From the sequence record NC_028268.1: a stretch of DNA of 38,049 nt. One strand, given 5' to 3'. Within the stretch, counting starts at the first letter, position 1. Every line of letters starts with the position of its first letter. Under the pieces are notes generated by a model. The model saw only the letters and a program-made list of their open reading frames with translations. It searched no databases and was not told the origin of the DNA. Positions 1 through 38,049 of this stretch are shown one piece after another. Position numbers and translations under genes: made by a program.

Positions 1-252
1 ATGAGGGTTGAGAATGCTTCTCTAGGCGACCGCCTTTCTAGGCTGTCCGGCAAAATGATAAGGAGGGTCAGGCTGAGCTGGTGTAATAACGAGGAGCACC
101 GTACCGTCGATATCTTCGAGGATTTGATGCACATGTTCCTCTGCGACGGCTACCACGTAGCCATAATCCTCGAAGACGGTACTGTGGTGGAGCTATTCGC
201 GGACGATAACGGCCACATCAACATATACGAGAAGCGCGGGAAGGTGGGGTAG
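1..252 (+). CDS. Hypothetical protein (83 aa)
   Basis: ORF track; its ATG overlaps the integrase stop (ATGA), indicating translational coupling. Confidence 0.7.
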   Translation: MRVENASLGDRLSRLSGKMIRRVRLSWCNNEEHRTVDIFEDLMHMFLCDGYHVAIILEDGTVVELFADDNGHINIYEKRGKVG

Positions 253-316
253 AGTGGCTCTAGCCCTTCCCGGATCCTCTCTGAAGCCGCCATGCGGTGG
301 GTGTGCCTGGGTGGGG

Positions 317-360
317 GTTAGAGACCCCTTTTCCGGTGTTCTGTCGAGGGCTTCTCTAAC
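317..360. repeat. Bipartite palindrome copy S1: GTTAGAGAC-N26-TTCTCTAAC
   Basis: Arms at 317-325 and 352-360, just upstream of ORF 391. Confidence 0.85.
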
Positions 361-390
361 ACTGCGCATACAACACTCGGGGTGGCCTGA

Positions 391-780
391 TTGGATGTTG
401 AGTACCAGCGTCTGTACGGTATCGAGTTCAGGGTGAAGGGTGTTCGGGGGTTGTACGGAGACGGCAGGTTCGGCAAAGCTATGGCTATAGCGGCATTCCT
501 GAGAACCCTGTCTGTTCTCTGGTTCATGCCCAGGGGTATGAGGCCCCATGTGGAGGTGTCGAAGGACTTCGGCGATGTCTGGCTCGAGTGGAGCGGCGAG
601 GGAGAGAGGCGTGTTTACATAGAGTTTATGCTATGCGGTGAGGGTTGCGAGTACGACGCCGAGGGTGTTCTGGAGATGGTTGGGTTCGACAGCAAGACGT
701 TCCGGAGCCTGCTAAACGCCTTCCTCAAGGAGGCTAGGCTGAGGAGTCTCCAGGCTACTGCGCCTCAGGGTGTGGGTTAG
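391..780 (+). CDS. Hypothetical protein (129 aa)
   Basis: ORF track (TTG start); abuts the next ORF at 781; codon usage typical of the genome. Confidence 0.7.
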   Translation: MDVEYQRLYGIEFRVKGVRGLYGDGRFGKAMAIAAFLRTLSVLWFMPRGMRPHVEVSKDFGDVWLEWSGEGERRVYIEFMLCGEGCEYDAEGVLEMVGFDSKTFRSLLNAFLKEARLRSLQATAPQGVG

Positions 781-1761
781 ATGGCCGTGCCCCCCGCCTC
801 CCGGGCCTGCCGAGGTGGCGGGGGGCGGGGCTGGGGGTTAGAGATTGTTCTGGCCGATCTTAGGCGGGGCTTCTCTAACCTCCTCGAGTGGGAGCTCCTC
901 AGTATAGTCGAGCTGAAGAGGCGGGGCCTAGGCCTCTCGGAGATAGCCAAGGCGGTTTACGGGACCAGCAGGAAGAGGTACAGGGTCTTCCGTATTCTGA
1001 GGCGTCTCCAGCGCATGGGTGTTCTCGACTGCCTACTCGAGGGCTCATGTTGCGCCCTGGGTGGGGAAGGCGACGGCGGCCATGTTGCGCCTGCCGAAGA
1101 TGCGCAACATGAAGGCGACGACGGGAGCGGGGAGGCGACATCGGAAGCAACATGGGAGGGGCTGCCTGGGAGGCTGGGGAGGACTCAGAAGCTTGTCATA
1201 GCGGCTCTGGCTATCCAGCTGGAGGCCACGCCCAGCATGATAGCTGCCTACGTCAACCATGCATACGGGAAACGGGTTTCCCGGAACGCTGTGTGGCACG
1301 CCCTCAAGAGGCTGTCAGCCCGGGGTGTCGTTGAGAGGCTACCCCGGGGCTACTACAGGCTCCGCAGGCTCTCCAGCGGCATCCTGGTGGAGAACCTCAG
1401 GGTGAGGGGTCGCATGGTATGGAGCACGAGAGAGGAGGGTAGGCCAGCCACGCTGGAGGAGGCGTTAATAACGGCGGCACTCAGAGACAGGACGTGGCCC
1501 GTGGAGCAGGCGGAACTCCTCTCACACGGCCCCCGCAAGCTGCTGGAGAAGGCAAGGCTGCTCGAAAGGCTGGGCTGGAGAATGACGGTTATGTATATAG
1601 ACAGGAAGAACGGCGCCCCCAGGCTGAAGCTGGAACACAGGCTCTGGAACACACCCATACCGGCAAGGCCGGAGGAGCTATACTCATGGGTAAACCTATA
1701 CAGGGAAGCCTCATCACTGGCAAGAGACCTCGCCGAACACATACTAGCGCGCACACGCTAG
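781..1761 (+). CDS. Tandem (winged) helix-turn-helix DNA-binding protein; regulator or replication initiator candidate
   Basis: Two HTH-like segments (LKRRGLGLSEIAKAVYG…RVFRILRRLQRMG and LGRTQKLVI…SRNAVWHALKRLSARGVVERLPRGYY) joined by a Gly/acidic linker. Confidence 0.7.
   Translation: MAVPPASRACRGGGGRGWGLEIVLADLRRGFSNLLEWELLSIVELKRRGLGLSEIAKAVYGTSRKRYRVFRILRRLQRMGVLDCLLEGSCCALGGEGDGGHVAPAEDAQHEGDDGSGEATSEATWEGLPGRLGRTQKLVIAALAIQLEATPSMIAAYVNHAYGKRVSRNAVWHALKRLSARGVVERLPRGYYRLRRLSSGILVENLRVRGRMVWSTREEGRPATLEEALITAALRDRTWPVEQAELLSHGPRKLLEKARLLERLGWRMTVMYIDRKNGAPRLKLEHRLWNTPIPARPEELYSWVNLYREASSLARDLAEHILARTR
837..879. repeat. Bipartite palindrome copy S2: GTTAGAGAT-N25-TTCTCTAAC (inside 5' part of ORF 781)
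   Basis: Arms at 837-845 and 871-879. Confidence 0.85.
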
Positions 1762-1819
1762 CCCATGTTGCGGGCGGGGGGTTCGTGGGCGCGCAATATT
1801 GGGGTTTGTGGTTGGGTTT

Positions 1820-2527
1820 TTATTGGCAGATTCTTTTTATGTTGTTTATGCGTTCGTCTAGGGTGAGGGCTGGTGCTCCTAATGTGGTTTCGTGGCTTGT
1901 GTTGATGCCTTGTTTCTTTAGGTGGTTGAGTATTTCTGCGAATATTAGTGCTGGTTTGCAGCCGGTTGTTTTTGCTGCTAGTGTGTCTGCTTCTAGTTCT
2001 TGTTCTTTTATTGTTGTTGCTTCGTATTTTGTGGTTTGTGCTAAGAGGGCGAGTGAGATTATTATTAGTAGTAGGTTGGCGGTGGGTTTTTCACTTTTCT
2101 TTGTTCTGTTTAGGTTTTTGATTGAGTCTTTGAGGCTGTCGAAGCTTATTTTGGTTAGTTGTCTTGTCGTGTAGGATGCGATGGCGTGGTTCTTCACTAT
2201 ATGGGCTACTTCGTGTGCTACGATGAATTTTATAACCTCTTCTGGCAGCTTATCCGCTAGTTCTCTACGGATAAACACTATTCCGTAGCCGCCTAGTCCT
2301 ATGGAGAATGCGAGCTCGTAGGCTGGTAGCTTTTCGTTCTCTTTAAACAGCGCCACTATTATTATGCCTCTTGAGCCCATTCTGGAGGCTAGTTCTTGTG
2401 CTAATGCTGTGTATTTGATGTCTAAGTTAGATAAGGCGAGGAGCAGAAGATCTATTAGCTCATCCTCCACACTTCTTTCGCTCAACTGCCTATTCCGACC
2501 TAAGTTTTTGGGGTGCTTCATGTTCAA
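1820..2527 (-). CDS. M48/HtpX-like zinc metalloprotease
   Basis: FIVAHEVAHIVKNH (HExxH) plus downstream EQELEAD, typical of family M48; AT-rich; alternative ATG at 2521. Confidence 0.8.
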   Translation of the reverse strand: MNMKHPKNLGRNRQLSERSVEDELIDLLLLALSNLDIKYTALAQELASRMGSRGIIIVALFKENEKLPAYELAFSIGLGGYGIVFIRRELADKLPEEVIKFIVAHEVAHIVKNHAIASYTTRQLTKISFDSLKDSIKNLNRTKKSEKPTANLLLIIISLALLAQTTKYEATTIKEQELEADTLAAKTTGCKPALIFAEILNHLKKQGINTSHETTLGAPALTLDERINNIKRICQ

Positions 2528-2561
2528 GATCCACTCAGCTTTTAAAGATAGTGCGTTATAC

Positions 2562-2570
2562 TATATAATA
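2562..2570 (-). promoter_or_regulatory. TATA box for the M48 protease gene
   Basis: TATATAATA about 35-40 nt upstream of the start, directly abutting palindrome S3. Confidence 0.55.
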
Positions 2571-2615
2571 TGTTAGAGAAGGTATTACCGCTATGCTGTG
2601 AAGTTTTCTCTAACA
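2571..2615. repeat. Bipartite palindrome copy S3: TGTTAGAGAA-N25-TTCTCTAACA
   Basis: Perfect 10-bp inverted repeat, arms at 2571-2580 and 2606-2615. Confidence 0.9.
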
Positions 2616-2893
2616 CGTGCTGGTGGTGTGAGCCCGATGCGAGCCTCGATCATAAATACCGTAGCCATGTAACATGACATCTATACTGCTTAGACTTACT
2701 CCAAATGAACCCACCCCACCTAGAGTTACGGCTTCCGGCCACGATGTAGGGAAGGGAGTTTTCCCTTGTTTCCAGCCTAGCACCCTCTGGGGAGGTTCCG
2801 ATTTTATTATTCTAGGGTTTTTCTGGGTGCCTCCTATAGTATTAGGAGTCATGGTGGCAAAGGCTGCATGTTAGAGTTTCCGATTACGTCGCG

Positions 2894-3877
2894 TTGCAGA
2901 GGCCTGGGTTGAGATATGGACTGTTTCTCATTATATCCGGTGGGGCGGCCTTGGTTCTGAGCTTCAATATTGAAGGACGGTTGTCCGAAGTCCTCATGGC
3001 TATTAGTGCGACCCTAACGGCCTCGGGTGCGATAATAGCCGCCCAGTCCTTGGCTCAACTGGAGATTCAAGAAGCCTTAGAGAGCAGAAGGGAGCATAAG
3101 AAAAGACTTGATAAGTTGGCAGAGCGTATCATCAGAGGTGACGCTGGTAGGATTGTATCTAACGCTATAGGGTTAGAGAAAACAAAATTTGACATACTCT
3201 ATTCAGAACCCTGCGATACACTTGAAGCATTGAAAGACGAGGAGCCTTATCTCCTGAAGGATCTAGACACTCATCTTGAAGGTAAGCCTATAAGTAAACT
3301 GCTAGATGTTTGCAGGAAGCATAAAAAGTCGGTAAAATCTTTAGATGAAGAATTGGATGAGATAGCTTCCAGAGTAGTTGATTTTGTGGTGCAGGAACTT
3401 GGACAGCAGTATAAAATTCTGGAAACGTATGACAATTCGTTTAAAGAATTCGTTAAAACTAAAGTATTAGCACCCACTATAAGAACCATACATAATAATG
3501 AGTCTCAATGGACGCTTGAGAATATAGTAAAAGAAGCACGTAGAATACAGGATGAAATAAAGATGGAAGTGAAATTGAAGGATACGTACAAAGGGGGTAT
3601 GTCAGGCATAGATGTATACATGTACGCGTTCAAGCTAGTATATGTTAAAGCTCATTTGCCGACAGAGGGTCCAGCCGTTCGCAATAACGTTCTGAGAGTG
3701 TTTAAAGAGGTATTTGAACAAAAGCTGGCCAGCTATGCCAAAGACCTAGTAGATAAGGTGGAGGAGACTTCATCATTAACGCGCAGTGCAGAAGAAATCA
3801 AGAAGCTAACGGTAAATCGTTTATACGAACTGAGGGAAAAAACGTATCTTCCAAACCTCTGCCAGTACGTAAAGTAA
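2894..3877 (+). CDS. Accessory membrane-anchored protein (two N-terminal TM helices plus helical/coiled-coil domain)
   Basis: 327-aa ORF, AT-rich, with hydrophobic N-terminal segments. Confidence 0.75.
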   Translation: MQRPGLRYGLFLIISGGAALVLSFNIEGRLSEVLMAISATLTASGAIIAAQSLAQLEIQEALESRREHKKRLDKLAERIIRGDAGRIVSNAIGLEKTKFDILYSEPCDTLEALKDEEPYLLKDLDTHLEGKPISKLLDVCRKHKKSVKSLDEELDEIASRVVDFVVQELGQQYKILETYDNSFKEFVKTKVLAPTIRTIHNNESQWTLENIVKEARRIQDEIKMEVKLKDTYKGGMSGIDVYMYAFKLVYVKAHLPTEGPAVRNNVLRVFKEVFEQKLASYAKDLVDKVEETSSLTRSAEEIKKLTVNRLYELREKTYLPNLCQYVK

Positions 3878-4097
3878 AATAGCGTTACTTCAAAGGGAGC
3901 CTTGCACTGCCTACCTATGTAAAACTTTGGTCGTCTTGGGCTCCTTGATTCATTATTTGAACATTATATATCACACCCGTTAATCATCGTGTTATTAAAG
4001 CTTTGCCAGCTATGGTTGGAGAAGTCAGCTCATAACATACTCAACCATCTCTTTAAACCCTGGATGGGCCCTGGAGGTTCTGTCTGCTTGCCTGGCT

Positions 4098-4289
4098 GTG
4101 GTGGGGCTCGGGGCCCAGGTTAGGGTTTTGAGGGGGTTGTTGGAGCTGTATCATGCTAGGTTGCCCGGCGATGTTAAACGCGGTATAGTGGATATGTTGG
4201 ATGAAGCCGAGGCTTTGAAGGCCGTCTTGAAGCGGGAGCTGGATCCGGTTTTGCGTAGGCTCGGAGACAAGGTGTTAGAGAACGGTTAG
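4098..4289 (+). CDS. Small hypothetical protein (63 aa)
   Basis: ORF track; amphipathic helical sequence; TTTAAA upstream; its 3' end overlaps S4. Confidence 0.55.
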   Translation: MVGLGAQVRVLRGLLELYHARLPGDVKRGIVDMLDEAEALKAVLKRELDPVLRRLGDKVLENG

Positions 4290-4319
4290 CCTGGGTTGCC
4301 TGTCCTGTTCTCTAACACC
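4271..4319. repeat. Bipartite palindrome copy S4: GGTGTTAGAGAAC…GTTCTCTAACACC
   Basis: Perfect 13-bp inverted repeat, with 25 nt between the 9-bp cores. Confidence 0.9.
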
Positions 4320-4344
4320 CTGGAGTCTAGGGTCTAGGCATGGT

Positions 4345-4388
4345 GTTAGAGGGAGGCTTTTTGCTCCAAGCTGGATGCTTTCTATTAC
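4345..4388. repeat. Degenerate palindrome copy: GTTAGAGGG-N26-TTCTATTAC
   Basis: Each arm matches 7/9 of the consensus at the correct spacing; left arm is preceded by GGT as in the best copies. Confidence 0.5.
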
Positions 4389-4430
4389 TCATGTATGATG
4401 CATAGTATTAGATGTTTGATAAAAGAATGG

Positions 4431-5222
4431 CTAGCGTTTTTGATGGCATAGATTTAGGGCTTCCTCTGCTATTTGTACTAAATAAGTTTTTTGAACAAAT
4501 CCTACTAATTCATTTATAGTCTTACTTGTTTCTTCCGTTATAGGGTTGTCGAGTTGCTTTAGTAGGATTCTTGTTCTATCTAGTATTTCTGTTGATCCCG
4601 TAGTTTCTGCTGCTCTTTTAATGATCTCTAGAGCTTCTTTTGGTCTTGGCATTGAAAATATATCGTGTCCTTGGCTGGAGGAGGTTAGTGGCGTAATGGC
4701 TAGGGAGCGGCTTTTAATGGCCTCTGGTAGGCCCCAGCAGATGATTATATATCCTTTGAATGGATCACTATAATTATGTTTCTTTGCTTCGGCAACAGCT
4801 TTAAGGAGCGTTAATAGCGAGGCTGCAATATCTGGCTTCATTGATTCTATTACTTGTTGTTGGGCTAATTCTCTTGTGTAATAAGCTTGATAGTATATTG
4901 CTCCTAGCACGAAGAGAGATATTATTACGCTAATTATAGTTAGCACGCCTGATGTTACATCCCATAAAGGGATAAAGCCTTTAATATATAAAAGCCAACT
5001 TACTACAATGATGACCAAAGAGACTACAAACAAAATTACACTTACAAGCTTTGGCTTCAGATCCATCATCTCCCAGAGAATACTTAGACTATAGCAATAC
5101 CATATTTTATTTTTATGGTTAGAGAAGCTTCTTATATGAGGATTGTAGTTGCCCTCTAACTCCGGATTTCTATGCTCTCTTGTAAGGAGTTGTCTCTGCG
5201 TCTCGTGGCTCCTGTTAATCAT
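4431..5222 (-). CDS. Accessory membrane protein (two TM helices); true start may be ATG 5069/5066
   Basis: 263-aa ORF, AT-rich; hydrophobic LVSVILFVVSLVIIVVSWLLY and VLTIISVIISLFVLGAIYY segments. Confidence 0.7.
   Translation of the reverse strand: MINRSHETQRQLLTREHRNPELEGNYNPHIRSFSNHKNKIWYCYSLSILWEMMDLKPKLVSVILFVVSLVIIVVSWLLYIKGFIPLWDVTSGVLTIISVIISLFVLGAIYYQAYYTRELAQQQVIESMKPDIAASLLTLLKAVAEAKKHNYSDPFKGYIIICWGLPEAIKSRSLAITPLTSSSQGHDIFSMPRPKEALEIIKRAAETTGSTEILDRTRILLKQLDNPITEETSKTINELVGFVQKTYLVQIAEEALNLCHQKR
5118..5160. repeat. Bipartite palindrome copy S5: GTTAGAGAA-N25-CCCTCTAAC
   Basis: Arms at 5118-5126 and 5152-5160; the right arm has 2 mismatches. Confidence 0.75.
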
Positions 5223-5261
5223 GGTTGATGGACGTGGCGGTGTCGGGGTGGGTATATAATA

Positions 5262-5312
5262 AGGTGTTAGAGAATGTTAGGGCACTATGCTGAGGAACCT
5301 TCTCTAACACCT
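5262..5312. repeat. Bipartite palindrome copy S6: AGGTGTTAGAGAA-N25-TTCTCTAACACCT
   Basis: Perfect 13-bp inverted repeat; TATATAAT at 5253-5260 lies immediately to the left. Confidence 0.9.
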
Positions 5313-5440
5313 ACTGTTGGCGCGAGCCCGTGTTGAGTCTTGATCTATCTATGAATGCTATAGCCTTGTAATGCATGGTTTATACTGCTTATGACTTCCG
5401 CCTCTGAGTTTTAACTACTTAAAGCCCTAACTCCAGTCAT

Positions 5441-5489
5441 GGTGTTAGAGAATGTTTTAGGCGGTTTTGAACAGTCGTTCTCTAACACC
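5441..5489. repeat. Bipartite palindrome copy S7: GGTGTTAGAGAA-N25-TTCTCTAACACC
   Basis: Perfect 12-bp inverted repeat; TTATTATA at 5491-5498 lies immediately to the right. Confidence 0.9.
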
Positions 5490-5572
5490 CTTATTATACG
5501 TTTCAGGTTGCTCCGTGCTGTTTCCAGTCTTCATCTAGTATGTTGCATGGCGCATATAGTATGTAGGGTGGG

Positions 5573-5851
5573 TTGGTGTCTGTGCATGTGGATAGGTTTG
5601 TAGCAGTAGTGGATTATATTATAGATATTGTTGCGGGTGTTTTGATGGCGTTCTTCATGGTGGTGTTTGGCTGGTTTCTGAAGGGAGCATATGAAGTGCA
5701 TAGGGCTGGTGCTTGCGATGGGCTCTGCATGAATCTATTTGTTCTGAGCCTGATAGGGTTCATGCTTGCTACCGCGCTTTCCCTCTTCTTTTCTAGGTCA
5801 ATACTGAGGAAGCTAGGGGGTGCAAGTGATGGTCCTAGAGTATGTGCGTAG
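5573..5851 (+). CDS. Small membrane protein (two TM helices)
   Basis: 92-aa ORF with two long hydrophobic stretches. Confidence 0.65.
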   Translation: MVSVHVDRFVAVVDYIIDIVAGVLMAFFMVVFGWFLKGAYEVHRAGACDGLCMNLFVLSLIGFMLATALSLFFSRSILRKLGGASDGPRVCA

Positions 5852-6308
5852 GCTTGTTGGGGCTAGGGAGAAGCCTGATCCCCGTGAGCTTTTGGGTTTG
5901 GTGGAGGCGGTTGATGCTGGGCAGCAGCAGGGTGGTGCGCCCCCGTTCGACTTGTATACGTTGCTTGAGGACGAGAAGGTTGGGCGCGAGCTGTGGCCCT
6001 ATATTCTGGGGTTTGTGGCGAGGGATACGAAGCTCACCTACTTTACGGAGAGGGATGAGGAGTACCTGTTCTGGAAGATCGAGGCGATAGCGACTAAGAT
6101 AGAGATGGCGCTGAACTCGCAGACCCCGCCGCCCGACCGGTTCCCCAGGGTTGAGGATTACGTGAAGGTTGTGGAGGCGCAGCGGCTGCTGGCGGACAAC
6201 CTGAGGGTGCTGATGCTGGCGGCCGTGAGGCGCTCCACACTGGGCTTCGAGAGGAGGCTGCAGGCGATGCGCCACTTCGTCTTCTCCTACTCGGACAGGA
6301 GGTTCTAG
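5829..6308 (+). CDS. Hypothetical viral protein (about 159 aa)
   Basis: ORF 5820..6308 with in-frame ATG at 5829; first gene of the GC-rich co-directional block. Confidence 0.7.
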   Translation: MVLEYVRRLVGAREKPDPRELLGLVEAVDAGQQQGGAPPFDLYTLLEDEKVGRELWPYILGFVARDTKLTYFTERDEEYLFWKIEAIATKIEMALNSQTPPPDRFPRVEDYVKVVEAQRLLADNLRVLMLAAVRRSTLGFERRLQAMRHFVFSYSDRRF

Positions 6309-6313
6309 GGGCC

Positions 6314-7273
6314 TTGATGGGCGCGCTCATGCTGCTGGGCATGGCCCTCGGGGGGCTGGCGGGCCTGGGGGCTGGCTACCTGCTCTACCCCTCGAGGCCC
6401 GACCTGGCCCTCCTGGCGGGGCTGGGCGCCGGTTCGGCCCTGGGCTGGGCTATGGGGTTCTTCTACTGGAGCTTCGGGGTTCCACCGGCGTTCAAGCAGG
6501 CTATGCGGGCTGCTAGAACCGGGTTCCTTATTGTGGCTGTGGGGGCGGACAAGAAGGCCCGCCTCCTCCCGGGGTTCAGCGACGGCTTCGTGGTCCGCCC
6601 GGCGCCTAGGCCCTACAGGGATAAGTACGCGTGGGCGGCGGACGGGGAGAGCAGCTACCCTATCCACGGGGGCCGGGGGACCCAGCTCCTCGTAACATTC
6701 ATGGGCTACCCCTTCCCCCTGGAGGCCGGGAAGGCGGCGGCCGTCTCGAAGTTCAGGGAGAGGGGGTTCAGGAGCATTGAGGACCTGAAGACGGCGGTGG
6801 AGCTGCCTACTGTGGAGGAGATTGAGGCCCGGATGCGGGAGCTGGAGGCGGCTAGGGCCTCTATAGAGAAGATGGACGAGGGGGAGGTTAGGCGGCTCTA
6901 CGGCGAGGATAAGCGCCAGCTTCTCGCTGAGGTTGATAGGGAGCTGGAGCGGCTGGAGAGGGTTAGAGAACTCGTTAAGGAGTACGGCGGCGGCAGTTCT
7001 CTAACCGTTAACGTGGACGGCGCCACGGTGAGGGCCTCGGACCTCATCTCCTACCTCGTCTGGCGCCACCATCCGAGCGAGATCGACAGGATAGTGAAGG
7101 CTGAGACCAACGCGGTGCTCTCCAGGCTCTCCGCTGTGGACTGGCTGAGGCAGCTCCTGCCGGTCATCATAGTGACGGGTATGTTCGTGCTGGGTATCAT
7201 AGTGGTGGTGTACATGCTGAAGGGTGGCGGGCCCCCGGCGCCGGTCGAGTCCATAGCTATAGGGGGTGGGTAG
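6314..7273 (+). CDS. Membrane protein with N- and C-terminal TM helices and a central coiled coil (position analogous to fusellovirus B277)
   Basis: Hydrophobic termini and an EEIEARMRELEAARASIE coiled coil; lies upstream of a small gene and the ATPase. The homology is a synteny-based inference. Confidence 0.7.
   Translation: MMGALMLLGMALGGLAGLGAGYLLYPSRPDLALLAGLGAGSALGWAMGFFYWSFGVPPAFKQAMRAARTGFLIVAVGADKKARLLPGFSDGFVVRPAPRPYRDKYAWAADGESSYPIHGGRGTQLLVTFMGYPFPLEAGKAAAVSKFRERGFRSIEDLKTAVELPTVEEIEARMRELEAARASIEKMDEGEVRRLYGEDKRQLLAEVDRELERLERVRELVKEYGGGSSLTVNVDGATVRASDLISYLVWRHHPSEIDRIVKAETNAVLSRLSAVDWLRQLLPVIIVTGMFVLGIIVVVYMLKGGGPPAPVESIAIGGG
6961..7006. repeat. Bipartite palindrome copy S8 (inside CDS): GGTTAGAGAAC…GTTCTCTAACC
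   Basis: Perfect 11-bp inverted repeat, with 26 nt between the cores. Confidence 0.9.
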
Positions 7274-7276
7274 GCT

Positions 7277-7681
7277 TTGGGCTACAGCAGGTTCAGGACT
7301 GTTAAGAGCCTGCAGCCCGGCTTCATAGCCGTCATCTCCGAGGTGGCCCTGGAGGCTGTTAAGGCTAAGATCGCCGCCTCGAGGAACCCCTTCGCCGCCT
7401 ACGACTACGCCGAGGCCCTGGACGCCCTGATATCCGTTCTGCCGCCGGAGGCCAAGCAGGACATTACCAAGCGGCTCGGGGTTGACGTGGATATTGTCGT
7501 CGAGGAGGCCCTCGGTAGCTGCTCGAGGGATCCGAACGCGCATCCCTACGTAAACGAGGCCAGATGCCTCCGGAGGGTCAAGGAGGACCTAGACAAGCTG
7601 CTCCGAGTTGTTTTCGACGTAGCCCACAGGAGGGGCTTGTTCGTGGTTGAGAGGGAGGTGCTGTACGGTGGGGAGGCGTAG
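7277..7681 (+). CDS. Hypothetical helical protein (position analogous to fusellovirus A154)
   Basis: 134-aa ORF immediately upstream of, and overlapping, the ATPase gene. Confidence 0.7.
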   Translation: MGYSRFRTVKSLQPGFIAVISEVALEAVKAKIAASRNPFAAYDYAEALDALISVLPPEAKQDITKRLGVDVDIVVEEALGSCSRDPNAHPYVNEARCLRRVKEDLDKLLRVVFDVAHRRGLFVVEREVLYGGEA

Positions 7682-8540
7682 GATAGAGGATGTCCTTGAG
7701 ATACTCGAGTCCGGGGATCTAGGTGAGATAGACGGGGTGGCGGAGAACGCGAGGGAGTTCTATGAGAGGCCTGAGGAGGCCGAGGAGTCCGGCGTGGGCT
7801 GGAGCATCCTCGCCGGGTGGATGGAGTCGGCGTTCAGGACCGGCGGGTTCAACTCGGTTATAGTCTACGGGAAGCAGGGGGCCGGTAAGTCCGTGTACGC
7901 CATTAAGGTTGTCTACGACCTGCTCCGCAGGCTGGGCGTGGTGCCCGCTAGCTCGACCAGCCGCATAGTCTTCAAGCGGTACATGGTTTTCTCCGCGTCC
8001 CACTTCATCGGGAAGATCAAGAACGCCCGGGGGGCTAGGCTGCCAGCGGTGATATGGGACGATGCGGGGGTCCACGGGGGGTCCTACCTGTTCTTCACCG
8101 ACGTGTTCCTGGCTAAGGCTTTGGGCGACCTCTTCAGGGTCGCCAGGACCAGGGTGGCCAACATAATCTTCACAACCCCCAGCCCCCGGGACCTGCTGAA
8201 GCCGTTTCGCTCCTACGACACGATTATAGTCTATGTGCACGAGATGGACGAGGTTTGGTCGAGGGCACACATCTACAAGATGAGGCTCCTGCCCTCCGGC
8301 GATGTACGGGTTCAGAAGAAGGCTATGGAGGACTTCCGGAGGAGGCTTAGGACCTACGACGAGTACATCAGGATTAGGGATAGGTATGTTGACGAGGCTA
8401 TTGACGCTTTGGAGGAGCTTATGCTGGTCAAGTATGCTGAGAGGGCTATGAAGAGGGCCAGGCTGTTTGAGAAGGCTGCAAGGCTGGGGGGCTGGAGGGG
8501 GTTTGAGGCAGAGGACCAAGGATCCTATCGGGACGATTAG
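7647..8540 (+). CDS. P-loop ATPase, SSV1 B251-like (putative packaging ATPase)
   Basis: Walker A VIVYGKQGAGKS, Walker B AVIWDDAG, and downstream NIIFTTP strand. Confidence 0.85.
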   Translation: MRGRCCTVGRRRIEDVLEILESGDLGEIDGVAENAREFYERPEEAEESGVGWSILAGWMESAFRTGGFNSVIVYGKQGAGKSVYAIKVVYDLLRRLGVVPASSTSRIVFKRYMVFSASHFIGKIKNARGARLPAVIWDDAGVHGGSYLFFTDVFLAKALGDLFRVARTRVANIIFTTPSPRDLLKPFRSYDTIIVYVHEMDEVWSRAHIYKMRLLPSGDVRVQKKAMEDFRRRLRTYDEYIRIRDRYVDEAIDALEELMLVKYAERAMKRARLFEKAARLGGWRGFEAEDQGSYRDD

Positions 8541-8573
8541 GATCTCCCAGCTACTGTTAAACCTGGTGGAGCA

Positions 8574-8625
8574 GATGTGTTAGAGAATGTTTTCTCGTGA
8601 TGGTCTAGTTGTTCTCTAACACATC
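8574..8625. repeat. Bipartite palindrome copy S9: GATGTGTTAGAGAA-N24-TTCTCTAACACATC
   Basis: Perfect 14-bp inverted repeat, the longest copy; TTTATAAA follows at 8627-8634. Confidence 0.92.
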
Positions 8626-8626
8626 C

Positions 8627-8634
8627 TTTATAAA
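8627..8634 (+). promoter_or_regulatory. TATA box (TTTATAAA) for ORF 8679
   Basis: Canonical archaeal TATA box 45 nt upstream of the ATG. Confidence 0.6.
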
Positions 8635-8678
8635 CCGGCTCCTCAAGCTGCATTCTTATTTGGGGGTCACCGCGGGCT

Positions 8679-9344
8679 ATGCCTTCTAAGGCTGAGACGG
8701 CAGCGCTGCTGCGGGGCTTGGGCTACTCCTATCTTGAGATAGCTAGGGAGCTCTATCCTGGGGACTACCGGCGTTATCGTGAGACTGGGGATAGGAGGCT
8801 TTATCAGCTTTTGAAGAAGAGGGTTTGGAAGCTGCTTAGGCTTGCCGGGGGTGGTGGATCCCGGGGTAATGGGGTGGTGGACCCTCCCGCCGGGTGGACC
8901 CTTGAGGTGGAGTTTGACGAGTCCGGCTGGGAGAGGGACAGCCCCACCCCCCGCGCGCCCCCGGAGCTGCCCCATCCTAGGGAGCGTAAGCGGGGGCTGC
9001 GGGGTTTCGAGAGGCAGGTGGTGGAGTATGAGCAGCTCCTCTACTATTATTACACGAGGCATCTGAAGGGTTACGACTCCTCGGGCGTCATCTGGGGGAC
9101 TATAAAGCTGGTGCACGGCCGGGCTTTCAGGGGGTTCTACGAGGAGCACGGGGTTAACGTTTGGCGGAGGGAGAAGGCGGGGCGGGTCGCCAGGGCTTAT
9201 GTTTACTCTGTTATGGTTGTTTCTCTGTGGCTCCACGGCTACTGGTTCTACAGCGAGCTTAGGGAGCGGCTTAGGAGGGCGCTTGACGTGGATAGGGAGG
9301 ATGTGGCCAAGGTGCTTCCGCTTGTGATGGGTACTGTGGTCTAG
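8679..9344 (+). CDS. HTH-domain protein
   Basis: N-terminal LLRGLGYSYLEIARELYPG HTH, resembling the first HTH of ORF 781; Gly-rich linker follows. Confidence 0.7.
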   Translation: MPSKAETAALLRGLGYSYLEIARELYPGDYRRYRETGDRRLYQLLKKRVWKLLRLAGGGGSRGNGVVDPPAGWTLEVEFDESGWERDSPTPRAPPELPHPRERKRGLRGFERQVVEYEQLLYYYYTRHLKGYDSSGVIWGTIKLVHGRAFRGFYEEHGVNVWRREKAGRVARAYVYSVMVVSLWLHGYWFYSELRERLRRALDVDREDVAKVLPLVMGTVV

Positions 9345-9367
9345 AGCATTACATCTTTGGGTGCCGC

Positions 9368-10087
9368 TTGGTGCTTCCACCTAGGCTCCGCGGGAACCCG
9401 GTCCTCTCCAGGTATGCCCGGTTCTATAAGACCCCCTCACCCCCGGCTCCAGCGGTGACCAGGGGCGCCCCGGGTCCCCGCCCGACGGGCTCTAGGCCTC
9501 CGCGCTCCGGCTCCAGGGCTTCCGGTAGGGGCCGGGACCTTGTGGATGCGCTTCTAAAGGAGGGTCTTGCATACAGGGATGAGGAGCGCGGGTATGTTGT
9601 TTTGAAGAGGCCCGACGCCTTCAAGATCCTGGAGGGGAGGAGGGCTTCTAGGTCGAGGCCGAAGACAGCCAGCGTAGGCTGGGAGGAGCTGGAGAGGAGG
9701 AGGTGGGATAGGAGGGTTGAGAGGGCCGCGAGCTTCGCCTACACCTCGACGCCGGGGAGCGCTATACTTGACGACGTCCACTCGCAGGACACTCTGAACA
9801 GGTGGATGGAGCAGTGGGTGCAGAAGCTCGTGTCGGAGGGGTACAGCGAGAAGAGCGCCAGGTCTATGGCCGCGAATATGCTGGGAGGCGACTTCAGGGA
9901 GGATTTCGAGGCGGCGGTAAGGCAGATGATGAACGAGCTGGGCCCGGGGTCGAGGCTGTACACGTGGTACGGTGAGGGCGGGTGGCATGTTACCGTGTTC
10001 AACCCGAGGACCGGCCGGAAGAAGAGCCTCAGCTTGAAGGAGTTCGCCAGCAGCTGGGAGCCCGACTTTGTCACGGTTTGGGACTGA
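9368..10087 (+). CDS. Hypothetical protein with Pro/Arg-rich N-terminus
   Basis: 239-aa ORF, co-directional and closely spaced with its neighbours. Confidence 0.65.
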   Translation: MVLPPRLRGNPVLSRYARFYKTPSPPAPAVTRGAPGPRPTGSRPPRSGSRASGRGRDLVDALLKEGLAYRDEERGYVVLKRPDAFKILEGRRASRSRPKTASVGWEELERRRWDRRVERAASFAYTSTPGSAILDDVHSQDTLNRWMEQWVQKLVSEGYSEKSARSMAANMLGGDFREDFEAAVRQMMNELGPGSRLYTWYGEGGWHVTVFNPRTGRKKSLSLKEFASSWEPDFVTVWD

Positions 10088-10102
10088 GGGTGGTGTGGTT
10101 GC

Positions 10103-11368
10103 ATGCTGAGGCGTCGTGTTCTGATGGACGGCGGGGGCTCGGCTGGCTCCGCCCCCTCCTCCCCCGGCTCTTCTAGGCCCCCGGACTACAGCCTCTACGA
10201 GTCTCAACCCCGACCGGCACCCGCGTCCTGGAGCCCCCTGGGTGTGCTGGCCTCTGCTCTCGACGCCCCCTACAGTTTTGTCCAGGAGAGGGGGTGGGGG
10301 GTTGTTGAGAGGCTTAGGAGGAGGGCGTTGAGGGAGAAGGCTGAGGGGGACTATGCCGAGGGGTTTCTCTGGGCTCTGGGCGCCTCTGCCGCTAGCTTCG
10401 GCGTGGGCGTGGCGGCCGGTGTTACGGGGCTCTTCAGCCCTAGGGCCTGGAGGGAGGCTTTCCACGCCTTCATGCACCCGGGGGAGACTGTGAGGGCCGT
10501 GGCGTCCGACCCTCTGTCGTGGCCGTATCTTGCGGGGTCTGTGGTCGGGCCTGCTAAGCTGGGGAGGGCTGTTGGGCGGAGGCTGGGGAGGGTTAGAGAA
10601 CCCGATTTAGCCTCTACCAGCGAGGGTTCTCTAACACTTGTGGCCGCCAAGGGAGAAAGGCTCAGATGGGCGGCCAGGCTCGAGGCAAGAGGCCCCACAG
10701 TAGGGGTTAAGGGTGTGAAGCCCAGGCCCCCGCCAGACAGGCTCGTCACCCTCGAGACCCCGAGGGGTAGGGTTGAGCTGCTCGAGTCTAGGCGGGGCTC
10801 CACCGTTAGGAGGGTCTATAGGGCTGAGTACAGGGATGTGGGGAAGAAGCTGCTGGGGGTTGAGGAGTGGAGTGTCGAGGGCTGGCTGAGGCCTAGGTAC
10901 CGGTACCGGGGGCTGCTTGTCGACCCGGAGACGCCCGGGGCGGCCGTCCTCCTGGAGGCCCGGAGGCCGTTGTTGAGGGGTGTGGATCTGCCGCCTCCCA
11001 GACTGTGGGTCGAGCCTAGGCTTGCCGCTCCCGCCGGGGCTGTAGGCCTTATACTAGGCCTCGGCGCCGCCGGGACCGGTGCTCGGGGCGGTTTGGAGGG
11101 TGGTGCCGCTGGGCGGCCTGCTGAGGCGGGTGCCCGGGGGCTTGTGTCCGGGTCCTCTCTGGCCGGGGGTGAGGCCGCGGCCTCTACCCTGGCGGGGGCC
11201 TCGGCCGCGTCTTCCCCGGCGGAGCCCTCTGCAGCCTCAGCCGGGCGCGGGGGTCCTGAGGCTCCCCCGCTCCTGGGGTCTGGTTCCCGGGGGAGGCGTG
11301 GCAGGAGGGGGAAGCTGGCTTACTCGGAGATCCTGTATCCTGGCGGCGTGCTTCTGGAGCTTCTCTAG
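10103..11368 (+). CDS. Hypothetical (possibly virion-internal) protein with a hydrophobic segment and Gly/Ala/Ser-rich C-terminus
   Basis: 421-aa ORF; hydrophobic FLWALGASAASFGVGVAAGVTGLF segment and a basic tail. Confidence 0.65.
   Translation: MLRRRVLMDGGGSAGSAPSSPGSSRPPDYSLYESQPRPAPASWSPLGVLASALDAPYSFVQERGWGVVERLRRRALREKAEGDYAEGFLWALGASAASFGVGVAAGVTGLFSPRAWREAFHAFMHPGETVRAVASDPLSWPYLAGSVVGPAKLGRAVGRRLGRVREPDLASTSEGSLTLVAAKGERLRWAARLEARGPTVGVKGVKPRPPPDRLVTLETPRGRVELLESRRGSTVRRVYRAEYRDVGKKLLGVEEWSVEGWLRPRYRYRGLLVDPETPGAAVLLEARRPLLRGVDLPPPRLWVEPRLAAPAGAVGLILGLGAAGTGARGGLEGGAAGRPAEAGARGLVSGSSLAGGEAAASTLAGASAASSPAEPSAASAGRGGPEAPPLLGSGSRGRRGRRGKLAYSEILYPGGVLLELL
10592..10635. repeat. Bipartite palindrome copy S10 (inside CDS): GTTAGAGAACCC…GGGTTCTCTAAC
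   Basis: Perfect 12-bp inverted repeat, with 26 nt between the cores. Confidence 0.9.
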
Positions 11369-11392
11369 ACGCACCCTCCTATTGGGGGGGCG

Positions 11393-11683
11393 ATGGCTGC
11401 TAGGGCTTGGGTTGTTGCGGTTGTCGGGTTCTTCGTCATGTGGCTTATGTTCCAGGTCGTGGGGTGGGTTATCGGCGTTATATGGGGTGTGTGGCAGCAG
11501 CTTGACCAGGCGACCGCGGGTACCATGATAGAGCCGCCTCAGGATTGGAAGAACATGCTGAACAGCCTGTACAGCAACATGCTTGGCATATGGAACTATC
11601 TCCCGGTGGTTGTGCTGCTCTCCGCAGTGGTGTACATAATAATCGAGAGCCTGCGTAGGAGGCCGGAGGAGTACTACGTCTAG
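11393..11683 (+). CDS. Small membrane/virion protein (two TM helices)
   Basis: 96-aa ORF with two hydrophobic helices. Confidence 0.75.
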   Translation: MAARAWVVAVVGFFVMWLMFQVVGWVIGVIWGVWQQLDQATAGTMIEPPQDWKNMLNSLYSNMLGIWNYLPVVVLLSAVVYIIIESLRRRPEEYYV

Positions 11684-11686
11684 GGG

Positions 11687-14476
11687 GTGGCCGCTTTGAG
11701 GCCCGGCCCGGTCCTGATACTGCTGCTGGTGGTGCTATCGACCGCGGCCCCTCTGGCGGATGCTGGGGTGCAGGACTGGGTCACGCCTGGCCTCGTCCTG
11801 GACGCCTCACCCCACCTCTGGCTCAGGATGGCCGATACACTTGTGCAGAGGCTCTACGACCCCGGCCTCAACCTGTTCAGGGAGACCTGGGGCACCCCTG
11901 AGGGGCGGTGCTGGTACTGGAATACTGAGCAGGGCGAGGCGGCTCAGATCGCGGTCTACCTCAACGACTCCACCCTCCTCTCGAGCCTCCTAGCAGCGTA
12001 CAAGCAGTACTTGATATACGAGTCCCAGAGTGGCCAAGTCTACCTGTTCTCCCGGTACACTCCCTGCAGCACGATAAGGCAGCTCAGCCTAGACCCCCAG
12101 AACTTCAGCCTCGGCAATCTGATAGTGAACATTGGAGGGGACCTGGCGGGGACTAGGACTGATGTACCTGACTACCACAGGGTGGTAGCCCTCAGCCTAG
12201 ACATCTACAAGGACCCCACTAACATCTACGAGCAGGATAAGGCGTGGCCCAACATGTGGTACACGGCCAACCTGAAGAGCCACGAGGTCTGGTACCTGGC
12301 GCCGGGCGACACCACGGACTATAAGGGAATTTGGGATACCTCTGACGGTAGCCTGGGTACGGGCAGCATCACGAGCTACAGTGTTAGGGTCGAGCAGGCC
12401 ACGGACCCCACCACCAACACCACCTATGATGTTGGCGTGGCGGAGAGGACTATGGAGGACGCAAACCTAAGCTACACCCAGCGCTTCGTACTGGAGCCCA
12501 GGAAGCCCTACGTCAAGGTGGAGCTAACGGTCACCAACAAGAGTCAGGTGGACACTCTGAGCAACGTGAGGGTGACCCTGGCCTTCGACAACCTGGACTG
12601 GTGGCTCTACAAGTATGTCTACATCCCTGGGGTGGGCCTGATAGACGCCTCCACCAGCGGGACCCAGATTAACACGGGTGAGAAGGAGTACCATCTCGCA
12701 AGGACCTGGGAGGGCTTCTGGCAGCCAGTAACGGACTCTAGCGGCAGGGCCTGGTGGCCCAGCATAATCTACGCCGACAGGCCCCTAGGCATGAACAGGG
12801 GGCTACTGGTCCTGGTTGATGGAAACTACGGGGTGAACTTCTGGGGCTACGGCAACTACCAGGCCCCGCAGAAGGACCTCTACGGCGTCCCCGCCTACAC
12901 GGACTGGTACTACAGGTGGCTGAAGTACGAGGTGGTGGTTGGGGACCTGCCGCCGGGCGCCTCGAAGACGGTCGAGATTCTGATAGTACCTATGGCTAGC
13001 TACGCCCCTGGCCTGGAGGACCTCTACATCGAGATGGCCTCGAAGCTCGACCAGCTGGAGGGCCGGGACTTCAGCTACGCAGTGAACACGGGCACTGGGG
13101 CCTTCAAGGGCCTCGCCATGGCCAGGATTATCCTCGCCTACCTCAACCAGGGTGACCACCAGTTCGCCCAGAGGATCCTGGACACTGTGGGCCAGGTTAT
13201 GGAGGCCTGGGGCTGGATGGTGTCGACCAGGGCCCTCAGCAACTACATCCTGTCGCTGGTGTACCTCTACGACTACACGGGCGACAGGACCTACCTGGAC
13301 AGGGCCGAGGCCGCCGCGCAGACCCTACTCCAGGCCCAGATAAGGGACCCCCAGGACCCGAGGAACGGGGGCTTCCTGGACATAGTTTACCCCTACGGCG
13401 TCGCCACCTACCTGGACGTGAACGCCGAGGCCGCCCACGCCCTCCTGGCCCTGTGGGAGAGGACGGGGGACACCGCTTACAGGGAGGCTGTGGACTACTG
13501 GCTCCAGAACTGGTTCCGCAGGGAGCAGGATACGGGTAGGTGGTACTACTACAGGTACAAGAGCCTCGAGGACGCGCCCAGCGAGTACTGGTACAAGGGC
13601 TATCTTGACGAGAAGCAGCCATACGCCCAGGGCTACTTCCTCCAGGCCCTCGCGAAGCTGTACTGGAGTGATGAGAGGCTCCTGGTATCCTTCAACAGGA
13701 TAATGGAGCTGCTCAGTGACGAGTACTGGGAGCTGACTTGGGAGGGTGCTGACGAGACCAACGTGGAGACCCAGAGCAGCGCGGCGGCGGGCCTGAGGGA
13801 GTACCTGCTCGCCCTGGCTGGAGGGGCAGGCGCGGCCGTAGAGTACGTTAGGGGCGGGGAGCTGGCCTCTGTGGTTTACGAGAAGTACGGTAGCATGGTC
13901 GACCCTTCAACCGGGCTTAGGTTTACCCTGGGCAGGATGGTCATCACCGTCTCGAAGCCTCCCCTGGCCCTTGCAACCGTCGCCGTCTACCTGCCGTCAG
14001 GGCTGCTTCTCGAGGTTCTGGTTGACGGAGTCCCCGCTAGGCAGGTGCAGCAGCTCGCCGATCTGGCTCTGAGCCCGGAGTCCTACTATTTCGACGGGAG
14101 TTTGGTGTATGTTAGGCTGCAGAGCGCCGGGGAGGTGGCGATCGTCTACCAGTGGGTGGAGAGCGGCGAGAGCAACGTCTACAGCCCCGAGGTGTCGACG
14201 CCTGTTGTGGAGCAGCCCCCCACCGTCACCCCGCCTAGCGTGGGCGTGACGCTCCCCCAGTGGCTCGAGCCGTATAAGGGGTTGCTGGCCGTGGGGCTTA
14301 TCGTGGCGTCGGCTATGCTGGCCACAGAGGCCTCGGCCCCCGTGTTTGCCCTGGCCGCCGCCGGGCTGGCCGGGGTGTTCGTCGCCAGCGGCTGGCTCAC
14401 TATACCCCAGGCCGTGCTGGGCCTCGCGTTCGCGGCCGCCGGGCTGGGACTGATCGTCATGAGGAAGAGGGGCTAG
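11687..14476 (+). CDS. Large secreted, C-terminally anchored virion/adsorption protein with a probable (alpha/alpha)-barrel glycosidase-like domain
   Basis: 929 aa; signal peptide; beta-rich middle region; six-hairpin-like repeats (YLYDYTGDRTYLDRAE, ALWERTGDTAYREAV, PRNGGF); N-x-S/T sequons; C-terminal TM helices with a basic tail. Confidence 0.75.
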   Translation: MAALRPGPVLILLLVVLSTAAPLADAGVQDWVTPGLVLDASPHLWLRMADTLVQRLYDPGLNLFRETWGTPEGRCWYWNTEQGEAAQIAVYLNDSTLLSSLLAAYKQYLIYESQSGQVYLFSRYTPCSTIRQLSLDPQNFSLGNLIVNIGGDLAGTRTDVPDYHRVVALSLDIYKDPTNIYEQDKAWPNMWYTANLKSHEVWYLAPGDTTDYKGIWDTSDGSLGTGSITSYSVRVEQATDPTTNTTYDVGVAERTMEDANLSYTQRFVLEPRKPYVKVELTVTNKSQVDTLSNVRVTLAFDNLDWWLYKYVYIPGVGLIDASTSGTQINTGEKEYHLARTWEGFWQPVTDSSGRAWWPSIIYADRPLGMNRGLLVLVDGNYGVNFWGYGNYQAPQKDLYGVPAYTDWYYRWLKYEVVVGDLPPGASKTVEILIVPMASYAPGLEDLYIEMASKLDQLEGRDFSYAVNTGTGAFKGLAMARIILAYLNQGDHQFAQRILDTVGQVMEAWGWMVSTRALSNYILSLVYLYDYTGDRTYLDRAEAAAQTLLQAQIRDPQDPRNGGFLDIVYPYGVATYLDVNAEAAHALLALWERTGDTAYREAVDYWLQNWFRREQDTGRWYYYRYKSLEDAPSEYWYKGYLDEKQPYAQGYFLQALAKLYWSDERLLVSFNRIMELLSDEYWELTWEGADETNVETQSSAAAGLREYLLALAGGAGAAVEYVRGGELASVVYEKYGSMVDPSTGLRFTLGRMVITVSKPPLALATVAVYLPSGLLLEVLVDGVPARQVQQLADLALSPESYYFDGSLVYVRLQSAGEVAIVYQWVESGESNVYSPEVSTPVVEQPPTVTPPSVGVTLPQWLEPYKGLLAVGLIVASAMLATEASAPVFALAAAGLAGVFVASGWLTIPQAVLGLAFAAAGLGLIVMRKRG

Positions 14477-14492
14477 GGCTGTCGCATAGCTA

Positions 14493-14882
14493 GTGTGGGG
14501 GGTTGCCGGTTTGAGGGCGCTCAACATGGCTGTGTTCATCTTCCTGCTCAGCCTCAGCATGAGCGCTGTTAAGGAGGCCTTCGGGCTGCCGCACGTGGGC
14601 CCCGTGTGGAGTGTGGGTGTTGAGGATGTGGAGGCGTACGGGAGGGTTGAGTACAGCGGGGACTGGTGGGGCGTCAGCGTGTTCTCCGCCGTGAAGAACG
14701 GGGTCGAGCTTCTGGGGGGTGTTGTTGGCGGGGCCCTCATGCTCGGCAGCACCCTCCAGGCATTCATACCCTTCCAGCTTCCGGGCGTGCTGGTGATGGG
14801 GCTGAACATTCTGGGCAGCTTCGCCGCCGCGCTGGCGTTCATCCAGTTCGTGAGGGGCGTGTCCACCCGGGGGATGGAGTGA
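14493..14882 (+). CDS. Membrane/virion protein
   Basis: 129 aa, with hydrophobic N- and C-terminal helices. Confidence 0.7.
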   Translation: MWGVAGLRALNMAVFIFLLSLSMSAVKEAFGLPHVGPVWSVGVEDVEAYGRVEYSGDWWGVSVFSAVKNGVELLGGVVGGALMLGSTLQAFIPFQLPGVLVMGLNILGSFAAALAFIQFVRGVSTRGME

Positions 14883-15172
14883 TGGCCTCGGCAACGTTGC
14901 CTCCCCCGCCGGACGTGCTTACGGGCGTTGGCCTGGACCAGCTGATATCCAGCTTCGCTTCGTGGTGGTCCGGCGCCACGTTCGGCCTCTTCGGCCCGGT
15001 GCTGGCCGTGCTGGCGGTCGTAACGGTGTTCTTGAAGACGCGGAGCGCCTCGGCAACCGCCGTTGTCAGCCTGGTGCTCGCCGCCTTCCTGGGTAGGGAG
15101 TGGCTGATGCTGGTGGCCGCCCTGTCCCTGGCGGCGCTGCTGTGGCAGGTGTGGAGGGCATCCACGGACTAG
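14882..15172 (+). CDS. Small membrane/virion protein (96 aa)
   Basis: ATG at 14882 overlaps the previous TGA (TGATG); 3' part of track ORF 14666..15172; very hydrophobic. Confidence 0.7.
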   Translation: MASATLPPPPDVLTGVGLDQLISSFASWWSGATFGLFGPVLAVLAVVTVFLKTRSASATAVVSLVLAAFLGREWLMLVAALSLAALLWQVWRASTD

Positions 15173-15182
15173 CCGCATATAT
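15170..15182 (+). promoter_or_regulatory. Promoter element TAGCCGCATATAT upstream of capsid gene 1
   Basis: An identical 13-mer occurs at 15518-15530; both precede capsid-like genes. Confidence 0.6.
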
Positions 15183-15202
15183 ATCTCGGAGGCCTGGGGG
15201 CG

Positions 15203-15520
15203 ATGCAGGGCTTCATAGCCTATCTTGTGGGCTTCGCGGTTGTGGCCGGGGTGGCGGTGGCCCTGGGTATAACGCTGGGGTTCTTCGCCGACATAGCTAG
15301 CAGTCTGACGTACACCACTACCACGACTTCGGTAGACCCTTCTACCGGCCAGACGGTGACTATAACACAGACCAACTACTACGTGCCGCAGGAGTACATG
15401 AACGTGATAGACATGGCCCAATCCCTGGGCGGCACCGGGGTCACGCTGGCGATAGCAGCGCTGATAGTGGGCCTGGCCCTTCTGCTGATAGCTGTGATCA
15501 GGCAGACTGGCGGGGTGTAG
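15203..15520 (+). CDS. Spindle-virus capsid protein (VP1/VP3-like, two hydrophobic helices)
   Basis: 105 aa with a helix-loop-helix hydrophobic pattern; clearly paralogous to 15548..15814 (MQGFxAYLVGFA…AQSLGGTGxTLAIAALIVGLA). Confidence 0.75.
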   Translation: MQGFIAYLVGFAVVAGVAVALGITLGFFADIASSLTYTTTTTSVDPSTGQTVTITQTNYYVPQEYMNVIDMAQSLGGTGVTLAIAALIVGLALLLIAVIRQTGGV

Positions 15521-15530
15521 CCGCATATAT
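15518..15530 (+). promoter_or_regulatory. Promoter element TAGCCGCATATAT upstream of capsid gene 2
   Basis: Duplicate of 15170-15182, followed by the RBS-like GGTGGTGA. Confidence 0.6.
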
Positions 15531-15547
15531 AGGGTGGTGAACAGGGG

Positions 15548-15814
15548 TTGCAGGGCTTCACAGCGTATCTTGTGGGGTTCGCTATAGTCGCTGGCTTCGC
15601 AGTGGCGCTGGGCTTCATATTCGGCATATTCAACCAGATAGTGGCCCAGCTCAACACAGACCCCAACAACCCGATGATAAGCCAGGAGTTCGTCGACGCC
15701 ATAAACCTTGCCCAGAGCCTTGGGGGCACCGGCCTGACCCTTGCTATAGCGGCGCTTATAGTAGGCCTCGCGATGCTCCTCATAGCCGTGATCAGGAGCT
15801 ACTCGGGCGTCTAG
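15548..15814 (+). CDS. Spindle-virus capsid protein (VP1/VP3-like), paralog
   Basis: 88 aa, TTG start, paralog of 15203..15520. Confidence 0.75.
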   Translation: MQGFTAYLVGFAIVAGFAVALGFIFGIFNQIVAQLNTDPNNPMISQEFVDAINLAQSLGGTGLTLAIAALIVGLAMLLIAVIRSYSGV

Positions 15815-15846
15815 CCTCCAACCACCTCCCGTCTACACAGCTGTTT

Positions 15847-17139
15847 TTGGCCCGGGTGCCAGTTTTGAGGCTGTCAGCCGTACTTGCGGGTGGCCTCCTG
15901 CTCCTCTTGCTGGTGGCCCCTATCCCTGGGTGGACCCCTGCGGCTGCTCAGGCGGGCGTCTTCCTGGAGATAGTGCTGCCGGACGGGAGTGGCTACAGGT
16001 TCGGCCCCCTGATACTCGAGAGGGGCGATCTAGTGGCCCCCAGCTTCTACAGGCTGGTGCTCGACGGGTCGGGCTACGTCGAGTTCGACCTCGCGCCCGA
16101 GGCCGGTACTGTGGCGGCCCTGGTGAGGCCCTACAAGACGCCGGACTGGAACGCTATAGCCAGCAACGACGAGGCCCTCTCCTGGAGGCTCTACGTCTCC
16201 CAGGCCTCAGACGCCTACGAGTTCATGAGGAGGGACAGCGCCCTAAACGCCTACGTGGCTGGCGACGGGGCCGCCCGGGACGGCGTGCTCGTGTGGGTCC
16301 TAGCCTACACCTACAGCGACAGGCTGGAGATACACGCTACCGGCAGCGGGAGCGCCTCGTGGACCGGGAGCCCCGCGGGCCCCGCTGCCAAGGTACTGAT
16401 AGGCTCTAACATGTTCAACGGGAGCGAGGTCCCGGCCCAGCGGTGGATCGGGGAGATATGGGCTGTTGTGGTGCATTCGCAGCCCGCCGTCGACCCTAGG
16501 GGCTACGAGGTCCCCGCTTCGGGGCTGGAGCTCCTATTCGACCCGGGCTGGTACCTCGGCGGGGGCCTGTTCGCCGGGCTCTCGGGGTCCGGGTTCGTGT
16601 ACGGGCGCCTGGTAGGTGATGCTGTGCTCGAGGCGTCTGCGCCTAGGATCTGGGTGGTTAGAGACGCCTACACAGACCAATACCTGCACGTTTCTCTAAC
16701 ACCCTACGGCTCGAGGCTGAGGGTGCTCGACGCCTCCGGCGAAGTCCTGGCAGAGTATAGTGTGATATCAGACAACAGGGTGGGGGACCTGGTGCTCGAC
16801 TACCAGGTACCCTGGCCCCCGGCGCCGGGATCCGGCGGTGGTGATGGGGGGCTGGGGGCTCTGGACCTGCTGGCCGTCCCCGTTGTGCTGCTCGCCCTTG
16901 CAGCCCCGGGGGTTGCCCTGGCATCCGGTCCGGTTTGGGGGTTCACCTTCGCCGTCTTCGCCGGGGTCGCTGGCTGGGTCTCACTGTCGCGGGCCGGTGG
17001 CTTGGGGGTTGAGGGGAGCGTGTGGCAGGGGCTGGCGCTGCTCGCCCTGGTCAGCATGGTTCTGGCGGTGGTCCTATCTGCGGTCAAGCTCCTCGCCTGG
17101 AGGGGCGGCCTCAGGGAGCCCAGGGGTTTGGACCTGTGA
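15847..17139 (+). CDS. Secreted, membrane-anchored protein with a probable LamG/concanavalin A-like domain
   Basis: Signal peptide; …VLIGSNMFNG…WIGEIWAVVVHSQP resembles the LamG C-terminal motif; three C-terminal TM helices. Confidence 0.6.
   Translation: MARVPVLRLSAVLAGGLLLLLLVAPIPGWTPAAAQAGVFLEIVLPDGSGYRFGPLILERGDLVAPSFYRLVLDGSGYVEFDLAPEAGTVAALVRPYKTPDWNAIASNDEALSWRLYVSQASDAYEFMRRDSALNAYVAGDGAARDGVLVWVLAYTYSDRLEIHATGSGSASWTGSPAGPAAKVLIGSNMFNGSEVPAQRWIGEIWAVVVHSQPAVDPRGYEVPASGLELLFDPGWYLGGGLFAGLSGSGFVYGRLVGDAVLEASAPRIWVVRDAYTDQYLHVSLTPYGSRLRVLDASGEVLAEYSVISDNRVGDLVLDYQVPWPPAPGSGGGDGGLGALDLLAVPVVLLALAAPGVALASGPVWGFTFAVFAGVAGWVSLSRAGGLGVEGSVWQGLALLALVSMVLAVVLSAVKLLAWRGGLREPRGLDL
16657..16700. 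repeat. Bipartite palindrome copy S11 (inside CDS): GTTAGAGAC-N26-TTCTCTAAC
   Basis: Arms at 16657-16665 and 16692-16700. Confidence 0.8.
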
Positions 17140-17360
17140 TGCGCGGCGCCTGCAGGCTTCTGGCAGTGTTTACCGTGGGTCTGGCGGTGTTCAGCCTAAC
17201 CGTACTAACCGGCCTTCTCCTGGACGCCCTGGACGGCGTTCTCGGCGATGACGCCGCCTATACCGGTGTGGCTGTTGTCGTGGGGAGCATGCTGGGCGGG
17301 GCGGCCCTCATACTGTACAGGGGTGAGCCCCGCGGCTGTGGCGGCGGGGCGGCGCATTAG
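17139..17360 (+). CDS. Small membrane protein (73 aa, two TM helices)
   Basis: ATG overlaps the previous TGA; 3' part of track ORF 17022..17360. Confidence 0.65.
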   Translation: MRGACRLLAVFTVGLAVFSLTVLTGLLLDALDGVLGDDAAYTGVAVVVGSMLGGAALILYRGEPRGCGGGAAH

Positions 17361-17381
17361 ATAGTCGGTCAGGGTGGGAGT

Positions 17382-18230
17382 GTGCCGCGCAGGATCTTCC
17401 TAAATATGGTCGCCGCGGCGGTCCTGCTGGCGGTCGTGGTGCTCTCTCTGGCGGCGCCAGCGGCCGACGCTCGGATAACGCCTAGGCCGCAGGTTGTTAA
17501 GAACCCCAGCTTCGAGAGCGGGCTGGACTTCTGGGACCAGCTGGCTGGCGTTGCGGATGTAACCTCGAGCCTGTCGTACAGCGGCGTGTACTCGGCCTAC
17601 TTCGTTAGACAGTCCGCCGAGGGCTATGCCCGCCTCAGCCAGATGCTGCCGTCGGGATACGATGAATACGACTTTATCGCGCGGATATACGTGCCTTCAC
17701 GGGCTCTGGGCAGCCCTCAGACCCTCTACGGTGCTGCTCTGGAGCATGACAACCTGCTGGTGATAGGGGCGGGCCTGCTTATAGACGGGTACAAATGCTA
17801 CGTCTCCGTGAACGCCATCGACATTTTCGACATACCCGTCGACTGCAGCCAGATCGTCGACAGGTGGAACATAGTCGAGGTGGTGATCACGGAGACGAGC
17901 CTCGGCTACAGGGCCAGGGTGTATGTAAACGGATTCATGTTCTTCGAGTCCATCGGCTTCCCGCCGCCCACAAACAGAGTGTCCCTGCTGTGGGCCGGGG
18001 AGGGCGAGTCGTCCTACTTCGACCTGATAGAGCTTTACGACCTATCCTCGGGCTCAGCCTCCGCCTCTCTGGATGACTGGGGCCACCCCTGGGCCGTTAT
18101 AATGGGGGAGCAGGGCGACCCGGCTTCCAGGTGGTGGACGCCGGTGCCCGGTGACACGCCCAGCCGCACGCTGTGGGAGGCGGTCTACGGCGCCCAGACT
18201 GAGGGGGCATCCCCGGCTAGCCGGGCCTAG
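17382..18230 (+). CDS. Secreted protein with a CBM4/9-like carbohydrate-binding module
   Basis: Signal peptide followed by VVKNPSFESGLDFW…SYSGVYSA, the typical start of galactose-binding-like CBM folds. Confidence 0.65.
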   Translation: MPRRIFLNMVAAAVLLAVVVLSLAAPAADARITPRPQVVKNPSFESGLDFWDQLAGVADVTSSLSYSGVYSAYFVRQSAEGYARLSQMLPSGYDEYDFIARIYVPSRALGSPQTLYGAALEHDNLLVIGAGLLIDGYKCYVSVNAIDIFDIPVDCSQIVDRWNIVEVVITETSLGYRARVYVNGFMFFESIGFPPPTNRVSLLWAGEGESSYFDLIELYDLSSGSASASLDDWGHPWAVIMGEQGDPASRWWTPVPGDTPSRTLWEAVYGAQTEGASPASRA

Positions 18231-18317
18231 GCTATCCACGGCCTCCACCCCCTCCCCATTCCCCCTCTTTTCCTCGGGCCTCGGCCGGTTGACGCATAAC
18301 CTTTTTGGTGGGGGAGT

Positions 18318-19922
18318 GTGAAGAATGCTGTAGCGGCTCTCATCCTCGCTACAATCCTGTTGGCGCCTCTCCTCCAGGCGGTGCCAGCGTCCGCCGCCCC
18401 CAGCTACTCCGAGGTCTACAGCGCCTACATCGAGGGTAAGAGGTACATCGAGAGGCTGGCTAGGACGGTGTACGACCCGGCGACGGGCGAGCCCGTGTAC
18501 AGCTTTATAGCGGAGTATCCGAGCCTGCCTGTGTGGGGCAGGTACGGGGAGTACGAGTGGGTACCCGGCATGCCATTCTACCAGCTCTGCTCCTCCGGCG
18601 TCCACGGGTTCTACAAGGTCCATCTCAGCCTTGCCAGCGAGACGCTGGGGAGCACGTACAGTAGGTGGGTGTACGACTACACCCTCCAGTTCGTCCTGTC
18701 CACCTCCCGGGGGGCCACAGTATTCGACCTGGCCGTTCTTAGGGTTGCGGAGGAGCACTACGGGGGCTCGTGGAGAGTTACTGTGTCTACGCTCAGCTAC
18801 GGCAGTTGGGAGGGGCTGGGTAGCTGCGGGGCTATCAACGGCCGGGATATAACGGTGTACCTGGCCTCGATGCCCCTGGGGACCGTGGGGAGCCTATACA
18901 CTAGCCCGGCCACCTTCAGCTTCGACAGCTCGACAGTTCTCCCCGCCTTCAGGTTCTCGGCCAGGCATGTGCTGATGCTCGGAACCCTGTTCTACGACGC
19001 CTTCGGGGTCGGAAACCTCTACATGGACAACGCCGCGAGGGATATACTGTACGAGGTGTTCAAGACCCCGAGAGACCCGCTGGACCTCTACGGCAACGCC
19101 CTCCCGGCCGCGGGCTACACGGTGAGCATTGACATCCCGGCCCTGGACAGCGATAGCGAGGACCACGAGTACTTCTTCGACGCAATGCTGTTCGAACTGT
19201 ACCCCGGGTACTATGAGACCGGCTACGACAGGATATTCAGGTGGACGCTCTACAACGGCTGGGTGGACGCGAGCGGTCCAGGCGTCTACTACCCGCTGTA
19301 CCCGTACAAGTCGAAGGTCGTCTCTTACGCCGAGCTCTTTGGAGTGAATGGTGGGGATGGCTTCCTTTCTGTACTTGAGCGTCCGCTCACATGTGGATTG
19401 GATGCCGAGACCGATCCTCTGCTAAACGCCTGGAAGGGTATCTACTACGCTGTTACGGGTAGCTGGGGCGCCGCCACGAGCCAGTGGTACGACATTGTGG
19501 ATGACTGGGATGGTGTGGGGGTTCTGGCGTGCTACTCGGAGAACTACTCCACCGTTAGGCTGGCGGCCGCCGTTATGCTGGGAACCCTGCTGGCTGAGAG
19601 GGGATATATAGGATGGGGCACGGTCGACGCTATGGTGGAAGCCCTTCTCAAGGCTCAGTGGAGGGGGAGCGGCTACTACAAGCCGACGGACACGTGGGAG
19701 TACATGTTCAAGATCGACCACGCAGGCGGCTTCATAGTAGCCTATAACGTGGCGCCTGACGGCAGCTTCGGGGTCACAGGCTTCAGGCCAGACTACCTAG
19801 AGCTTATAACCGAGGGCAACGACATGGACCCCGAGTACATAGGGCCACTACCCACAAACGCGGAGACCACGCTCGCTGCCATCACAGCGCTCAAGATGTA
19901 CATGGACGCCAGGTACTCCTAG
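18318..19922 (+). CDS. Secreted virion/surface protein with a helical C-terminal domain resembling part of the 929-aa protein
   Basis: Signal peptide; 534 aa; HAGGFIVAY and PTNAETTLAA parallel RNGGFLDIVY and ETNVETQSSA in ORF 11687. Confidence 0.65.
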   Translation: MKNAVAALILATILLAPLLQAVPASAAPSYSEVYSAYIEGKRYIERLARTVYDPATGEPVYSFIAEYPSLPVWGRYGEYEWVPGMPFYQLCSSGVHGFYKVHLSLASETLGSTYSRWVYDYTLQFVLSTSRGATVFDLAVLRVAEEHYGGSWRVTVSTLSYGSWEGLGSCGAINGRDITVYLASMPLGTVGSLYTSPATFSFDSSTVLPAFRFSARHVLMLGTLFYDAFGVGNLYMDNAARDILYEVFKTPRDPLDLYGNALPAAGYTVSIDIPALDSDSEDHEYFFDAMLFELYPGYYETGYDRIFRWTLYNGWVDASGPGVYYPLYPYKSKVVSYAELFGVNGGDGFLSVLERPLTCGLDAETDPLLNAWKGIYYAVTGSWGAATSQWYDIVDDWDGVGVLACYSENYSTVRLAAAVMLGTLLAERGYIGWGTVDAMVEALLKAQWRGSGYYKPTDTWEYMFKIDHAGGFIVAYNVAPDGSFGVTGFRPDYLELITEGNDMDPEYIGPLPTNAETTLAAITALKMYMDARYS

Positions 19923-20042
19923 TTGTCCACCAGCTTCTCAGGCCTTAAGCCGGAGGCAGTTAAGATAGAGTAGCCGTGGCTCATTGTAACCCTGTTTTTA
20001 CTCTTTCCACTGTTCCCCCTCGTGGGGGGTTGTCAGGTCGGG

Positions 20043-20702
20043 ATGTGGAAGGAGATCCGTTTCTGGCCTGACGAGGGCTCTGGTCCTTGCACCTTGGGCT
20101 TCCCCGTTGTTAGAGCTGTGGACGGCGCCTACGGCGTAATAACTGCTGGCCACTGCAACGACTAGGAGGACGGCGGGTCGAACTACGAGTGGGTAATGCA
20201 CCAGCCCGAGAAGGATGGCGACAAGAATGAGATAGGCCCGGTGGAAGCTGCGGCCTGTGTTGTGGATGCCACCCTAGTAATTTACAGTAATGTTTATCCA
20301 GGGGTTCTGCATATATATGATGATGGCTCGTACGAGACGCTAGAGGTGACGGATTGGATAGCCTGGGAGGACGTGCCCAATTACCTCTACGACGTCGTGT
20401 TTTACAAGACTGGTAAAACCACGGGAACGACGGCTATGCGTATGGAGGGGTATATGTCTGAGGTTCAGTCCGACTTATACCCATGCAGGGTCTATAAGGC
20501 TATATTCGCAGATGTCGTTGCTGCCTTGTCAGGCGACAGCGGATCCCCCGCGTACCGGAAGCTGGGCGGCCACGCAGTACTGCTGGGCTATGTAGTGGCT
20601 AACTCTGATGACTGGGATGGGATAGTGAGGACTATGATACTTAGCGTCGATAACTTGTGGGGCGCCTTTGGGGTGAGGCCTTATGTGTGCCAGTGGTGCT
20701 AG
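20043..20702 (+). pseudogene. Chymotrypsin-like (S1, alpha-lytic/streptogrisin-type) serine protease interrupted by an in-frame TAG at 20163-20165
   Basis: The frame from ATG 20043 reads …GPCTLGF…ITAGHCND*EDGG…VVDATLV…KTGKTTGTT…SGDSGSP. All three catalytic-triad motifs are present, with the stop three codons after the catalytic His. Confidence 0.8.
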
Positions 20703-21699
20703 GGCCCTGCTCCTCACGGTTCTAGCCCTCCCCCTGCTGGCTTTAGTGGCTGGCGCCGAGGCCCCAACACTGGTTGGCGAGTCTGGCCCCTTCGACGTCT
20801 ACAGGGTTGGCGAGGGCTTCTACGTAGCCCTGATCGACGATGGGTTCTTCGACGAGGTTAGGGGGAGGTTCTACCTGTACTGGGCCGGGTCTCCGGAGGA
20901 GCACTCCAGGCTGACCGAGTCTCCGTTCACCCCGGTGGTTGAGGATCTGGGGGCCTCCCTTGGCCCGGGCGAGGAGGGGGCTATAGGGCCCTACAGCCGC
21001 GAGGAGGACTTCGACTGCAGGTGGGGCGTCGCCCCTGACGGGCGGTGGTGGGTCAGGATCAACGGGGAGAAGCGTTATGTGTCGGAGCCCGAGGCTTCCA
21101 GGGCCCTGCGTGGCCTCGGTGTGGAAGCCTCCGCATTTAGCGTGGGCAGGCTCGTAGTATTCGATAGGCAGAACGGCGTGATAACTGAGCGGCTCGACAC
21201 GGTGGCTAAGGTTTACGTGCACGGGCCCCGGGACGCCCTCCTAGATCCTAGGCTGGGCGAGGCTGTTAGGGAGGCTGTTTTGAGGGACTGCGGAGTGCCT
21301 GTCAATGTGGTTGTGGCGGTGGAGGAGGCGTGGAGCCTCAAGAAGTGGGCCCTGAGGGAGGAGACTTATGAGAGGATCTCGACAGCCTGGGATAGGCTCG
21401 GCCTCCCCCTCTACGGCGTGGGGGGCATGCTGGGCTTCCCGCTCCTCGTCGGCGTGGACGGCCTGGAGATGAGGAGCAGGGGTGTGACCCTAGACTGGGT
21501 CCTCTCCGTCCTGGACAGGGAGATACCCCCGGGTCTGGCCGTGCTGGTAGTGGTTAGGGACTACAAGCCCACGGAGGGCTCGCTACTACCCGGCCAGGCC
21601 GGTGGCAGCGGCGTGGGCCCCGAGGCCGGGGTAGCGGCGGCGGCCCTCGCGGTGGCCGTGGCGGCGGCCCTTGTAGCGTTCAAGCGCCGTAGGACATAG
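20683..21699 (+). CDS. Secreted, C-terminally anchored surface protein
   Basis: Signal peptide; C-terminal Gly-rich linker, TM helix and basic tail (…AAALVAFKRRRT). Confidence 0.7.
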   Translation: MCASGARALLLTVLALPLLALVAGAEAPTLVGESGPFDVYRVGEGFYVALIDDGFFDEVRGRFYLYWAGSPEEHSRLTESPFTPVVEDLGASLGPGEEGAIGPYSREEDFDCRWGVAPDGRWWVRINGEKRYVSEPEASRALRGLGVEASAFSVGRLVVFDRQNGVITERLDTVAKVYVHGPRDALLDPRLGEAVREAVLRDCGVPVNVVVAVEEAWSLKKWALREETYERISTAWDRLGLPLYGVGGMLGFPLLVGVDGLEMRSRGVTLDWVLSVLDREIPPGLAVLVVVRDYKPTEGSLLPGQAGGSGVGPEAGVAAAALAVAVAAALVAFKRRRT

Positions 21700-21766
21700 C
21701 CGTGGCGGAAGTCGATTATCACGGTTTTTGTAAGCACATTATCTATAAACTCTATTTTCGGGGGTT

Positions 21767-22096
21767 GTGGGCGGCTTGTCTGTTCTGAGGCTTACCTGGT
21801 ATAAGGTTCTACCCCTGTATATGCTGGGCGCTGTTTTGGGTTACCTGGTTTTCTCTGCTGTTCTGTCCATAGGGTCTGGCAGCAGTATGTTCGACCCTCT
21901 TTGGCTGTATATCGTGTTGGTGACGGCCTTCCTCTCCCCCCTCTCCATGCTTGTCTGGGGGTTCCTCTCCCTGACGGCCTGGCTTCTCGATAGGAAGCTG
22001 GGCCCCTACGCCATGTTCGTGCCCCTTGTTGCCGGGGCTGTTATGGGCCCATTAACCCTCTACATACTCGTCCGCGGCCTTCTAGTCTATCCCTAG
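21767..22096 (+). CDS. Small polytopic membrane protein
   Basis: 109 aa, three hydrophobic helices; AT-rich promoter-like sequence upstream. Confidence 0.65.
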   Translation: MGGLSVLRLTWYKVLPLYMLGAVLGYLVFSAVLSIGSGSSMFDPLWLYIVLVTAFLSPLSMLVWGFLSLTAWLLDRKLGPYAMFVPLVAGAVMGPLTLYILVRGLLVYP

Positions 22097-22125
22097 CCCT
22101 CCCACACCCCGCGGCGCATATCTTT

Positions 22126-22548
22126 GTGGTGCGGTGTGGCTTGCTGGGCTGGCTTAGGAGGAAGGCGGGGGAGCTCAGGAGGAGGCGTAGGGTTCGCTCG
22201 AGGATAGTCTCCCATCTCGTGAGCAAGGGCGTAGCCAGGAGGGATGCAGAGAGGCTCGCCCCCCTTGTTATGAGGGGCGAGCTGACGGTCTCGGAGGCCG
22301 TATCCCTGGGTAAGAGGCTGGGCCGGGATAGGGTTGCCAGGGTGGAGCGTCGGCTGAGGGGCGAGGAGCGCCGCAAGAACGATAGTAAGGGCGGGGATAG
22401 GTTCCTCGGGCTCTCACGGTCAATACTGGGCTTCACGCTCGGAACCTCTGGGAGCCAGCCTATCGACCTCTTCGGCGGCCAGACGGGGGAGTCTAAGCGC
22501 CGGAGGAGGCGGGGCGGCCGGGAGCCCGGGCAGCCTCCCCTGTGGTGA
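22126..22548 (+). CDS. Arg-rich basic protein
   Basis: 140 aa with several poly-Arg stretches. Confidence 0.6.
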   Translation: MVRCGLLGWLRRKAGELRRRRRVRSRIVSHLVSKGVARRDAERLAPLVMRGELTVSEAVSLGKRLGRDRVARVERRLRGEERRKNDSKGGDRFLGLSRSILGFTLGTSGSQPIDLFGGQTGESKRRRRRGGREPGQPPLW

Positions 22549-22577
22549 GAGCATCATCCTCTTGGGGCGGGGTGTGG

Positions 22578-22913
22578 ATGGCGGTGAGGCTTAGGAGGAG
22601 GCGCCGCCGGGGCTCCCGGTGCCCTGTGCCACGGGAGAACCCCCGGACGGGCCGTAAGACCAAGTATCTGGGGCACAGGGTTAGGGATGTGGGGGGCTCG
22701 GGGCTCGATAGCCCCCGGGAGTTCAGGGGTATACTGAGGGAGGTTACGAGGGACTACAGGGAGGGGTGCATATCTAAGCGGACGGCGCGGGGGAGGCTCC
22801 TGCTGCTCTACAGGCTGACTTACCCTCGCTATAACAGGAAGGCCAGGCGTATCCCGGCCTCGACGAGGAGGAGGCTTAGGGAGGAGATAAGGCGGGCGAT
22901 GGAGAGCCTATAA
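22578..22913 (+). CDS. Highly basic putative nucleocapsid/DNA-packaging protein (VP2-like by analogy)
   Basis: In-frame ATG at 22578 within track ORF 22542..22913; very Arg/Lys-rich. Confidence 0.6.
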   Translation: MAVRLRRRRRRGSRCPVPRENPRTGRKTKYLGHRVRDVGGSGLDSPREFRGILREVTRDYREGCISKRTARGRLLLLYRLTYPRYNRKARRIPASTRRRLREEIRRAMESL

Positions 22914-22932
22914 CCACCCATTTAACCGGGCG

Positions 22933-22975
22933 GTTAGAGAAGCACGATCCGGCTACTGTCTTGACGTTCTCTAAC
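22933..22975. repeat. Bipartite palindrome copy S12: GTTAGAGAA-N25-TTCTCTAAC
   Basis: Intergenic, upstream of the zincin gene; arms at 22933-22941 and 22967-22975. Confidence 0.9.
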
Positions 22976-23006
22976 ACCTCCGCATTTATGCTCTGGGGAG
23001 GGCTGG

Positions 23007-23984
23007 TTGTTCGAGGGCAGCGAGTACCTCTACCCCCTCTACAGGCACCTATACGGGCTTGGCCTGACTAGGGAGGAGTGGCTCCGTGCCAGGGAGGCGT
23101 TCAGGGAGAGGGCTAGGAGGTGTCCGCGCTGCGCCTTTATGGACGTCGGGCTGGCGGCCAGGCACGCTAGGTCGCTGAGGCAGTGGATGAGGTCGCCCAA
23201 CAGGTACGACATACCCGGCGTTGACTCCCCGGAGGTGGGCTGGTGGCTCGAGTCCCGGGATCTCCTGGAGCCTTATAGTGAGGAGTCCAAGAGCATCCTG
23301 GGCGAGGTTGAGAGGGCTAGGAGGGCGGTGGAGCTTTACTTCGGCGAGCCGGTGGCCACGAGGGTCAGGGTTAGGTACGAGGAGGAGATGGATAAACCGG
23401 GGGTTCTGGGGTACTGGGAACACAGGCCCGGCTGGGACTATGGAGTGCTGGCCGTTAAGAGGGGGCTGGGCGAGAGGTTCAAGGACGTGGTCGTCCACGA
23501 ACTGGTGCACGCCTGGAGCCTCGGCAGGTACAGCGACGTTCCTTACGGGGAGAAGGCGGGGAACCCGGCGTGGAACATGAGAGTGGTTGAGGGTAGCACG
23601 GAGACGGCTGCCAAGCGGGTGCTCTCGTTGCTGGGCTTGAAGCCGTCCGCAGTGGCCTACTCGGCCCTCGTCGAGAGGCTCTCGGAGGGGGGCGCGGAGA
23701 GGGGTGTAGAGGCGGCCCTCGAGTTCCTCCGGGCGGCCAGGGAGAGGAGGCGGCCTAGGGGCGAGTACATGAGGGAGGCTGTGCTGCTGAAGCACACGGA
23801 AGGCCCCGACGTCTACGTGTCAAAACCGCCGGAGAGGCTCCCCGGGGAGGCGAGGGACCTGCTCTCGCCTAAACCCTTCCCCGCCGAGCTCGCCCTCGAC
23901 AGGACTCTGAGGCCTTTCGCAGAAGCCCTTAAAACCCTCAGGAGGCAGAGGAGGAGGGGCGGGAGGAGGCGGCGTTGGGGCTAG
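23007..23984 (+). CDS. Zincin (gluzincin-like) metallopeptidase domain protein
   Basis: VVVHELVHAW (HExxH) followed by VVEGSTE (candidate third-ligand Glu); basic C-terminus. Confidence 0.7.
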   Translation: MFEGSEYLYPLYRHLYGLGLTREEWLRAREAFRERARRCPRCAFMDVGLAARHARSLRQWMRSPNRYDIPGVDSPEVGWWLESRDLLEPYSEESKSILGEVERARRAVELYFGEPVATRVRVRYEEEMDKPGVLGYWEHRPGWDYGVLAVKRGLGERFKDVVVHELVHAWSLGRYSDVPYGEKAGNPAWNMRVVEGSTETAAKRVLSLLGLKPSAVAYSALVERLSEGGAERGVEAALEFLRAARERRRPRGEYMREAVLLKHTEGPDVYVSKPPERLPGEARDLLSPKPFPAELALDRTLRPFAEALKTLRRQRRRGGRRRRWG

Positions 23985-24232
23985 ACCCCTTTGTCATCCA
24001 GGCCCGGGAGGGCGACAGGGAGGCCTGGACCCGGGCGAACAGGCTCGCTGCGGGGCTGATGGCTATAGGCTACCCGGTGGAGGTCAAGCCCCTGCCCCGG
24101 AGCTCGCGGGAGAGGCTCGTAATAGTAACCCCCCTGGGAGGGCGTATAGCCGACCCCGGGGAAGGGGAGCTGCGTGATATACTGGACTACCCCCACATCC
24201 ACGCGGGCTACATTGTAGACGCCGAGCACTAA
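23975..24232 (+). CDS. Hypothetical protein (85 aa)
   Basis: ORF track; overlaps the end of the previous gene. Confidence 0.6.
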   Translation: MGLDPFVIQAREGDREAWTRANRLAAGLMAIGYPVEVKPLPRSSRERLVIVTPLGGRIADPGEGELRDILDYPHIHAGYIVDAEH

Positions 24233-24278
24233 ACCCCCCAGGGTCTCCCGGGGTGGATTCCGAACTTGGCGGCGGCGT

Positions 24279-24324
24279 GTGTTAGAGAATAAGGCTAAAT
24301 TCCTTACAGCATTTTCTCTAACAC
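24279..24324. repeat. Bipartite palindrome copy S13: GTGTTAGAGAA-N24-TTCTCTAACAC
   Basis: Perfect 11-bp inverted repeat, intergenic. Confidence 0.9.
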
Positions 24325-24397
24325 CCCACACACCCCCGACCAGCCACGACACACATACACCCAACCCCCCGCCACACACAGGCCGGGCGGAAGCACA

Positions 24398-24589
24398 GTG
24401 GGGGGTGGCGGGTTGGACTGGGCGAGCGTCTTCCAGTTTTACGCCCGTCTCAAGAGGGAGCTTAGGGAGGCGGTGCACGGTTGCGAAGCAAGCCCTGAGT
24501 GCAAGAGGATCGTGTGGGAGGCCGTCTCGAGAGTCCTGGAGGAGAAGGCAGTAGAACTCGAGGAGATGGCCGCTTCTTCTCCCAAGTAG
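24398..24589 (+). CDS. Small hypothetical protein (63 aa)
   Basis: ORF track; helical sequence with a CxxxxxC pair. Confidence 0.5.
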   Translation: MGGGGLDWASVFQFYARLKRELREAVHGCEASPECKRIVWEAVSRVLEEKAVELEEMAASSPK

Positions 24590-24761
24590 GCTATAAAATA
24601 TTGAAGATTATGAATTCGAATGTACGAGTGTCTGTTTGTGTTTTTAATTATCTGAGTTTCACTAACGTATATTTTTCTTTGGGCTGTTCGATAGGGCGCA
24701 TGTGGAATACGGATAAGCGCCTATGCTTGGTGGACTGCTTTAATATCTAGGTGATGACAAG

Positions 24762-25229
24762 TTGAGTTCAATGATTCGTCATAGGGAATCATACATACTG
24801 TCGCTGATAGTAGGGGTTCTCTCCGCATCTATACTGTGGTTGGCTTCTAAGGGGGTCATCAGCCCTAGTGTTTATCCTATAATGGCATCTGTCTCAGCCA
24901 CACTCTTGGGCTTTGTATTCACGGCGGAACAGTTAGCAATAATGATATTGGCCAACGAAAATAGTACAGTGGCTAAAATCCTGCGGAAACACAACCCAGG
25001 GTATATTAACGAGCTTCTCGGGCTAGCAGATCTTACCATGGTTTCACTATTCTCCACGGCTATAGTAAGTGGAGCAGCGTCCATCTTCGCTTTCTATCCA
25101 AAGTTTATTGCTTATACAACAATGTTCTTGGTGGGGGTGAGCATGATGTCATTACTTATCTTAATTCTTAACGTGCAGAAACTCTATCATGATCATTTTA
25201 ATGTAGACCTTTCCTCGAATAACCGGTAG
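24762..25229 (+). CDS. Accessory four-TM membrane protein
   Basis: 155 aa, AT-rich, four hydrophobic helices; RBS GGTGA upstream. Confidence 0.75.
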   Translation: MSSMIRHRESYILSLIVGVLSASILWLASKGVISPSVYPIMASVSATLLGFVFTAEQLAIMILANENSTVAKILRKHNPGYINELLGLADLTMVSLFSTAIVSGAASIFAFYPKFIAYTTMFLVGVSMMSLLILILNVQKLYHDHFNVDLSSNNR

Positions 25230-26248
25230 GATTCGCGTATCAACTCGCTGTTTTTCAGAGCCAATTCTTTAAGAATGTTTAGTGAGGCAGTGGTGTCAGT
25301 GCTTCTGAGGTATCTCCCACCACTTCGTGCTTTTGGTATGCTAACTTCCCTAAATACCAAGGCATCCTCTACAAGGTCGACTACTCTTCTAGGGCTTCCA
25401 AAGGTTATCTTGAAACGTTGGAGGGATTCTTCTCCTAATTCTTCTCTTATTGAATTAAACAGCTCTAGCAACTCATCTATCGTGAAATCTAACTCCTGAT
25501 CCTTACCCCTTCCAGCGTGCTGTATAGCTTCGTATAACTGTCCTCTTATCTTGGTTATATCTATACCCAGCTTTTCTAACAGCATGTCTATGGTCCTTTG
25601 GTTTGTGAGCCGGGCTTTATTTGATATTTTGAGTTTTATATCGATCTGTTTTATTGTAGAATCACTATACAGTTTTAGTAGCTCTTCAGTGTCTGGTCTA
25701 TAGAGTTGCCTAATGGCTATTCTGATTTTGTCACAGTTCTTCAACAATACATGTATCTTTTGCGGCCCAATTCTCTGGCAATATTCTTGGGCCGCTCCTC
25801 TGAATAACGTGCTGAGGATTCCATGTTTTGGAACAAAGCTAGTTACTTCTACAAGGGCTATACCTGGCTTAATCAAAATCATATGAGCATACTCATAGAG
25901 ATCCTCATCATCGCTGAGCTTTTTAGAAAGGGACGCATGTCTTCGACTTTTTCTGTCATAGAAATGTGACAAACCTTCATGCCTAAGATATCCGTAAACG
26001 ATACCTAGGTATTTTTCTCCATTAGCTGGAAGTTCTTTTATATCTGTTATTATGGGGATTTTTTCTGGCGAGAAGGGATTGTTATTGGAGTTCAGCGGAT
26101 ACGAGGTGGATTGGGCGTACTTCACCACATCTGTAATAAATTGATAGTTCAGCTTGATAACTTTTTTATCTTCAGTGTAGGCTTCAGCGATAACTCCATA
26201 AGCATAAATGTTCCTTTTGTATTCGTGGGAGGCCAAGTGAATCACCAT
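25193..26248 (-). CDS. Accessory soluble protein (351 aa), convergent with the four-TM gene
   Basis: Long AT-rich ORF; TATA-like sequence and palindrome S14 upstream. Confidence 0.8.
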   Translation of the reverse strand: MVIHLASHEYKRNIYAYGVIAEAYTEDKKVIKLNYQFITDVVKYAQSTSYPLNSNNNPFSPEKIPIITDIKELPANGEKYLGIVYGYLRHEGLSHFYDRKSRRHASLSKKLSDDEDLYEYAHMILIKPGIALVEVTSFVPKHGILSTLFRGAAQEYCQRIGPQKIHVLLKNCDKIRIAIRQLYRPDTEELLKLYSDSTIKQIDIKLKISNKARLTNQRTIDMLLEKLGIDITKIRGQLYEAIQHAGRGKDQELDFTIDELLELFNSIREELGEESLQRFKITFGSPRRVVDLVEDALVFREVSIPKARSGGRYLRSTDTTASLNILKELALKNSELIRESYRLFEERSTLK

Positions 26249-26278
26249 GGAACATTCGAACCTCGTGCTACAATTTAA

Positions 26279-26326
26279 GTGTTAGAGAATAATCAGCGAC
26301 AGATTAGGTCGATATTTCTCTAACAC
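26279..26326. repeat. Bipartite palindrome copy S14: GTGTTAGAGAA-N26-TTCTCTAACAC
   Basis: Perfect 11-bp inverted repeat; last copy seen in the genome. Confidence 0.9.
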
Positions 26327-26715
26327 GTATCATAAGCCCTAGAATTCAGTAATATTTCAAAGAGGACGCTGTATTACCAGCTATGGCTTAGCTTTTGTAT
26401 TAACTTTATGATAAGATAAACATGAGCGCTTAAATGCCGCACAGCTAGACAGCCGTCTTAACTTTGTATGAAGCTATAAATCAGACTTACCATGACAAAG
26501 GCTGGCCGCTCTGTAAGGACCTCTGTCCCCTTTAAGCTTTCTTTAATTAACTGAAAAATGATTGCCAGACTTGGCGGCTTGAGCGGGTAAACCTTTTGAT
26601 AATAAAAACGCTTTAAGATGTGTTATTTTCCTCTTTAATACCTACAGAAATGCTTTATAAGTATTTGTGTCTTAGAAGTGTATATTGAGTGTATACGGAG
26701 AGTTGGTGGATACAC

Positions 26716-26916
26716 ATGAGAGAGCGGGGAAGAGCCAAAACTAAAAGAGTTCAGGTTACATTTACACAGGAACAGTGGGAGCTGATAGAAAGATTTAGAG
26801 GCGTTATGGGCAACGATGATGCTGAGATAGTAAGGAACATAGTGCTGTCTTGGCTGGCTGAGAAGTCCGTAGTATCCTACAGGATTAAGGAGAAGGGAGG
26901 AGGTGCTGAGAGTTGA
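26716..26916 (+). CDS. Ribbon-helix-helix (CopG-like) regulator preceding the methyltransferase
   Basis: KTKRVQVTFTQEQWELIERF…DAEIVRNIV RHH pattern; ATG 26716 with GGTGGA RBS; overlaps the MTase start. Confidence 0.75.
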   Translation: MRERGRAKTKRVQVTFTQEQWELIERFRGVMGNDDAEIVRNIVLSWLAEKSVVSYRIKEKGGGAES

Positions 26917-28322
26917 GCCGATACAGCACCATTTCGCTGTTCTCTGGTGCTGGCGGGCTGGATTTAGGGTTTGTGCAGAGCGGCAGGTTTAGGATTGTCT
27001 TCGCCAACGAGATACTTCTACCAGCGGCTGTTACTTATTCCAGAAACCTAGGGCTTAGGCTGGAAGTCTGCGGGGATGAGCCTCGTGTAGAGGCGCAGCC
27101 TGGAACTATCATGGCGTGTGATGTTGCTAAGCTGGATTTCACGGGTTTATCGGGTGTTGATGCCGATGTAATCATTGGAGGCCCGCCGTGTCAGGACTTC
27201 TCTATAGTCAGGGGGCCTGACTGGGACAGGAGGGGCATAAATGTAAAAAGGGGCAGGCTTTATGCGCACTTTGTCAGAGCTCTGGCCTCTCTGCAGCCTA
27301 AGGCGTTTGTCTTTGAGAATGTTCCAGGCCTGGTTAGTGCGAACCGGGGCTTAGCTTATAAGGTGATTCTTGAGGACTTTGCAAGGCTGAGCATTAGGTG
27401 GGATGAAATAAAGAGGATTGTGTCAAGCAATGGGAACGGCGGAAAAGTGGAGGGCTACGAGATAGTCTTTACCGGAATCGTGGATTTCTCAAAACTGGGT
27501 GTTCCCCAGAAGCGTGAGAGGCTTGTAATAATAGGTTTGAGGAAGGACCTGGCCGGAGGAGGCTTTGAGACCATCTCCAGACTTAGGGCGCGCATCGATC
27601 ATGTCCTCAGCGGCAAGAGGTGGCTGCTCCACAGGTATCCGCTGACCCCTATTGAAGTCTTCGAGGGTCAGCCGCTGGACAGACTCGGTGATAAGTATAA
27701 GGAGGTTATGCTGAAGTGGGAGGGAGTCTGGGATGAGGTAGGTACTGAAAGAGCTTTTGAGTGGAAAAGAAGGGTGTGGGACAGGCTTACATTCGATATT
27801 ATAAGTGACTATCTCAGCTTTAACGGTATAAAGCATGCAGACAAGCAGGAGCTGGAGGAGGCGCTGATGCAGCATGAGGTTCTTCTTAAGGAGCTCGGAT
27901 ACTACGGCAGGCCCGTATACAGCCTTAAGCTACCTGATTCCACCACGGAGCCGCCTTATGAAGGTAAAGCGGTTGTGGAGAGAATGAAGAGGATACCGCC
28001 CGACGAGAACCACGAGTTTGTACGCGGCACCCGCTGGGAGGTAGAGGGAAGGGGGATAAGCCTTGTCTACAGAAGGATCCACCCACTCAAACCCTCATAT
28101 ACTGTAGTGGCGTACGGTGGGGGAGGAACCCACGGCTACCATTATGACCGCGACAGGGCGACACTGACTCTGAGGGAGAGAGCTAGGCTCCAAACGTTCC
28201 CTGACAGCTTTCTATTCTACGGGAAAAAGCCTGAGATCAGGGCTCAGATAGGCGAGGCTGTTCCTCCGCTTGCAGCCAAGAGAATAGCTGAAGCGCTAGC
28301 TGAGGTCCTTGATGCTGTTTAG
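26913..28322 (+). CDS. dcm: DNA (cytosine-5)-methyltransferase (probably M.ApeKI, GCWGC)
   Basis: Motif I LFSGAGG, IV GGPPCQDFS, VI FENVPGL, VIII QKRER, IX RERARLQTFPD, X QIGEAVPP. The specificity is from recall and inference only. Confidence 0.95.
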   Translation: MSRYSTISLFSGAGGLDLGFVQSGRFRIVFANEILLPAAVTYSRNLGLRLEVCGDEPRVEAQPGTIMACDVAKLDFTGLSGVDADVIIGGPPCQDFSIVRGPDWDRRGINVKRGRLYAHFVRALASLQPKAFVFENVPGLVSANRGLAYKVILEDFARLSIRWDEIKRIVSSNGNGGKVEGYEIVFTGIVDFSKLGVPQKRERLVIIGLRKDLAGGGFETISRLRARIDHVLSGKRWLLHRYPLTPIEVFEGQPLDRLGDKYKEVMLKWEGVWDEVGTERAFEWKRRVWDRLTFDIISDYLSFNGIKHADKQELEEALMQHEVLLKELGYYGRPVYSLKLPDSTTEPPYEGKAVVERMKRIPPDENHEFVRGTRWEVEGRGISLVYRRIHPLKPSYTVVAYGGGGTHGYHYDRDRATLTLRERARLQTFPDSFLFYGKKPEIRAQIGEAVPPLAAKRIAEALAEVLDAV

Positions 28323-28323
28323 A

Positions 28324-29376
28324 TCAAAGCTGGCTGATTATCCTCTCCCACTCTTCTCTTTTGCGTCTGAGAGCGCCCGAGCTTACCAGGAAATGAAGGG
28401 TCTTAGTGAATTCACCTATACCCTCGAACTCTATCTTTACGTCTCTGCGGCTCGGAATGACGCCGAGTCTCTGCAGGTGCTCGACAACAGTATTTTTGTA
28501 CACGTCTTCTTTAGGATTCCAATAGCCGATAAACTTGTTTATAACGAATTTTTTCCGCTTCATTACTCCTTCAGCTAAGAATATCGCCGTTCGGCGCCCT
28601 ATAGCGGAGCCGTATTCCCTTTTATCGAAAAACCCGGCTATGTAAGCTGGTATTCCCGTGAAGTCTGGTATTAGGTCCCAAATGCTCTCGGCTTCTCCTT
28701 CTGTTATAACGCCCAGCTCCAGGGCTCTGCTAAGCATTTTGTCTCGGATCGCGCTTATCCTCTTCAGGAAGGCTAGAAAGTGCATCCTGGTGACTCCTAC
28801 CCTCACAAGAACGAAGACGTCGCTGTGATCAACTTGCCTGTAGGGCACGTCAAGCCATATGCCTCTAAGCTTTGTCGTTTTTATGCTAACCTTGAGGTTG
28901 GGAGGCCTTCTTACCCCATCTTTTTCTACTTCCTTTATGTCAGATGGGAGAAATTCCTCGAGCGGCCCTTTCCTGTAGTCAAGCATGGCTTTGATGCCGT
29001 ACTCTCTCTCCAGCCATTTTACGAATGCCAGCTCTCCTAGAAACCCCCTGATGGTGTCGGTCCACAGTTGTCCCAGATCTCTCTGCCTCGACATGCCGTA
29101 GTCCGTTCCGGCTAGTCGAGGAGCTAAGTCTAGAGCATGCACGGCGGCCTCTAGGTAGTCATTCTCATCGAGAACTACTGTGCTCCATCTCAGCCAGTCG
29201 ATCCACTCATCTAAACTGGAGAACGCTTCTATATCGCGGCCCCGGAGGGCGCCCTCGCAGAGCGTATCGACATGTCTGGTTCTCCGTTTTATATCCTCAT
29301 ACAGAAGATATTCTCGGGGGAGCTTTCCACTATTTACTGCTCTCACTATGGCGCTTGTGCAGGTTTGCTGGTTCAA
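28324..29376 (-). CDS. Type II restriction endonuclease cognate to the MTase (possibly ApeKI)
   Basis: 350 aa, convergent with the MTase; PD-(D/E)xK-like LPSDIKE…VSIKTTK; GFLGELAF motif. Confidence 0.75.
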   Translation of the reverse strand: MNQQTCTSAIVRAVNSGKLPREYLLYEDIKRRTRHVDTLCEGALRGRDIEAFSSLDEWIDWLRWSTVVLDENDYLEAAVHALDLAPRLAGTDYGMSRQRDLGQLWTDTIRGFLGELAFVKWLEREYGIKAMLDYRKGPLEEFLPSDIKEVEKDGVRRPPNLKVSIKTTKLRGIWLDVPYRQVDHSDVFVLVRVGVTRMHFLAFLKRISAIRDKMLSRALELGVITEGEAESIWDLIPDFTGIPAYIAGFFDKREYGSAIGRRTAIFLAEGVMKRKKFVINKFIGYWNPKEDVYKNTVVEHLQRLGVIPSRRDVKIEFEGIGEFTKTLHFLVSSGALRRKREEWERIISQL

Positions 29377-29460
29377 GCTCCAGCACCTTACAGCCGCCGC
29401 ACATTTTATCCACTTTTAACAGATGTTTTTAACAGGTTTAGGCTTAGCTGGTGTCCAGCT

Positions 29461-30132
29461 GTGCTCTTTCTGGATAAAGGCAGAATCGAGGCTCTCAGGA
29501 GGAGATTGATAGAGTGGTATCGCGTGTACGGGGATAAAGATCTGCCCTGGAGGAACACTGCTGACCCCTGGGCCATTCTGGTTGCGGCGTTCCTGCTTAG
29601 AAAAACTACAGCTAGGCAGGTTGTAAGAGTGTATGAAGAATTCCTCAGGAGGTACCCCAATCCAAAGGCGCTGGCGAGTGCCAGGGAGGATGAGGTTAGA
29701 GAGCTCATCCGCCCGCTGGGCATAGAGCACCAGCGCGCCAAGCACCTGATTGAACTTGCAAAGCATATAGAAGCAAGATATGGCGGTAGGATTCCGTGCT
29801 CGAAGGAGAAGCTGAAGGAGTTGCCGGGGGTAGGGGACTACATAGCCTCAGAAGTCCTCCTAGCAGCCTGCGGCTCCCCCGAGCCGCTCCTGGACAGGAA
29901 CATGATAAGGATCCTAGAGCGAGTGCTTGGTGTGAAATCCGCTAAGAAGAGGCCTCACACAGACCCCAAAATGTGGTCTACGGCCAGGAGGATAGTGCCG
30001 AAAGACCCGGATATGGCGAAGGAGTTCAACTACGGGATGCTGGACCTGGCAAGGAAAATATGCACCGCTAGAAAGCCTCTGTGCACCGAATGCCCGTTAA
30101 ATGATATTTGTATATACTACAACAATGATTAA
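29461..30132 (+). CDS. mig: Thymine-DNA (T/G mismatch) glycosylase, Mig type, HhH-GPD family with a [4Fe-4S] cluster
   Basis: LPWR…DPW…LLRKTT (Mig-like, not the MutY QQT), HhH LPGVGDYIA, catalytic D in LDRN, and C-x6-C-x2-C-x5-C. Probable GTG start at 29461 within track ORF 29272..30132. Confidence 0.9.
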   Translation: MLFLDKGRIEALRRRLIEWYRVYGDKDLPWRNTADPWAILVAAFLLRKTTARQVVRVYEEFLRRYPNPKALASAREDEVRELIRPLGIEHQRAKHLIELAKHIEARYGGRIPCSKEKLKELPGVGDYIASEVLLAACGSPEPLLDRNMIRILERVLGVKSAKKRPHTDPKMWSTARRIVPKDPDMAKEFNYGMLDLARKICTARKPLCTECPLNDICIYYNND

Positions 30133-30178
30133 GCTATATTAGGACTGGCTGACCTCCCATATCGAATGGTGTCGAGAC

Positions 30179-30664
30179 GTGTCGAAAACGCTCGAAAGCC
30201 CTTGGATGCTTTACCGGAGGAAGGGCTCATATGGGCCTGACGTGGAAGTTGTTCTCATGATGCCTATCTCGGTTGCCATCGAGGACAAGCTGTCGCTGGA
30301 GGTAGCCTTAAGAGAGTTCGGGCAAGTCTTAAACTACTATATGACTGGTCCTTATGATGCGGTGTTCATACGCATCAACGATGTTGCCAGCGTGGATGAC
30401 AGGAGACTAGCTATTCTGGAGCGTATGGCCAGTCAGCATGGTATAGGGGTTCTTGTGGGTGGACCTCCTTATTCTGCCTTCACCGAGAGCGATGTTTTGA
30501 AGCTTCCTGCCGTTATCAGCATGAAAGGCAACCCGCTTAGAGTTTACAGGAGGGGGAGGCCGATGAGCCCGGTAATAAGGAGGGCTGGCGATTTCGAGCA
30601 GCTCATCGAATCTGCGTCTAGGTACAGAAGCTTCTTTAGGGCAGAGTCTGCTGTTGGGAGGTGA
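30179..30664 (+). CDS. Small PD-(D/E)xK-family nuclease-like protein
   Basis: GPDVE…AIEDK…FGQVLNY (PD, ExK and QxxxY motifs). Confidence 0.6.
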   Translation: MSKTLESPWMLYRRKGSYGPDVEVVLMMPISVAIEDKLSLEVALREFGQVLNYYMTGPYDAVFIRINDVASVDDRRLAILERMASQHGIGVLVGGPPYSAFTESDVLKLPAVISMKGNPLRVYRRGRPMSPVIRRAGDFEQLIESASRYRSFFRAESAVGR

Positions 30665-32103
30665 TGCTGTTGAGGAGAGGGAGGGAGAGAAGGAGGATAC
30701 CTGAACATGTTGTAACCGACCCCTTTATAGATGTGGCTTTTGTTTATTCTCTGATTAAAGATAGTGAGAGGTTAGATGTCATAAAAAGGCAGGCTCAGGT
30801 GTATGTTGATATAGGTAGTAAAGGTGTAGAGACCGCAACCTTCAAAAAGTACAAAGAGGAGGCCGCCTCTTTTATAATAGAGGCTTTCGGCGCGGTTTAT
30901 AAAAACGTTGATAAGGAGCTTGAGAGGAAGTTCGCAGGATATGATGATAAAACTGTTGCTCAAGTAAAAGCTGAGAGGGCTTGGACCAGCCTTATAGCGT
31001 TGCTTGCCTCAGCTATGCTTATGAAAAGAGCAGGAGTGGGAATTGGCTACTTTATCCCCTCGCAGTATGCTGATATTTCGAGGCTGGAGCCTATATTAAA
31101 AGTTCTAATTTATGAAAAAGCACGCTCGCGGGGAAGAGCTGCATCCCGGGTTCTTGAAGCTGCACTGAAGGATCTTGGGGTCGATAGAAAATTAGAGGAG
31201 CTGGCCGAGATAGCGCCCACCCTCTGGTGGGTTAATCTGATAATGGAAAGCGAGATTATTGAGGGCCTGCTGAAGTTCCACTATCTAACATACGTTTTTA
31301 GAGATAGGATAAACGCGTTCGTCGCTGAGGTAGAAGATACTCTCTCAACTATTGAAGAGCACCAGGCTGATTATGATTACGGAGAAATCGAAGTGCTTAA
31401 GGGACTGCTCAGCAGATGTGTAGAGCTGAGGGGCCAATACATCAATAAGTTGCAAAATGCTCTCCTCTTCATTAAAAGCCTGAGGCCCAGCGTGTTAAAA
31501 ATAGCAAAGCCCGAGCAGTGGGAATGGTTCATCAAGGATGAAACATTGACATATGCAACTATGGTATATCTTGCAGAAACCCAAAGGCTCAGCGGAGCAG
31601 GCAGGATATCCCTCAGCATAACGCGCTTGCTAGAGCCGAAGAAAGGAGTTTATGCAGGAGTAGCTTCTGCCCTCGCAAGTCTGCTTGCTCTCTCACCCGT
31701 GTTTATGCAGTACAATATAGAGGCGCGGGGAAAAGCCGTCATAACGCCAGCGGATATAGTTGTAGCTGTGCTGAGGCTCATCGGCAGGCACGGCAGGGCA
31801 AGAGACTTCACAGTCGGTGTGGAGGATGCAGTAGCAGAGATTATTCAGTTTTGGAGAGAAGCGGATATTCTGCGCAGGGTTAGCATCTATGCCGAAGAAG
31901 ATGCTACGCAGGACATGCAACACATCCTCGACTCGTTTAATGCATCTATGGCTCTGCTCCTCAGCACTGGCATAGACGGCGTTCACCCAGTTACGTCGAA
32001 GAGGGTGTTGCTTAAGCTTCCCCCTAGAATGATTGCCTATGACTCCCTCTTTGTACGTCCTAATGCGTTTTTTGAAATGGTTAGAAAGGTTTGGGGTGGA
32101 TAG
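30661..32103 (+). CDS. Hypothetical helical protein (480 aa), middle gene of a three-gene operon
   Basis: Long ORF overlapping both neighbours; no motif recognised. Confidence 0.8.
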   Translation: MMLLRRGRERRRIPEHVVTDPFIDVAFVYSLIKDSERLDVIKRQAQVYVDIGSKGVETATFKKYKEEAASFIIEAFGAVYKNVDKELERKFAGYDDKTVAQVKAERAWTSLIALLASAMLMKRAGVGIGYFIPSQYADISRLEPILKVLIYEKARSRGRAASRVLEAALKDLGVDRKLEELAEIAPTLWWVNLIMESEIIEGLLKFHYLTYVFRDRINAFVAEVEDTLSTIEEHQADYDYGEIEVLKGLLSRCVELRGQYINKLQNALLFIKSLRPSVLKIAKPEQWEWFIKDETLTYATMVYLAETQRLSGAGRISLSITRLLEPKKGVYAGVASALASLLALSPVFMQYNIEARGKAVITPADIVVAVLRLIGRHGRARDFTVGVEDAVAEIIQFWREADILRRVSIYAEEDATQDMQHILDSFNASMALLLSTGIDGVHPVTSKRVLLKLPPRMIAYDSLFVRPNAFFEMVRKVWGG

Positions 32104-33710
32104 GCGTGGAGAGAGAGGTGTGTGTTAATCAGCTACTTAAATTTTTGGACAGCATAAGGGGAAGACTGTCTTTTAGAATGGTTGAGCGTCTTTTTTCGCG
32201 CGGGCTGGATGAGAACCCTATATTTGAGGCCATAAGCAAGTCGGGGGCTTTGGCCAAAAACGTGATTATAATATTGGGCGGAAGGGGATGCGGCAAGACG
32301 CTAGTCATGAGATACATAAAGCACTACTTCGAGCCTGAGGGCTGGGATTACAAGTACTTCAGCGGAGATCAGTTTAAAGAGGCTGATGCCCAAGAGCTTA
32401 TGAAGATAATATCGGAAACAAGGGATTTGCTCGAGAACAGCGAGGATTATAAGGTGATTGTCGGCATTGATGATGTTGTGGAGGCAAGCGAAGCTATAAG
32501 AGATACAATTAAAAACCAGCTGGTGCCTTTGGTTGTGGATTATGCAGGGAGAATTAAACTCGTCATCTCAGGACAGAGCGAGCGCGTTGTTGGGACAACA
32601 ACAGTGCTCCATATATTAGAAGACACTTTGGGACGCAGTCCGAAGGCTGAAATGCTCTTCGGGGAGTACCCTGGAGAAGTACTGCGCAAGCAATTTAGAG
32701 AGAGCTACGTGAGAAAAGATCCTATAAAGCTCTTCAGAGGAGCCGCTATGATAAATCTCGATGCGTACTGGTCTAGATTCCGCTCTCTAGATATGGCTGA
32801 AGAGCTAGCTGATGTTATAGTAAGGCTGGCTGAATTTTACAAGTACAACAGCGGTGTAGGGGAGTGTGGGGAGGTCTCTGAAGAGTTATTAAAGTACAAG
32901 CGCGGGCTTGCCTTGATAGCCCTGGCAAGCCTGCCTAAAACTCTTTATCCGTACGACAAGATAGTAATAGAATATATAAGCCCGGAGCCGGATACGCCTT
33001 CCCCCGCTCTGAACGGTCTGGGCATCTCTGACCTTATCTACAAATTCATATCTGGGGAGCTGAGAGGGCTGAGTGAGGTGGCAGAGAGGCTTTACAGCCG
33101 CTTATCACAGCAACGAGTTGCAGCTGATGTCGATGATATAAAAGAGGCTATAATGGAGTCGGCCAGCGAGCTGACCTACGCCAGCGTTGTAAGAGGTGCT
33201 CTGCCTGAGGCTTTAGGGATAGAAGTGCCTGAGGCCGAGCAGGGCAGAAAGCGCAAGCCCCTTAGACCGCGCTTAGACTTCATATATATTGACAGGGAGG
33301 TAGGCGGGCAACCTTCACGTGTTAACATAATCATACATGTACTTAAGCCCGATGCTAAAGGCTATGTTGTGTCCAGCTCGCTGTATAAGCTCGCGAGACT
33401 CGTCGAGCTGAATATACCCAGCGAGGCTGAAGGGAACTATTTAGCGGTCATAGTCCCGTCGAGGGCTCATATGAGGGCGGTGTATAGATATGCAGAGATA
33501 AAGCGGATAGGCCGGGATATTCTAGTGGTGCTGGCTGACAGCTTGGGTGAACTAGACAATAGTGTTGTTAAAACATTAGCCGATAAAAATGCTTCAGAAG
33601 AGGAGCTTAGACTGCTTCGGCATATATTCTTGGGAACTGTGCTCTTCAATCTAAGGGATGACAAGAACGTTCCTCAGCTCATATACTACCTCGCACCGAC
33701 AGTTTTTTAG
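32091..33710 (+). CDS. P-loop NTPase domain protein (539 aa)
   Basis: Walker A IIILGGRGCGKT and Walker B VIVGIDD in the N-terminal third; large C-terminal region unrecognised. Confidence 0.8.
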   Translation: MGWIGVEREVCVNQLLKFLDSIRGRLSFRMVERLFSRGLDENPIFEAISKSGALAKNVIIILGGRGCGKTLVMRYIKHYFEPEGWDYKYFSGDQFKEADAQELMKIISETRDLLENSEDYKVIVGIDDVVEASEAIRDTIKNQLVPLVVDYAGRIKLVISGQSERVVGTTTVLHILEDTLGRSPKAEMLFGEYPGEVLRKQFRESYVRKDPIKLFRGAAMINLDAYWSRFRSLDMAEELADVIVRLAEFYKYNSGVGECGEVSEELLKYKRGLALIALASLPKTLYPYDKIVIEYISPEPDTPSPALNGLGISDLIYKFISGELRGLSEVAERLYSRLSQQRVAADVDDIKEAIMESASELTYASVVRGALPEALGIEVPEAEQGRKRKPLRPRLDFIYIDREVGGQPSRVNIIIHVLKPDAKGYVVSSSLYKLARLVELNIPSEAEGNYLAVIVPSRAHMRAVYRYAEIKRIGRDILVVLADSLGELDNSVVKTLADKNASEEELRLLRHIFLGTVLFNLRDDKNVPQLIYYLAPTVF

Positions 33711-33778
33711 CTATTCAGAACCCGGCTTACTTCCTTCTTTGAGCACTTCAAATTACAGAGTCCGATGTAGATTCCAAG

Positions 33779-34063
33779 CTAGGACCCTAGAACGTCCCGA
33801 CACTTTTCTAGGCACTCTGCCAGCCTCCGACCCTTCTCTGTGAGCTTTAAGGTCTTAACTCTGTAGCTTAGTGTTTCTTCTTTTACGAGTCCGGCTCTTA
33901 TTAGGCGGTCTTTGAGGCCCATGAAGAATGTTTTCTCGCTTACTCCCGAGGCTTTCACTATCTCTGCTAGGCTTGGCTCGTACCCCTTCTTTTCGAATTC
34001 CAGTAGTGTGGGGAGTATTCTTATGAGGTGTCCGAACTGTAGCCGTAGGGTCTCATCGTCCAT
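33779..34063 (-). CDS. Winged-helix (MarR-like) transcriptional regulator, candidate repressor
   Basis: PSLAEIVKASGVSEKTF…LIRAGLV…LKLTEKG wHTH; transcribed divergently from the early operon. Confidence 0.8.
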   Translation of the reverse strand: MDDETLRLQFGHLIRILPTLLEFEKKGYEPSLAEIVKASGVSEKTFFMGLKDRLIRAGLVKEETLSYRVKTLKLTEKGRRLAECLEKCRDVLGS

Positions 34064-34100
34064 ATCCTCTCCCGCCTACTAGTGTGTTTAGTTATTGTTA

Positions 34101-34202
34101 TAGAGCATACCGTCTATACTCTATCACCTATACTCTAGAGTGGTAAGCTTTATTAGGTTCCGTTATCATTCTATACTCTAGAACCTAGAGTATAGGTGAT
34201 AG
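34101..34202. promoter_or_regulatory. Divergent control region: perfect 18-bp inverted repeat (34121-34138 / 34185-34202) and multiple CTATACTCTA boxes
   Basis: CTATCACCTATACTCTAG versus CTAGAGTATAGGTGATAG; CTATACTCTAG-AAC-CTAGAGTATAG at 34171-34195; further boxes at 34114 and 34101 (degenerate). Confidence 0.75.
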
Positions 34203-34448
34203 GTGTTGGGTGGGGTTCGCCTTATTACCCCCGCGGCTCAGATTCTCCTTGCACTAGCTAGGGCCGACTCTCCTCTGAGCTATGGAGAGATAGTAGAGAT
34301 AACGGGGCTCCCGCCTGCAACCGTTGACCTGAACGTCAAGAAGCTACTAGCTGAGGGTTTGGTTGAGAGGCGTGGTAGGAGGTATGTGCTGACTGCTGCT
34401 GGCCGGGCTAGGGTTGAGAGTTTGATTGCTGAGGTTGTCGGGGGGTGA
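34203..34448 (+). CDS. Winged-helix regulator (ArsR/MarR-like)
   Basis: PLSYGEIVEITGLPPATVDLNVKKLLAEGLVERRGRRYVLT. Confidence 0.8.
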   Translation: MLGGVRLITPAAQILLALARADSPLSYGEIVEITGLPPATVDLNVKKLLAEGLVERRGRRYVLTAAGRARVESLIAEVVGG

Positions 34449-34454
34449 CTGGCT

Positions 34455-34706
34455 GTGGCTAAGATTGTTGTTTATAGTGTTGAGGAGTTTAGGCGGGCTC
34501 TGTCTAGGCTTGCCCGTCCTCAGACTCATGTTATCGTCTCTGACGGGGCTACGAGTATAGTTGCGGTTCCTAGGACTACCTCTCGCCACAGGCACTACCT
34601 CCAGTATTCCAGCACTAGCGTGGAGGAGATCGGCAGTCTCGTGGAGCATGCTAGGAGGGAGGGGTTCGAGGTTATCCTGGGTCATGTGCAGGAGGTGGCT
34701 GGCTAG
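34455..34706 (+). CDS. Hypothetical protein (83 aa)
   Basis: ORF track; RBS GGGGGTGA upstream; tightly packed in the operon. Confidence 0.7.
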   Translation: MAKIVVYSVEEFRRALSRLARPQTHVIVSDGATSIVAVPRTTSRHRHYLQYSSTSVEEIGSLVEHARREGFEVILGHVQEVAG

Positions 34707-35134
34707 TGGGGCTGGGGGAGGTTGCCGCCGAGGTGGAGAGGCTCCTGGGTAGGGTTGAGGAGGTTAGGCTTGAGGTGCTGAGGCTGCTGAACGCCCTGCC
34801 CTACTCGAACTGCACCCTCGACTACAGGTGGGTTAGGAACTCCAGCGGCGCGAAGTACTGGTACTGGTACGCCGTCTGCATCGTGGATGGGAGGCGGAGG
34901 CACGTCTACCTCGGCAAGGCCCCGGGGGAGCGTGTCAGCGAGATTGAGAAGGCGGGGAGGGCTAGGCGCCTGATAGTACTGCACCGGCGCCTCCTCAAGG
35001 CCCGGAGGAGGCTGAAGGCCGCCGCGGACCGGGCGGAGAGGGTTCTCGACGCAGCCCTGCGGGATGCGAGGGAGGCGCTCGAGGAGGCCGAGCAGGCCCT
35101 GGCCAGGCTGAAGGAGGAGACCGCGAGGGTGTGA
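34706..35134 (+). CDS. Coiled-coil protein with a YWYW…HVYLGK beta-domain (common in archaeal mobile elements)
   Basis: 142 aa; aromatic/basic beta motif flanked by heptad-like helices. Confidence 0.7.
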   Translation: MGLGEVAAEVERLLGRVEEVRLEVLRLLNALPYSNCTLDYRWVRNSSGAKYWYWYAVCIVDGRRRHVYLGKAPGERVSEIEKAGRARRLIVLHRRLLKARRRLKAAADRAERVLDAALRDAREALEEAEQALARLKEETARV

Positions 35135-35141
35135 CCCTGGG

Positions 35142-35381
35142 GTGGCTGTAATGGAGATAGAGGTGGTGGTCACCACAGGCCGGGGACGCGGTATGAAGAT
35201 ATACTCGTTCAAAGCCCCGCCCAGCATGATCGCCGAGTTCGACAGGCTAGCGAGGCAGGCGGGGCTGACGCGGAGCGAGGCCATCAAGCTGTTGATAAAG
35301 CACGCTGTAGCCAACCCGGAGCTCCTCCGCCGCCTAGCAGGCCGCAACGTGCCGCGCAATACAGAGCTCACGCCATTCTAG
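35142..35381 (+). CDS. Ribbon-helix-helix (CopG) DNA-binding protein
   Basis: KIYSFKAPPSMIAEFDRLARQAGLTRSEAIKLLI. Confidence 0.8.
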   Translation: MAVMEIEVVVTTGRGRGMKIYSFKAPPSMIAEFDRLARQAGLTRSEAIKLLIKHAVANPELLRRLAGRNVPRNTELTPF

Positions 35382-35393
35382 GGGTGACATTGG

Positions 35394-35675
35394 ATGGCTG
35401 TGCTGACGAGACGCGAGTTCCTCCTAGGGGTGCTCTGGCTAGGACCCCGCACGGCGGGCGAGGTGGTGGAGCTCGCCAAGGTGTACAGCGGCAGAGGCCC
35501 AGCACTATTCTCCCCGGAGGATGTTGAGAAGGCCGTGGAGCACTTCCTCGTAGCAGGCCTTGCGAGGCTGGACAGTGGGGGTAGGCTTGTCCTAGAGAGG
35601 GAGAGCCTCCACCCGGGCCTTCGGGAGGCGGCGGAGCATGCGGCGAGGGAGGTGGAGAGGCTGTGGAGGAGGTAA
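35394..35675 (+). CDS. Small wHTH-like protein
   Basis: 93 aa; GPRTAGEVV…VEKAVEHFLVAGLARLDSGGRL. Confidence 0.6.
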   Translation: MAVLTRREFLLGVLWLGPRTAGEVVELAKVYSGRGPALFSPEDVEKAVEHFLVAGLARLDSGGRLVLERESLHPGLREAAEHAAREVERLWRR

Positions 35676-35893
35676 CCATACTCTACGGCCGCCGGGGCAG
35701 GAGGAGGGCTGAAGCCCTCGCCTGGTTCTTCGAGAGGCTCGGACTCAGGGTCGTCCTAAGGGAGGATGGCGGGGAGGGAGTTAGTGTTAAGTATGCGGGG
35801 GTCTGGTGGGAGGATCCCGACGAGGCCATCCGCCACATAGTGTCGCGGCGCTACACAAGGCGGGAGGCCCCCACGCTGTTCGACGCGCCCTAG
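35663..35893 (+). CDS. Hypothetical protein (76 aa)
   Basis: ORF track; overlaps the previous gene. Confidence 0.6.
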   Translation: MEEVTILYGRRGRRRAEALAWFFERLGLRVVLREDGGEGVSVKYAGVWWEDPDEAIRHIVSRRYTRREAPTLFDAP

Positions 35894-35906
35894 GGGGTGG
35901 TCTGGC

Positions 35907-36233
35907 TTGGCGGGCGTGGACTACAGGCTCCAGCCGTACCTGCCAATCCTCAACGCCTTAACTCCAGCCCAGGCCAAGGCCTGGGATTATTTGGTGGAAT
36001 ATGTGAGGGCAACGGGCCGCATATGCTTCAGCTACAATACTCTGGCCCGCTACTGGCCTGCAGCGCAGACTAAGATCAATATTCAAACCCTCGACCGCCG
36101 CCTCAGAGAGTTCGCCCAGCTACGCCTCCTAGAGAGGAGGGAGATAAAGAAGGATGGCAGGCGGAGGGCGAGAACCATCTTCTGCCTGCCCGAGGACCTC
36201 GCAAGCTTTTACCTAGACGCCGGGAGGGGGTGA
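35907..36233 (+). CDS. wHTH-like protein (108 aa)
   Basis: LTPAQAKAWDYL…FSYNTLA…IQTLDRRLREFAQLRLLER. Confidence 0.6.
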   Translation: MAGVDYRLQPYLPILNALTPAQAKAWDYLVEYVRATGRICFSYNTLARYWPAAQTKINIQTLDRRLREFAQLRLLERREIKKDGRRRARTIFCLPEDLASFYLDAGRG

Positions 36234-36484
36234 GAATGGTGCTCAGCGTGAGCTTCACAGGCAGGATAAGCAAGCGTAGGGGGCAGGTGTTGGTGCTCCT
36301 CCCCCGCGACTACTGGCAGCTCTTCCAGGGGCTCAGGGGTAAGAAGGTGAGGGTTAGGGTCGGGGAGGTGGAGTACACTGGCAGGATCACGGTTATCGAG
36401 GAGAGAGTGTACGTCTCGCTTCCTTTTTCGGCTCTGGCCCTGAGGGAGCGTAGCAGGTACCACCTTATCCGCCTGGAGGTGTAG
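36230..36484 (+). CDS. AbrB/SpoVT-like swapped-hairpin DNA-binding protein
   Basis: Repeated beta pattern FTGRISKRRGQVLVLLPRD / YTGRITVIEERVYVSLP. Confidence 0.55.
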   Translation: MRMVLSVSFTGRISKRRGQVLVLLPRDYWQLFQGLRGKKVRVRVGEVEYTGRITVIEERVYVSLPFSALALRERSRYHLIRLEV

Positions 36485-36487
36485 GTT

Positions 36488-38049
36488 ATGAGAGTGGTTG
36501 AGAGGCTTGGAGCTCCACACAGCTATACGCCTGCTAAACACGCCTACACCGGGCCCCGCCCTTACACGGCGGAGGTCCGGGGTTCAAATCCCCGCGGGCC
36601 CACCAGCGCATCATACAGGAGCCCCCTCCTACAATCACATAAACAACCAGCTACCCACTCGGTTTCTCAACCGGACATTCAATCTGCTATACGGTTGTTA
36701 TACGCCTCTGGCTCCATGGAAGCGTATAGCAAGAATAGTACCGCCGCTCCAAGCAGTAGTCACGCCGAGGGGGAGAGCACGGCCGATGTCCTGGGCTATG
36801 AGGGGGTAGAGGTGCTCCCCGAGCCTAAGGACGTGCCGCAAGAGGCTAGACGCCAGCTTCTCAACCTGTTGGCCGAGAGGGGGAAAGTAAAGCCCTCGAC
36901 TCTCGGTGTGAGCCGCGCATACTTCTACCAGATGCGGAGGGGGCTACGCCCCATATCCGACTCTATCCTGGAGAGGCTTCTGGAGCTAGCTACTGACGAC
37001 GACCTGGCCGGAATCCCCTTCTTCGCTCCCTACGTAGACTATCAGCGGGTGAAGGGTTACGATGTGGATAGGCTCGTTAGGCTGGTAGCCGAGTGGGCGA
37101 GGGCTAACCCTGCTAGCGCTAAGGTGTTCTTGGATAGCCTTTCAGCGGAGCTGGAGCGCCTGGGGCTCGTTGGGAAGGCTATCAAGGTGTCAGAACGGCA
37201 TGTTAGGGAGTTTGAGGGCTACCTCGAGGCGAGGGTTAGGAGCGGGGACATGGATCCCGGGACGGCGGGAGATAGGCTTAGGTACCTCAGGATGGCCCTC
37301 GAGGAGCTGGGCTACGTCCTGACCAAGCAGGCTTTAAGGGGTTTAATAAGGAGGTATCAGGCCTCCCAGCCCGGCGTCGCAGATCACATATACAAGTCAC
37401 TCAAGCTCTTCGTAAAGGAGGTGGTCCAGGACAGGGAACTCCTGGAGGCCATACCCTACCCGAGGGTTAGGTGGGGCAGCCCGGAGGCGCCTCAATGGAG
37501 TGATATATGCAGGGTCGTAGAAGCTCTCCCACACGCTGGTGCCCCTAGGGCCCTACTCCTGCTATTGGCATCCACAGGGCTGAGGGTCGAAACAGCCTAC
37601 TCTCTACCGCTAGACTCGCTAAAACTCTCTGAGAGGCTGGTCTGGGTCTGGAGCCTTAAGAGGAGTAAGAGGACCTACTTCTCCTTCATAACCGAGAGGG
37701 TTAAAGGCGAGCTGGAGGTGTATCTGGAAGCCAGGAGGAGGCACCTAGAGATCCTGGGTAGGGGCTCGGGCAAACTGTTCCCCTACAAGCCCCGGAGGCT
37801 CAGGGAGGCTATCTACGAGGCTATGGATAGGGAGCTGGGCCGGAGGTTCCAGCTGAAGCTCATTAGAAAGCGGGTGGCGGAGCACCTGAGCCACCACCTC
37901 TCAACCCTGGAGCTGAACGTGATAATGGGCCACGCCCCGAGGGAGGTCGTGGAGAAGCACTACCTCCTCAGAGACCAGATCGAGGACCTCCGCAGAAAAT
38001 ACGACAAGGCTATGGCTAAGGTGCCGTGTCTAGGCGGAGGTGAGGCGGG
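36488..38049 (+). CDS. int: SSV-type tyrosine integrase (521 aa; continues across the circular junction to TGA at 2-4); attP lies inside the gene
   Basis: Hand translation from ATG 36488 is open to the end. Catalytic set: STGLR (R), SLKRSK (K), KLIR (K/H-x-x-R), MGH (H), KHY (Y). Absent from the ORF track because its stop lies past the window end. Confidence 0.92.
   Translation, partial: MRVVERLGAPHSYTPAKHAYTGPRPYTAEVRGSNPRGPTSASYRSPLLQSHKQPATHSVSQPDIQSAIRLLYASGSMEAYSKNSTAAPSSSHAEGESTADVLGYEGVEVLPEPKDVPQEARRQLLNLLAERGKVKPSTLGVSRAYFYQMRRGLRPISDSILERLLELATDDDLAGIPFFAPYVDYQRVKGYDVDRLVRLVAEWARANPASAKVFLDSLSAELERLGLVGKAIKVSERHVREFEGYLEARVRSGDMDPGTAGDRLRYLRMALEELGYVLTKQALRGLIRRYQASQPGVADHIYKSLKLFVKEVVQDRELLEAIPYPRVRWGSPEAPQWSDICRVVEALPHAGAPRALLLLLASTGLRVETAYSLPLDSLKLSERLVWVWSLKRSKRTYFSFITERVKGELEVYLEARRRHLEILGRGSGKLFPYKPRRLREAIYEAMDRELGRRFQLKLIRKRVAEHLSHHLSTLELNVIMGHAPREVVEKHYLLRDQIEDLRRKYDKAMAKVPCLGGGEA
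36556..36605 (+). other. attP core = 3' half of tRNA-Val(TAC)
   Basis: Anticodon arm CCGCC-CTTACAC-GGCGG, variable AGGTC, T-arm CGGGG-TTCAAAT-CCCCG, acceptor strand CGGGCCC-A-CCA. Confidence 0.92.

What the first reader, a model, noticed from the sequence alone, without database searches (positions are those of the whole stretch)
317..26326. Genome-wide bipartite palindrome GTTAGAGAA-N24-26-TTCTCTAAC: 14 copies plus 1 degenerate, with unrelated spacers
Seen in sequence: copies start at 317, 837, 2571, 4271, (4345 degenerate), 5118, 5262, 5441, 6961, 8574, 10592, 16657, 22933, 24279 and 26279. Arms are 9-14-bp inverted repeats around the core GTTAGAGA/TCTCTAAC. The distance between the 9-bp cores is fixed at 24-26 nt while the spacer sequences are unrelated. 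Two such arms at fixed spacing this many times in 38 kb is far beyond chance. Inference: this is a cis-acting site system of the virus. It is either a dsDNA site for a dimeric or tetrameric protein (core centres about 34 bp, roughly three helical turns, apart) or a stem with a 25-nt variable loop in ssDNA/RNA. It matches no CRISPR, att, REP or MITE architecture I know, and I do not recall it being described for spindle-shaped viruses.
Basis: partly seen in the sequence, partly recalled or inferred. Interest (0 to 1): 0.92.

Follow-up and report, generated by a model that had tools for sequence, protein, structure and literature searches.

The report
Spaced palindromic sites in archaeal virus
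The genome of the archaeal virus APSV1 and its uncultured relatives is dotted with one strictly conserved 9-bp inverted repeat. The two arms are always about 25 bp apart. It is most likely an undescribed protein-binding control site on double-stranded DNA next to promoters, but nothing has yet been shown to bind it.

Summary
[quoted passage not shown] It carries 14 intact copies of GTTAGAGAA-N24-26-TTCTCTAAC ("E"), against none in shuffles, plus three decayed copies. All lie in the first 26.3 kb. Eight are fully non-coding and a ninth overlaps a stop codon, although only 9.7% of the genome is non-coding.

The same arms, at a spacing of 23-27 bp, recur in about 18 contigs of APSV1-like viruses and proviruses from Acidilobaceae and Desulfurococcales metagenomes. 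That gives 57 distinct copies. Some sit at orthologous positions where the arms are kept and the spacers have drifted.

AT-rich, TATA-like boxes lie 0-8 nt from an arm twice as often as expected. The arm hairpin is predicted to melt at the host's 90 °C. Flank covariation is mostly lineage-specific.

The best reading (about 0.45) is a family-specific operator or upstream site on dsDNA, bound by two inverted subunits about 34 bp apart. The binder is unknown. A small helical-hairpin protein family (orf6) is physically framed by E arms. Rivals are a protein-held RNA hairpin, an architectural or replication site, and a recombination or cassette boundary.

E is not CRISPR, attC, REPIN, MITE or TIGR. 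It appears to be undescribed.

The parts
317..360 (.). E copy, GTTAGAGAC-N26-TTCTCTAAC. It lies between orf1 and orf2, 31 nt upstream of the orf2 start, with a GCATACAAC promoter-like box 5 nt after the right arm.
837..879 (.). E copy, GTTAGAGAT-N25-TTCTCTAAC. It lies in the poorly conserved N-terminal extension of orf3, just after a GC-rich hairpin at 784-831. A positionally conserved copy is present in L041, L054, L030, L180, L181 and L191.
2572..2614 (.). E copy in the divergent orf4/orf5 intergenic region. TATATAAT (2562-2569) lies 2 nt from the left arm. This copy is part of the duplicated block of about 270 bp.
2746..2785 (.). Decayed E (GTAGGGAA...CCTAGCACC, with indels). It aligns with E5444 in the duplicated block.
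4015..4058 (.). Decayed E (GTTGGAGAA-N25/26-CTCTTTAAAC) upstream of orf6.
4098..4289 (+). orf6, a small helical-hairpin protein. Its last codons, VLEN, are the left arm of E4274. Family members elsewhere start M(WWC)FSN, which is the right arm of an upstream E.
4274..4316 (.). E copy overlapping the orf6 stop, in the convergent orf6/orf7 gap.
4345..4388 (.). Degenerate E (GTTAGAGGG-N26-TTCTATTAC), 28 nt after E4274.
5118..5160 (.). E copy (right arm CCCTCTAAC). It is annotated inside orf7, but orf7 more likely starts at ATG 5069. An AT-rich box (5103-5116) lies 1 nt from the left arm.
5266..5308 (.). E copy in the divergent orf7/orf8 region. TATATAAT (5253-5260) lies 5 nt from the left arm. 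It is a paralogue of E2572.
5444..5486 (.). E copy. TTATTATA (5491-5498) lies 4 nt after the right arm, upstream of the orf8-orf12 block.
6962..7005 (.). E copy inside orf10, in frame VRE...SLT. It is not conserved in the L180 orthologue.
8579..8620 (.). E copy between orf12 and orf14. TTTATAAA (8627-8634) lies 6 nt after the right arm. The orthologous copies in L180 and L181 keep the arms, part of the spacer (GTGATGGTnTnGTTG) and the adjacent box.
10592..10635 (.). E copy inside orf16 (frame VRE...SLT).
16657..16700 (.). E copy inside orf23 (frame VRD...SLT).
22933..22975 (.). E copy between orf31 and orf32. GCATTTATG (22982-22990) lies 6 nt after the right arm, and the orf32 start is 32 nt from the arm.
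24281..24322 (.). E copy between orf33 and orf34, with no adjacent AT-rich box.
26281..26324 (.). E copy in the divergent orf36/orf37 region. On the minus strand TTAAATTG (26271-26278) lies 2 nt from the arm, and the orf36 start is 33 nt from the arm.

Best explanation
E is a binding site on double-stranded DNA for a sequence-specific protein that is specific to the APSV1-like virus family. Two copies of the same reading head bind the two inverted 9-10-bp arms. A rigid or DNA-bending protein body fixes their distance at about 34 bp centre to centre, so the spacer is constrained in length but hardly in sequence.

The sites sit mostly beside core promoters, with an arm 0-8 bp from a TATA-like box. 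Some lie upstream of the box, and some lie between the box and the start codon. They would therefore form the operator or upstream-site set of one regulon. That regulon covers the accessory, replication and structural gene blocks (0.3-26.3 kb). It leaves out the block that holds the integrase and the small regulators (26.7-38 kb).

What is shown: the sites exist, they are under selection, they avoid coding sequence, and they are enriched beside AT-rich boxes. What is inferred: that binding is to dsDNA, that the effect is on transcription, and its sign (repression in the lysogen or activation on induction).

The binder is not identified. The candidates, in order, are the orf6 helical-hairpin family, orf3 (HTH plus winged helix), orf44, orf45 and orf48, or a host factor.
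For: Existence and selection:
- There are 14 copies against about 0 expected.
- The arms are 100% conserved in relatives with 30-80% protein identity and 41-61% GC. The spacing stays at 23-27 bp, with a mode of 25-26, in 56 distinct copies.
- Orthologous copies upstream of orf3 and orf14 keep the arms while the spacers drift.
- Copies decay in a provirus remnant (L177) and in the window itself.
- There are no copies in the host-gene parts of L177 and L189.

Position:
- 8 copies are fully non-coding and 1 is partly so, in a genome that is 9.7% non-coding (P about 1e-6).
- An AT-rich 8-mer lies 0-8 nt from an arm in 30 of 112 flanks, against 15 expected (P = 2e-4). In APSV1 alone the figure is 8 of 28, against a 9% background.
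- The start codons of orf2, orf32 and orf36 lie 31-33 nt from an arm, the distance expected for leaderless promoters. E-less APSV1 promoters show a box at about -27.
- The arrangement arm, then 5-6 nt, then box is kept in the orf14-type promoter of three divergent viruses.
- E5266 and E5444, and likewise two copies in L030, lie between divergently oriented genes.

dsDNA rather than a free hairpin:
- The arms are AU-rich. The predicted stability at 90 °C is 0 to -2 kcal/mol, and +3 to +3.8 for the arms alone.
- The sequence itself is conserved, without compensatory change in the core.
- The -1/+1 covariation is strong when pooled (P = 1e-4) but weak within genomes (P = 0.07). That fits lineage-specific extended half-sites.
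- The spacing tolerance is only ±1-2 bp.
- L191 has tandem pairs, E followed by 10-20 nt and another E.

Other points:
- The spacers match nothing else in the genome.
- DNA-binding candidates exist. orf44 is an ArnR1-like winged helix (E = 5e-61), orf45 is MarR-like and orf48 is RHH. orf3 has an HTH and a winged helix with a near-invariant helix, RNAVWQALRRL.
Against: - No binding protein is identified.
- orf3 homologues occur in elements that have no E at all.
- orf6 is a plain helical hairpin without a recognised DNA-binding fold.
- Only about 45% of copies have an AT-rich box next to an arm.
- Three copies are inside genes, and some lie between convergent genes (E4274; L044).
- 5 of 46 copies extend the palindrome inward by 3 or more pairs of differing sequence (P = 3e-4). 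Pairing predicts this better than a half-site model does.
- In the orf6 family the start codon lies in the spacer and the right arm is translated. Those copies are therefore transcribed, and an RNA role cannot be excluded.
- A weak oriented motif gives the element a polarity that a symmetric dimer does not need.
- A head-to-head span of 34 bp is unusually long for a simple dimer.
- The promoter assignments are by sequence only. No start-site data were available.
Confidence: 0.45

Rival explanations
1. E acts as an RNA (or single-stranded DNA) stem-loop held by a protein. On this reading it would be a processing, stability or translational-control hairpin in polycistronic transcripts. The stem sequence is read by the protein and the loop length is measured by it.
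For: - The element is a perfect inverted repeat.
- Inner extensions of 3 or more extra pairs, with different sequences, occur in 5 of 46 copies (P = 3e-4).
- Two arm mismatches are G:U-compatible on the strand of the neighbouring gene (E5118; the orf3-proximal E of L018).
- In the orf6 family the start codon sits at the 3' end of the loop and the right arm is codons 2-4. The stop lies in the next E, so these mRNAs would carry a hairpin at each end.
- The spacers have an oriented motif.
Against: - The hairpin is predicted to be unfolded at 90 °C, and its AU-rich stem is unlike structured RNAs of hyperthermophiles (own knowledge).
- The 8-bp core shows no compensatory changes in 57 copies.
- The -1/+1 covariation largely vanishes within genomes.
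- Several copies lie between divergent genes next to the presumed TATA boxes, where they may not be transcribed.
- There is no Rfam family match.
- An RNA role gives no reason for a loop length of 25±1.
Confidence: 0.15
2. E is a dsDNA protein-binding site with a non-transcriptional role: genome folding or loop anchoring, replication initiation or pausing, or packaging.
For: - Copies also occur inside genes and between convergent genes.
- Copies cluster in the low-GC region upstream of the replication module (4.0-5.5 kb) and directly after the DnaA-like gene orf12.
- The E after orf12 keeps part of its spacer in three viruses.
- A Hi-C study of A. pernix K1 reports 19 chromatin loops emanating from the APSV1 provirus (PMC10769869).
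- A/T tracts lie next to the arms inside the spacer.
Against: - The copies are enriched beside TATA-like boxes and are strongly excluded from coding sequence.
- The arms match neither the archaeal origin box nor the ucm motif ATTATACAAAC (PMC12141716).
- The spacers are not AT-rich.
- The reported loops run to other chromosomal loci, and no E was returned from Aeropyrum chromosomes (it is unclear whether that record is masked).
Confidence: 0.17
3. E marks module or cassette boundaries. It would then be a recombination site, either site-specific or a short conserved 'linker' for exchange between related viruses, with small genes such as orf6 as E-bounded cassettes.
For: - E-orf6-E units occur three times in L181, and also in L190, L189, L026 and APSV1.
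- orf2 is bracketed by two E in APSV1 and L041 and is absent in L030 and L180. The single E there carries an E317-like spacer.
- E copies are concentrated in the variable region between orf3 and orf9.
- The arm ends, GTTAGAG and CTCTAAC, recall the integron core sites GTTRRRY and RYYYAAC (own knowledge).
Against: - The order of the core-like ends is the reverse of attC.
- The only recombinase found is an SSV-type integrase with its own att site in its gene.
- Apparent breakpoints inside spacers dissolve on inspection. The L181/L026 junction is the orf6-like start codon, and L017/L021 is an orthologous E with a drifted spacer.
- Other indels, such as orf15-16 missing in L060, are not E-bounded.
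- Intergenic sites are natural ends of homology anyway.
Confidence: 0.08
4. E is a selfish miniature palindromic element (MITE- or REPIN-like) that spreads into tolerated intergenic sites.
For: The copies are dispersed, intergenic and palindromic. A superficially identical hairpin family exists in Omnitrophota bacteria.
Against: - The interiors are unrelated between copies.
- There are no target-site duplications.
- No transposase or RAYT is found by Pfam.
- Copies at orthologous positions are retained across deep divergence, which means they are maintained rather than inserted.
Confidence: 0.03

Closest known systems
NikR-type bipartite operators (E. coli GTATGA-N16-TCATAC; own knowledge)
   Same: Both have two short inverted half-sites separated by a long spacer that is fixed in length and not conserved in sequence. 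In NikR each half-site is read by one DNA-binding module of an oligomer whose central body sets the distance.
   Different: The E spacer is 25 bp rather than 16. E has dozens of copies per genome, no NikR-like protein is present, and binding is untested.
CIRCE / HrcA operator (TTAGCACTC-N9-GAGTGCTAA; own knowledge)
   Same: Both have 9-bp inverted arms with an unconserved spacer of fixed length. CIRCE lies at promoters and is also transcribed, so a DNA role and an RNA role have both been discussed for it.
   Different: CIRCE has a 9-bp spacer and belongs to bacterial heat-shock regulons. E arms are unrelated in sequence and 25 bp apart.
Global operator sets of mobile elements: KorB O_B sites of plasmid RK2, and the SSV1 F55 sites at the T5, T6 and Tind promoters (own knowledge)
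   Same: In each case one short site is repeated about a dozen times over a mobile genome. Some copies lie at promoters and some lie far from them or inside genes, and the set is tied to maintenance versus the active cycle.
   Different: Those sites are compact palindromes or tandem repeats with known binders. E is bipartite with a 25-bp gap and has no known binder.
Integron attC sites
   Same: Both are imperfect palindromes with conserved 7-bp ends (GTTRRRY / RYYYAAC compared with GTTAGAG / CTCTAAC) and a variable centre. Both often abut the stop codon of a small gene, and some genes are bracketed by two sites.
   Different: The order of the ends is reversed. E has no L boxes or extrahelical bases, its length is fixed, there is no IntI, and E does not form arrays of promoterless cassettes.
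REPINs (REP doublets mobilised by RAYT transposases)
   Same: Both are inverted pairs of short conserved sequences at a preferred distance, lying between genes.
   Different: REPIN loops are homologous between copies, the elements populate chromosomes, and they come with a RAYT gene. None of this holds for E.
TIGR-Tas stem-loop guide units (PMC12045711)
   Same: Both have a conserved or palindromic stem around a variable interior of about 26 nt, and both occur in archaeal viruses.
   Different: TIGR units form tandem arrays next to a Nop-domain Tas gene and carry box C/D motifs. E is dispersed, APSV1 has no Nop domain, and no such motifs were found.

Membership tests
Bipartite palindromic operator (NikR / CIRCE kind) | Two inverted half-sites at a fixed distance, with the spacer free in sequence | tested here: met
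   57 distinct copies have spacers of 23-27 nt with a mode of 25-26. The spacers are unrelated apart from a weak inner motif.
Bipartite palindromic operator (NikR / CIRCE kind) | The half-site sequence itself is conserved among relatives, not only its pairing | tested here: met
   The arms are identical in contigs of 41-61% GC whose proteins are 30-80% identical.
Bipartite palindromic operator (NikR / CIRCE kind) | Located at promoters | tested here: inconclusive
   AT-rich boxes beside arms are enriched twofold and the distances to start codons fit. However, about half of the copies lack a box, 3 are intragenic, and there are no start-site data.
Bipartite palindromic operator (NikR / CIRCE kind) | A cognate protein binds the duplex and changes transcription | not testable with these tools
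   Only candidates could be named.
CRISPR or viral mini-CRISPR array | Direct repeats of about 24-37 nt separated by spacers of about 30-40 nt | tested here: not met
   The arms are inverted, 9-10 nt long and dispersed.
Integron attC | The order RYYYAAC ... GTTRRRY, with R and L boxes and an IntI integrase | tested here: not met
   The order is GTTAGAG ... CTCTAAC on both strands. There is a single 9-10-bp stem and no IntI, only an SSV-type integrase.
REP / REPIN | Homologous loop sequence, chromosomal spread, and a RAYT (Y1 transposase) gene | tested here: not met
   The loops are unrelated. There are no E copies in the host parts of L177 and L189. Pfam finds no Y1 transposase.
MITE | Terminal inverted repeats around a homologous interior, with target-site duplications | tested here: not met
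   The interiors are unrelated, and the flanks are inverted (ggt...acc) rather than direct.
TIGR-Tas stem-loop array | Tandem array next to a Nop-domain Tas gene, with box C/D motifs flanking two 8-12-nt spacers | tested here: not met
   The copies are dispersed. APSV1 has no Nop domain, and no fixed internal motifs were found. The features were taken from PMC12045711.
Intrinsic terminator | GC-rich stem with a short loop, followed by a T run | tested here: not met
   The stem has 3 GC pairs in 9, the loop is 25 nt, and the downstream consensus is ACACC rather than T-rich.
Archaeal origin elements (ORB, ucm) | Sequence match to an ORB box or to ucm (ATTATACAAAC) | tested here: not met
   The ucm sequence from PMC12141716 is unrelated to the arms. 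For ORB the comparison rests on my own knowledge of consensus sequences.

The most novel reading that the evidence does not exclude
E and the small orf6 helical-hairpin proteins would form a previously unknown two-part module of hyperthermophilic archaeal viruses. In it a non-canonical DNA- or RNA-binding protein has a gene literally framed by the arms: the start codon lies in the spacer, FSN is encoded by the right arm, and LEN is encoded by the next left arm. The protein would recognise sites about 34 bp apart and define exchangeable, self-regulated gene cassettes. A further possibility is that the same stem and loop length in Omnitrophota bacteria reflects a shared, cross-domain recognition principle rather than coincidence.
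Probability: 0.12. Interest if true: 0.8.

Novelty: new variant of a known kind. Interest (0 to 1): 0.6.

Why it matters
Gene control in hyperthermophilic archaeal viruses is known from only a handful of regulators, and none comes from Aeropyrum viruses. E offers a ready-made regulon map for a temperate spindle-shaped virus: 14 sites, conserved over a whole uncultured virus clade. That makes the lysogeny and induction circuit of APSV1 directly testable with a 43-bp probe.

The architecture, 9-bp heads 25 bp apart, implies a protein assembly that measures about three helical turns of DNA at 90 °C. That is structurally interesting in itself.

The motif is also a practical marker. An 18-base pattern pulled APSV1-like proviruses out of 596 Gb of genomes with few false positives.

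Tried and rejected
- **Guide-like spacers.** The longest matches of the 14 spacers elsewhere in the genome are 9-11 nt, the same as for shuffled spacers.
- **Known RNA families.** Rfam finds nothing at E in the window or at the Omnitrophota hairpins.
- **Literature.** No relevant paper holds either 9-mer. The APSV1 description (PMC3187419) is not held. The AGV1 preprint and the Hi-C paper do not mention the motif.
- **Origin motifs.** The ucm motif is unrelated.
- **orf3 as the specific binder.** It looked attractive: an E sits in its 5' end in seven genomes, and it has two HTH-type domains with an invariant helix. It was then weakened, because homologues in L183, L184, L185 and L187/L188 come without any E.
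- **orf6 fold.** The model is a confident helical hairpin but has no informative structural match.
- **Recombination junctions in spacers.** Block ends from all-against-all BLAST fell inside E. Inspection showed a gene-start junction and ordinary spacer drift.
- **TIGR-Tas.** I considered this after a weak Foldseek hit to TasH and rejected it.
- **Base-pair covariation.** It is significant when pooled but not within genomes.
- **Host chromosome.** It could not be scanned. The one genome-contig scan returned no Aeropyrum record at all, not even the provirus, so that record may be masked.
- **Expression data.** The Hi-C paper's supplements hold no per-gene table.

Full report
**What the window is.** The window is identical over its first 8 kb to HE580238 / NC_028268, and it has the same length as that record. 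[quoted passage not shown] The record annotates 53 genes, almost all on the + strand and almost all hypothetical. The linear map starts and ends in the SSV-type integrase gene, which holds a tRNA-like att fragment at 36552-36605.

- The exact pattern GTTAGAGAA-N20-30-TTCTCTAAC occurs 10 times, against 0 in 100 shuffles.
- GTTAGAGA occurs 29 times against 1.3 expected, and nearly always as a facing pair.
- With up to 3 arm mismatches there are 14 copies, against 0.07 in shuffles.
- Spacers are 24-26 nt.
- All intact copies lie between 317 and 26324, and ten lie in the first 10.6 kb.
- Eight are entirely non-coding and one overlaps a stop codon. Only 9.7% of the genome is non-coding, so P is about 1e-6.
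- Two of the 'coding' copies are doubtful. orf7 very probably starts at ATG 5069, where a signal-like MMDLKPKLVSVILFVV begins. That leaves E5118 next to an AT-rich box upstream of the gene. E837 lies in a poorly conserved N-terminal extension of orf3 that relatives read in different frames.
- Three copies are truly inside genes (orf10, orf16, orf23). All three are in the frame VRE...SLT, which avoids the TAG and TAA that the arms contain in other frames.

**Relatives.** A pattern scan of IMG/VR found multiple copies only in APSV1 itself. A scan of one genome per species returned 46 loci, close to the roughly 26 chance hits expected for 18 fixed bases in 596 Gb. Multi-copy hits came only from Acidilobaceae and Desulfurococcales MAG contigs. 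These contigs encode homologues of the APSV1 integrase and of orf2, 3, 6, 9-12, 14, 16-22 and 44-47, so they are APSV1-like viruses or proviruses.

Further contigs were fetched through protein look-ups (L180, L181, L189-L191). With them there are 57 distinct copies, with spacers of 23-27 nt and a mode of 25-26. The arms are identical in genomes of 41% to 61% GC whose shared proteins are only 30-50% identical. This shows selection on the nucleotide sequence itself.

Positions are conserved too.
- An E lies in the 5' end of orf3, after a GC-rich hairpin, in APSV1, L041, L054, L030, L180, L181 and L191.
- An E lies upstream of orf14 in APSV1, L180, L060 and L191.
- In such orthologous pairs the arms are intact while the spacers have drifted and changed length by 1-2 nt.
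- In a degraded provirus remnant (L177) the orf3-proximal copy has a 34-nt spacer and a mutated arm.
- Host-gene stretches of L177 and L189 carry no copy.

**Anatomy.**
- The hard core is 8 bp, because the innermost pair varies in 8 or 9 copies.
- The first outer position pairs more often than chance when all copies are pooled (26 against 14.9, P = 1e-4). After permutation within each genome this falls to P = 0.07. Each lineage simply prefers its own symmetric flank, GGT...ACC in APSV1 and L191 and A...T in others. That is what co-evolving extended half-sites would give.
- Five of 46 copies extend the palindrome inward by 3-5 pairs of different sequence (P = 3e-4).
- After orienting the spacers, a weak motif appears next to one arm: GAA|(G/T)GTTTTG, or GAA|AAAC in some genomes. 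Total information is 4.7 bits, against 2.5 ± 0.14 for shuffled spacers. This accounts for the excess of TTAG in spacers and gives many copies a polarity.
- The spacers match nothing else in the genome.

**Surroundings.** E-less APSV1 genes show a box of the type (C)CGCATATATA about 27 nt before the start codon, as expected for leaderless archaeal mRNAs. Beside E, AT-rich boxes lie within a few bases of an arm:
- arm + ACATCC + TTTATAAA (orf14)
- arm + ACCC + TTATTATA (orf8 block)
- arm + ACC + TTATTATATA (towards orf7)
- arm + AC + TTAAATTG (orf36, start 33 nt from the arm)
- arm + 6 nt + GCATTTATG (orf32, start 32 nt from the arm)
- arm + 5 nt + GCATACAAC (orf2, start 31 nt from the arm)

Over all relatives, 30 of 112 arm flanks have an AT-rich 8-mer starting 0-8 nt from the arm, against 15 expected (P = 2e-4). 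About 45% of elements have one on at least one side. The orf14-type promoter keeps arm, then 5-6 nt, then box in three very divergent viruses.

The two large divergent intergenic regions, orf4/orf5 and orf7/orf8, are a 72%-identical duplication. Each has the layout box-E-135 nt-E-box, and the second E of the first region has decayed. L030 has the same two-E layout between divergent genes. L191 has three tandem pairs, each E followed by 10-20 nt and another E.

E also occurs between convergent genes (E4274; L044) and directly at stop codons. It is therefore not purely a promoter element.

**The orf6 link.** A family of 60-90-residue proteins is physically framed by E. The large protein collection holds 14 clusters of it, none of them named. 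In 12 of 14 members the N-terminus is M(WWC)FSN. That corresponds to a start codon in the spacer followed by the right arm, TTC TCT AAC. The C-terminus is ...VLEN/K, encoded by the left arm of the next E.

L181 has three such E-orf6-E units. L190, L189, L026, L180, L191 and APSV1 have one or two each. The predicted fold is a confident helical hairpin plus a third helix (pLDDT 80). It has no informative structural match.

**orf3.** orf3 has an HTH, a winged helix with a nearly invariant helix, and an α/β C-terminal part. It sits next to the integrase in all relatives. However, homologues in four other integrated elements come without any E. Its tie to E is therefore not exclusive.

**Other DNA-binding proteins.** APSV1 also encodes an ArnR1-like winged helix (orf44), a MarR-like protein (orf45) and an RHH protein (orf48). 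All lie in the E-free region beside a different palindrome system at 34114-34202. Pfam finds no Nop domain, transposase, RAYT, IntI or Cas protein.

**DNA or RNA?** With ViennaRNA at 37 °C the copies fold at -12 to -30 kcal/mol. At 90 °C, the host's growth range, they give 0 to -2 kcal/mol, and the arms alone give +3 to +3.8. The stem has 3 GC pairs in 9.

I weigh four points for a double-stranded protein site at 0.45 for a transcriptional role, plus 0.17 for other dsDNA roles:
- the instability of the hairpin at 90 °C;
- the absence of compensatory change in the core;
- the lineage-bound flank preference;
- the narrow length tolerance, together with the copies that lie beside boxes between divergent genes.

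Against this stand the inward palindrome extensions, the polarity, and the fact that the orf6-type copies are certainly transcribed and partly translated. I therefore keep a protein-held RNA hairpin at 0.15.

The cassette or recombination reading has some appeal because of the E-bracketed orf2 and orf6. It lost most of its support when apparent breakpoints inside spacers turned out to be a gene-start junction and ordinary drift. It stays at 0.08.

**Comparison with known systems.** By architecture the nearest known things are operators with widely spaced inverted half-sites, NikR (N16) and CIRCE (IR9-N9-IR9). By distribution the nearest are the global operator sets of mobile elements, RK2 KorB and SSV1 F55. 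These comparisons rest on my own knowledge and are analogies, not membership. The tests for CRISPR, attC, REPIN, MITE, TIGR-Tas stem-loop units (features from PMC12045711), intrinsic terminators and origin motifs (ucm from PMC12141716) all fail on at least one defining feature.

No paper in the searchable library contains the motif in a relevant context. The original APSV1 paper could not be read, so prior mention there cannot be excluded.

**Verdict.** E is a real, strongly selected, clade-wide cis element with an unusual geometry and no described counterpart. It is most likely a new variant of a familiar kind, a viral operator set, with an unidentified binder. I put interest at 0.6.

Noticed in passing
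L032, L033, L037, L038, L042, L055, L058, L059, L061 (Omnitrophota MAG contigs): A bacterial hairpin family has the same core and loop length but a 13-bp stem: ttaCCCCGTTAGAGAA-N24-TTCTCTAACGGGGtttac. Its loops are largely unrelated. Several copies sit directly before a pilin-like GFTLIEL coding start, and some are in frame with an upstream ATG. Rfam finds no match. Coincidence with E is unexplained.
   Followed up: partly
window 34114-34202: A second, different palindrome system lies in the divergent orf44 (ArnR1-like winged helix) / orf45 (MarR-like) promoter region. It has an 18-bp perfect inverted repeat, CTATCACCTATACTCTAG / CTAGAGTATAGGTGATAG, 46 nt apart, with repeated TATACTCTAG units. 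It is probably the switch operator of these regulators.
   Followed up: no
window 2530-2800 and 5225-5500: These are 72%-identical duplicated non-coding blocks (box-E-135 nt-E-box) in the two divergent intergenic regions. The conserved 135 nt between the E copies has no assigned function; it could be a small RNA or a promoter.
   Followed up: partly
window 784-831: A GC-rich hairpin (GCCCCCCGCC...GGCGGGGGGC) lies immediately before E837 at the 5' end of orf3. It is conserved in L180, L054, L041, L030 and L018/L181, and it is translated as MA.PPA...GGGGRG.
   Followed up: partly
window 4431-5222 (orf7, minus strand): The annotated start at 5222 is probably wrong. The first 51 residues look non-coding, and an in-frame ATG at 5069 opens a signal or transmembrane-like segment.
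   Followed up: partly
window, upstream of orf21, orf22, orf26, orf29, orf30, orf31 (for example 15170-15202 and 15520-15547): The promoters of E-less, presumably late, genes share a box of the type CCGCATATATA about 27 nt before the start codon. This suggests a second promoter class.
   Followed up: no
window 2000-6000 and 24000-27000: There are two low-GC islands, 41-47% against about 60-65% elsewhere. They hold the minus-strand genes and most clustered E copies. The corresponding region is the variable one in relatives.
   Followed up: partly
L069, L073, L119 (metagenome contigs): The same sequence occurs in three contigs. It has two E-like units in tandem with alternating arms: GTTAGAGAA-26-TTCTCTAAC-25-GTTTTAGAA-26-TTCTCTAAC. 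It shows no APSV1 homology and its origin is unknown.
   Followed up: no
L183, L184, L185, L187/L188: The orf3 family (about 54 clusters at 50% identity) is a recurrent integrase-neighbouring HTH plus winged-helix protein of archaeal integrated elements, and these elements lack E. It may be an excision or regulatory factor.
   Followed up: partly
whole provirus (literature): A Hi-C study of A. pernix K1 (PMC10769869) reports 19 chromatin loops emanating from the APSV1 provirus, one of them to a type I-A CRISPR array. Whether E sites are the anchors is untested.
   Followed up: no

Follow-up and report, generated by a model that had tools for sequence, protein, structure and literature searches.

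In Sulfolobus spindle-shaped virus 1 (SSV1), operators of the F55 repressor are found in the T5, T6, Tind and Tlys promoters, where tandem direct 11-bp repeats read by an RHH protein lie over the TATA box and TSS of all four. Mycobacteriophage L5, a bacterial phage, carries gp71 stoperators, repressor sites of 13 bp that are asymmetric and whose orientation is biased with respect to transcription. In archaea, the position upstream of or overlapping the BRE is where TFB or TBP recruitment is assisted. The Ptr2 UAS of M. jannaschii, the TFB-RF1 site of P. furiosus, the GvpE UAS and the ArnR boxes occupy this position; they serve host regulators, and their dyads, single or paired, are compact, at 13-17 bp. 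The ArnR boxes are two copies of TCGAC-N5-GTCGA at -43 to -84 of flaB (PMC6396743).

The window examined in this study, the whole 38,049-nucleotide stretch of record NC_028268.1 (APSV1), contains 14 copies of a 47-bp palindrome that resembles each of these systems in part. As in SSV1, a temperate spindle-shaped crenarchaeal virus has one short sequence repeated at several promoters, and a single virus regulator is thought to hold the lytic genes jointly at the BRE/TATA/TSS region. Unlike the F55 sites, the APSV1 element is a dyad, its arms flank a spacer of 24-26 bp, and it stops just short of the TATA box on the upstream side; some of its 14 copies are intragenic, and its reader is putative, as is any link of the element to gp48, the RHH protein of APSV1 itself. 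Like the archaeal activator sites, the element lies at approximately -35 to -80, upstream of or overlapping the BRE, and like the paired ArnR boxes it has two half-elements, both presumably needed. In contrast to those sites, each arm is a non-palindromic 9-mer, the arms are about 34-35 bp apart, an arm replaces the BRE in several promoters, and activation in APSV1 is putative. The element shares with the L5 stoperators the presence of many copies of one site across a temperate virus genome, in both promoters and transcribed regions, and this analogy is a possible explanation for the intragenic and 3'-end copies; the element of APSV1, however, is built symmetrically, and in half of the copies it stands precisely next to a promoter.

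The palindrome has the form GTGTTAGAGAA-N24-26-TTCTCTAACAC, with inverted arms (GTTAGAGAA and TTCTCTAAC) of 9-11 bp, each with an invariant 9-bp core, set about 34-35 bp apart from centre to centre. The spacers are unconserved and mutually unrelated (27% identity), yet their length is held at 24-26 bp, and the same combination of constant arms and unrelated spacers is found in relatives whose proteins are merely 30-60% identical. Invariant arms joined by random spacers are the signature of a protein-recognised operator. Arm matches were strongly over-represented in APSV1 (21 observed versus 0.32 expected), as were full palindromes with three or fewer mismatches (14 versus 0.07 in shuffles), and two decayed relics were identified beyond the 14 copies. 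Among 9-mers, the GTTAGAGAA arm ranks first in frequency in APSV1 and in the proviruses L255 and L257, and second in provirus L254. Copies range from 0.3 to 26.3 kb at intervals of roughly 0.15-6 kb, while the region from 26.3 to 38 kb of APSV1 contains none. The sequence-only reading that preceded this study described the copies as intergenic, which holds for nine of the 14, all within the non-coding 9.7% of the genome (p=1e-6); the other five (S2, S5, S8, S10 and S11) lie inside annotated CDSs. For a simple dimeric regulator, arm centres 34-35 bp apart, with a variation of about 2 bp, would be unusual.

A TATA-like box was found 0-7 nt outside one arm in 8 of the 14 copies, always toward a gene reading away, and at these eight promoters the proximal arm lies on or overlaps the 6-7 bp directly upstream of the box. 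Two of the eight, S1 and S12, abut the canonical promoter box of the virus. S1 (315..362, GGGTTAGAGAC-N26-TTCTCTAACAC) is intergenic between orf1 and orf2, with CGCATACAA (365-373) 2 nt past its proximal arm and the orf2 TTG at 391; S12 (22931..22977) lies in the orf31/orf32 gap, with CGCATTTATG (22981-22990) 3 nt outside and the orf32 TTG at 23007. S3 (2570..2616), in the divergent region between orf4(-) and orf5(+), is adjoined by TATATAATA (2562-2570) on the side of orf4, an M48 protease gene. S5 (5116..5162), whose right arm is degenerate (CCCTCTAAC), falls within orf7 as annotated, at its 5' end; the A/T tract abutting it (5104-5116) faces an alternative start at ATG 5069(-), part of a minus-strand ATG-ATG (5069/5066). 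Next to it are two perfect palindromes, S6 (5264..5310), with TATATAAT (5253-5260) 3 nt outside and 34 nt ahead of the orf7 ATG at 5222(-), and S7 (5442..5488), with TTATTATA (5491-5498) 2 nt outside on the orf8(+) side. Also perfect are S9 (8577..8622), between orf12 (DnaA-like ATPase) and orf14, with TTTATAAA (8627-8634) 4 nt outside, and S14 (26279..26326), in the divergent orf36(-)/orf37(+) region, abutted by AATTTAA (26272-26278). The centre of the S14 box is 27 nt ahead of the orf36 ATG at 26248, implying a leaderless transcript. More generally, the positions of the arm-adjacent boxes fit a leaderless or short-leader geometry, which is independently supported by the GCA[TC] box, 16 of whose 22 occurrences lie in a peak at -31 to -22 relative to start codons. 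The S9 box lies 48 nt from the annotated start, and the S7 box lies 81 nt from that of orf8, which has a canonical and better-placed box of its own at 5551-5559.

The boxes at S3, S5, S6, S7, S9 and S14 had been listed by the sequence-only reading, and all six sets of coordinates match the sequence; S1 and S12 were absent from that list. Its observation of a gene-proximal TATA-like box outside one arm was borne out in the same eight copies, at a frequency above the AT-rich non-coding background (p ~1e-3). An octamer composed only of A/T and beginning no more than 4 nt from an arm was found in 5 of 28 flanks, compared to 2.8% in non-coding DNA (p=1e-3); within low-GC islands, such an octamer was found in 4 of 12 flanks versus 4.3% (p=1.3e-3), and when APSV1 and its relatives were pooled, a box was present in 11 of 84 flanks versus 3.7 expected (p=9e-4). 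For a looser box (at least 7 of 8 positions A/T), adjacency in APSV1 alone was not significant against the non-coding background (p=0.08-0.5). TATA adjacency exceeds chance, more modestly than the over-representation of the palindrome itself.

No promoter adjoins the remaining six copies (S2, S4, S8, S10, S11 and S13). S2 (835..881) lies within orf3 at codons ~19-34, S8 (6960..7007) within orf10, with the 9-bp core perfect in both arms, S10 (10590..10637) within orf16, and S11 (16655..16702) within orf23. These intragenic copies have been selected in place without insertion, as protein alignments with L254 homologues are gapless across them, and their arms encode VRE...SLT in frame. Two other copies are perfect palindromes without an adjoining TATA: S4 (4272..4318), which covers the orf6 stop codon between the convergent orf6(+) and orf7(-), and S13 (24279..24324), in the orf33/orf34 gap at the left edge of a low-GC island. 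One decayed relic lies beside S4 (4345..4388, GTTAGAGGG-N26-TTCTATTAC) and the other upstream of orf6 (4015..4057, GTTGGAGAA-N25-CTCTTTAAA). With five intragenic copies and two non-promoter copies, promoter control cannot be the whole function of the element. The earlier proposals that the copies occupy the BRE position of TATA promoters and form a single regulon hold in essence for roughly half the copies, at eight promoters and again in L254, but do not extend to the copies inside orf3, orf10, orf16 and orf23, to S4 between convergent 3' ends or to S13. The suggestion that the genes concerned are mostly AT-rich accessory genes was not upheld, since the evolutionarily conserved copies serve the GC-rich core genes orf2/3, orf14 and orf32. 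The related idea that accessory genes were placed under a common element does fit the orf4 and orf7 promoters, which are copies of one promoter-operator module of ~170 nt, and the identical 20-mer TTCTCTAACACCTTATTATA (arm plus TATA) common to S6 and S7, although the regulon as a whole is not mainly accessory.

At least 10 APSV1-like proviruses, from MAGs of Acidilobaceae and Desulfurococcales, carry the same palindrome. L254, which was retrieved via a protein and independently of the motif, contains six palindromes, four of them directly upstream of promoter boxes. At two non-orthologous promoters of L254, an arm is followed directly by CGCATGC, 24 nt before orf19, or after 2 nt by CGCATTCC, 28 nt before orf26. 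The copy upstream of orf14 (S9) is orthologous in APSV1, L254 (TTCTCTAACACATCGTTTATTAG) and L102 (two copies). The orf3-internal copy (S2) recurs at the matching place in the homologues of L254, L060, L082, L255 and L257, giving six genomes with a copy at codons ~18-35, in two different reading frames, and it has decayed in the remnant provirus L251. Further palindromes precede the orf2 homologue of L060 and orf9 of L254 (the latter equivalent to S7), and the two orf6 homologues of L255 each have their 3' end overlapped by one. Neither S8 nor S10 is conserved in L254, whose orf10 homologue lacks S8. Copies at orthologous positions have been kept although neighbouring genes have diverged to 30-50% identity, and paired copies 80-210 bp apart occur in APSV1 (S6/S7), L102, L257 and L255. 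Among 185,579 species-representative genomes scanned, multi-copy matches were all in APSV1-like proviruses; no copies were found in the host flanks of L257 and L251 or in APOV1 and ACV, two other Aeropyrum viruses.

Since the element directly adjoins the core promoters of many genes, one regulator most likely docks on it, and a putative operator shared by promoters at the BRE position is well supported by these patterns. We consider it reasonably probable that the 47-bp element is an operator for one sequence-specific DNA-binding regulator coordinating APSV1-like viral genes; both protein binding and an effect on transcription are inferred from sequence. The element would be read as double-stranded DNA by one protein of the APSV1-like lineage, probably dimeric or of higher order, for which the spacer would be free in sequence and constrained in length. 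The arm nearer the gene would, in roughly half the copies, lie on or against the BRE (the TFB-recognition element) of a TBP/TFB promoter, with the element spanning roughly -35 to -80, so that its occupancy could decide whether TFB and TBP assemble. Such a common switch could act over most transcription-unit starts between 0.3 and 26.3 kb (orf2-3, orf4, orf7, orf8-12, orf14 onward, orf32 and orf36), and the copies inside orf3, orf10, orf16 and orf23 and at 3' ends are most likely auxiliary sites for autoregulation, roadblocking or site-to-site looping. The overlap with the BRE, the intragenic sites and the lack of copies in 26.3-38 kb would favour a lysogeny-type repressor, while strictly upstream placement would favour an activator.

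The leading candidate for the binder, tentatively, is gp03 (326 aa), encoded by orf3 (781..1761, +). The protein combines an N-terminal HTH (aa 36-87) and a winged HTH (aa 134-195), joined by a disordered linker, with a C-terminal domain; its invariant positions are concentrated in the predicted recognition helix, and in the APSV1-proximal clade its own gene always carries a palindrome. L260 and L261 encode gp03 homologues and lack palindromes, so gp03 may not be the binder; the L260 recognition helix differs from that of L257 by one residue. The binder may instead be gp14, gp6, another viral HTH/RHH protein or a host factor, and no viral protein showed clean co-occurrence with the motif.

There are several potential alternatives to a viral operator. 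A conserved host transcription factor or chromatin protein, recruited by this virus lineage to tie its promoters to host physiology, seems improbable. A slowly evolving reader is the easiest explanation for 9-bp arms that stay invariant across proviruses with orthologues 30-60% identical and hosts spanning several genera, and both the lack of a co-occurring viral protein and the gp03 homologues without palindromes are consistent with it. Mochizuki et al. reportedly found in 2011 that APSV1 is induced by changed host growth conditions, which would also fit. However, the species-representative scan placed the exact motif in these archaea only within provirus-like DNA and never in host flanks, and it is absent from the two other viruses of the same host. 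It is likewise unlikely that the copies are architectural sites, anchoring a protein that compacts, silences, partitions or packages viral DNA via looping, with promoter proximity secondary and intergenic DNA merely tolerant. The spread of copies over 26 kb, including selected intragenic ones in the structural module, the pairs 80-210 bp apart in several genomes and a long, flexible dyad spacing suited to a multi-domain bridging protein all agree with such a role. Hi-C of A. pernix K1 found 19 chromosomal loops from integrated APSV1 (PMC10769869), which may point the same way; these loops, however, link APSV1 to other chromosomal loci at 3-kb resolution, with no motif reported (PMC10769869). 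The lack of copies in 26.3-38 kb also counts against bridging, and intergenic tolerance does not predict the tight, one-sided distance of 0-7 nt from arm to TATA, repeated at non-orthologous L254 promoters.

An operator is also preferred over hairpins in RNA or single-stranded DNA, such as terminators, RNA processing or stability elements, or replication or recombination hairpins, which we regard as very unlikely. Although a 9-13-bp stem can be folded from every copy (MFE -12 to -23 kcal/mol), and S4 and relatives' copies beside orf6 and orf44 homologues lie at gene 3' ends, the stem sequence is invariant with zero compensatory changes over ~40 copies, a 24-26-nt loop makes a poor hairpin, and Rfam gave no match. 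No T-run follows S4, the sole APSV1 copy at a gene 3' end, and the T5 run nearby is inside the neighbouring relic. In addition, S3, S6/S7 and S14 lie between divergent TATA boxes in DNA expected to be untranscribed, which indicates function at the DNA level. The idea of a miniature mobile element (MITE or REP-like), or of recombination sites bounding gene cassettes, is the least credible of all. The terminal inverted arms look MITE-like, and copies cluster in the variable, GC-poor accessory regions; in both APSV1 and L255 they also flank small orf6-like genes. Target-site duplications are nevertheless absent and the internal sequences are unrelated. The mobile-element reading is largely refuted by these missing duplications, by the gapless alignments across intragenic copies with coding arms, and by the retention of copies at orthologous positions while the surrounding genes diverged.

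The APSV1 genome is annotated in RefSeq with 53 CDSs, almost all of them hypothetical, at a coding density of 90.6%, and contains two low-GC islands (approximately 1.8-5.85 kb and 24.4-34.1 kb, GC 0.40-0.50) surrounded by a backbone with a GC content of 0.60-0.66. Fourteen copies (S1-S14) of a palindrome with the word GTGTTAGAGAA-N24-26-TTCTCTAACAC were identified, starting at positions 315, 835, 2570, 4272, 5116, 5264, 5442, 6960, 8577, 10590, 16655, 22931, 24279 and 26279, where a copy is counted if the invariant 9-bp cores GTTAGAGAA and TTCTCTAAC are separated by a gap of 23-27 bp with no more than three mismatches. Composition-preserving shuffles yielded 0.07 such palindromes, and arm matches with at most one mismatch numbered 21, compared with 0.32 expected. 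Two decayed relics were found at 4015-4057 and 4345-4388, and no palindrome was found within 26,327-38,049. Non-coding DNA makes up 9.7% of the genome and holds nine of the palindromes (p=1e-6). Spacer sequences are unrelated (mean identity 27%), with lengths held to 24-26 bp, and target-site duplications flank none of the 14 copies. An over-represented dyad whose arms are conserved and whose spacer is free in sequence has the properties of an operator set.

Archaeal TATA boxes are centred approximately 24-30 nt upstream of the transcription start site (TSS), and in leaderless mRNAs the same distance separates the box from the start codon. The canonical APSV1 box, CGCATATATA, recurs about 24-29 nt before the starts of orf2, 8, 19, 21, 22, 25, 26, 30 and 32, and 16 of the 22 occurrences of GCA[TC] in the 60 nt before start codons lie at -31 to -22, a peak that points to leaderless or near-leaderless promoters, including those of structural genes. 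In eight of the 14 palindromes, a promoter-type box lies 0-7 nt from an arm. The box of S1, CGCATACAA at 365-373 (+), lies 2 nt beyond the palindrome and 26 nt before orf2, and that of S12, CGCATTTATG at 22981-22990 (+), lies 3 nt beyond it and 24 nt before orf32; these distances to the annotated start, together with those at S14 (27 nt) and S6 (34 nt), fit TBP/TFB geometry. The distances at S3 (39 nt), S5 (41 nt) and S9 (48 nt) are plausible given short leaders, while the S7 box, 81 nt from the annotated start, is a poor fit. All six TATA-like boxes described in the sequence-only reading, at 2562-2570 (-) for S3, 5104-5116 (-) for S5, 5253-5260 (-) for S6, 5491-5498 (+) for S7, 8627-8634 (+) for S9 and 26272-26278 (-) for S14, are present at the stated positions, 0-4 nt outside one arm on the gene-proximal side, with the gene reading away.

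All-A/T octamers starting no more than 4 nt from an arm occur in 5 of 28 flanks, compared with 2.8% of non-coding positions (p=1e-3), and inside the low-GC islands in 4 of 12 flanks, compared with 4.3% (p=1.3e-3). For a looser box (at least 7/8 A/T) in APSV1 only, enrichment was non-significant relative to all non-coding DNA and significant within the islands (7/12 versus 23%, p=9e-3). When 42 copies (84 flanks) were pooled, 25 flanks had an A/T-rich box at an offset of 6 or less, where 16.1 were expected from the non-ORF background (p=0.011), and all-A/T octamers were found in 11 of the 84 flanks (3.7 expected, p=9e-4). The TATA adjacency is real and non-random, and its effect is moderate, not overwhelming.

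Several annotations touch on these promoters. The orf13 CDS (8537-8653, minus strand, annotated as 38 aa) falls wholly on S9 and the orf14 promoter region and is probably spurious. The start of orf7 (4431-5222) at 5222 is doubtful, as its first 51 codons include S5 and look non-conserved; translation from an alternative ATG at 5069 begins MMDLKPK and enters a transmembrane segment immediately, and an A/T tract lies upstream at 5104-5116. It is more likely that S5 lies upstream of a true orf7 start at ATG 5069. Paralogy of orf3 and orf7, both of which carry a palindrome at codons ~20-35 as annotated, was ruled out (BLASTP E=1.4).

To place the element phylogenetically, 185,579 species-representative genomes (596 Gb) were scanned with the pattern GTTAGAGAA-N22-28-TTCTCTAAC. 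Approximately 100 single matches were found in bacteria, about the chance number for 18 specified bases in 596 Gb, and every locus with at least two palindromes belonged to metagenome-assembled genomes of Acidilobaceae/Desulfurococcales, among them contigs L009 (6 copies), L040 (4), L018 (2), L060 (2), L102 and others. By tblastn, the majority of these loci in archaea are APSV1-like proviruses, with genes for an SSV-type integrase and for homologues of orf2, 3, 6, 9, 11, 12, 14, 17, 18 and 44-47. The 19.8-kb contig L254, which was found via its orf3 homologue and therefore independently of the motif, is colinear with APSV1, with 46-83% protein identity for most shared genes, and carries six palindromes. 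Copies occur only in the proviral part of proviral contigs, no palindrome being found in their host flanks (L257 1-5500; L251), and none was found in APOV1 and ACV, the other A. pernix viruses examined; the element thus characterises a single viral lineage and, on the host flanks covered, not the host. IMG/VR contained no multi-copy relative besides APSV1, and a pattern scan of metagenome contigs gave, among the matches listed, single chance-level ones only.

Within this lineage, copies recur at orthologous promoters. The one ahead of orf14 is shared by APSV1 (TTCTCTAACACATCCTTTATAAA), L254 (TTCTCTAACACATCGTTTATTAG) and L102; APSV1 and L254 both have one ahead of the orf8/orf9 block, and APSV1 and L060 both have one ahead of orf2. 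In addition, two L254 genes have palindromes that their APSV1 counterparts lack; at orf19 the arm is followed directly by CGCATGC, 24 nt before the gene, and at orf26 by 2 nt and CGCATTCC, 28 nt before the gene. The boxes abutting the arms at these two genes are canonical promoter boxes, and recruitment of the element to one and the same position at core promoters has thus happened repeatedly. A copy inside orf3, at codons ~18-35, is shared by APSV1 and the contigs L254, L060, L082, L255 and L257. In three genomes its arms translate as LE...FSN, in others as VRE...SLT, and this difference in reading frame places the constraint on the DNA and not on the protein. The arms of S8, S10 and S11, in orf10, orf16 and orf23, encode VRE...SLT in frame, and the alignments of these genes to their L254 homologues are gapless. 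Since S8 and S10 are missing from L254, they arose in place in the APSV1 line, and because an 18-nt match is beyond the reach of drift at this rate, such copies were selected.

Palindromes also bracket genes for a small helical protein. In APSV1, the gene for gp6 (orf6, 4098-4289) is preceded by a relic and overlapped at its stop codon by S4, one arm of which encodes the C-terminal residues VLEN; L255 has two diverged orf6 copies (6174-6458 and 7540-7707) with a palindrome at both ends of each, and the association was also noted at L254 2902-3159.

The sequence-only reading took the palindromes for a viral regulon, and their enrichment at promoters and conservation at orthologous promoters agree with this, yet six of the 14 copies are not at promoters. 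Its further suggestion that the targets are mostly AT-rich accessory genes needs amending, since the conserved copies belong to core genes; its idea that accessory genes were placed under the element gains support from the duplication of a promoter-operator module. Four promoter-adjacent targets are low in GC (orf4 0.43, orf7 0.38, orf8 0.47, orf36 0.40) and three are GC-rich core genes (orf2 0.57, orf14 0.60, orf32 0.66). The promoter regions of orf4 (S3, 2550-2700) and orf7 (S6, 5240-5395) are 72% identical over approximately 170 nt, and S6 and S7 have in common an identical 20-mer comprising arm and TATA box, both of which indicate duplication of the module. The stretch shared by S3 and S6 consists of the TATA box, the palindrome with some of its spacer (CTATGCTG) and, past the distal arm, a further ~110 nt that stop near TATACTGCTTA; the extra conserved 110 nt could represent a small minus-strand ORF, an ncRNA or further regulatory sites.

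The pattern is that expected of a dsDNA operator read by one sequence-specific protein, and we regard the palindrome as a putative operator. This reading is based on the invariant arms, the spacer that is fixed in length and free in sequence, the dyad symmetry and the fixed relation to core promoters, as well as on the location of S3, S6/S7 and S14 between divergent TATA boxes, in DNA that is presumably untranscribed. A hairpin in RNA or ssDNA, or a terminator, is a rival reading, and all copies can fold; however, the arms are invariant and the stems are without covariation or compensatory change, and several copies (S3, S6/S7, S14) are where transcription is not expected. Only S4 lies at gene 3' ends, with no T-run after it, and Rfam and tRNA scans found nothing, so that the features of a terminator or structured RNA are missing and this alternative was rejected. 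MITE/REP-like mobile palindromes or cassette-boundary sites were likewise ruled out, as there are no target-site duplications, the interiors are unrelated, no insertion signature is seen and the intragenic copies align gaplessly to their L254 homologues.

Architectural or looping sites are a rival reading that accounts for the copies away from promoters. It also echoes Hi-C data from A. pernix K1, in which integrated APSV1 was reported as the source of 19 chromosomal loops, including one that leads to a type I-A CRISPR array; no sequence motif was proposed (PMC10769869). Looping leaves the tight one-sided TATA spacing unexplained. The element may also be read by a conserved host factor, in keeping with arms that are invariant across fast-evolving viruses.

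If the putative operator is bound at these promoters, its placement suggests how it could act. With a TATA-like box centred near -26, the proximal arm would lie at approximately -32 to -45 and the distal arm at -70 to -80. As the sequence-only reading had proposed, the arm falls at the BRE position: the proximal arm would take the place of the BRE at S3, S5, S6, S7 and S14 and cover its upstream half at S1, S9, S12 and the orf19 and orf26 promoters of L254, so that a bound factor would hinder or assist TFB. The archaeal BRE consensus is of the RNWAAW type, and the purine/A-rich BRE expected in the 6-7 bp upstream of TATA was not found at S3, S5, S6, S7 and S14, where these positions are occupied by the arm end ...CTAACAC/T, unlike that consensus by inspection; this is the basis for proposing factor-dependent TFB access. 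Units starting with a palindrome are orf2-3, orf4, orf7, orf8-12, orf14 onward, orf32-33, possibly orf34, and orf36, which make up most transcription units in 0.3-26.3 kb. Repression is favoured by the BRE overlap, by the intragenic and 3'-end copies as possible roadblocks or looping partners, by the copy inside orf3 and by the lack of copies in the integrase-regulator-methyltransferase third of the genome. In favour of activation, none of the copies runs into a TATA box or start site and the element always ends just upstream, where archaeal activators typically bind, as the ArnR boxes illustrate with their position at -43 to -84 (PMC6396743).

The leading candidate for the palindrome binder, put forward tentatively, is gp03 (326 aa), the product of orf3 (781-1761, +). 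It gives sub-threshold Pfam matches to the winged HTHs of TrmB, GntR and AbiEi and matches a PHROG 'transcriptional regulator' family (E=3e-5); a PDB sequence search with the gp03 profile gave nothing significant, and Foldseek returned sub-threshold winged-HTH matches only (MarR, Fur, IclR; best E=8e-3). The AlphaFold model is moderate overall (AF2 pLDDT 59.5) and predicts two confident domains, an HTH at the N-terminus (aa 36-87) and a winged HTH (aa 134-195), joined by a linker of 40 disordered residues; the invariant residues of gp03 gather in the predicted recognition helix. Two DNA-binding domains tethered so flexibly could account for half-sites whose spacing of ~34-35 bp varies by 2 bp. 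In the APSV1-proximal clade, orf3 always contains the palindrome. The N-terminal HTH of gp03 shares RGLGxSxxEIAxxxYxxxxRYR with gp14 (pair E=6e-4), whose own gene promoter has a conserved palindrome. Against gp03, its family (54 clusters at 50% identity) has a broader distribution than the motif, and no palindrome or comparable repeat was found in L260 (JALWPV010000068.1) and L261 (CAZJBK010000027.1), both of which encode gp03 homologues; constant accompaniment of gp03 by the palindrome is thereby ruled out, and the candidacy is kept low for these reasons. L260 has an integrase and orf3, its recognition helix differs from that of L257 by one residue, and its orf3 has diverged (RGEE versus RVRE) at the N-terminal codons where relatives carry the site. 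Phylogenetic profiling of the partial contigs, in which only the integrase and orf3 are widely shared, found no protein that cleanly co-occurs with the motif.

A more elaborate and rather improbable scheme is a provirus-wide silencing network, in which a two-HTH bridging protein resembling gp03 would occlude the BRE at every lytic unit start, bind the intragenic copies and the one in its own gene, and loop the sites together. If true, this would be the first stoperator/looping-type lysogeny system in an archaeal virus and could explain in molecular terms the 19 Hi-C loops at integrated APSV1.

Operators of virus regulators that act at several promoters are a known kind, as in SSV1 F55 and phage repressors. 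The SSV1 F55 sites are reportedly tandem direct repeats of ~11 bp over the TATA box and TSS, bound by an RHH repressor, whereas the APSV1 element is an inverted repeat with a 24-26-bp spacer upstream of TATA; APSV1 does encode an RHH protein, gp48, for which no link to the palindrome was seen. L5-type stoperators are asymmetric, have an orientation bias relative to transcription and block elongation in the lysogen. The APSV1 element resembles them in being multi-copy with intragenic sites and differs in that its sites are symmetric. To our knowledge, gene regulation in non-Sulfolobus crenarchaeal viruses is almost unstudied, and APSV1 has no assigned regulatory circuit. One lineage-conserved cis-element marks the start of most units in the half of the genome devoted to replication and structure, which offers a concrete entry point to the lysogeny-induction programme in a hyperthermophilic provirus. 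Since the element takes the place of the BRE at several strong TATA boxes, it would also be a natural model of how factors act at the BRE in archaea. The motif is in addition a practical marker of APSV1-like proviruses in metagenome-assembled genomes, and these findings are of solid interest to specialists in archaeal virology and transcription. No archaeal precedent was found for 9-bp half-sites ~34-35 bp apart, CDS-selected copies or a copy fixed in a two-HTH gene; BRE replacement and conservation across a lineage of uncultured proviruses are also unusual. The element is undescribed in the full-text literature covered, which did not include the original APSV1 description (PMC3187419), and searches there for the arm sequences returned unrelated papers only.

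Other regulators and repeats are present in the genome. The divergent intergenic region between orf44 (-) and orf45 (+), at 34064-34202, contains 4-5 copies of a different motif, CTATACTCTAG, including a perfect 18-nt inverted repeat (34121-34138 / 34185-34202). The flanking genes encode an ArnR1-like winged helix (gp44, E=5e-61) and a MarR/ArsR-type protein (gp45). This motif is kept in L065 (2920-3017), a similar repeat, TTCTAGATTATAGAA, lies between the equivalent HTH genes of L261 (283-394), and the core TAGAGTA of CTATACTCTAG resembles the palindrome arm core TAGAGAA. It is more probable that gp44 and gp45 read CTATACTCTAG, as a predicted operator in their own divergent promoter region, than that they read the palindrome, and the region is a candidate lysogeny switch. 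Elsewhere, orf21 and orf22 (15199-15296 and 15544-15641) are adjacent small hydrophobic paralogues with 70% DNA identity, each preceded by the same GCCGCATATATA promoter box, and are likely duplicated genes for the major capsid protein of the spindle-shaped virion. Between S14 and orf37, a 390-nt AT-rich stretch (26327-26715) contains no ORF longer than 26 aa and may serve in regulation, encode an ncRNA or act as a replication origin.

Follow-up and report, generated by a model that had tools for sequence, protein, structure and literature searches.

Beyond CRISPR and classical restriction-modification (R-M), the immunity of archaea, and of crenarchaea in particular, is poorly charted, and current defence catalogues hold mostly bacterial systems. 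DISARM consists of the SF2 helicase DrmA, the DUF1998 protein DrmB, a methyltransferase (DrmMII, a C5 enzyme) and, optionally, the PLD nuclease DrmC. The three-gene operon described here (orf41, orf42 and orf43 of APSV1, hereafter the trio, genes 1 to 3) resembles DISARM in joining several genes to a C5 cytosine methyltransferase and in pairing an NTPase with a putative nuclease. In DISARM a methyl mark is proposed to discriminate self from non-self, as we propose for the trio. The trio differs in its R-M partner, a classical type II system that is complete and brings its own restriction endonuclease (REase). DISARM membership was rejected: the trio lacks an SF2 helicase, a DUF1998 domain and a PLD domain, no Drm model matched it, and generic DrmMII matches came only from the neighbouring C5 methyltransferase.

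Septu PtuAB, Gabija and PARIS also pair a P-loop ATPase with a nuclease, but the gene 3 ATPase does not belong to the ABC/SMC type, its matches cover the Walker region only, and these systems have no counterpart to the trio's obligatory 470-aa helical/winged-helix subunit or to its R-M linkage. Among gene 3 family proteins, PtuA, AriA and PDC-S01 gave weak matches at the level of the P-loop. A likeness to STAND NTPases fused to Mrr/REase domains appeared in the Atlas neighbours of gene 3, which include nSTAND1-Mrr_cat fusions. Resemblance to type I HsdR and to Cas3, namely an N-terminal PD-(D/E)xK domain plus an SF2 helicase, is confined to the L084/L100 variant described below, whereas APSV1 has a 161-aa gene 1 product and no helicase, HsdM, HsdS or CRISPR components. 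Wadjet-type SMC-kleisin systems were rejected, since gene 3 (534 aa) matched no SMC or ABC profile and the only likeness was that of gene 2 to the JetB/kleisin winged-helix domain (WHD), at Z 4.6–5.8. ParA-type partition was rejected as well, because the Walker A motif of gene 3, GGRGCGKT, is not the deviant KGGxGK[ST] and no match to ParA, CbiA or AAA_31 was obtained.

Searches of the trio against PADLOC (PADLOC-DB v2.0.0), Pfam, PHROGs and NCBIfam returned no named defence family, with sub-threshold P-loop matches for gene 3 only. The homologues in L095 and L084 gave the same picture in PADLOC. The view of the initial annotation that the trio cannot be assigned to a named family therefore held when the PADLOC check was run, as no system matched.

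Both ApeKI and M.ApeKI, the R-M enzymes next to the trio, have already been purified and characterised, and ApeKI, encoded by the same provirus as the trio, is a commercial enzyme. Because the host is cultivated and these enzymes are characterised, the contribution of accessory genes to a type II R-M system can be tested here in vitro at high temperature.

Results

Genomic setting of the trio

The window, 38,049 nucleotides of NC_028268.1, is the whole genome of APSV1, a provirus of Aeropyrum pernix. The trio (orf41-152, orf42-479 and orf43-534 in the APSV1 annotation, each entered as 'hypothetical protein') and its surroundings are arranged as follows.

26716–30132: partner R-M module of orf37 (66 aa), M.ApeKI, ApeKI-type REase and Mig-like glycosylase (Pfam, PADLOC)
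26913–28322, + strand: M.ApeKI C5-methyltransferase
28324–29376, − strand: ApeKI-type REase
29461–30132, + strand: HhH-GPD/Fe-S Mig-like glycosylase
30135–30141, + strand: TATATTA, archaeal TATA-box-like by sequence reading, 38 nt upstream of the gene 1 start
30179–30664, + strand: gene 1 (orf41), candidate PD-(D/E)xK nuclease, small alpha/beta protein (motifs, AF2 model)
30661–32103, + strand: gene 2 (orf42), predicted helical winged-helix protein of 479/480 aa (AF2 model, alignments)
32091–33710, + strand: gene 3 (orf43), AAA+/STAND-like P-loop NTPase (Walker motifs, profile matches)
33703–33708, + strand: T6 run at the 3' end of the operon, overlapping the gene 3 stop codon; orf44 follows, convergent

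These coordinates and the gene junctions bore out the earlier description of a co-directional trio directly downstream of an R-M/Mig module. The operon begins 46 nt after the stop of the Mig-like gene at 30132. Gene 1 encodes 161 aa from a GTG at 30179 (the annotated version has 152 aa from an ATG at 30206), and its TGA stop (30662–30664) overlaps the gene 2 ATG at 30664 (TGATG). The TAG stop of gene 2 (32101–32103) is followed after 2 nt by the GTG at 32106 from which the 534 aa of gene 3 are read. Orf41–43 are co-directional, translationally coupled and real genes; full-length conservation in at least 13 dereplicated lineages distinguishes them from chance ORFs. TATATTA together with GGTG (30168–30171) may provide the trio's own promoter and SD, and the T6 run at the gene 3 stop probably acts as an archaeal oligo-T terminator.

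The trio lies within a low-GC island (24.6–34.2 kb of APSV1). Neither the remaining 50,697 phage records nor 72,556 plasmids contained it, APSV1 itself being the one match, and PHROGs had no family for it. The trio is thus compositionally foreign cargo of the provirus and not part of the virus core. A scan of IMG/VR with the gene 2 profile found no relative, and no repeats bounding the cassette were found on its flanks.

Products of the three genes

Gene 1 carries a RecB-type motif set, GPD21...E35-x-K37...Q49-xxx-Y53. E35, K37, Q49 and Y53 are invariant in the alignment (n = 8 sequences, 28–35% identical), GPD21 is present in all aligned sequences with an intact N-terminus, and the L095 copy (31% identical) repeats every motif. 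In the AF2 model (pLDDT 80.9, pTM 0.78; core β-β-β-α-β-α-β), GPD21 precedes the strand at 22–26, E35-x-K37 ends the strand at 32–37 and Q49xxxY53 falls in the next helix. This topology is compatible with PD-(D/E)xK nucleases, whose conserved catalytic D...(D/E)xK motif is placed on the second and third core strands. The best fold comparisons scored below the reliability range (Foldseek, PaqCI, E 0.02, prob 0.97; VIA, Z ≤5.9). These weak matches were recurrently restriction-endonuclease-like (PaqCI, EcoT38I, SfsA, NucS, Can2 and XPF/Hef), with FAAP24, XisH, MmcB and Mrr as further examples, and they weakly suggest a restriction-endonuclease-like fold for the modelled protein. Searches against the curated nuclease profiles of Pfam, NCBIfam, PADLOC and PHROGs gave no match, five further homologues gave nothing relevant in Pfam, and neither single-sequence nor profile searches of the PDB gave anything relevant. 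Gene 1, earlier assigned as a PD-(D/E)xK nuclease, is hence a candidate for one by its invariant GPD/ExK/QxxxY motifs, but its fold match is weak and nuclease profiles do not recognise it. By hhalign, gene 1 was not related to the N-terminal nuclease region of the L084 helicase, and gene 3 gave only an insignificant 13-column match to gene 1.

The gene 2 product is predicted to have an all-α N-terminal domain (about 15–330) followed by a C-terminal winged-helix domain (about 330–480), with signature motifs ELRGQYINKLQNA (255–267) and TPAD (362–365). Its AF2 model (pLDDT 87, pTM 0.89) retrieved nothing from the PDB by Foldseek, and the ESM Atlas shape search gave no match above TM 0.33. For one gene 2 homologue the Atlas stores a low-quality model (pLDDT 0.39), whose neighbours tell nothing. 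Single-sequence and profile searches of the PDB with the sequence returned nothing, and PADLOC, Pfam, PHROGs and NCBIfam gave no match. VIA related residues 328–480 to the ORC1/Cdc6 WHD, Sir3 C, TubR, the JetB/kleisin WHD and BrxA at Z 5–6.9, a range that the tool labels 'common arrangement', and the N-terminal 300 residues had no structural counterpart in Foldseek PDB, Atlas or VIA comparisons. The initial annotation had found gene 2 to match nothing, which applies to its sequence and N-terminal fold but not to its C-terminus, which resembles winged-helix domains. With ORC1, Cdc6, Sir3-C, TubR, JetB, Scc1-C and BrxA the winged helix of the C-terminus is all that is shared; unlike ORC1/Cdc6 and kleisin/KITE proteins, gene 2 has no AAA+ module and no SMC partner. 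On the strength of the model we are confident that gene 2 has a new all-α fold whose C-terminus is a winged helix. Tyrosine recombinase and DDE transposase were rejected as identities for gene 2, as no such fold matched.

Gene 3 comprises a P-loop NTPase domain (about 55–200), a conserved helical region (NLDAYWS, 222–228), a variable linker and a C-terminal alpha/beta domain (about 393–539). The Walker motifs previously noted in it are invariant in 26 homologues: Walker A GGRGCGKT (63–70) and Walker B (V/A)xIDD (124–128; IDD 126–128), which follow the AAA+/STAND pattern of GxxxxGK[ST] and hhhhD[DE]. The match to AAA_14 reached 26.8 bits (cutoff 27.0), and other below-cutoff matches, to ORC-CDC6-like, nSTAND3/5 and ATPase_2, covered the P-loop region only. 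AAA_14 and ORC-CDC6-like were weakly matched by all 26 family members, and gene 3 also gave a weak IstB match. PADLOC matches were to the P-loop only (E 7e-4 to 4e-2; PDC-S01, PtuA and PDC-M49A), and single-sequence and profile searches of the PDB matched the P-loop and nothing beyond. As profile matches in Pfam and the PDB were confined to the P-loop region, the C-terminus still matches nothing, as had been stated. Two thirds of the gene 3 protein carry no domain assignment. Feature neighbours in the Atlas were AAA ATPases of archaea, together with STAND ATPases that carry a fused Mrr or Hjc nuclease. Prediction of a complex between gene 2 (15–480) and gene 3 (20–539) gave ipSAE of 0.00, 0.35 and 0.00, values that weigh neither for nor against binding.

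Distribution and linkage to R-M

The gene 2 profile recovered 16 clusters among 1.84 billion (1.84e9) representatives, all from hot-environment archaea. The tie to R-M cassettes described below spans Aeropyrum, Zestosphaera, Sulfolobales, Infirmifilum, Methanomethylicaceae and a Thermoplasmata MAG. Across relatives the trio is kept as a coupled unit at 31–50% identity, and the check for co-occurrence elsewhere was answered by its recurrence as a unit in other archaeal loci.

In all of the ~10 independent trio-seeded lineages (L002, L004, L007, L009, L010, L012, L013, L014, L096 and L095), a methyltransferase-containing module lay ≤3.5 kb from the trio, and no trio was seen away from an R-M module in these lineages. 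Nine trio-seeded lineages carry an ApeKI-like C–M–R–Mig block, in the orders M-R-Mig-123, inverted Mig-R-M next to 123, and 123-M-R-Mig, and the gap between trio and R-M is typically 87–500 bp. L095 has the full trio beside a non-homologous N6/N4 methyltransferase and no Mig, which indicates that the trio is linked to R-M and not to m5C repair. A 429-aa ORF beside this methyltransferase, sought as a restriction enzyme, gave no match in any search. The ApeKI-like block without the trio was found at five loci with ≥1.2 kb on both sides. At four loci (L002, L017, L058 and L062) the trio lies on the side of the block away from Mig. Pairwise identities of R-M and trio co-vary (Mantel r 0.54–0.65, p ≤ 0.0005, 13 lineages). 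Linkage and co-divergence can also result from simple co-transfer in one mobile cassette or defence island.

A distant variant (L084/L087/L100) keeps gene 2- and gene 3-like genes and, in the same operon, replaces gene 1 with a gene for a protein of 1265–1268 aa (PDDEXK_1 + DEAD/ResIII + Helicase_C) that has an HsdR/Cas3/DpdJ-like build. The variant suggests that a conserved gene 2/gene 3 core recruits an effector that degrades DNA. At the sister locus L083 the trio's slot by the ApeKI-like block holds a DrmA/DpdJ-like helicase and a DrmC/DpdK-like PLD nuclease, and at L002 and L009 DrmA- and DrmC-like genes flank the ApeKI-like block, which indicates a defence-type neighbourhood. Other defence genes near the trio are MmeI-like or encode an nSTAND5+TPR giant.

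Discussion

As a rare conserved operon beside R-M in every informative relative, the trio is a candidate for a new restriction-coupled immune module of hyperthermophilic archaea. It was not seen without type II R-M, yet R-M was seen without it, which argues for an R-M-coupled accessory module. Judging from sequence and context, we give an even chance to the reading that the trio forms an ATP-driven nuclease complex working with the neighbouring R-M as accessory immunity. Orf41–43 would have been acquired horizontally and would travel with type II R-M cassettes on hyperthermophilic archaeal mobile elements. The AAA+/STAND-like ATPase of gene 3 may serve as the switch or the motor, gene 2 may be a scaffold or may bind DNA via its winged helix, and gene 1 may be a small PD-(D/E)xK-type effector nuclease. 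The likeliest logic is that of DISARM and type I systems: the gene 2/gene 3 complex would bind foreign DNA that is unmarked or cut by R-M, the nuclease would then degrade it, and DNA with the cassette's methyl mark would be spared. Together with R-M, the complex could oppose incoming viruses and plasmids as a second, restriction-like layer of protection and so give the lysogen superinfection immunity. Complex formation, nuclease and ATPase activity, methylation dependence and the antiviral role are what we infer for the trio. Of the provirus-borne defence system originally suggested, the provirus-borne part stands, the trio being foreign cargo, but a free-standing system looks less likely, as the trio was not seen apart from R-M.

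More tentatively, the trio may exemplify a new class of R-M-dependent immune effectors, in which a gene 2/gene 3 loader would read the DNA status set by whichever type II R-M system accompanies it and deliver an exchangeable nuclease, either the small PD-(D/E)xK protein or, in the variant, the HsdR-like helicase-nuclease. Such a modular 'restriction amplifier' would be specific to hyperthermophilic archaeal mobile elements. What is new here is a tiny conserved operon, the gene 2 fold and the tie to R-M across several archaeal lineages. If the coupling is real, the trio would give archaea a counterpart of DISARM, BREX and MADS, multi-gene systems based on methylation, and would explain lysogen protection by a temperate fusellovirus.

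We consider it unlikely that the trio is an independent defence system merely co-located with R-M and triggered in a way of its own, for instance by a STAND-like sensor ATPase that would activate the nuclease and cause abortive infection. The nSTAND3/5 and AAA_14 matches of gene 3, its Mrr- and Hjc-fused STAND neighbours in the Atlas, the DrmA/DrmC-like, MmeI-like and nSTAND5+TPR genes nearby and the R-M blocks without the trio would all fit such a system. However, R-M is adjacent, at a gap of typically 87–500 bp, in all ~10 trio-seeded lineages, the linkage survives three rearrangements and a non-homologous methyltransferase, and trio and R-M co-diverge.

The guard concept is established for PrrC-EcoprrI. 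A PrrC/RloC-like guard, held inactive by intact R-M enzymes and released to kill the cell or degrade DNA when a virus inhibits restriction, would account for the trio's need of an R-M neighbour of whatever type and for its ATPase-plus-nuclease composition. We regard this as improbable: the trio has no PrrC or RloC homology and no anticodon-nuclease features, we know of no anti-restriction proteins in Aeropyrum viruses, and the HsdR-like variant fits direct attack on DNA better.

If the trio maintained or mobilised the R-M cassette or the provirus, it could serve post-segregational stabilisation, partition, replication initiation or transposition, as a winged-helix centromere binder with an NTPase, an ORC/Cdc6-like initiator or a Tn7-like TnsA/TnsC-type helper. 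The resemblance of the gene 2 winged helix to the ORC1/Cdc6 WHD and TubR, the weak ORC-CDC6-like and IstB matches of gene 3 and the occurrence of the cassette in different mobile elements and gene orders lean this way. Such a role nevertheless has little probability, given the want of a recombinase or DDE fold in gene 2, of a deviant Walker A in gene 3 and of flanking repeats, and the spread of R-M blocks without the trio; defence is favoured instead by the Cas3/HsdR-like variant and by the DISARM-like genes that replace the trio in its slot.

A DNA-repair accessory of R-M/Mig, acting on the T:G or abasic intermediates that m5C deamination leaves at 90 °C, or on self-inflicted restriction breaks, is very improbable, as the trio stands by an N6/N4 methyltransferase with no glycosylase in L095, lies on the far side from Mig at four loci and is dispensed with by some C-M-R-Mig blocks, even though in APSV1 and most relatives it is directly downstream of, and co-directional with, the Mig-like gene, and XPF/Hef/NucS repair nucleases are among the weak gene 1 fold matches.

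The M.ApeKI primers published in PMC8557920 specify N- and C-terminal residues identical to those of the window's methyltransferase. They have no nucleotide match in the window DNA; as the primers differ and the protein ends agree, the published M.ApeKI gene was recoded.

Layout of the operon and its surroundings in APSV1

Three co-directional genes (hereafter the trio), each deposited as "hypothetical protein", lie directly downstream of the R-M/Mig module.

Genes of the trio
30179-30664, + strand: gene 1 (orf41-152), ORF
30661-32103, + strand: gene 2 (orf42-479), ORF
32091-33710, + strand: gene 3 (orf43-534), ORF

The ORF coordinates and the junction reads agree with the overlapping arrangement described in the initial annotation. 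At the gene 1/gene 2 junction (TGATG) the A of the stop codon TGA is shared with the ATG of gene 2, and the annotated GTG of gene 3 starts two bases past the gene 2 stop codon TAG. The glycosylase stop is separated from the GTG of gene 1 by 46 nt containing a TATATTA element and a GGTG, a putative promoter; a T6 run overlapping the gene 3 stop may act as a terminator, and the gene that follows runs convergently. Beyond the operon, the adjoining intergenic stretch 34113-34202 carries a perfect 18-nt inverted repeat (34121-34138/34185-34202) with overlapping direct repeats. The accessible literature dealing with APSV1 makes no mention of orf41-43, and ORF290 is the sole APSV1 ATPase discussed there (PMC4124505).

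Upstream of the trio are a 66-aa gene (C), a C5 cytosine methyltransferase (M), a restriction endonuclease in the opposite orientation (R) and an HhH-GPD/Fe-S glycosylase (Mig). PADLOC singleton models matched M and R end to end (1119 and 830 bits), and the first eight and last six residues encoded by the published M.ApeKI cloning primers (PMC8557920) are identical to those of the ORF in the window; because of this agreement, we assign the module to the ApeKI (GCWGC) system, here with a Mig-type T/G glycosylase. The primers mismatch the native DNA yet encode the same terminal residues, so the published gene is a recoded version. GCWGC occurs 105 times in the whole window against 122±9 expected, and this absence of avoidance is what a self-methylating element would be expected to show.

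The R-M/trio region is part of a 9.6-kb low-GC island (24600-34200; 39-54% GC compared to 60-67% outside) that includes orf35/36 as well as the ApeKI R-M/Mig module and the trio. We detected no repeats flanking this island, which has the look of cargo acquired horizontally by APSV1 as one or two blocks. The R-M/trio region belongs to no PHROG family, is absent from all other deposited viruses and plasmids, and is cargo rather than part of the fusellovirus core.

Linkage of the trio to restriction-modification modules

Homologues of genes 2 and 3 (35-50% identity) came from metagenomes and metagenome-assembled genomes (MAGs) of hot environments, the named sources being another A. pernix strain, Infirmifilum, Methanomethylicaceae, "Nitrososphaerota", Sulfolobales archaeon Acd1, Zestosphaera tikiterensis and a Thermoplasmata MAG. 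As the initial annotation had anticipated for a genuine system, the trio recurs as a unit in these relatives, beside methyltransferase modules: in all loci found through trio genes with sufficient flanking DNA, such a module lay within 3.5 kb. The block of small gene, C5 methyltransferase, endonuclease and HhH-GPD glycosylase seen in APSV1 accompanied the trio in nine lineages and in three arrangements (L numbers designate homologous loci in other genomes or metagenomes).

Arrangements of the R-M block and the trio
M-R-Mig, then trio: APSV1, L004, L007, L012, L096
Block inverted, trio diverging from the methylase side: L002, L010, L014
Trio upstream of the block: L009

In the more distant lineage L095, a complete trio diverges from a non-homologous N6/N4 methyltransferase and a 429-aa gene without assignment, and no glycosylase was found at this locus. 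An endonuclease-seeded scan of metagenomes (80 loci) added 21 loci with trio genes, as a rule 87-500 bp away from the block, and also turned up five loci, from three lineages, in which the block is trio-less and has flanks of 1.2 kb or more in both directions. The existence of these trio-less loci indicates that the R-M block is autonomous; the trio is its optional partner, and among the loci examined it was never seen alone. Trio-positive loci were spread over nearly all clades of the endonuclease tree (a quick tree with SH-aLRT support only). Across 13 dereplicated lineages, pairwise identities of R and M co-varied with the corresponding values for genes 2 and 3 (Mantel r 0.54-0.65, p<=0.0005).

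At the Zestosphaera tikiterensis locus (L013:4313-5308), the gene in the endonuclease position shares only 24% identity with ApeKI-type endonucleases and forms a very long branch, while M and Mig share 64-68%. Between Mig and the trio lies an insert of 3.4 kb. The locus may have undergone endonuclease replacement.

Features of the three proteins

Gene 1 matched no profile in Pfam, PADLOC, PHROGs or NCBIfam, and its homologues (28-35% identity) were taken from loci located through genes 2 and 3. Their alignment revealed invariant E35-x-K37, Q49, Y53, Y59-D60, G90, G94 and Y98, and GPD21 was kept in all sequences without an N-terminal truncation; the L095 copy, at 31% identity, retained the same motifs (hhalign probability 99.5). 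In the AlphaFold2 (AF2) model (pLDDT 80.9), D21 precedes strand 2, ExK ends strand 3 and QxxxY falls in the next helix, which is the established layout of RecB-type PD-(D/E)xK nucleases. Structure searches returned weak matches only (Foldseek, PaqCI at E 0.02; VIA Z <=5.9), with endonuclease-like folds scattered among them: PaqCI, EcoT38I, SfsA, NucS, the Can2 nuclease domain, AF1548, XPF/Hef, FANCM/FAAP24, ERCC1 and XisH, and, in BFVD, MmcB-like, Mrr and T7 endonuclease I-like proteins. Of the initial assignment to the PD-(D/E)xK nucleases, the motifs held up, the fold was matched only weakly and a profile match was not obtained. We consider gene 1 a plausible and rather probable candidate nuclease.

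Gene 2 had been noted as resembling nothing recognizable, and Pfam, PADLOC, PHROGs, NCBIfam and PDB sequence searches likewise gave no match. The AF2 model built from 21 homologues was confident (pLDDT 87, pTM 0.89), with an all-α region (residues 15-330) that found no structural counterpart in PDB or Atlas. Residues ~330-480 form a winged helix with Z 5-6.9 to those of ORC1/Cdc6, Sir3, TubR, JetB/kleisins and BrxA; this similarity, of modest score, suggests that the domain may bind DNA or the ATPase. The family is very small, since the gene 2 profile retrieved just 16 clusters from 1.84 billion cluster representatives. On a virus-like contig (L099:385-4409), a 369-aa protein resembling gene 2 in its C-terminal half only adjoins genes for a DpdA-like tRNA-guanine transglycosylase and Vut_1, a queuosine-precursor transporter, a hint that this domain is also found with 7-deazaguanine DNA-modification genes.

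The Walker A (GGRGCGKT) and Walker B (IDD) motifs reported initially for gene 3 were invariant across 26 homologues. Pfam matches (AAA_14, ORC-CDC6-like, nSTAND3/5, ATPase_2, AAA_16) were confined to the Walker region, at or below threshold; the other ~340 residues, including the C-terminus already described as unmatched, had no sequence match and consist of a conserved helical portion, a linker that varies and an α/β domain at the C-terminus. Language-model neighbours, a lead only, were AAA ATPases from archaea and STAND ATPases carrying a fused Mrr or Hjc nuclease. The start of the C-terminal domain (33240-33360, residues ~385-425) reads R-K-x-x-G-P-R-x-D-x-I, then h-h-h-x-x-L-K/R-x-D, loosely recalling RKGSYGPDVEVV ... 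ExK of gene 1. The hhalign comparison of this domain with gene 1 was not significant (probability 0.9%), and its acidic and lysine positions vary; it may be an inactivated endonuclease-like domain.

Variant operons and neighbouring defence-type genes

At three loci (L084, L087, L100), genes distantly related over their full length to gene 2 (25% identity, E 2e-15) and gene 3 (22%, E 1e-19) come after the block. The next gene of this overlapping operon encodes a protein of 1265-1268 aa and HsdR/Cas3-like build, with a weak PDDEXK_1 domain as well as DEAD/ResIII and Helicase_C domains; its best PADLOC matches were SngC, DpdJ, BrxH and Cas3. One more gene follows, whose product belongs to no family, and gene 1 is absent.

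Contents of the variant loci
L084:9922-14843 and L100:3119-8991: gene 2-like, gene 3-like, nuclease-helicase, 690-aa protein
L083:4300-11495: DpdK/DrmC-like PLD nuclease, 839-aa protein without assignment, 952-aa DpdJ/DrmA-like helicase, 371-aa protein without assignment

L083 is a sister of L084 with a near-identical endonuclease and, as a whole, a near-identical R-M/Mig block, and its slot is instead occupied by a DISARM/Dpd-like module joined to an ApeKI-type C5 methylase. In L002, the far side of the block harbours a DrmA-like helicase (E 6e-35); L009 encodes a DrmC-like PLD protein. Together, these variants and neighbours indicate that genes 2 and 3 are the conserved core, that the nuclease is exchangeable, and that the neighbourhood is of defence type. 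At L030:11344-15798, the distance between a trio-less ApeKI-like block and a 1484-aa nSTAND5 and TPR protein of Avs-like build is 3.4 kb, a further sign that these cassettes reside in defence islands.

Possible function of the trio

The trio is most like multi-gene methylation-linked systems (DISARM, type I recruitment of HsdR) and also resembles ATPase and nuclease pairs such as Septu and STAND-Mrr fusions. Its composition matches the defining set of none of these, in line with the initial annotation, which could not assign it to a named family, and the accessible literature holds no description of it. Members of the family are few and come exclusively from thermophilic archaea. We place the trio among NTPase and nuclease operons of defence type; it has a new fold and an unusually strict R-M linkage, and every functional role given here is inferred.

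The best-supported reading, to which we give an even chance, is an ATP-dependent nuclease complex whose function is coupled to that of the type II R-M system next to it. The gene 3 ATPase and the winged-helix/helical gene 2 subunit would act as loader or sensor and gene 1 as effector nuclease, so that, together with the R-M system, the lysogen would gain a second restriction-like layer. That the trio is an independent defence system merely co-travelling with the R-M block seems unlikely, and a PrrC-like guard of the R-M system quite improbable. A maintenance, mobility or replication module is just as improbable: for mobility, there is neither a recombinase fold nor flanking repeats, and the helicase-nuclease variants speak against it. 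Least probable is a role in repair, as an accessory dealing with m5C deamination or with self-restriction; this idea is weakened by the L095 trio, which occurs without m5C or glycosylase, and by arrangements in which the trio lies far from Mig.
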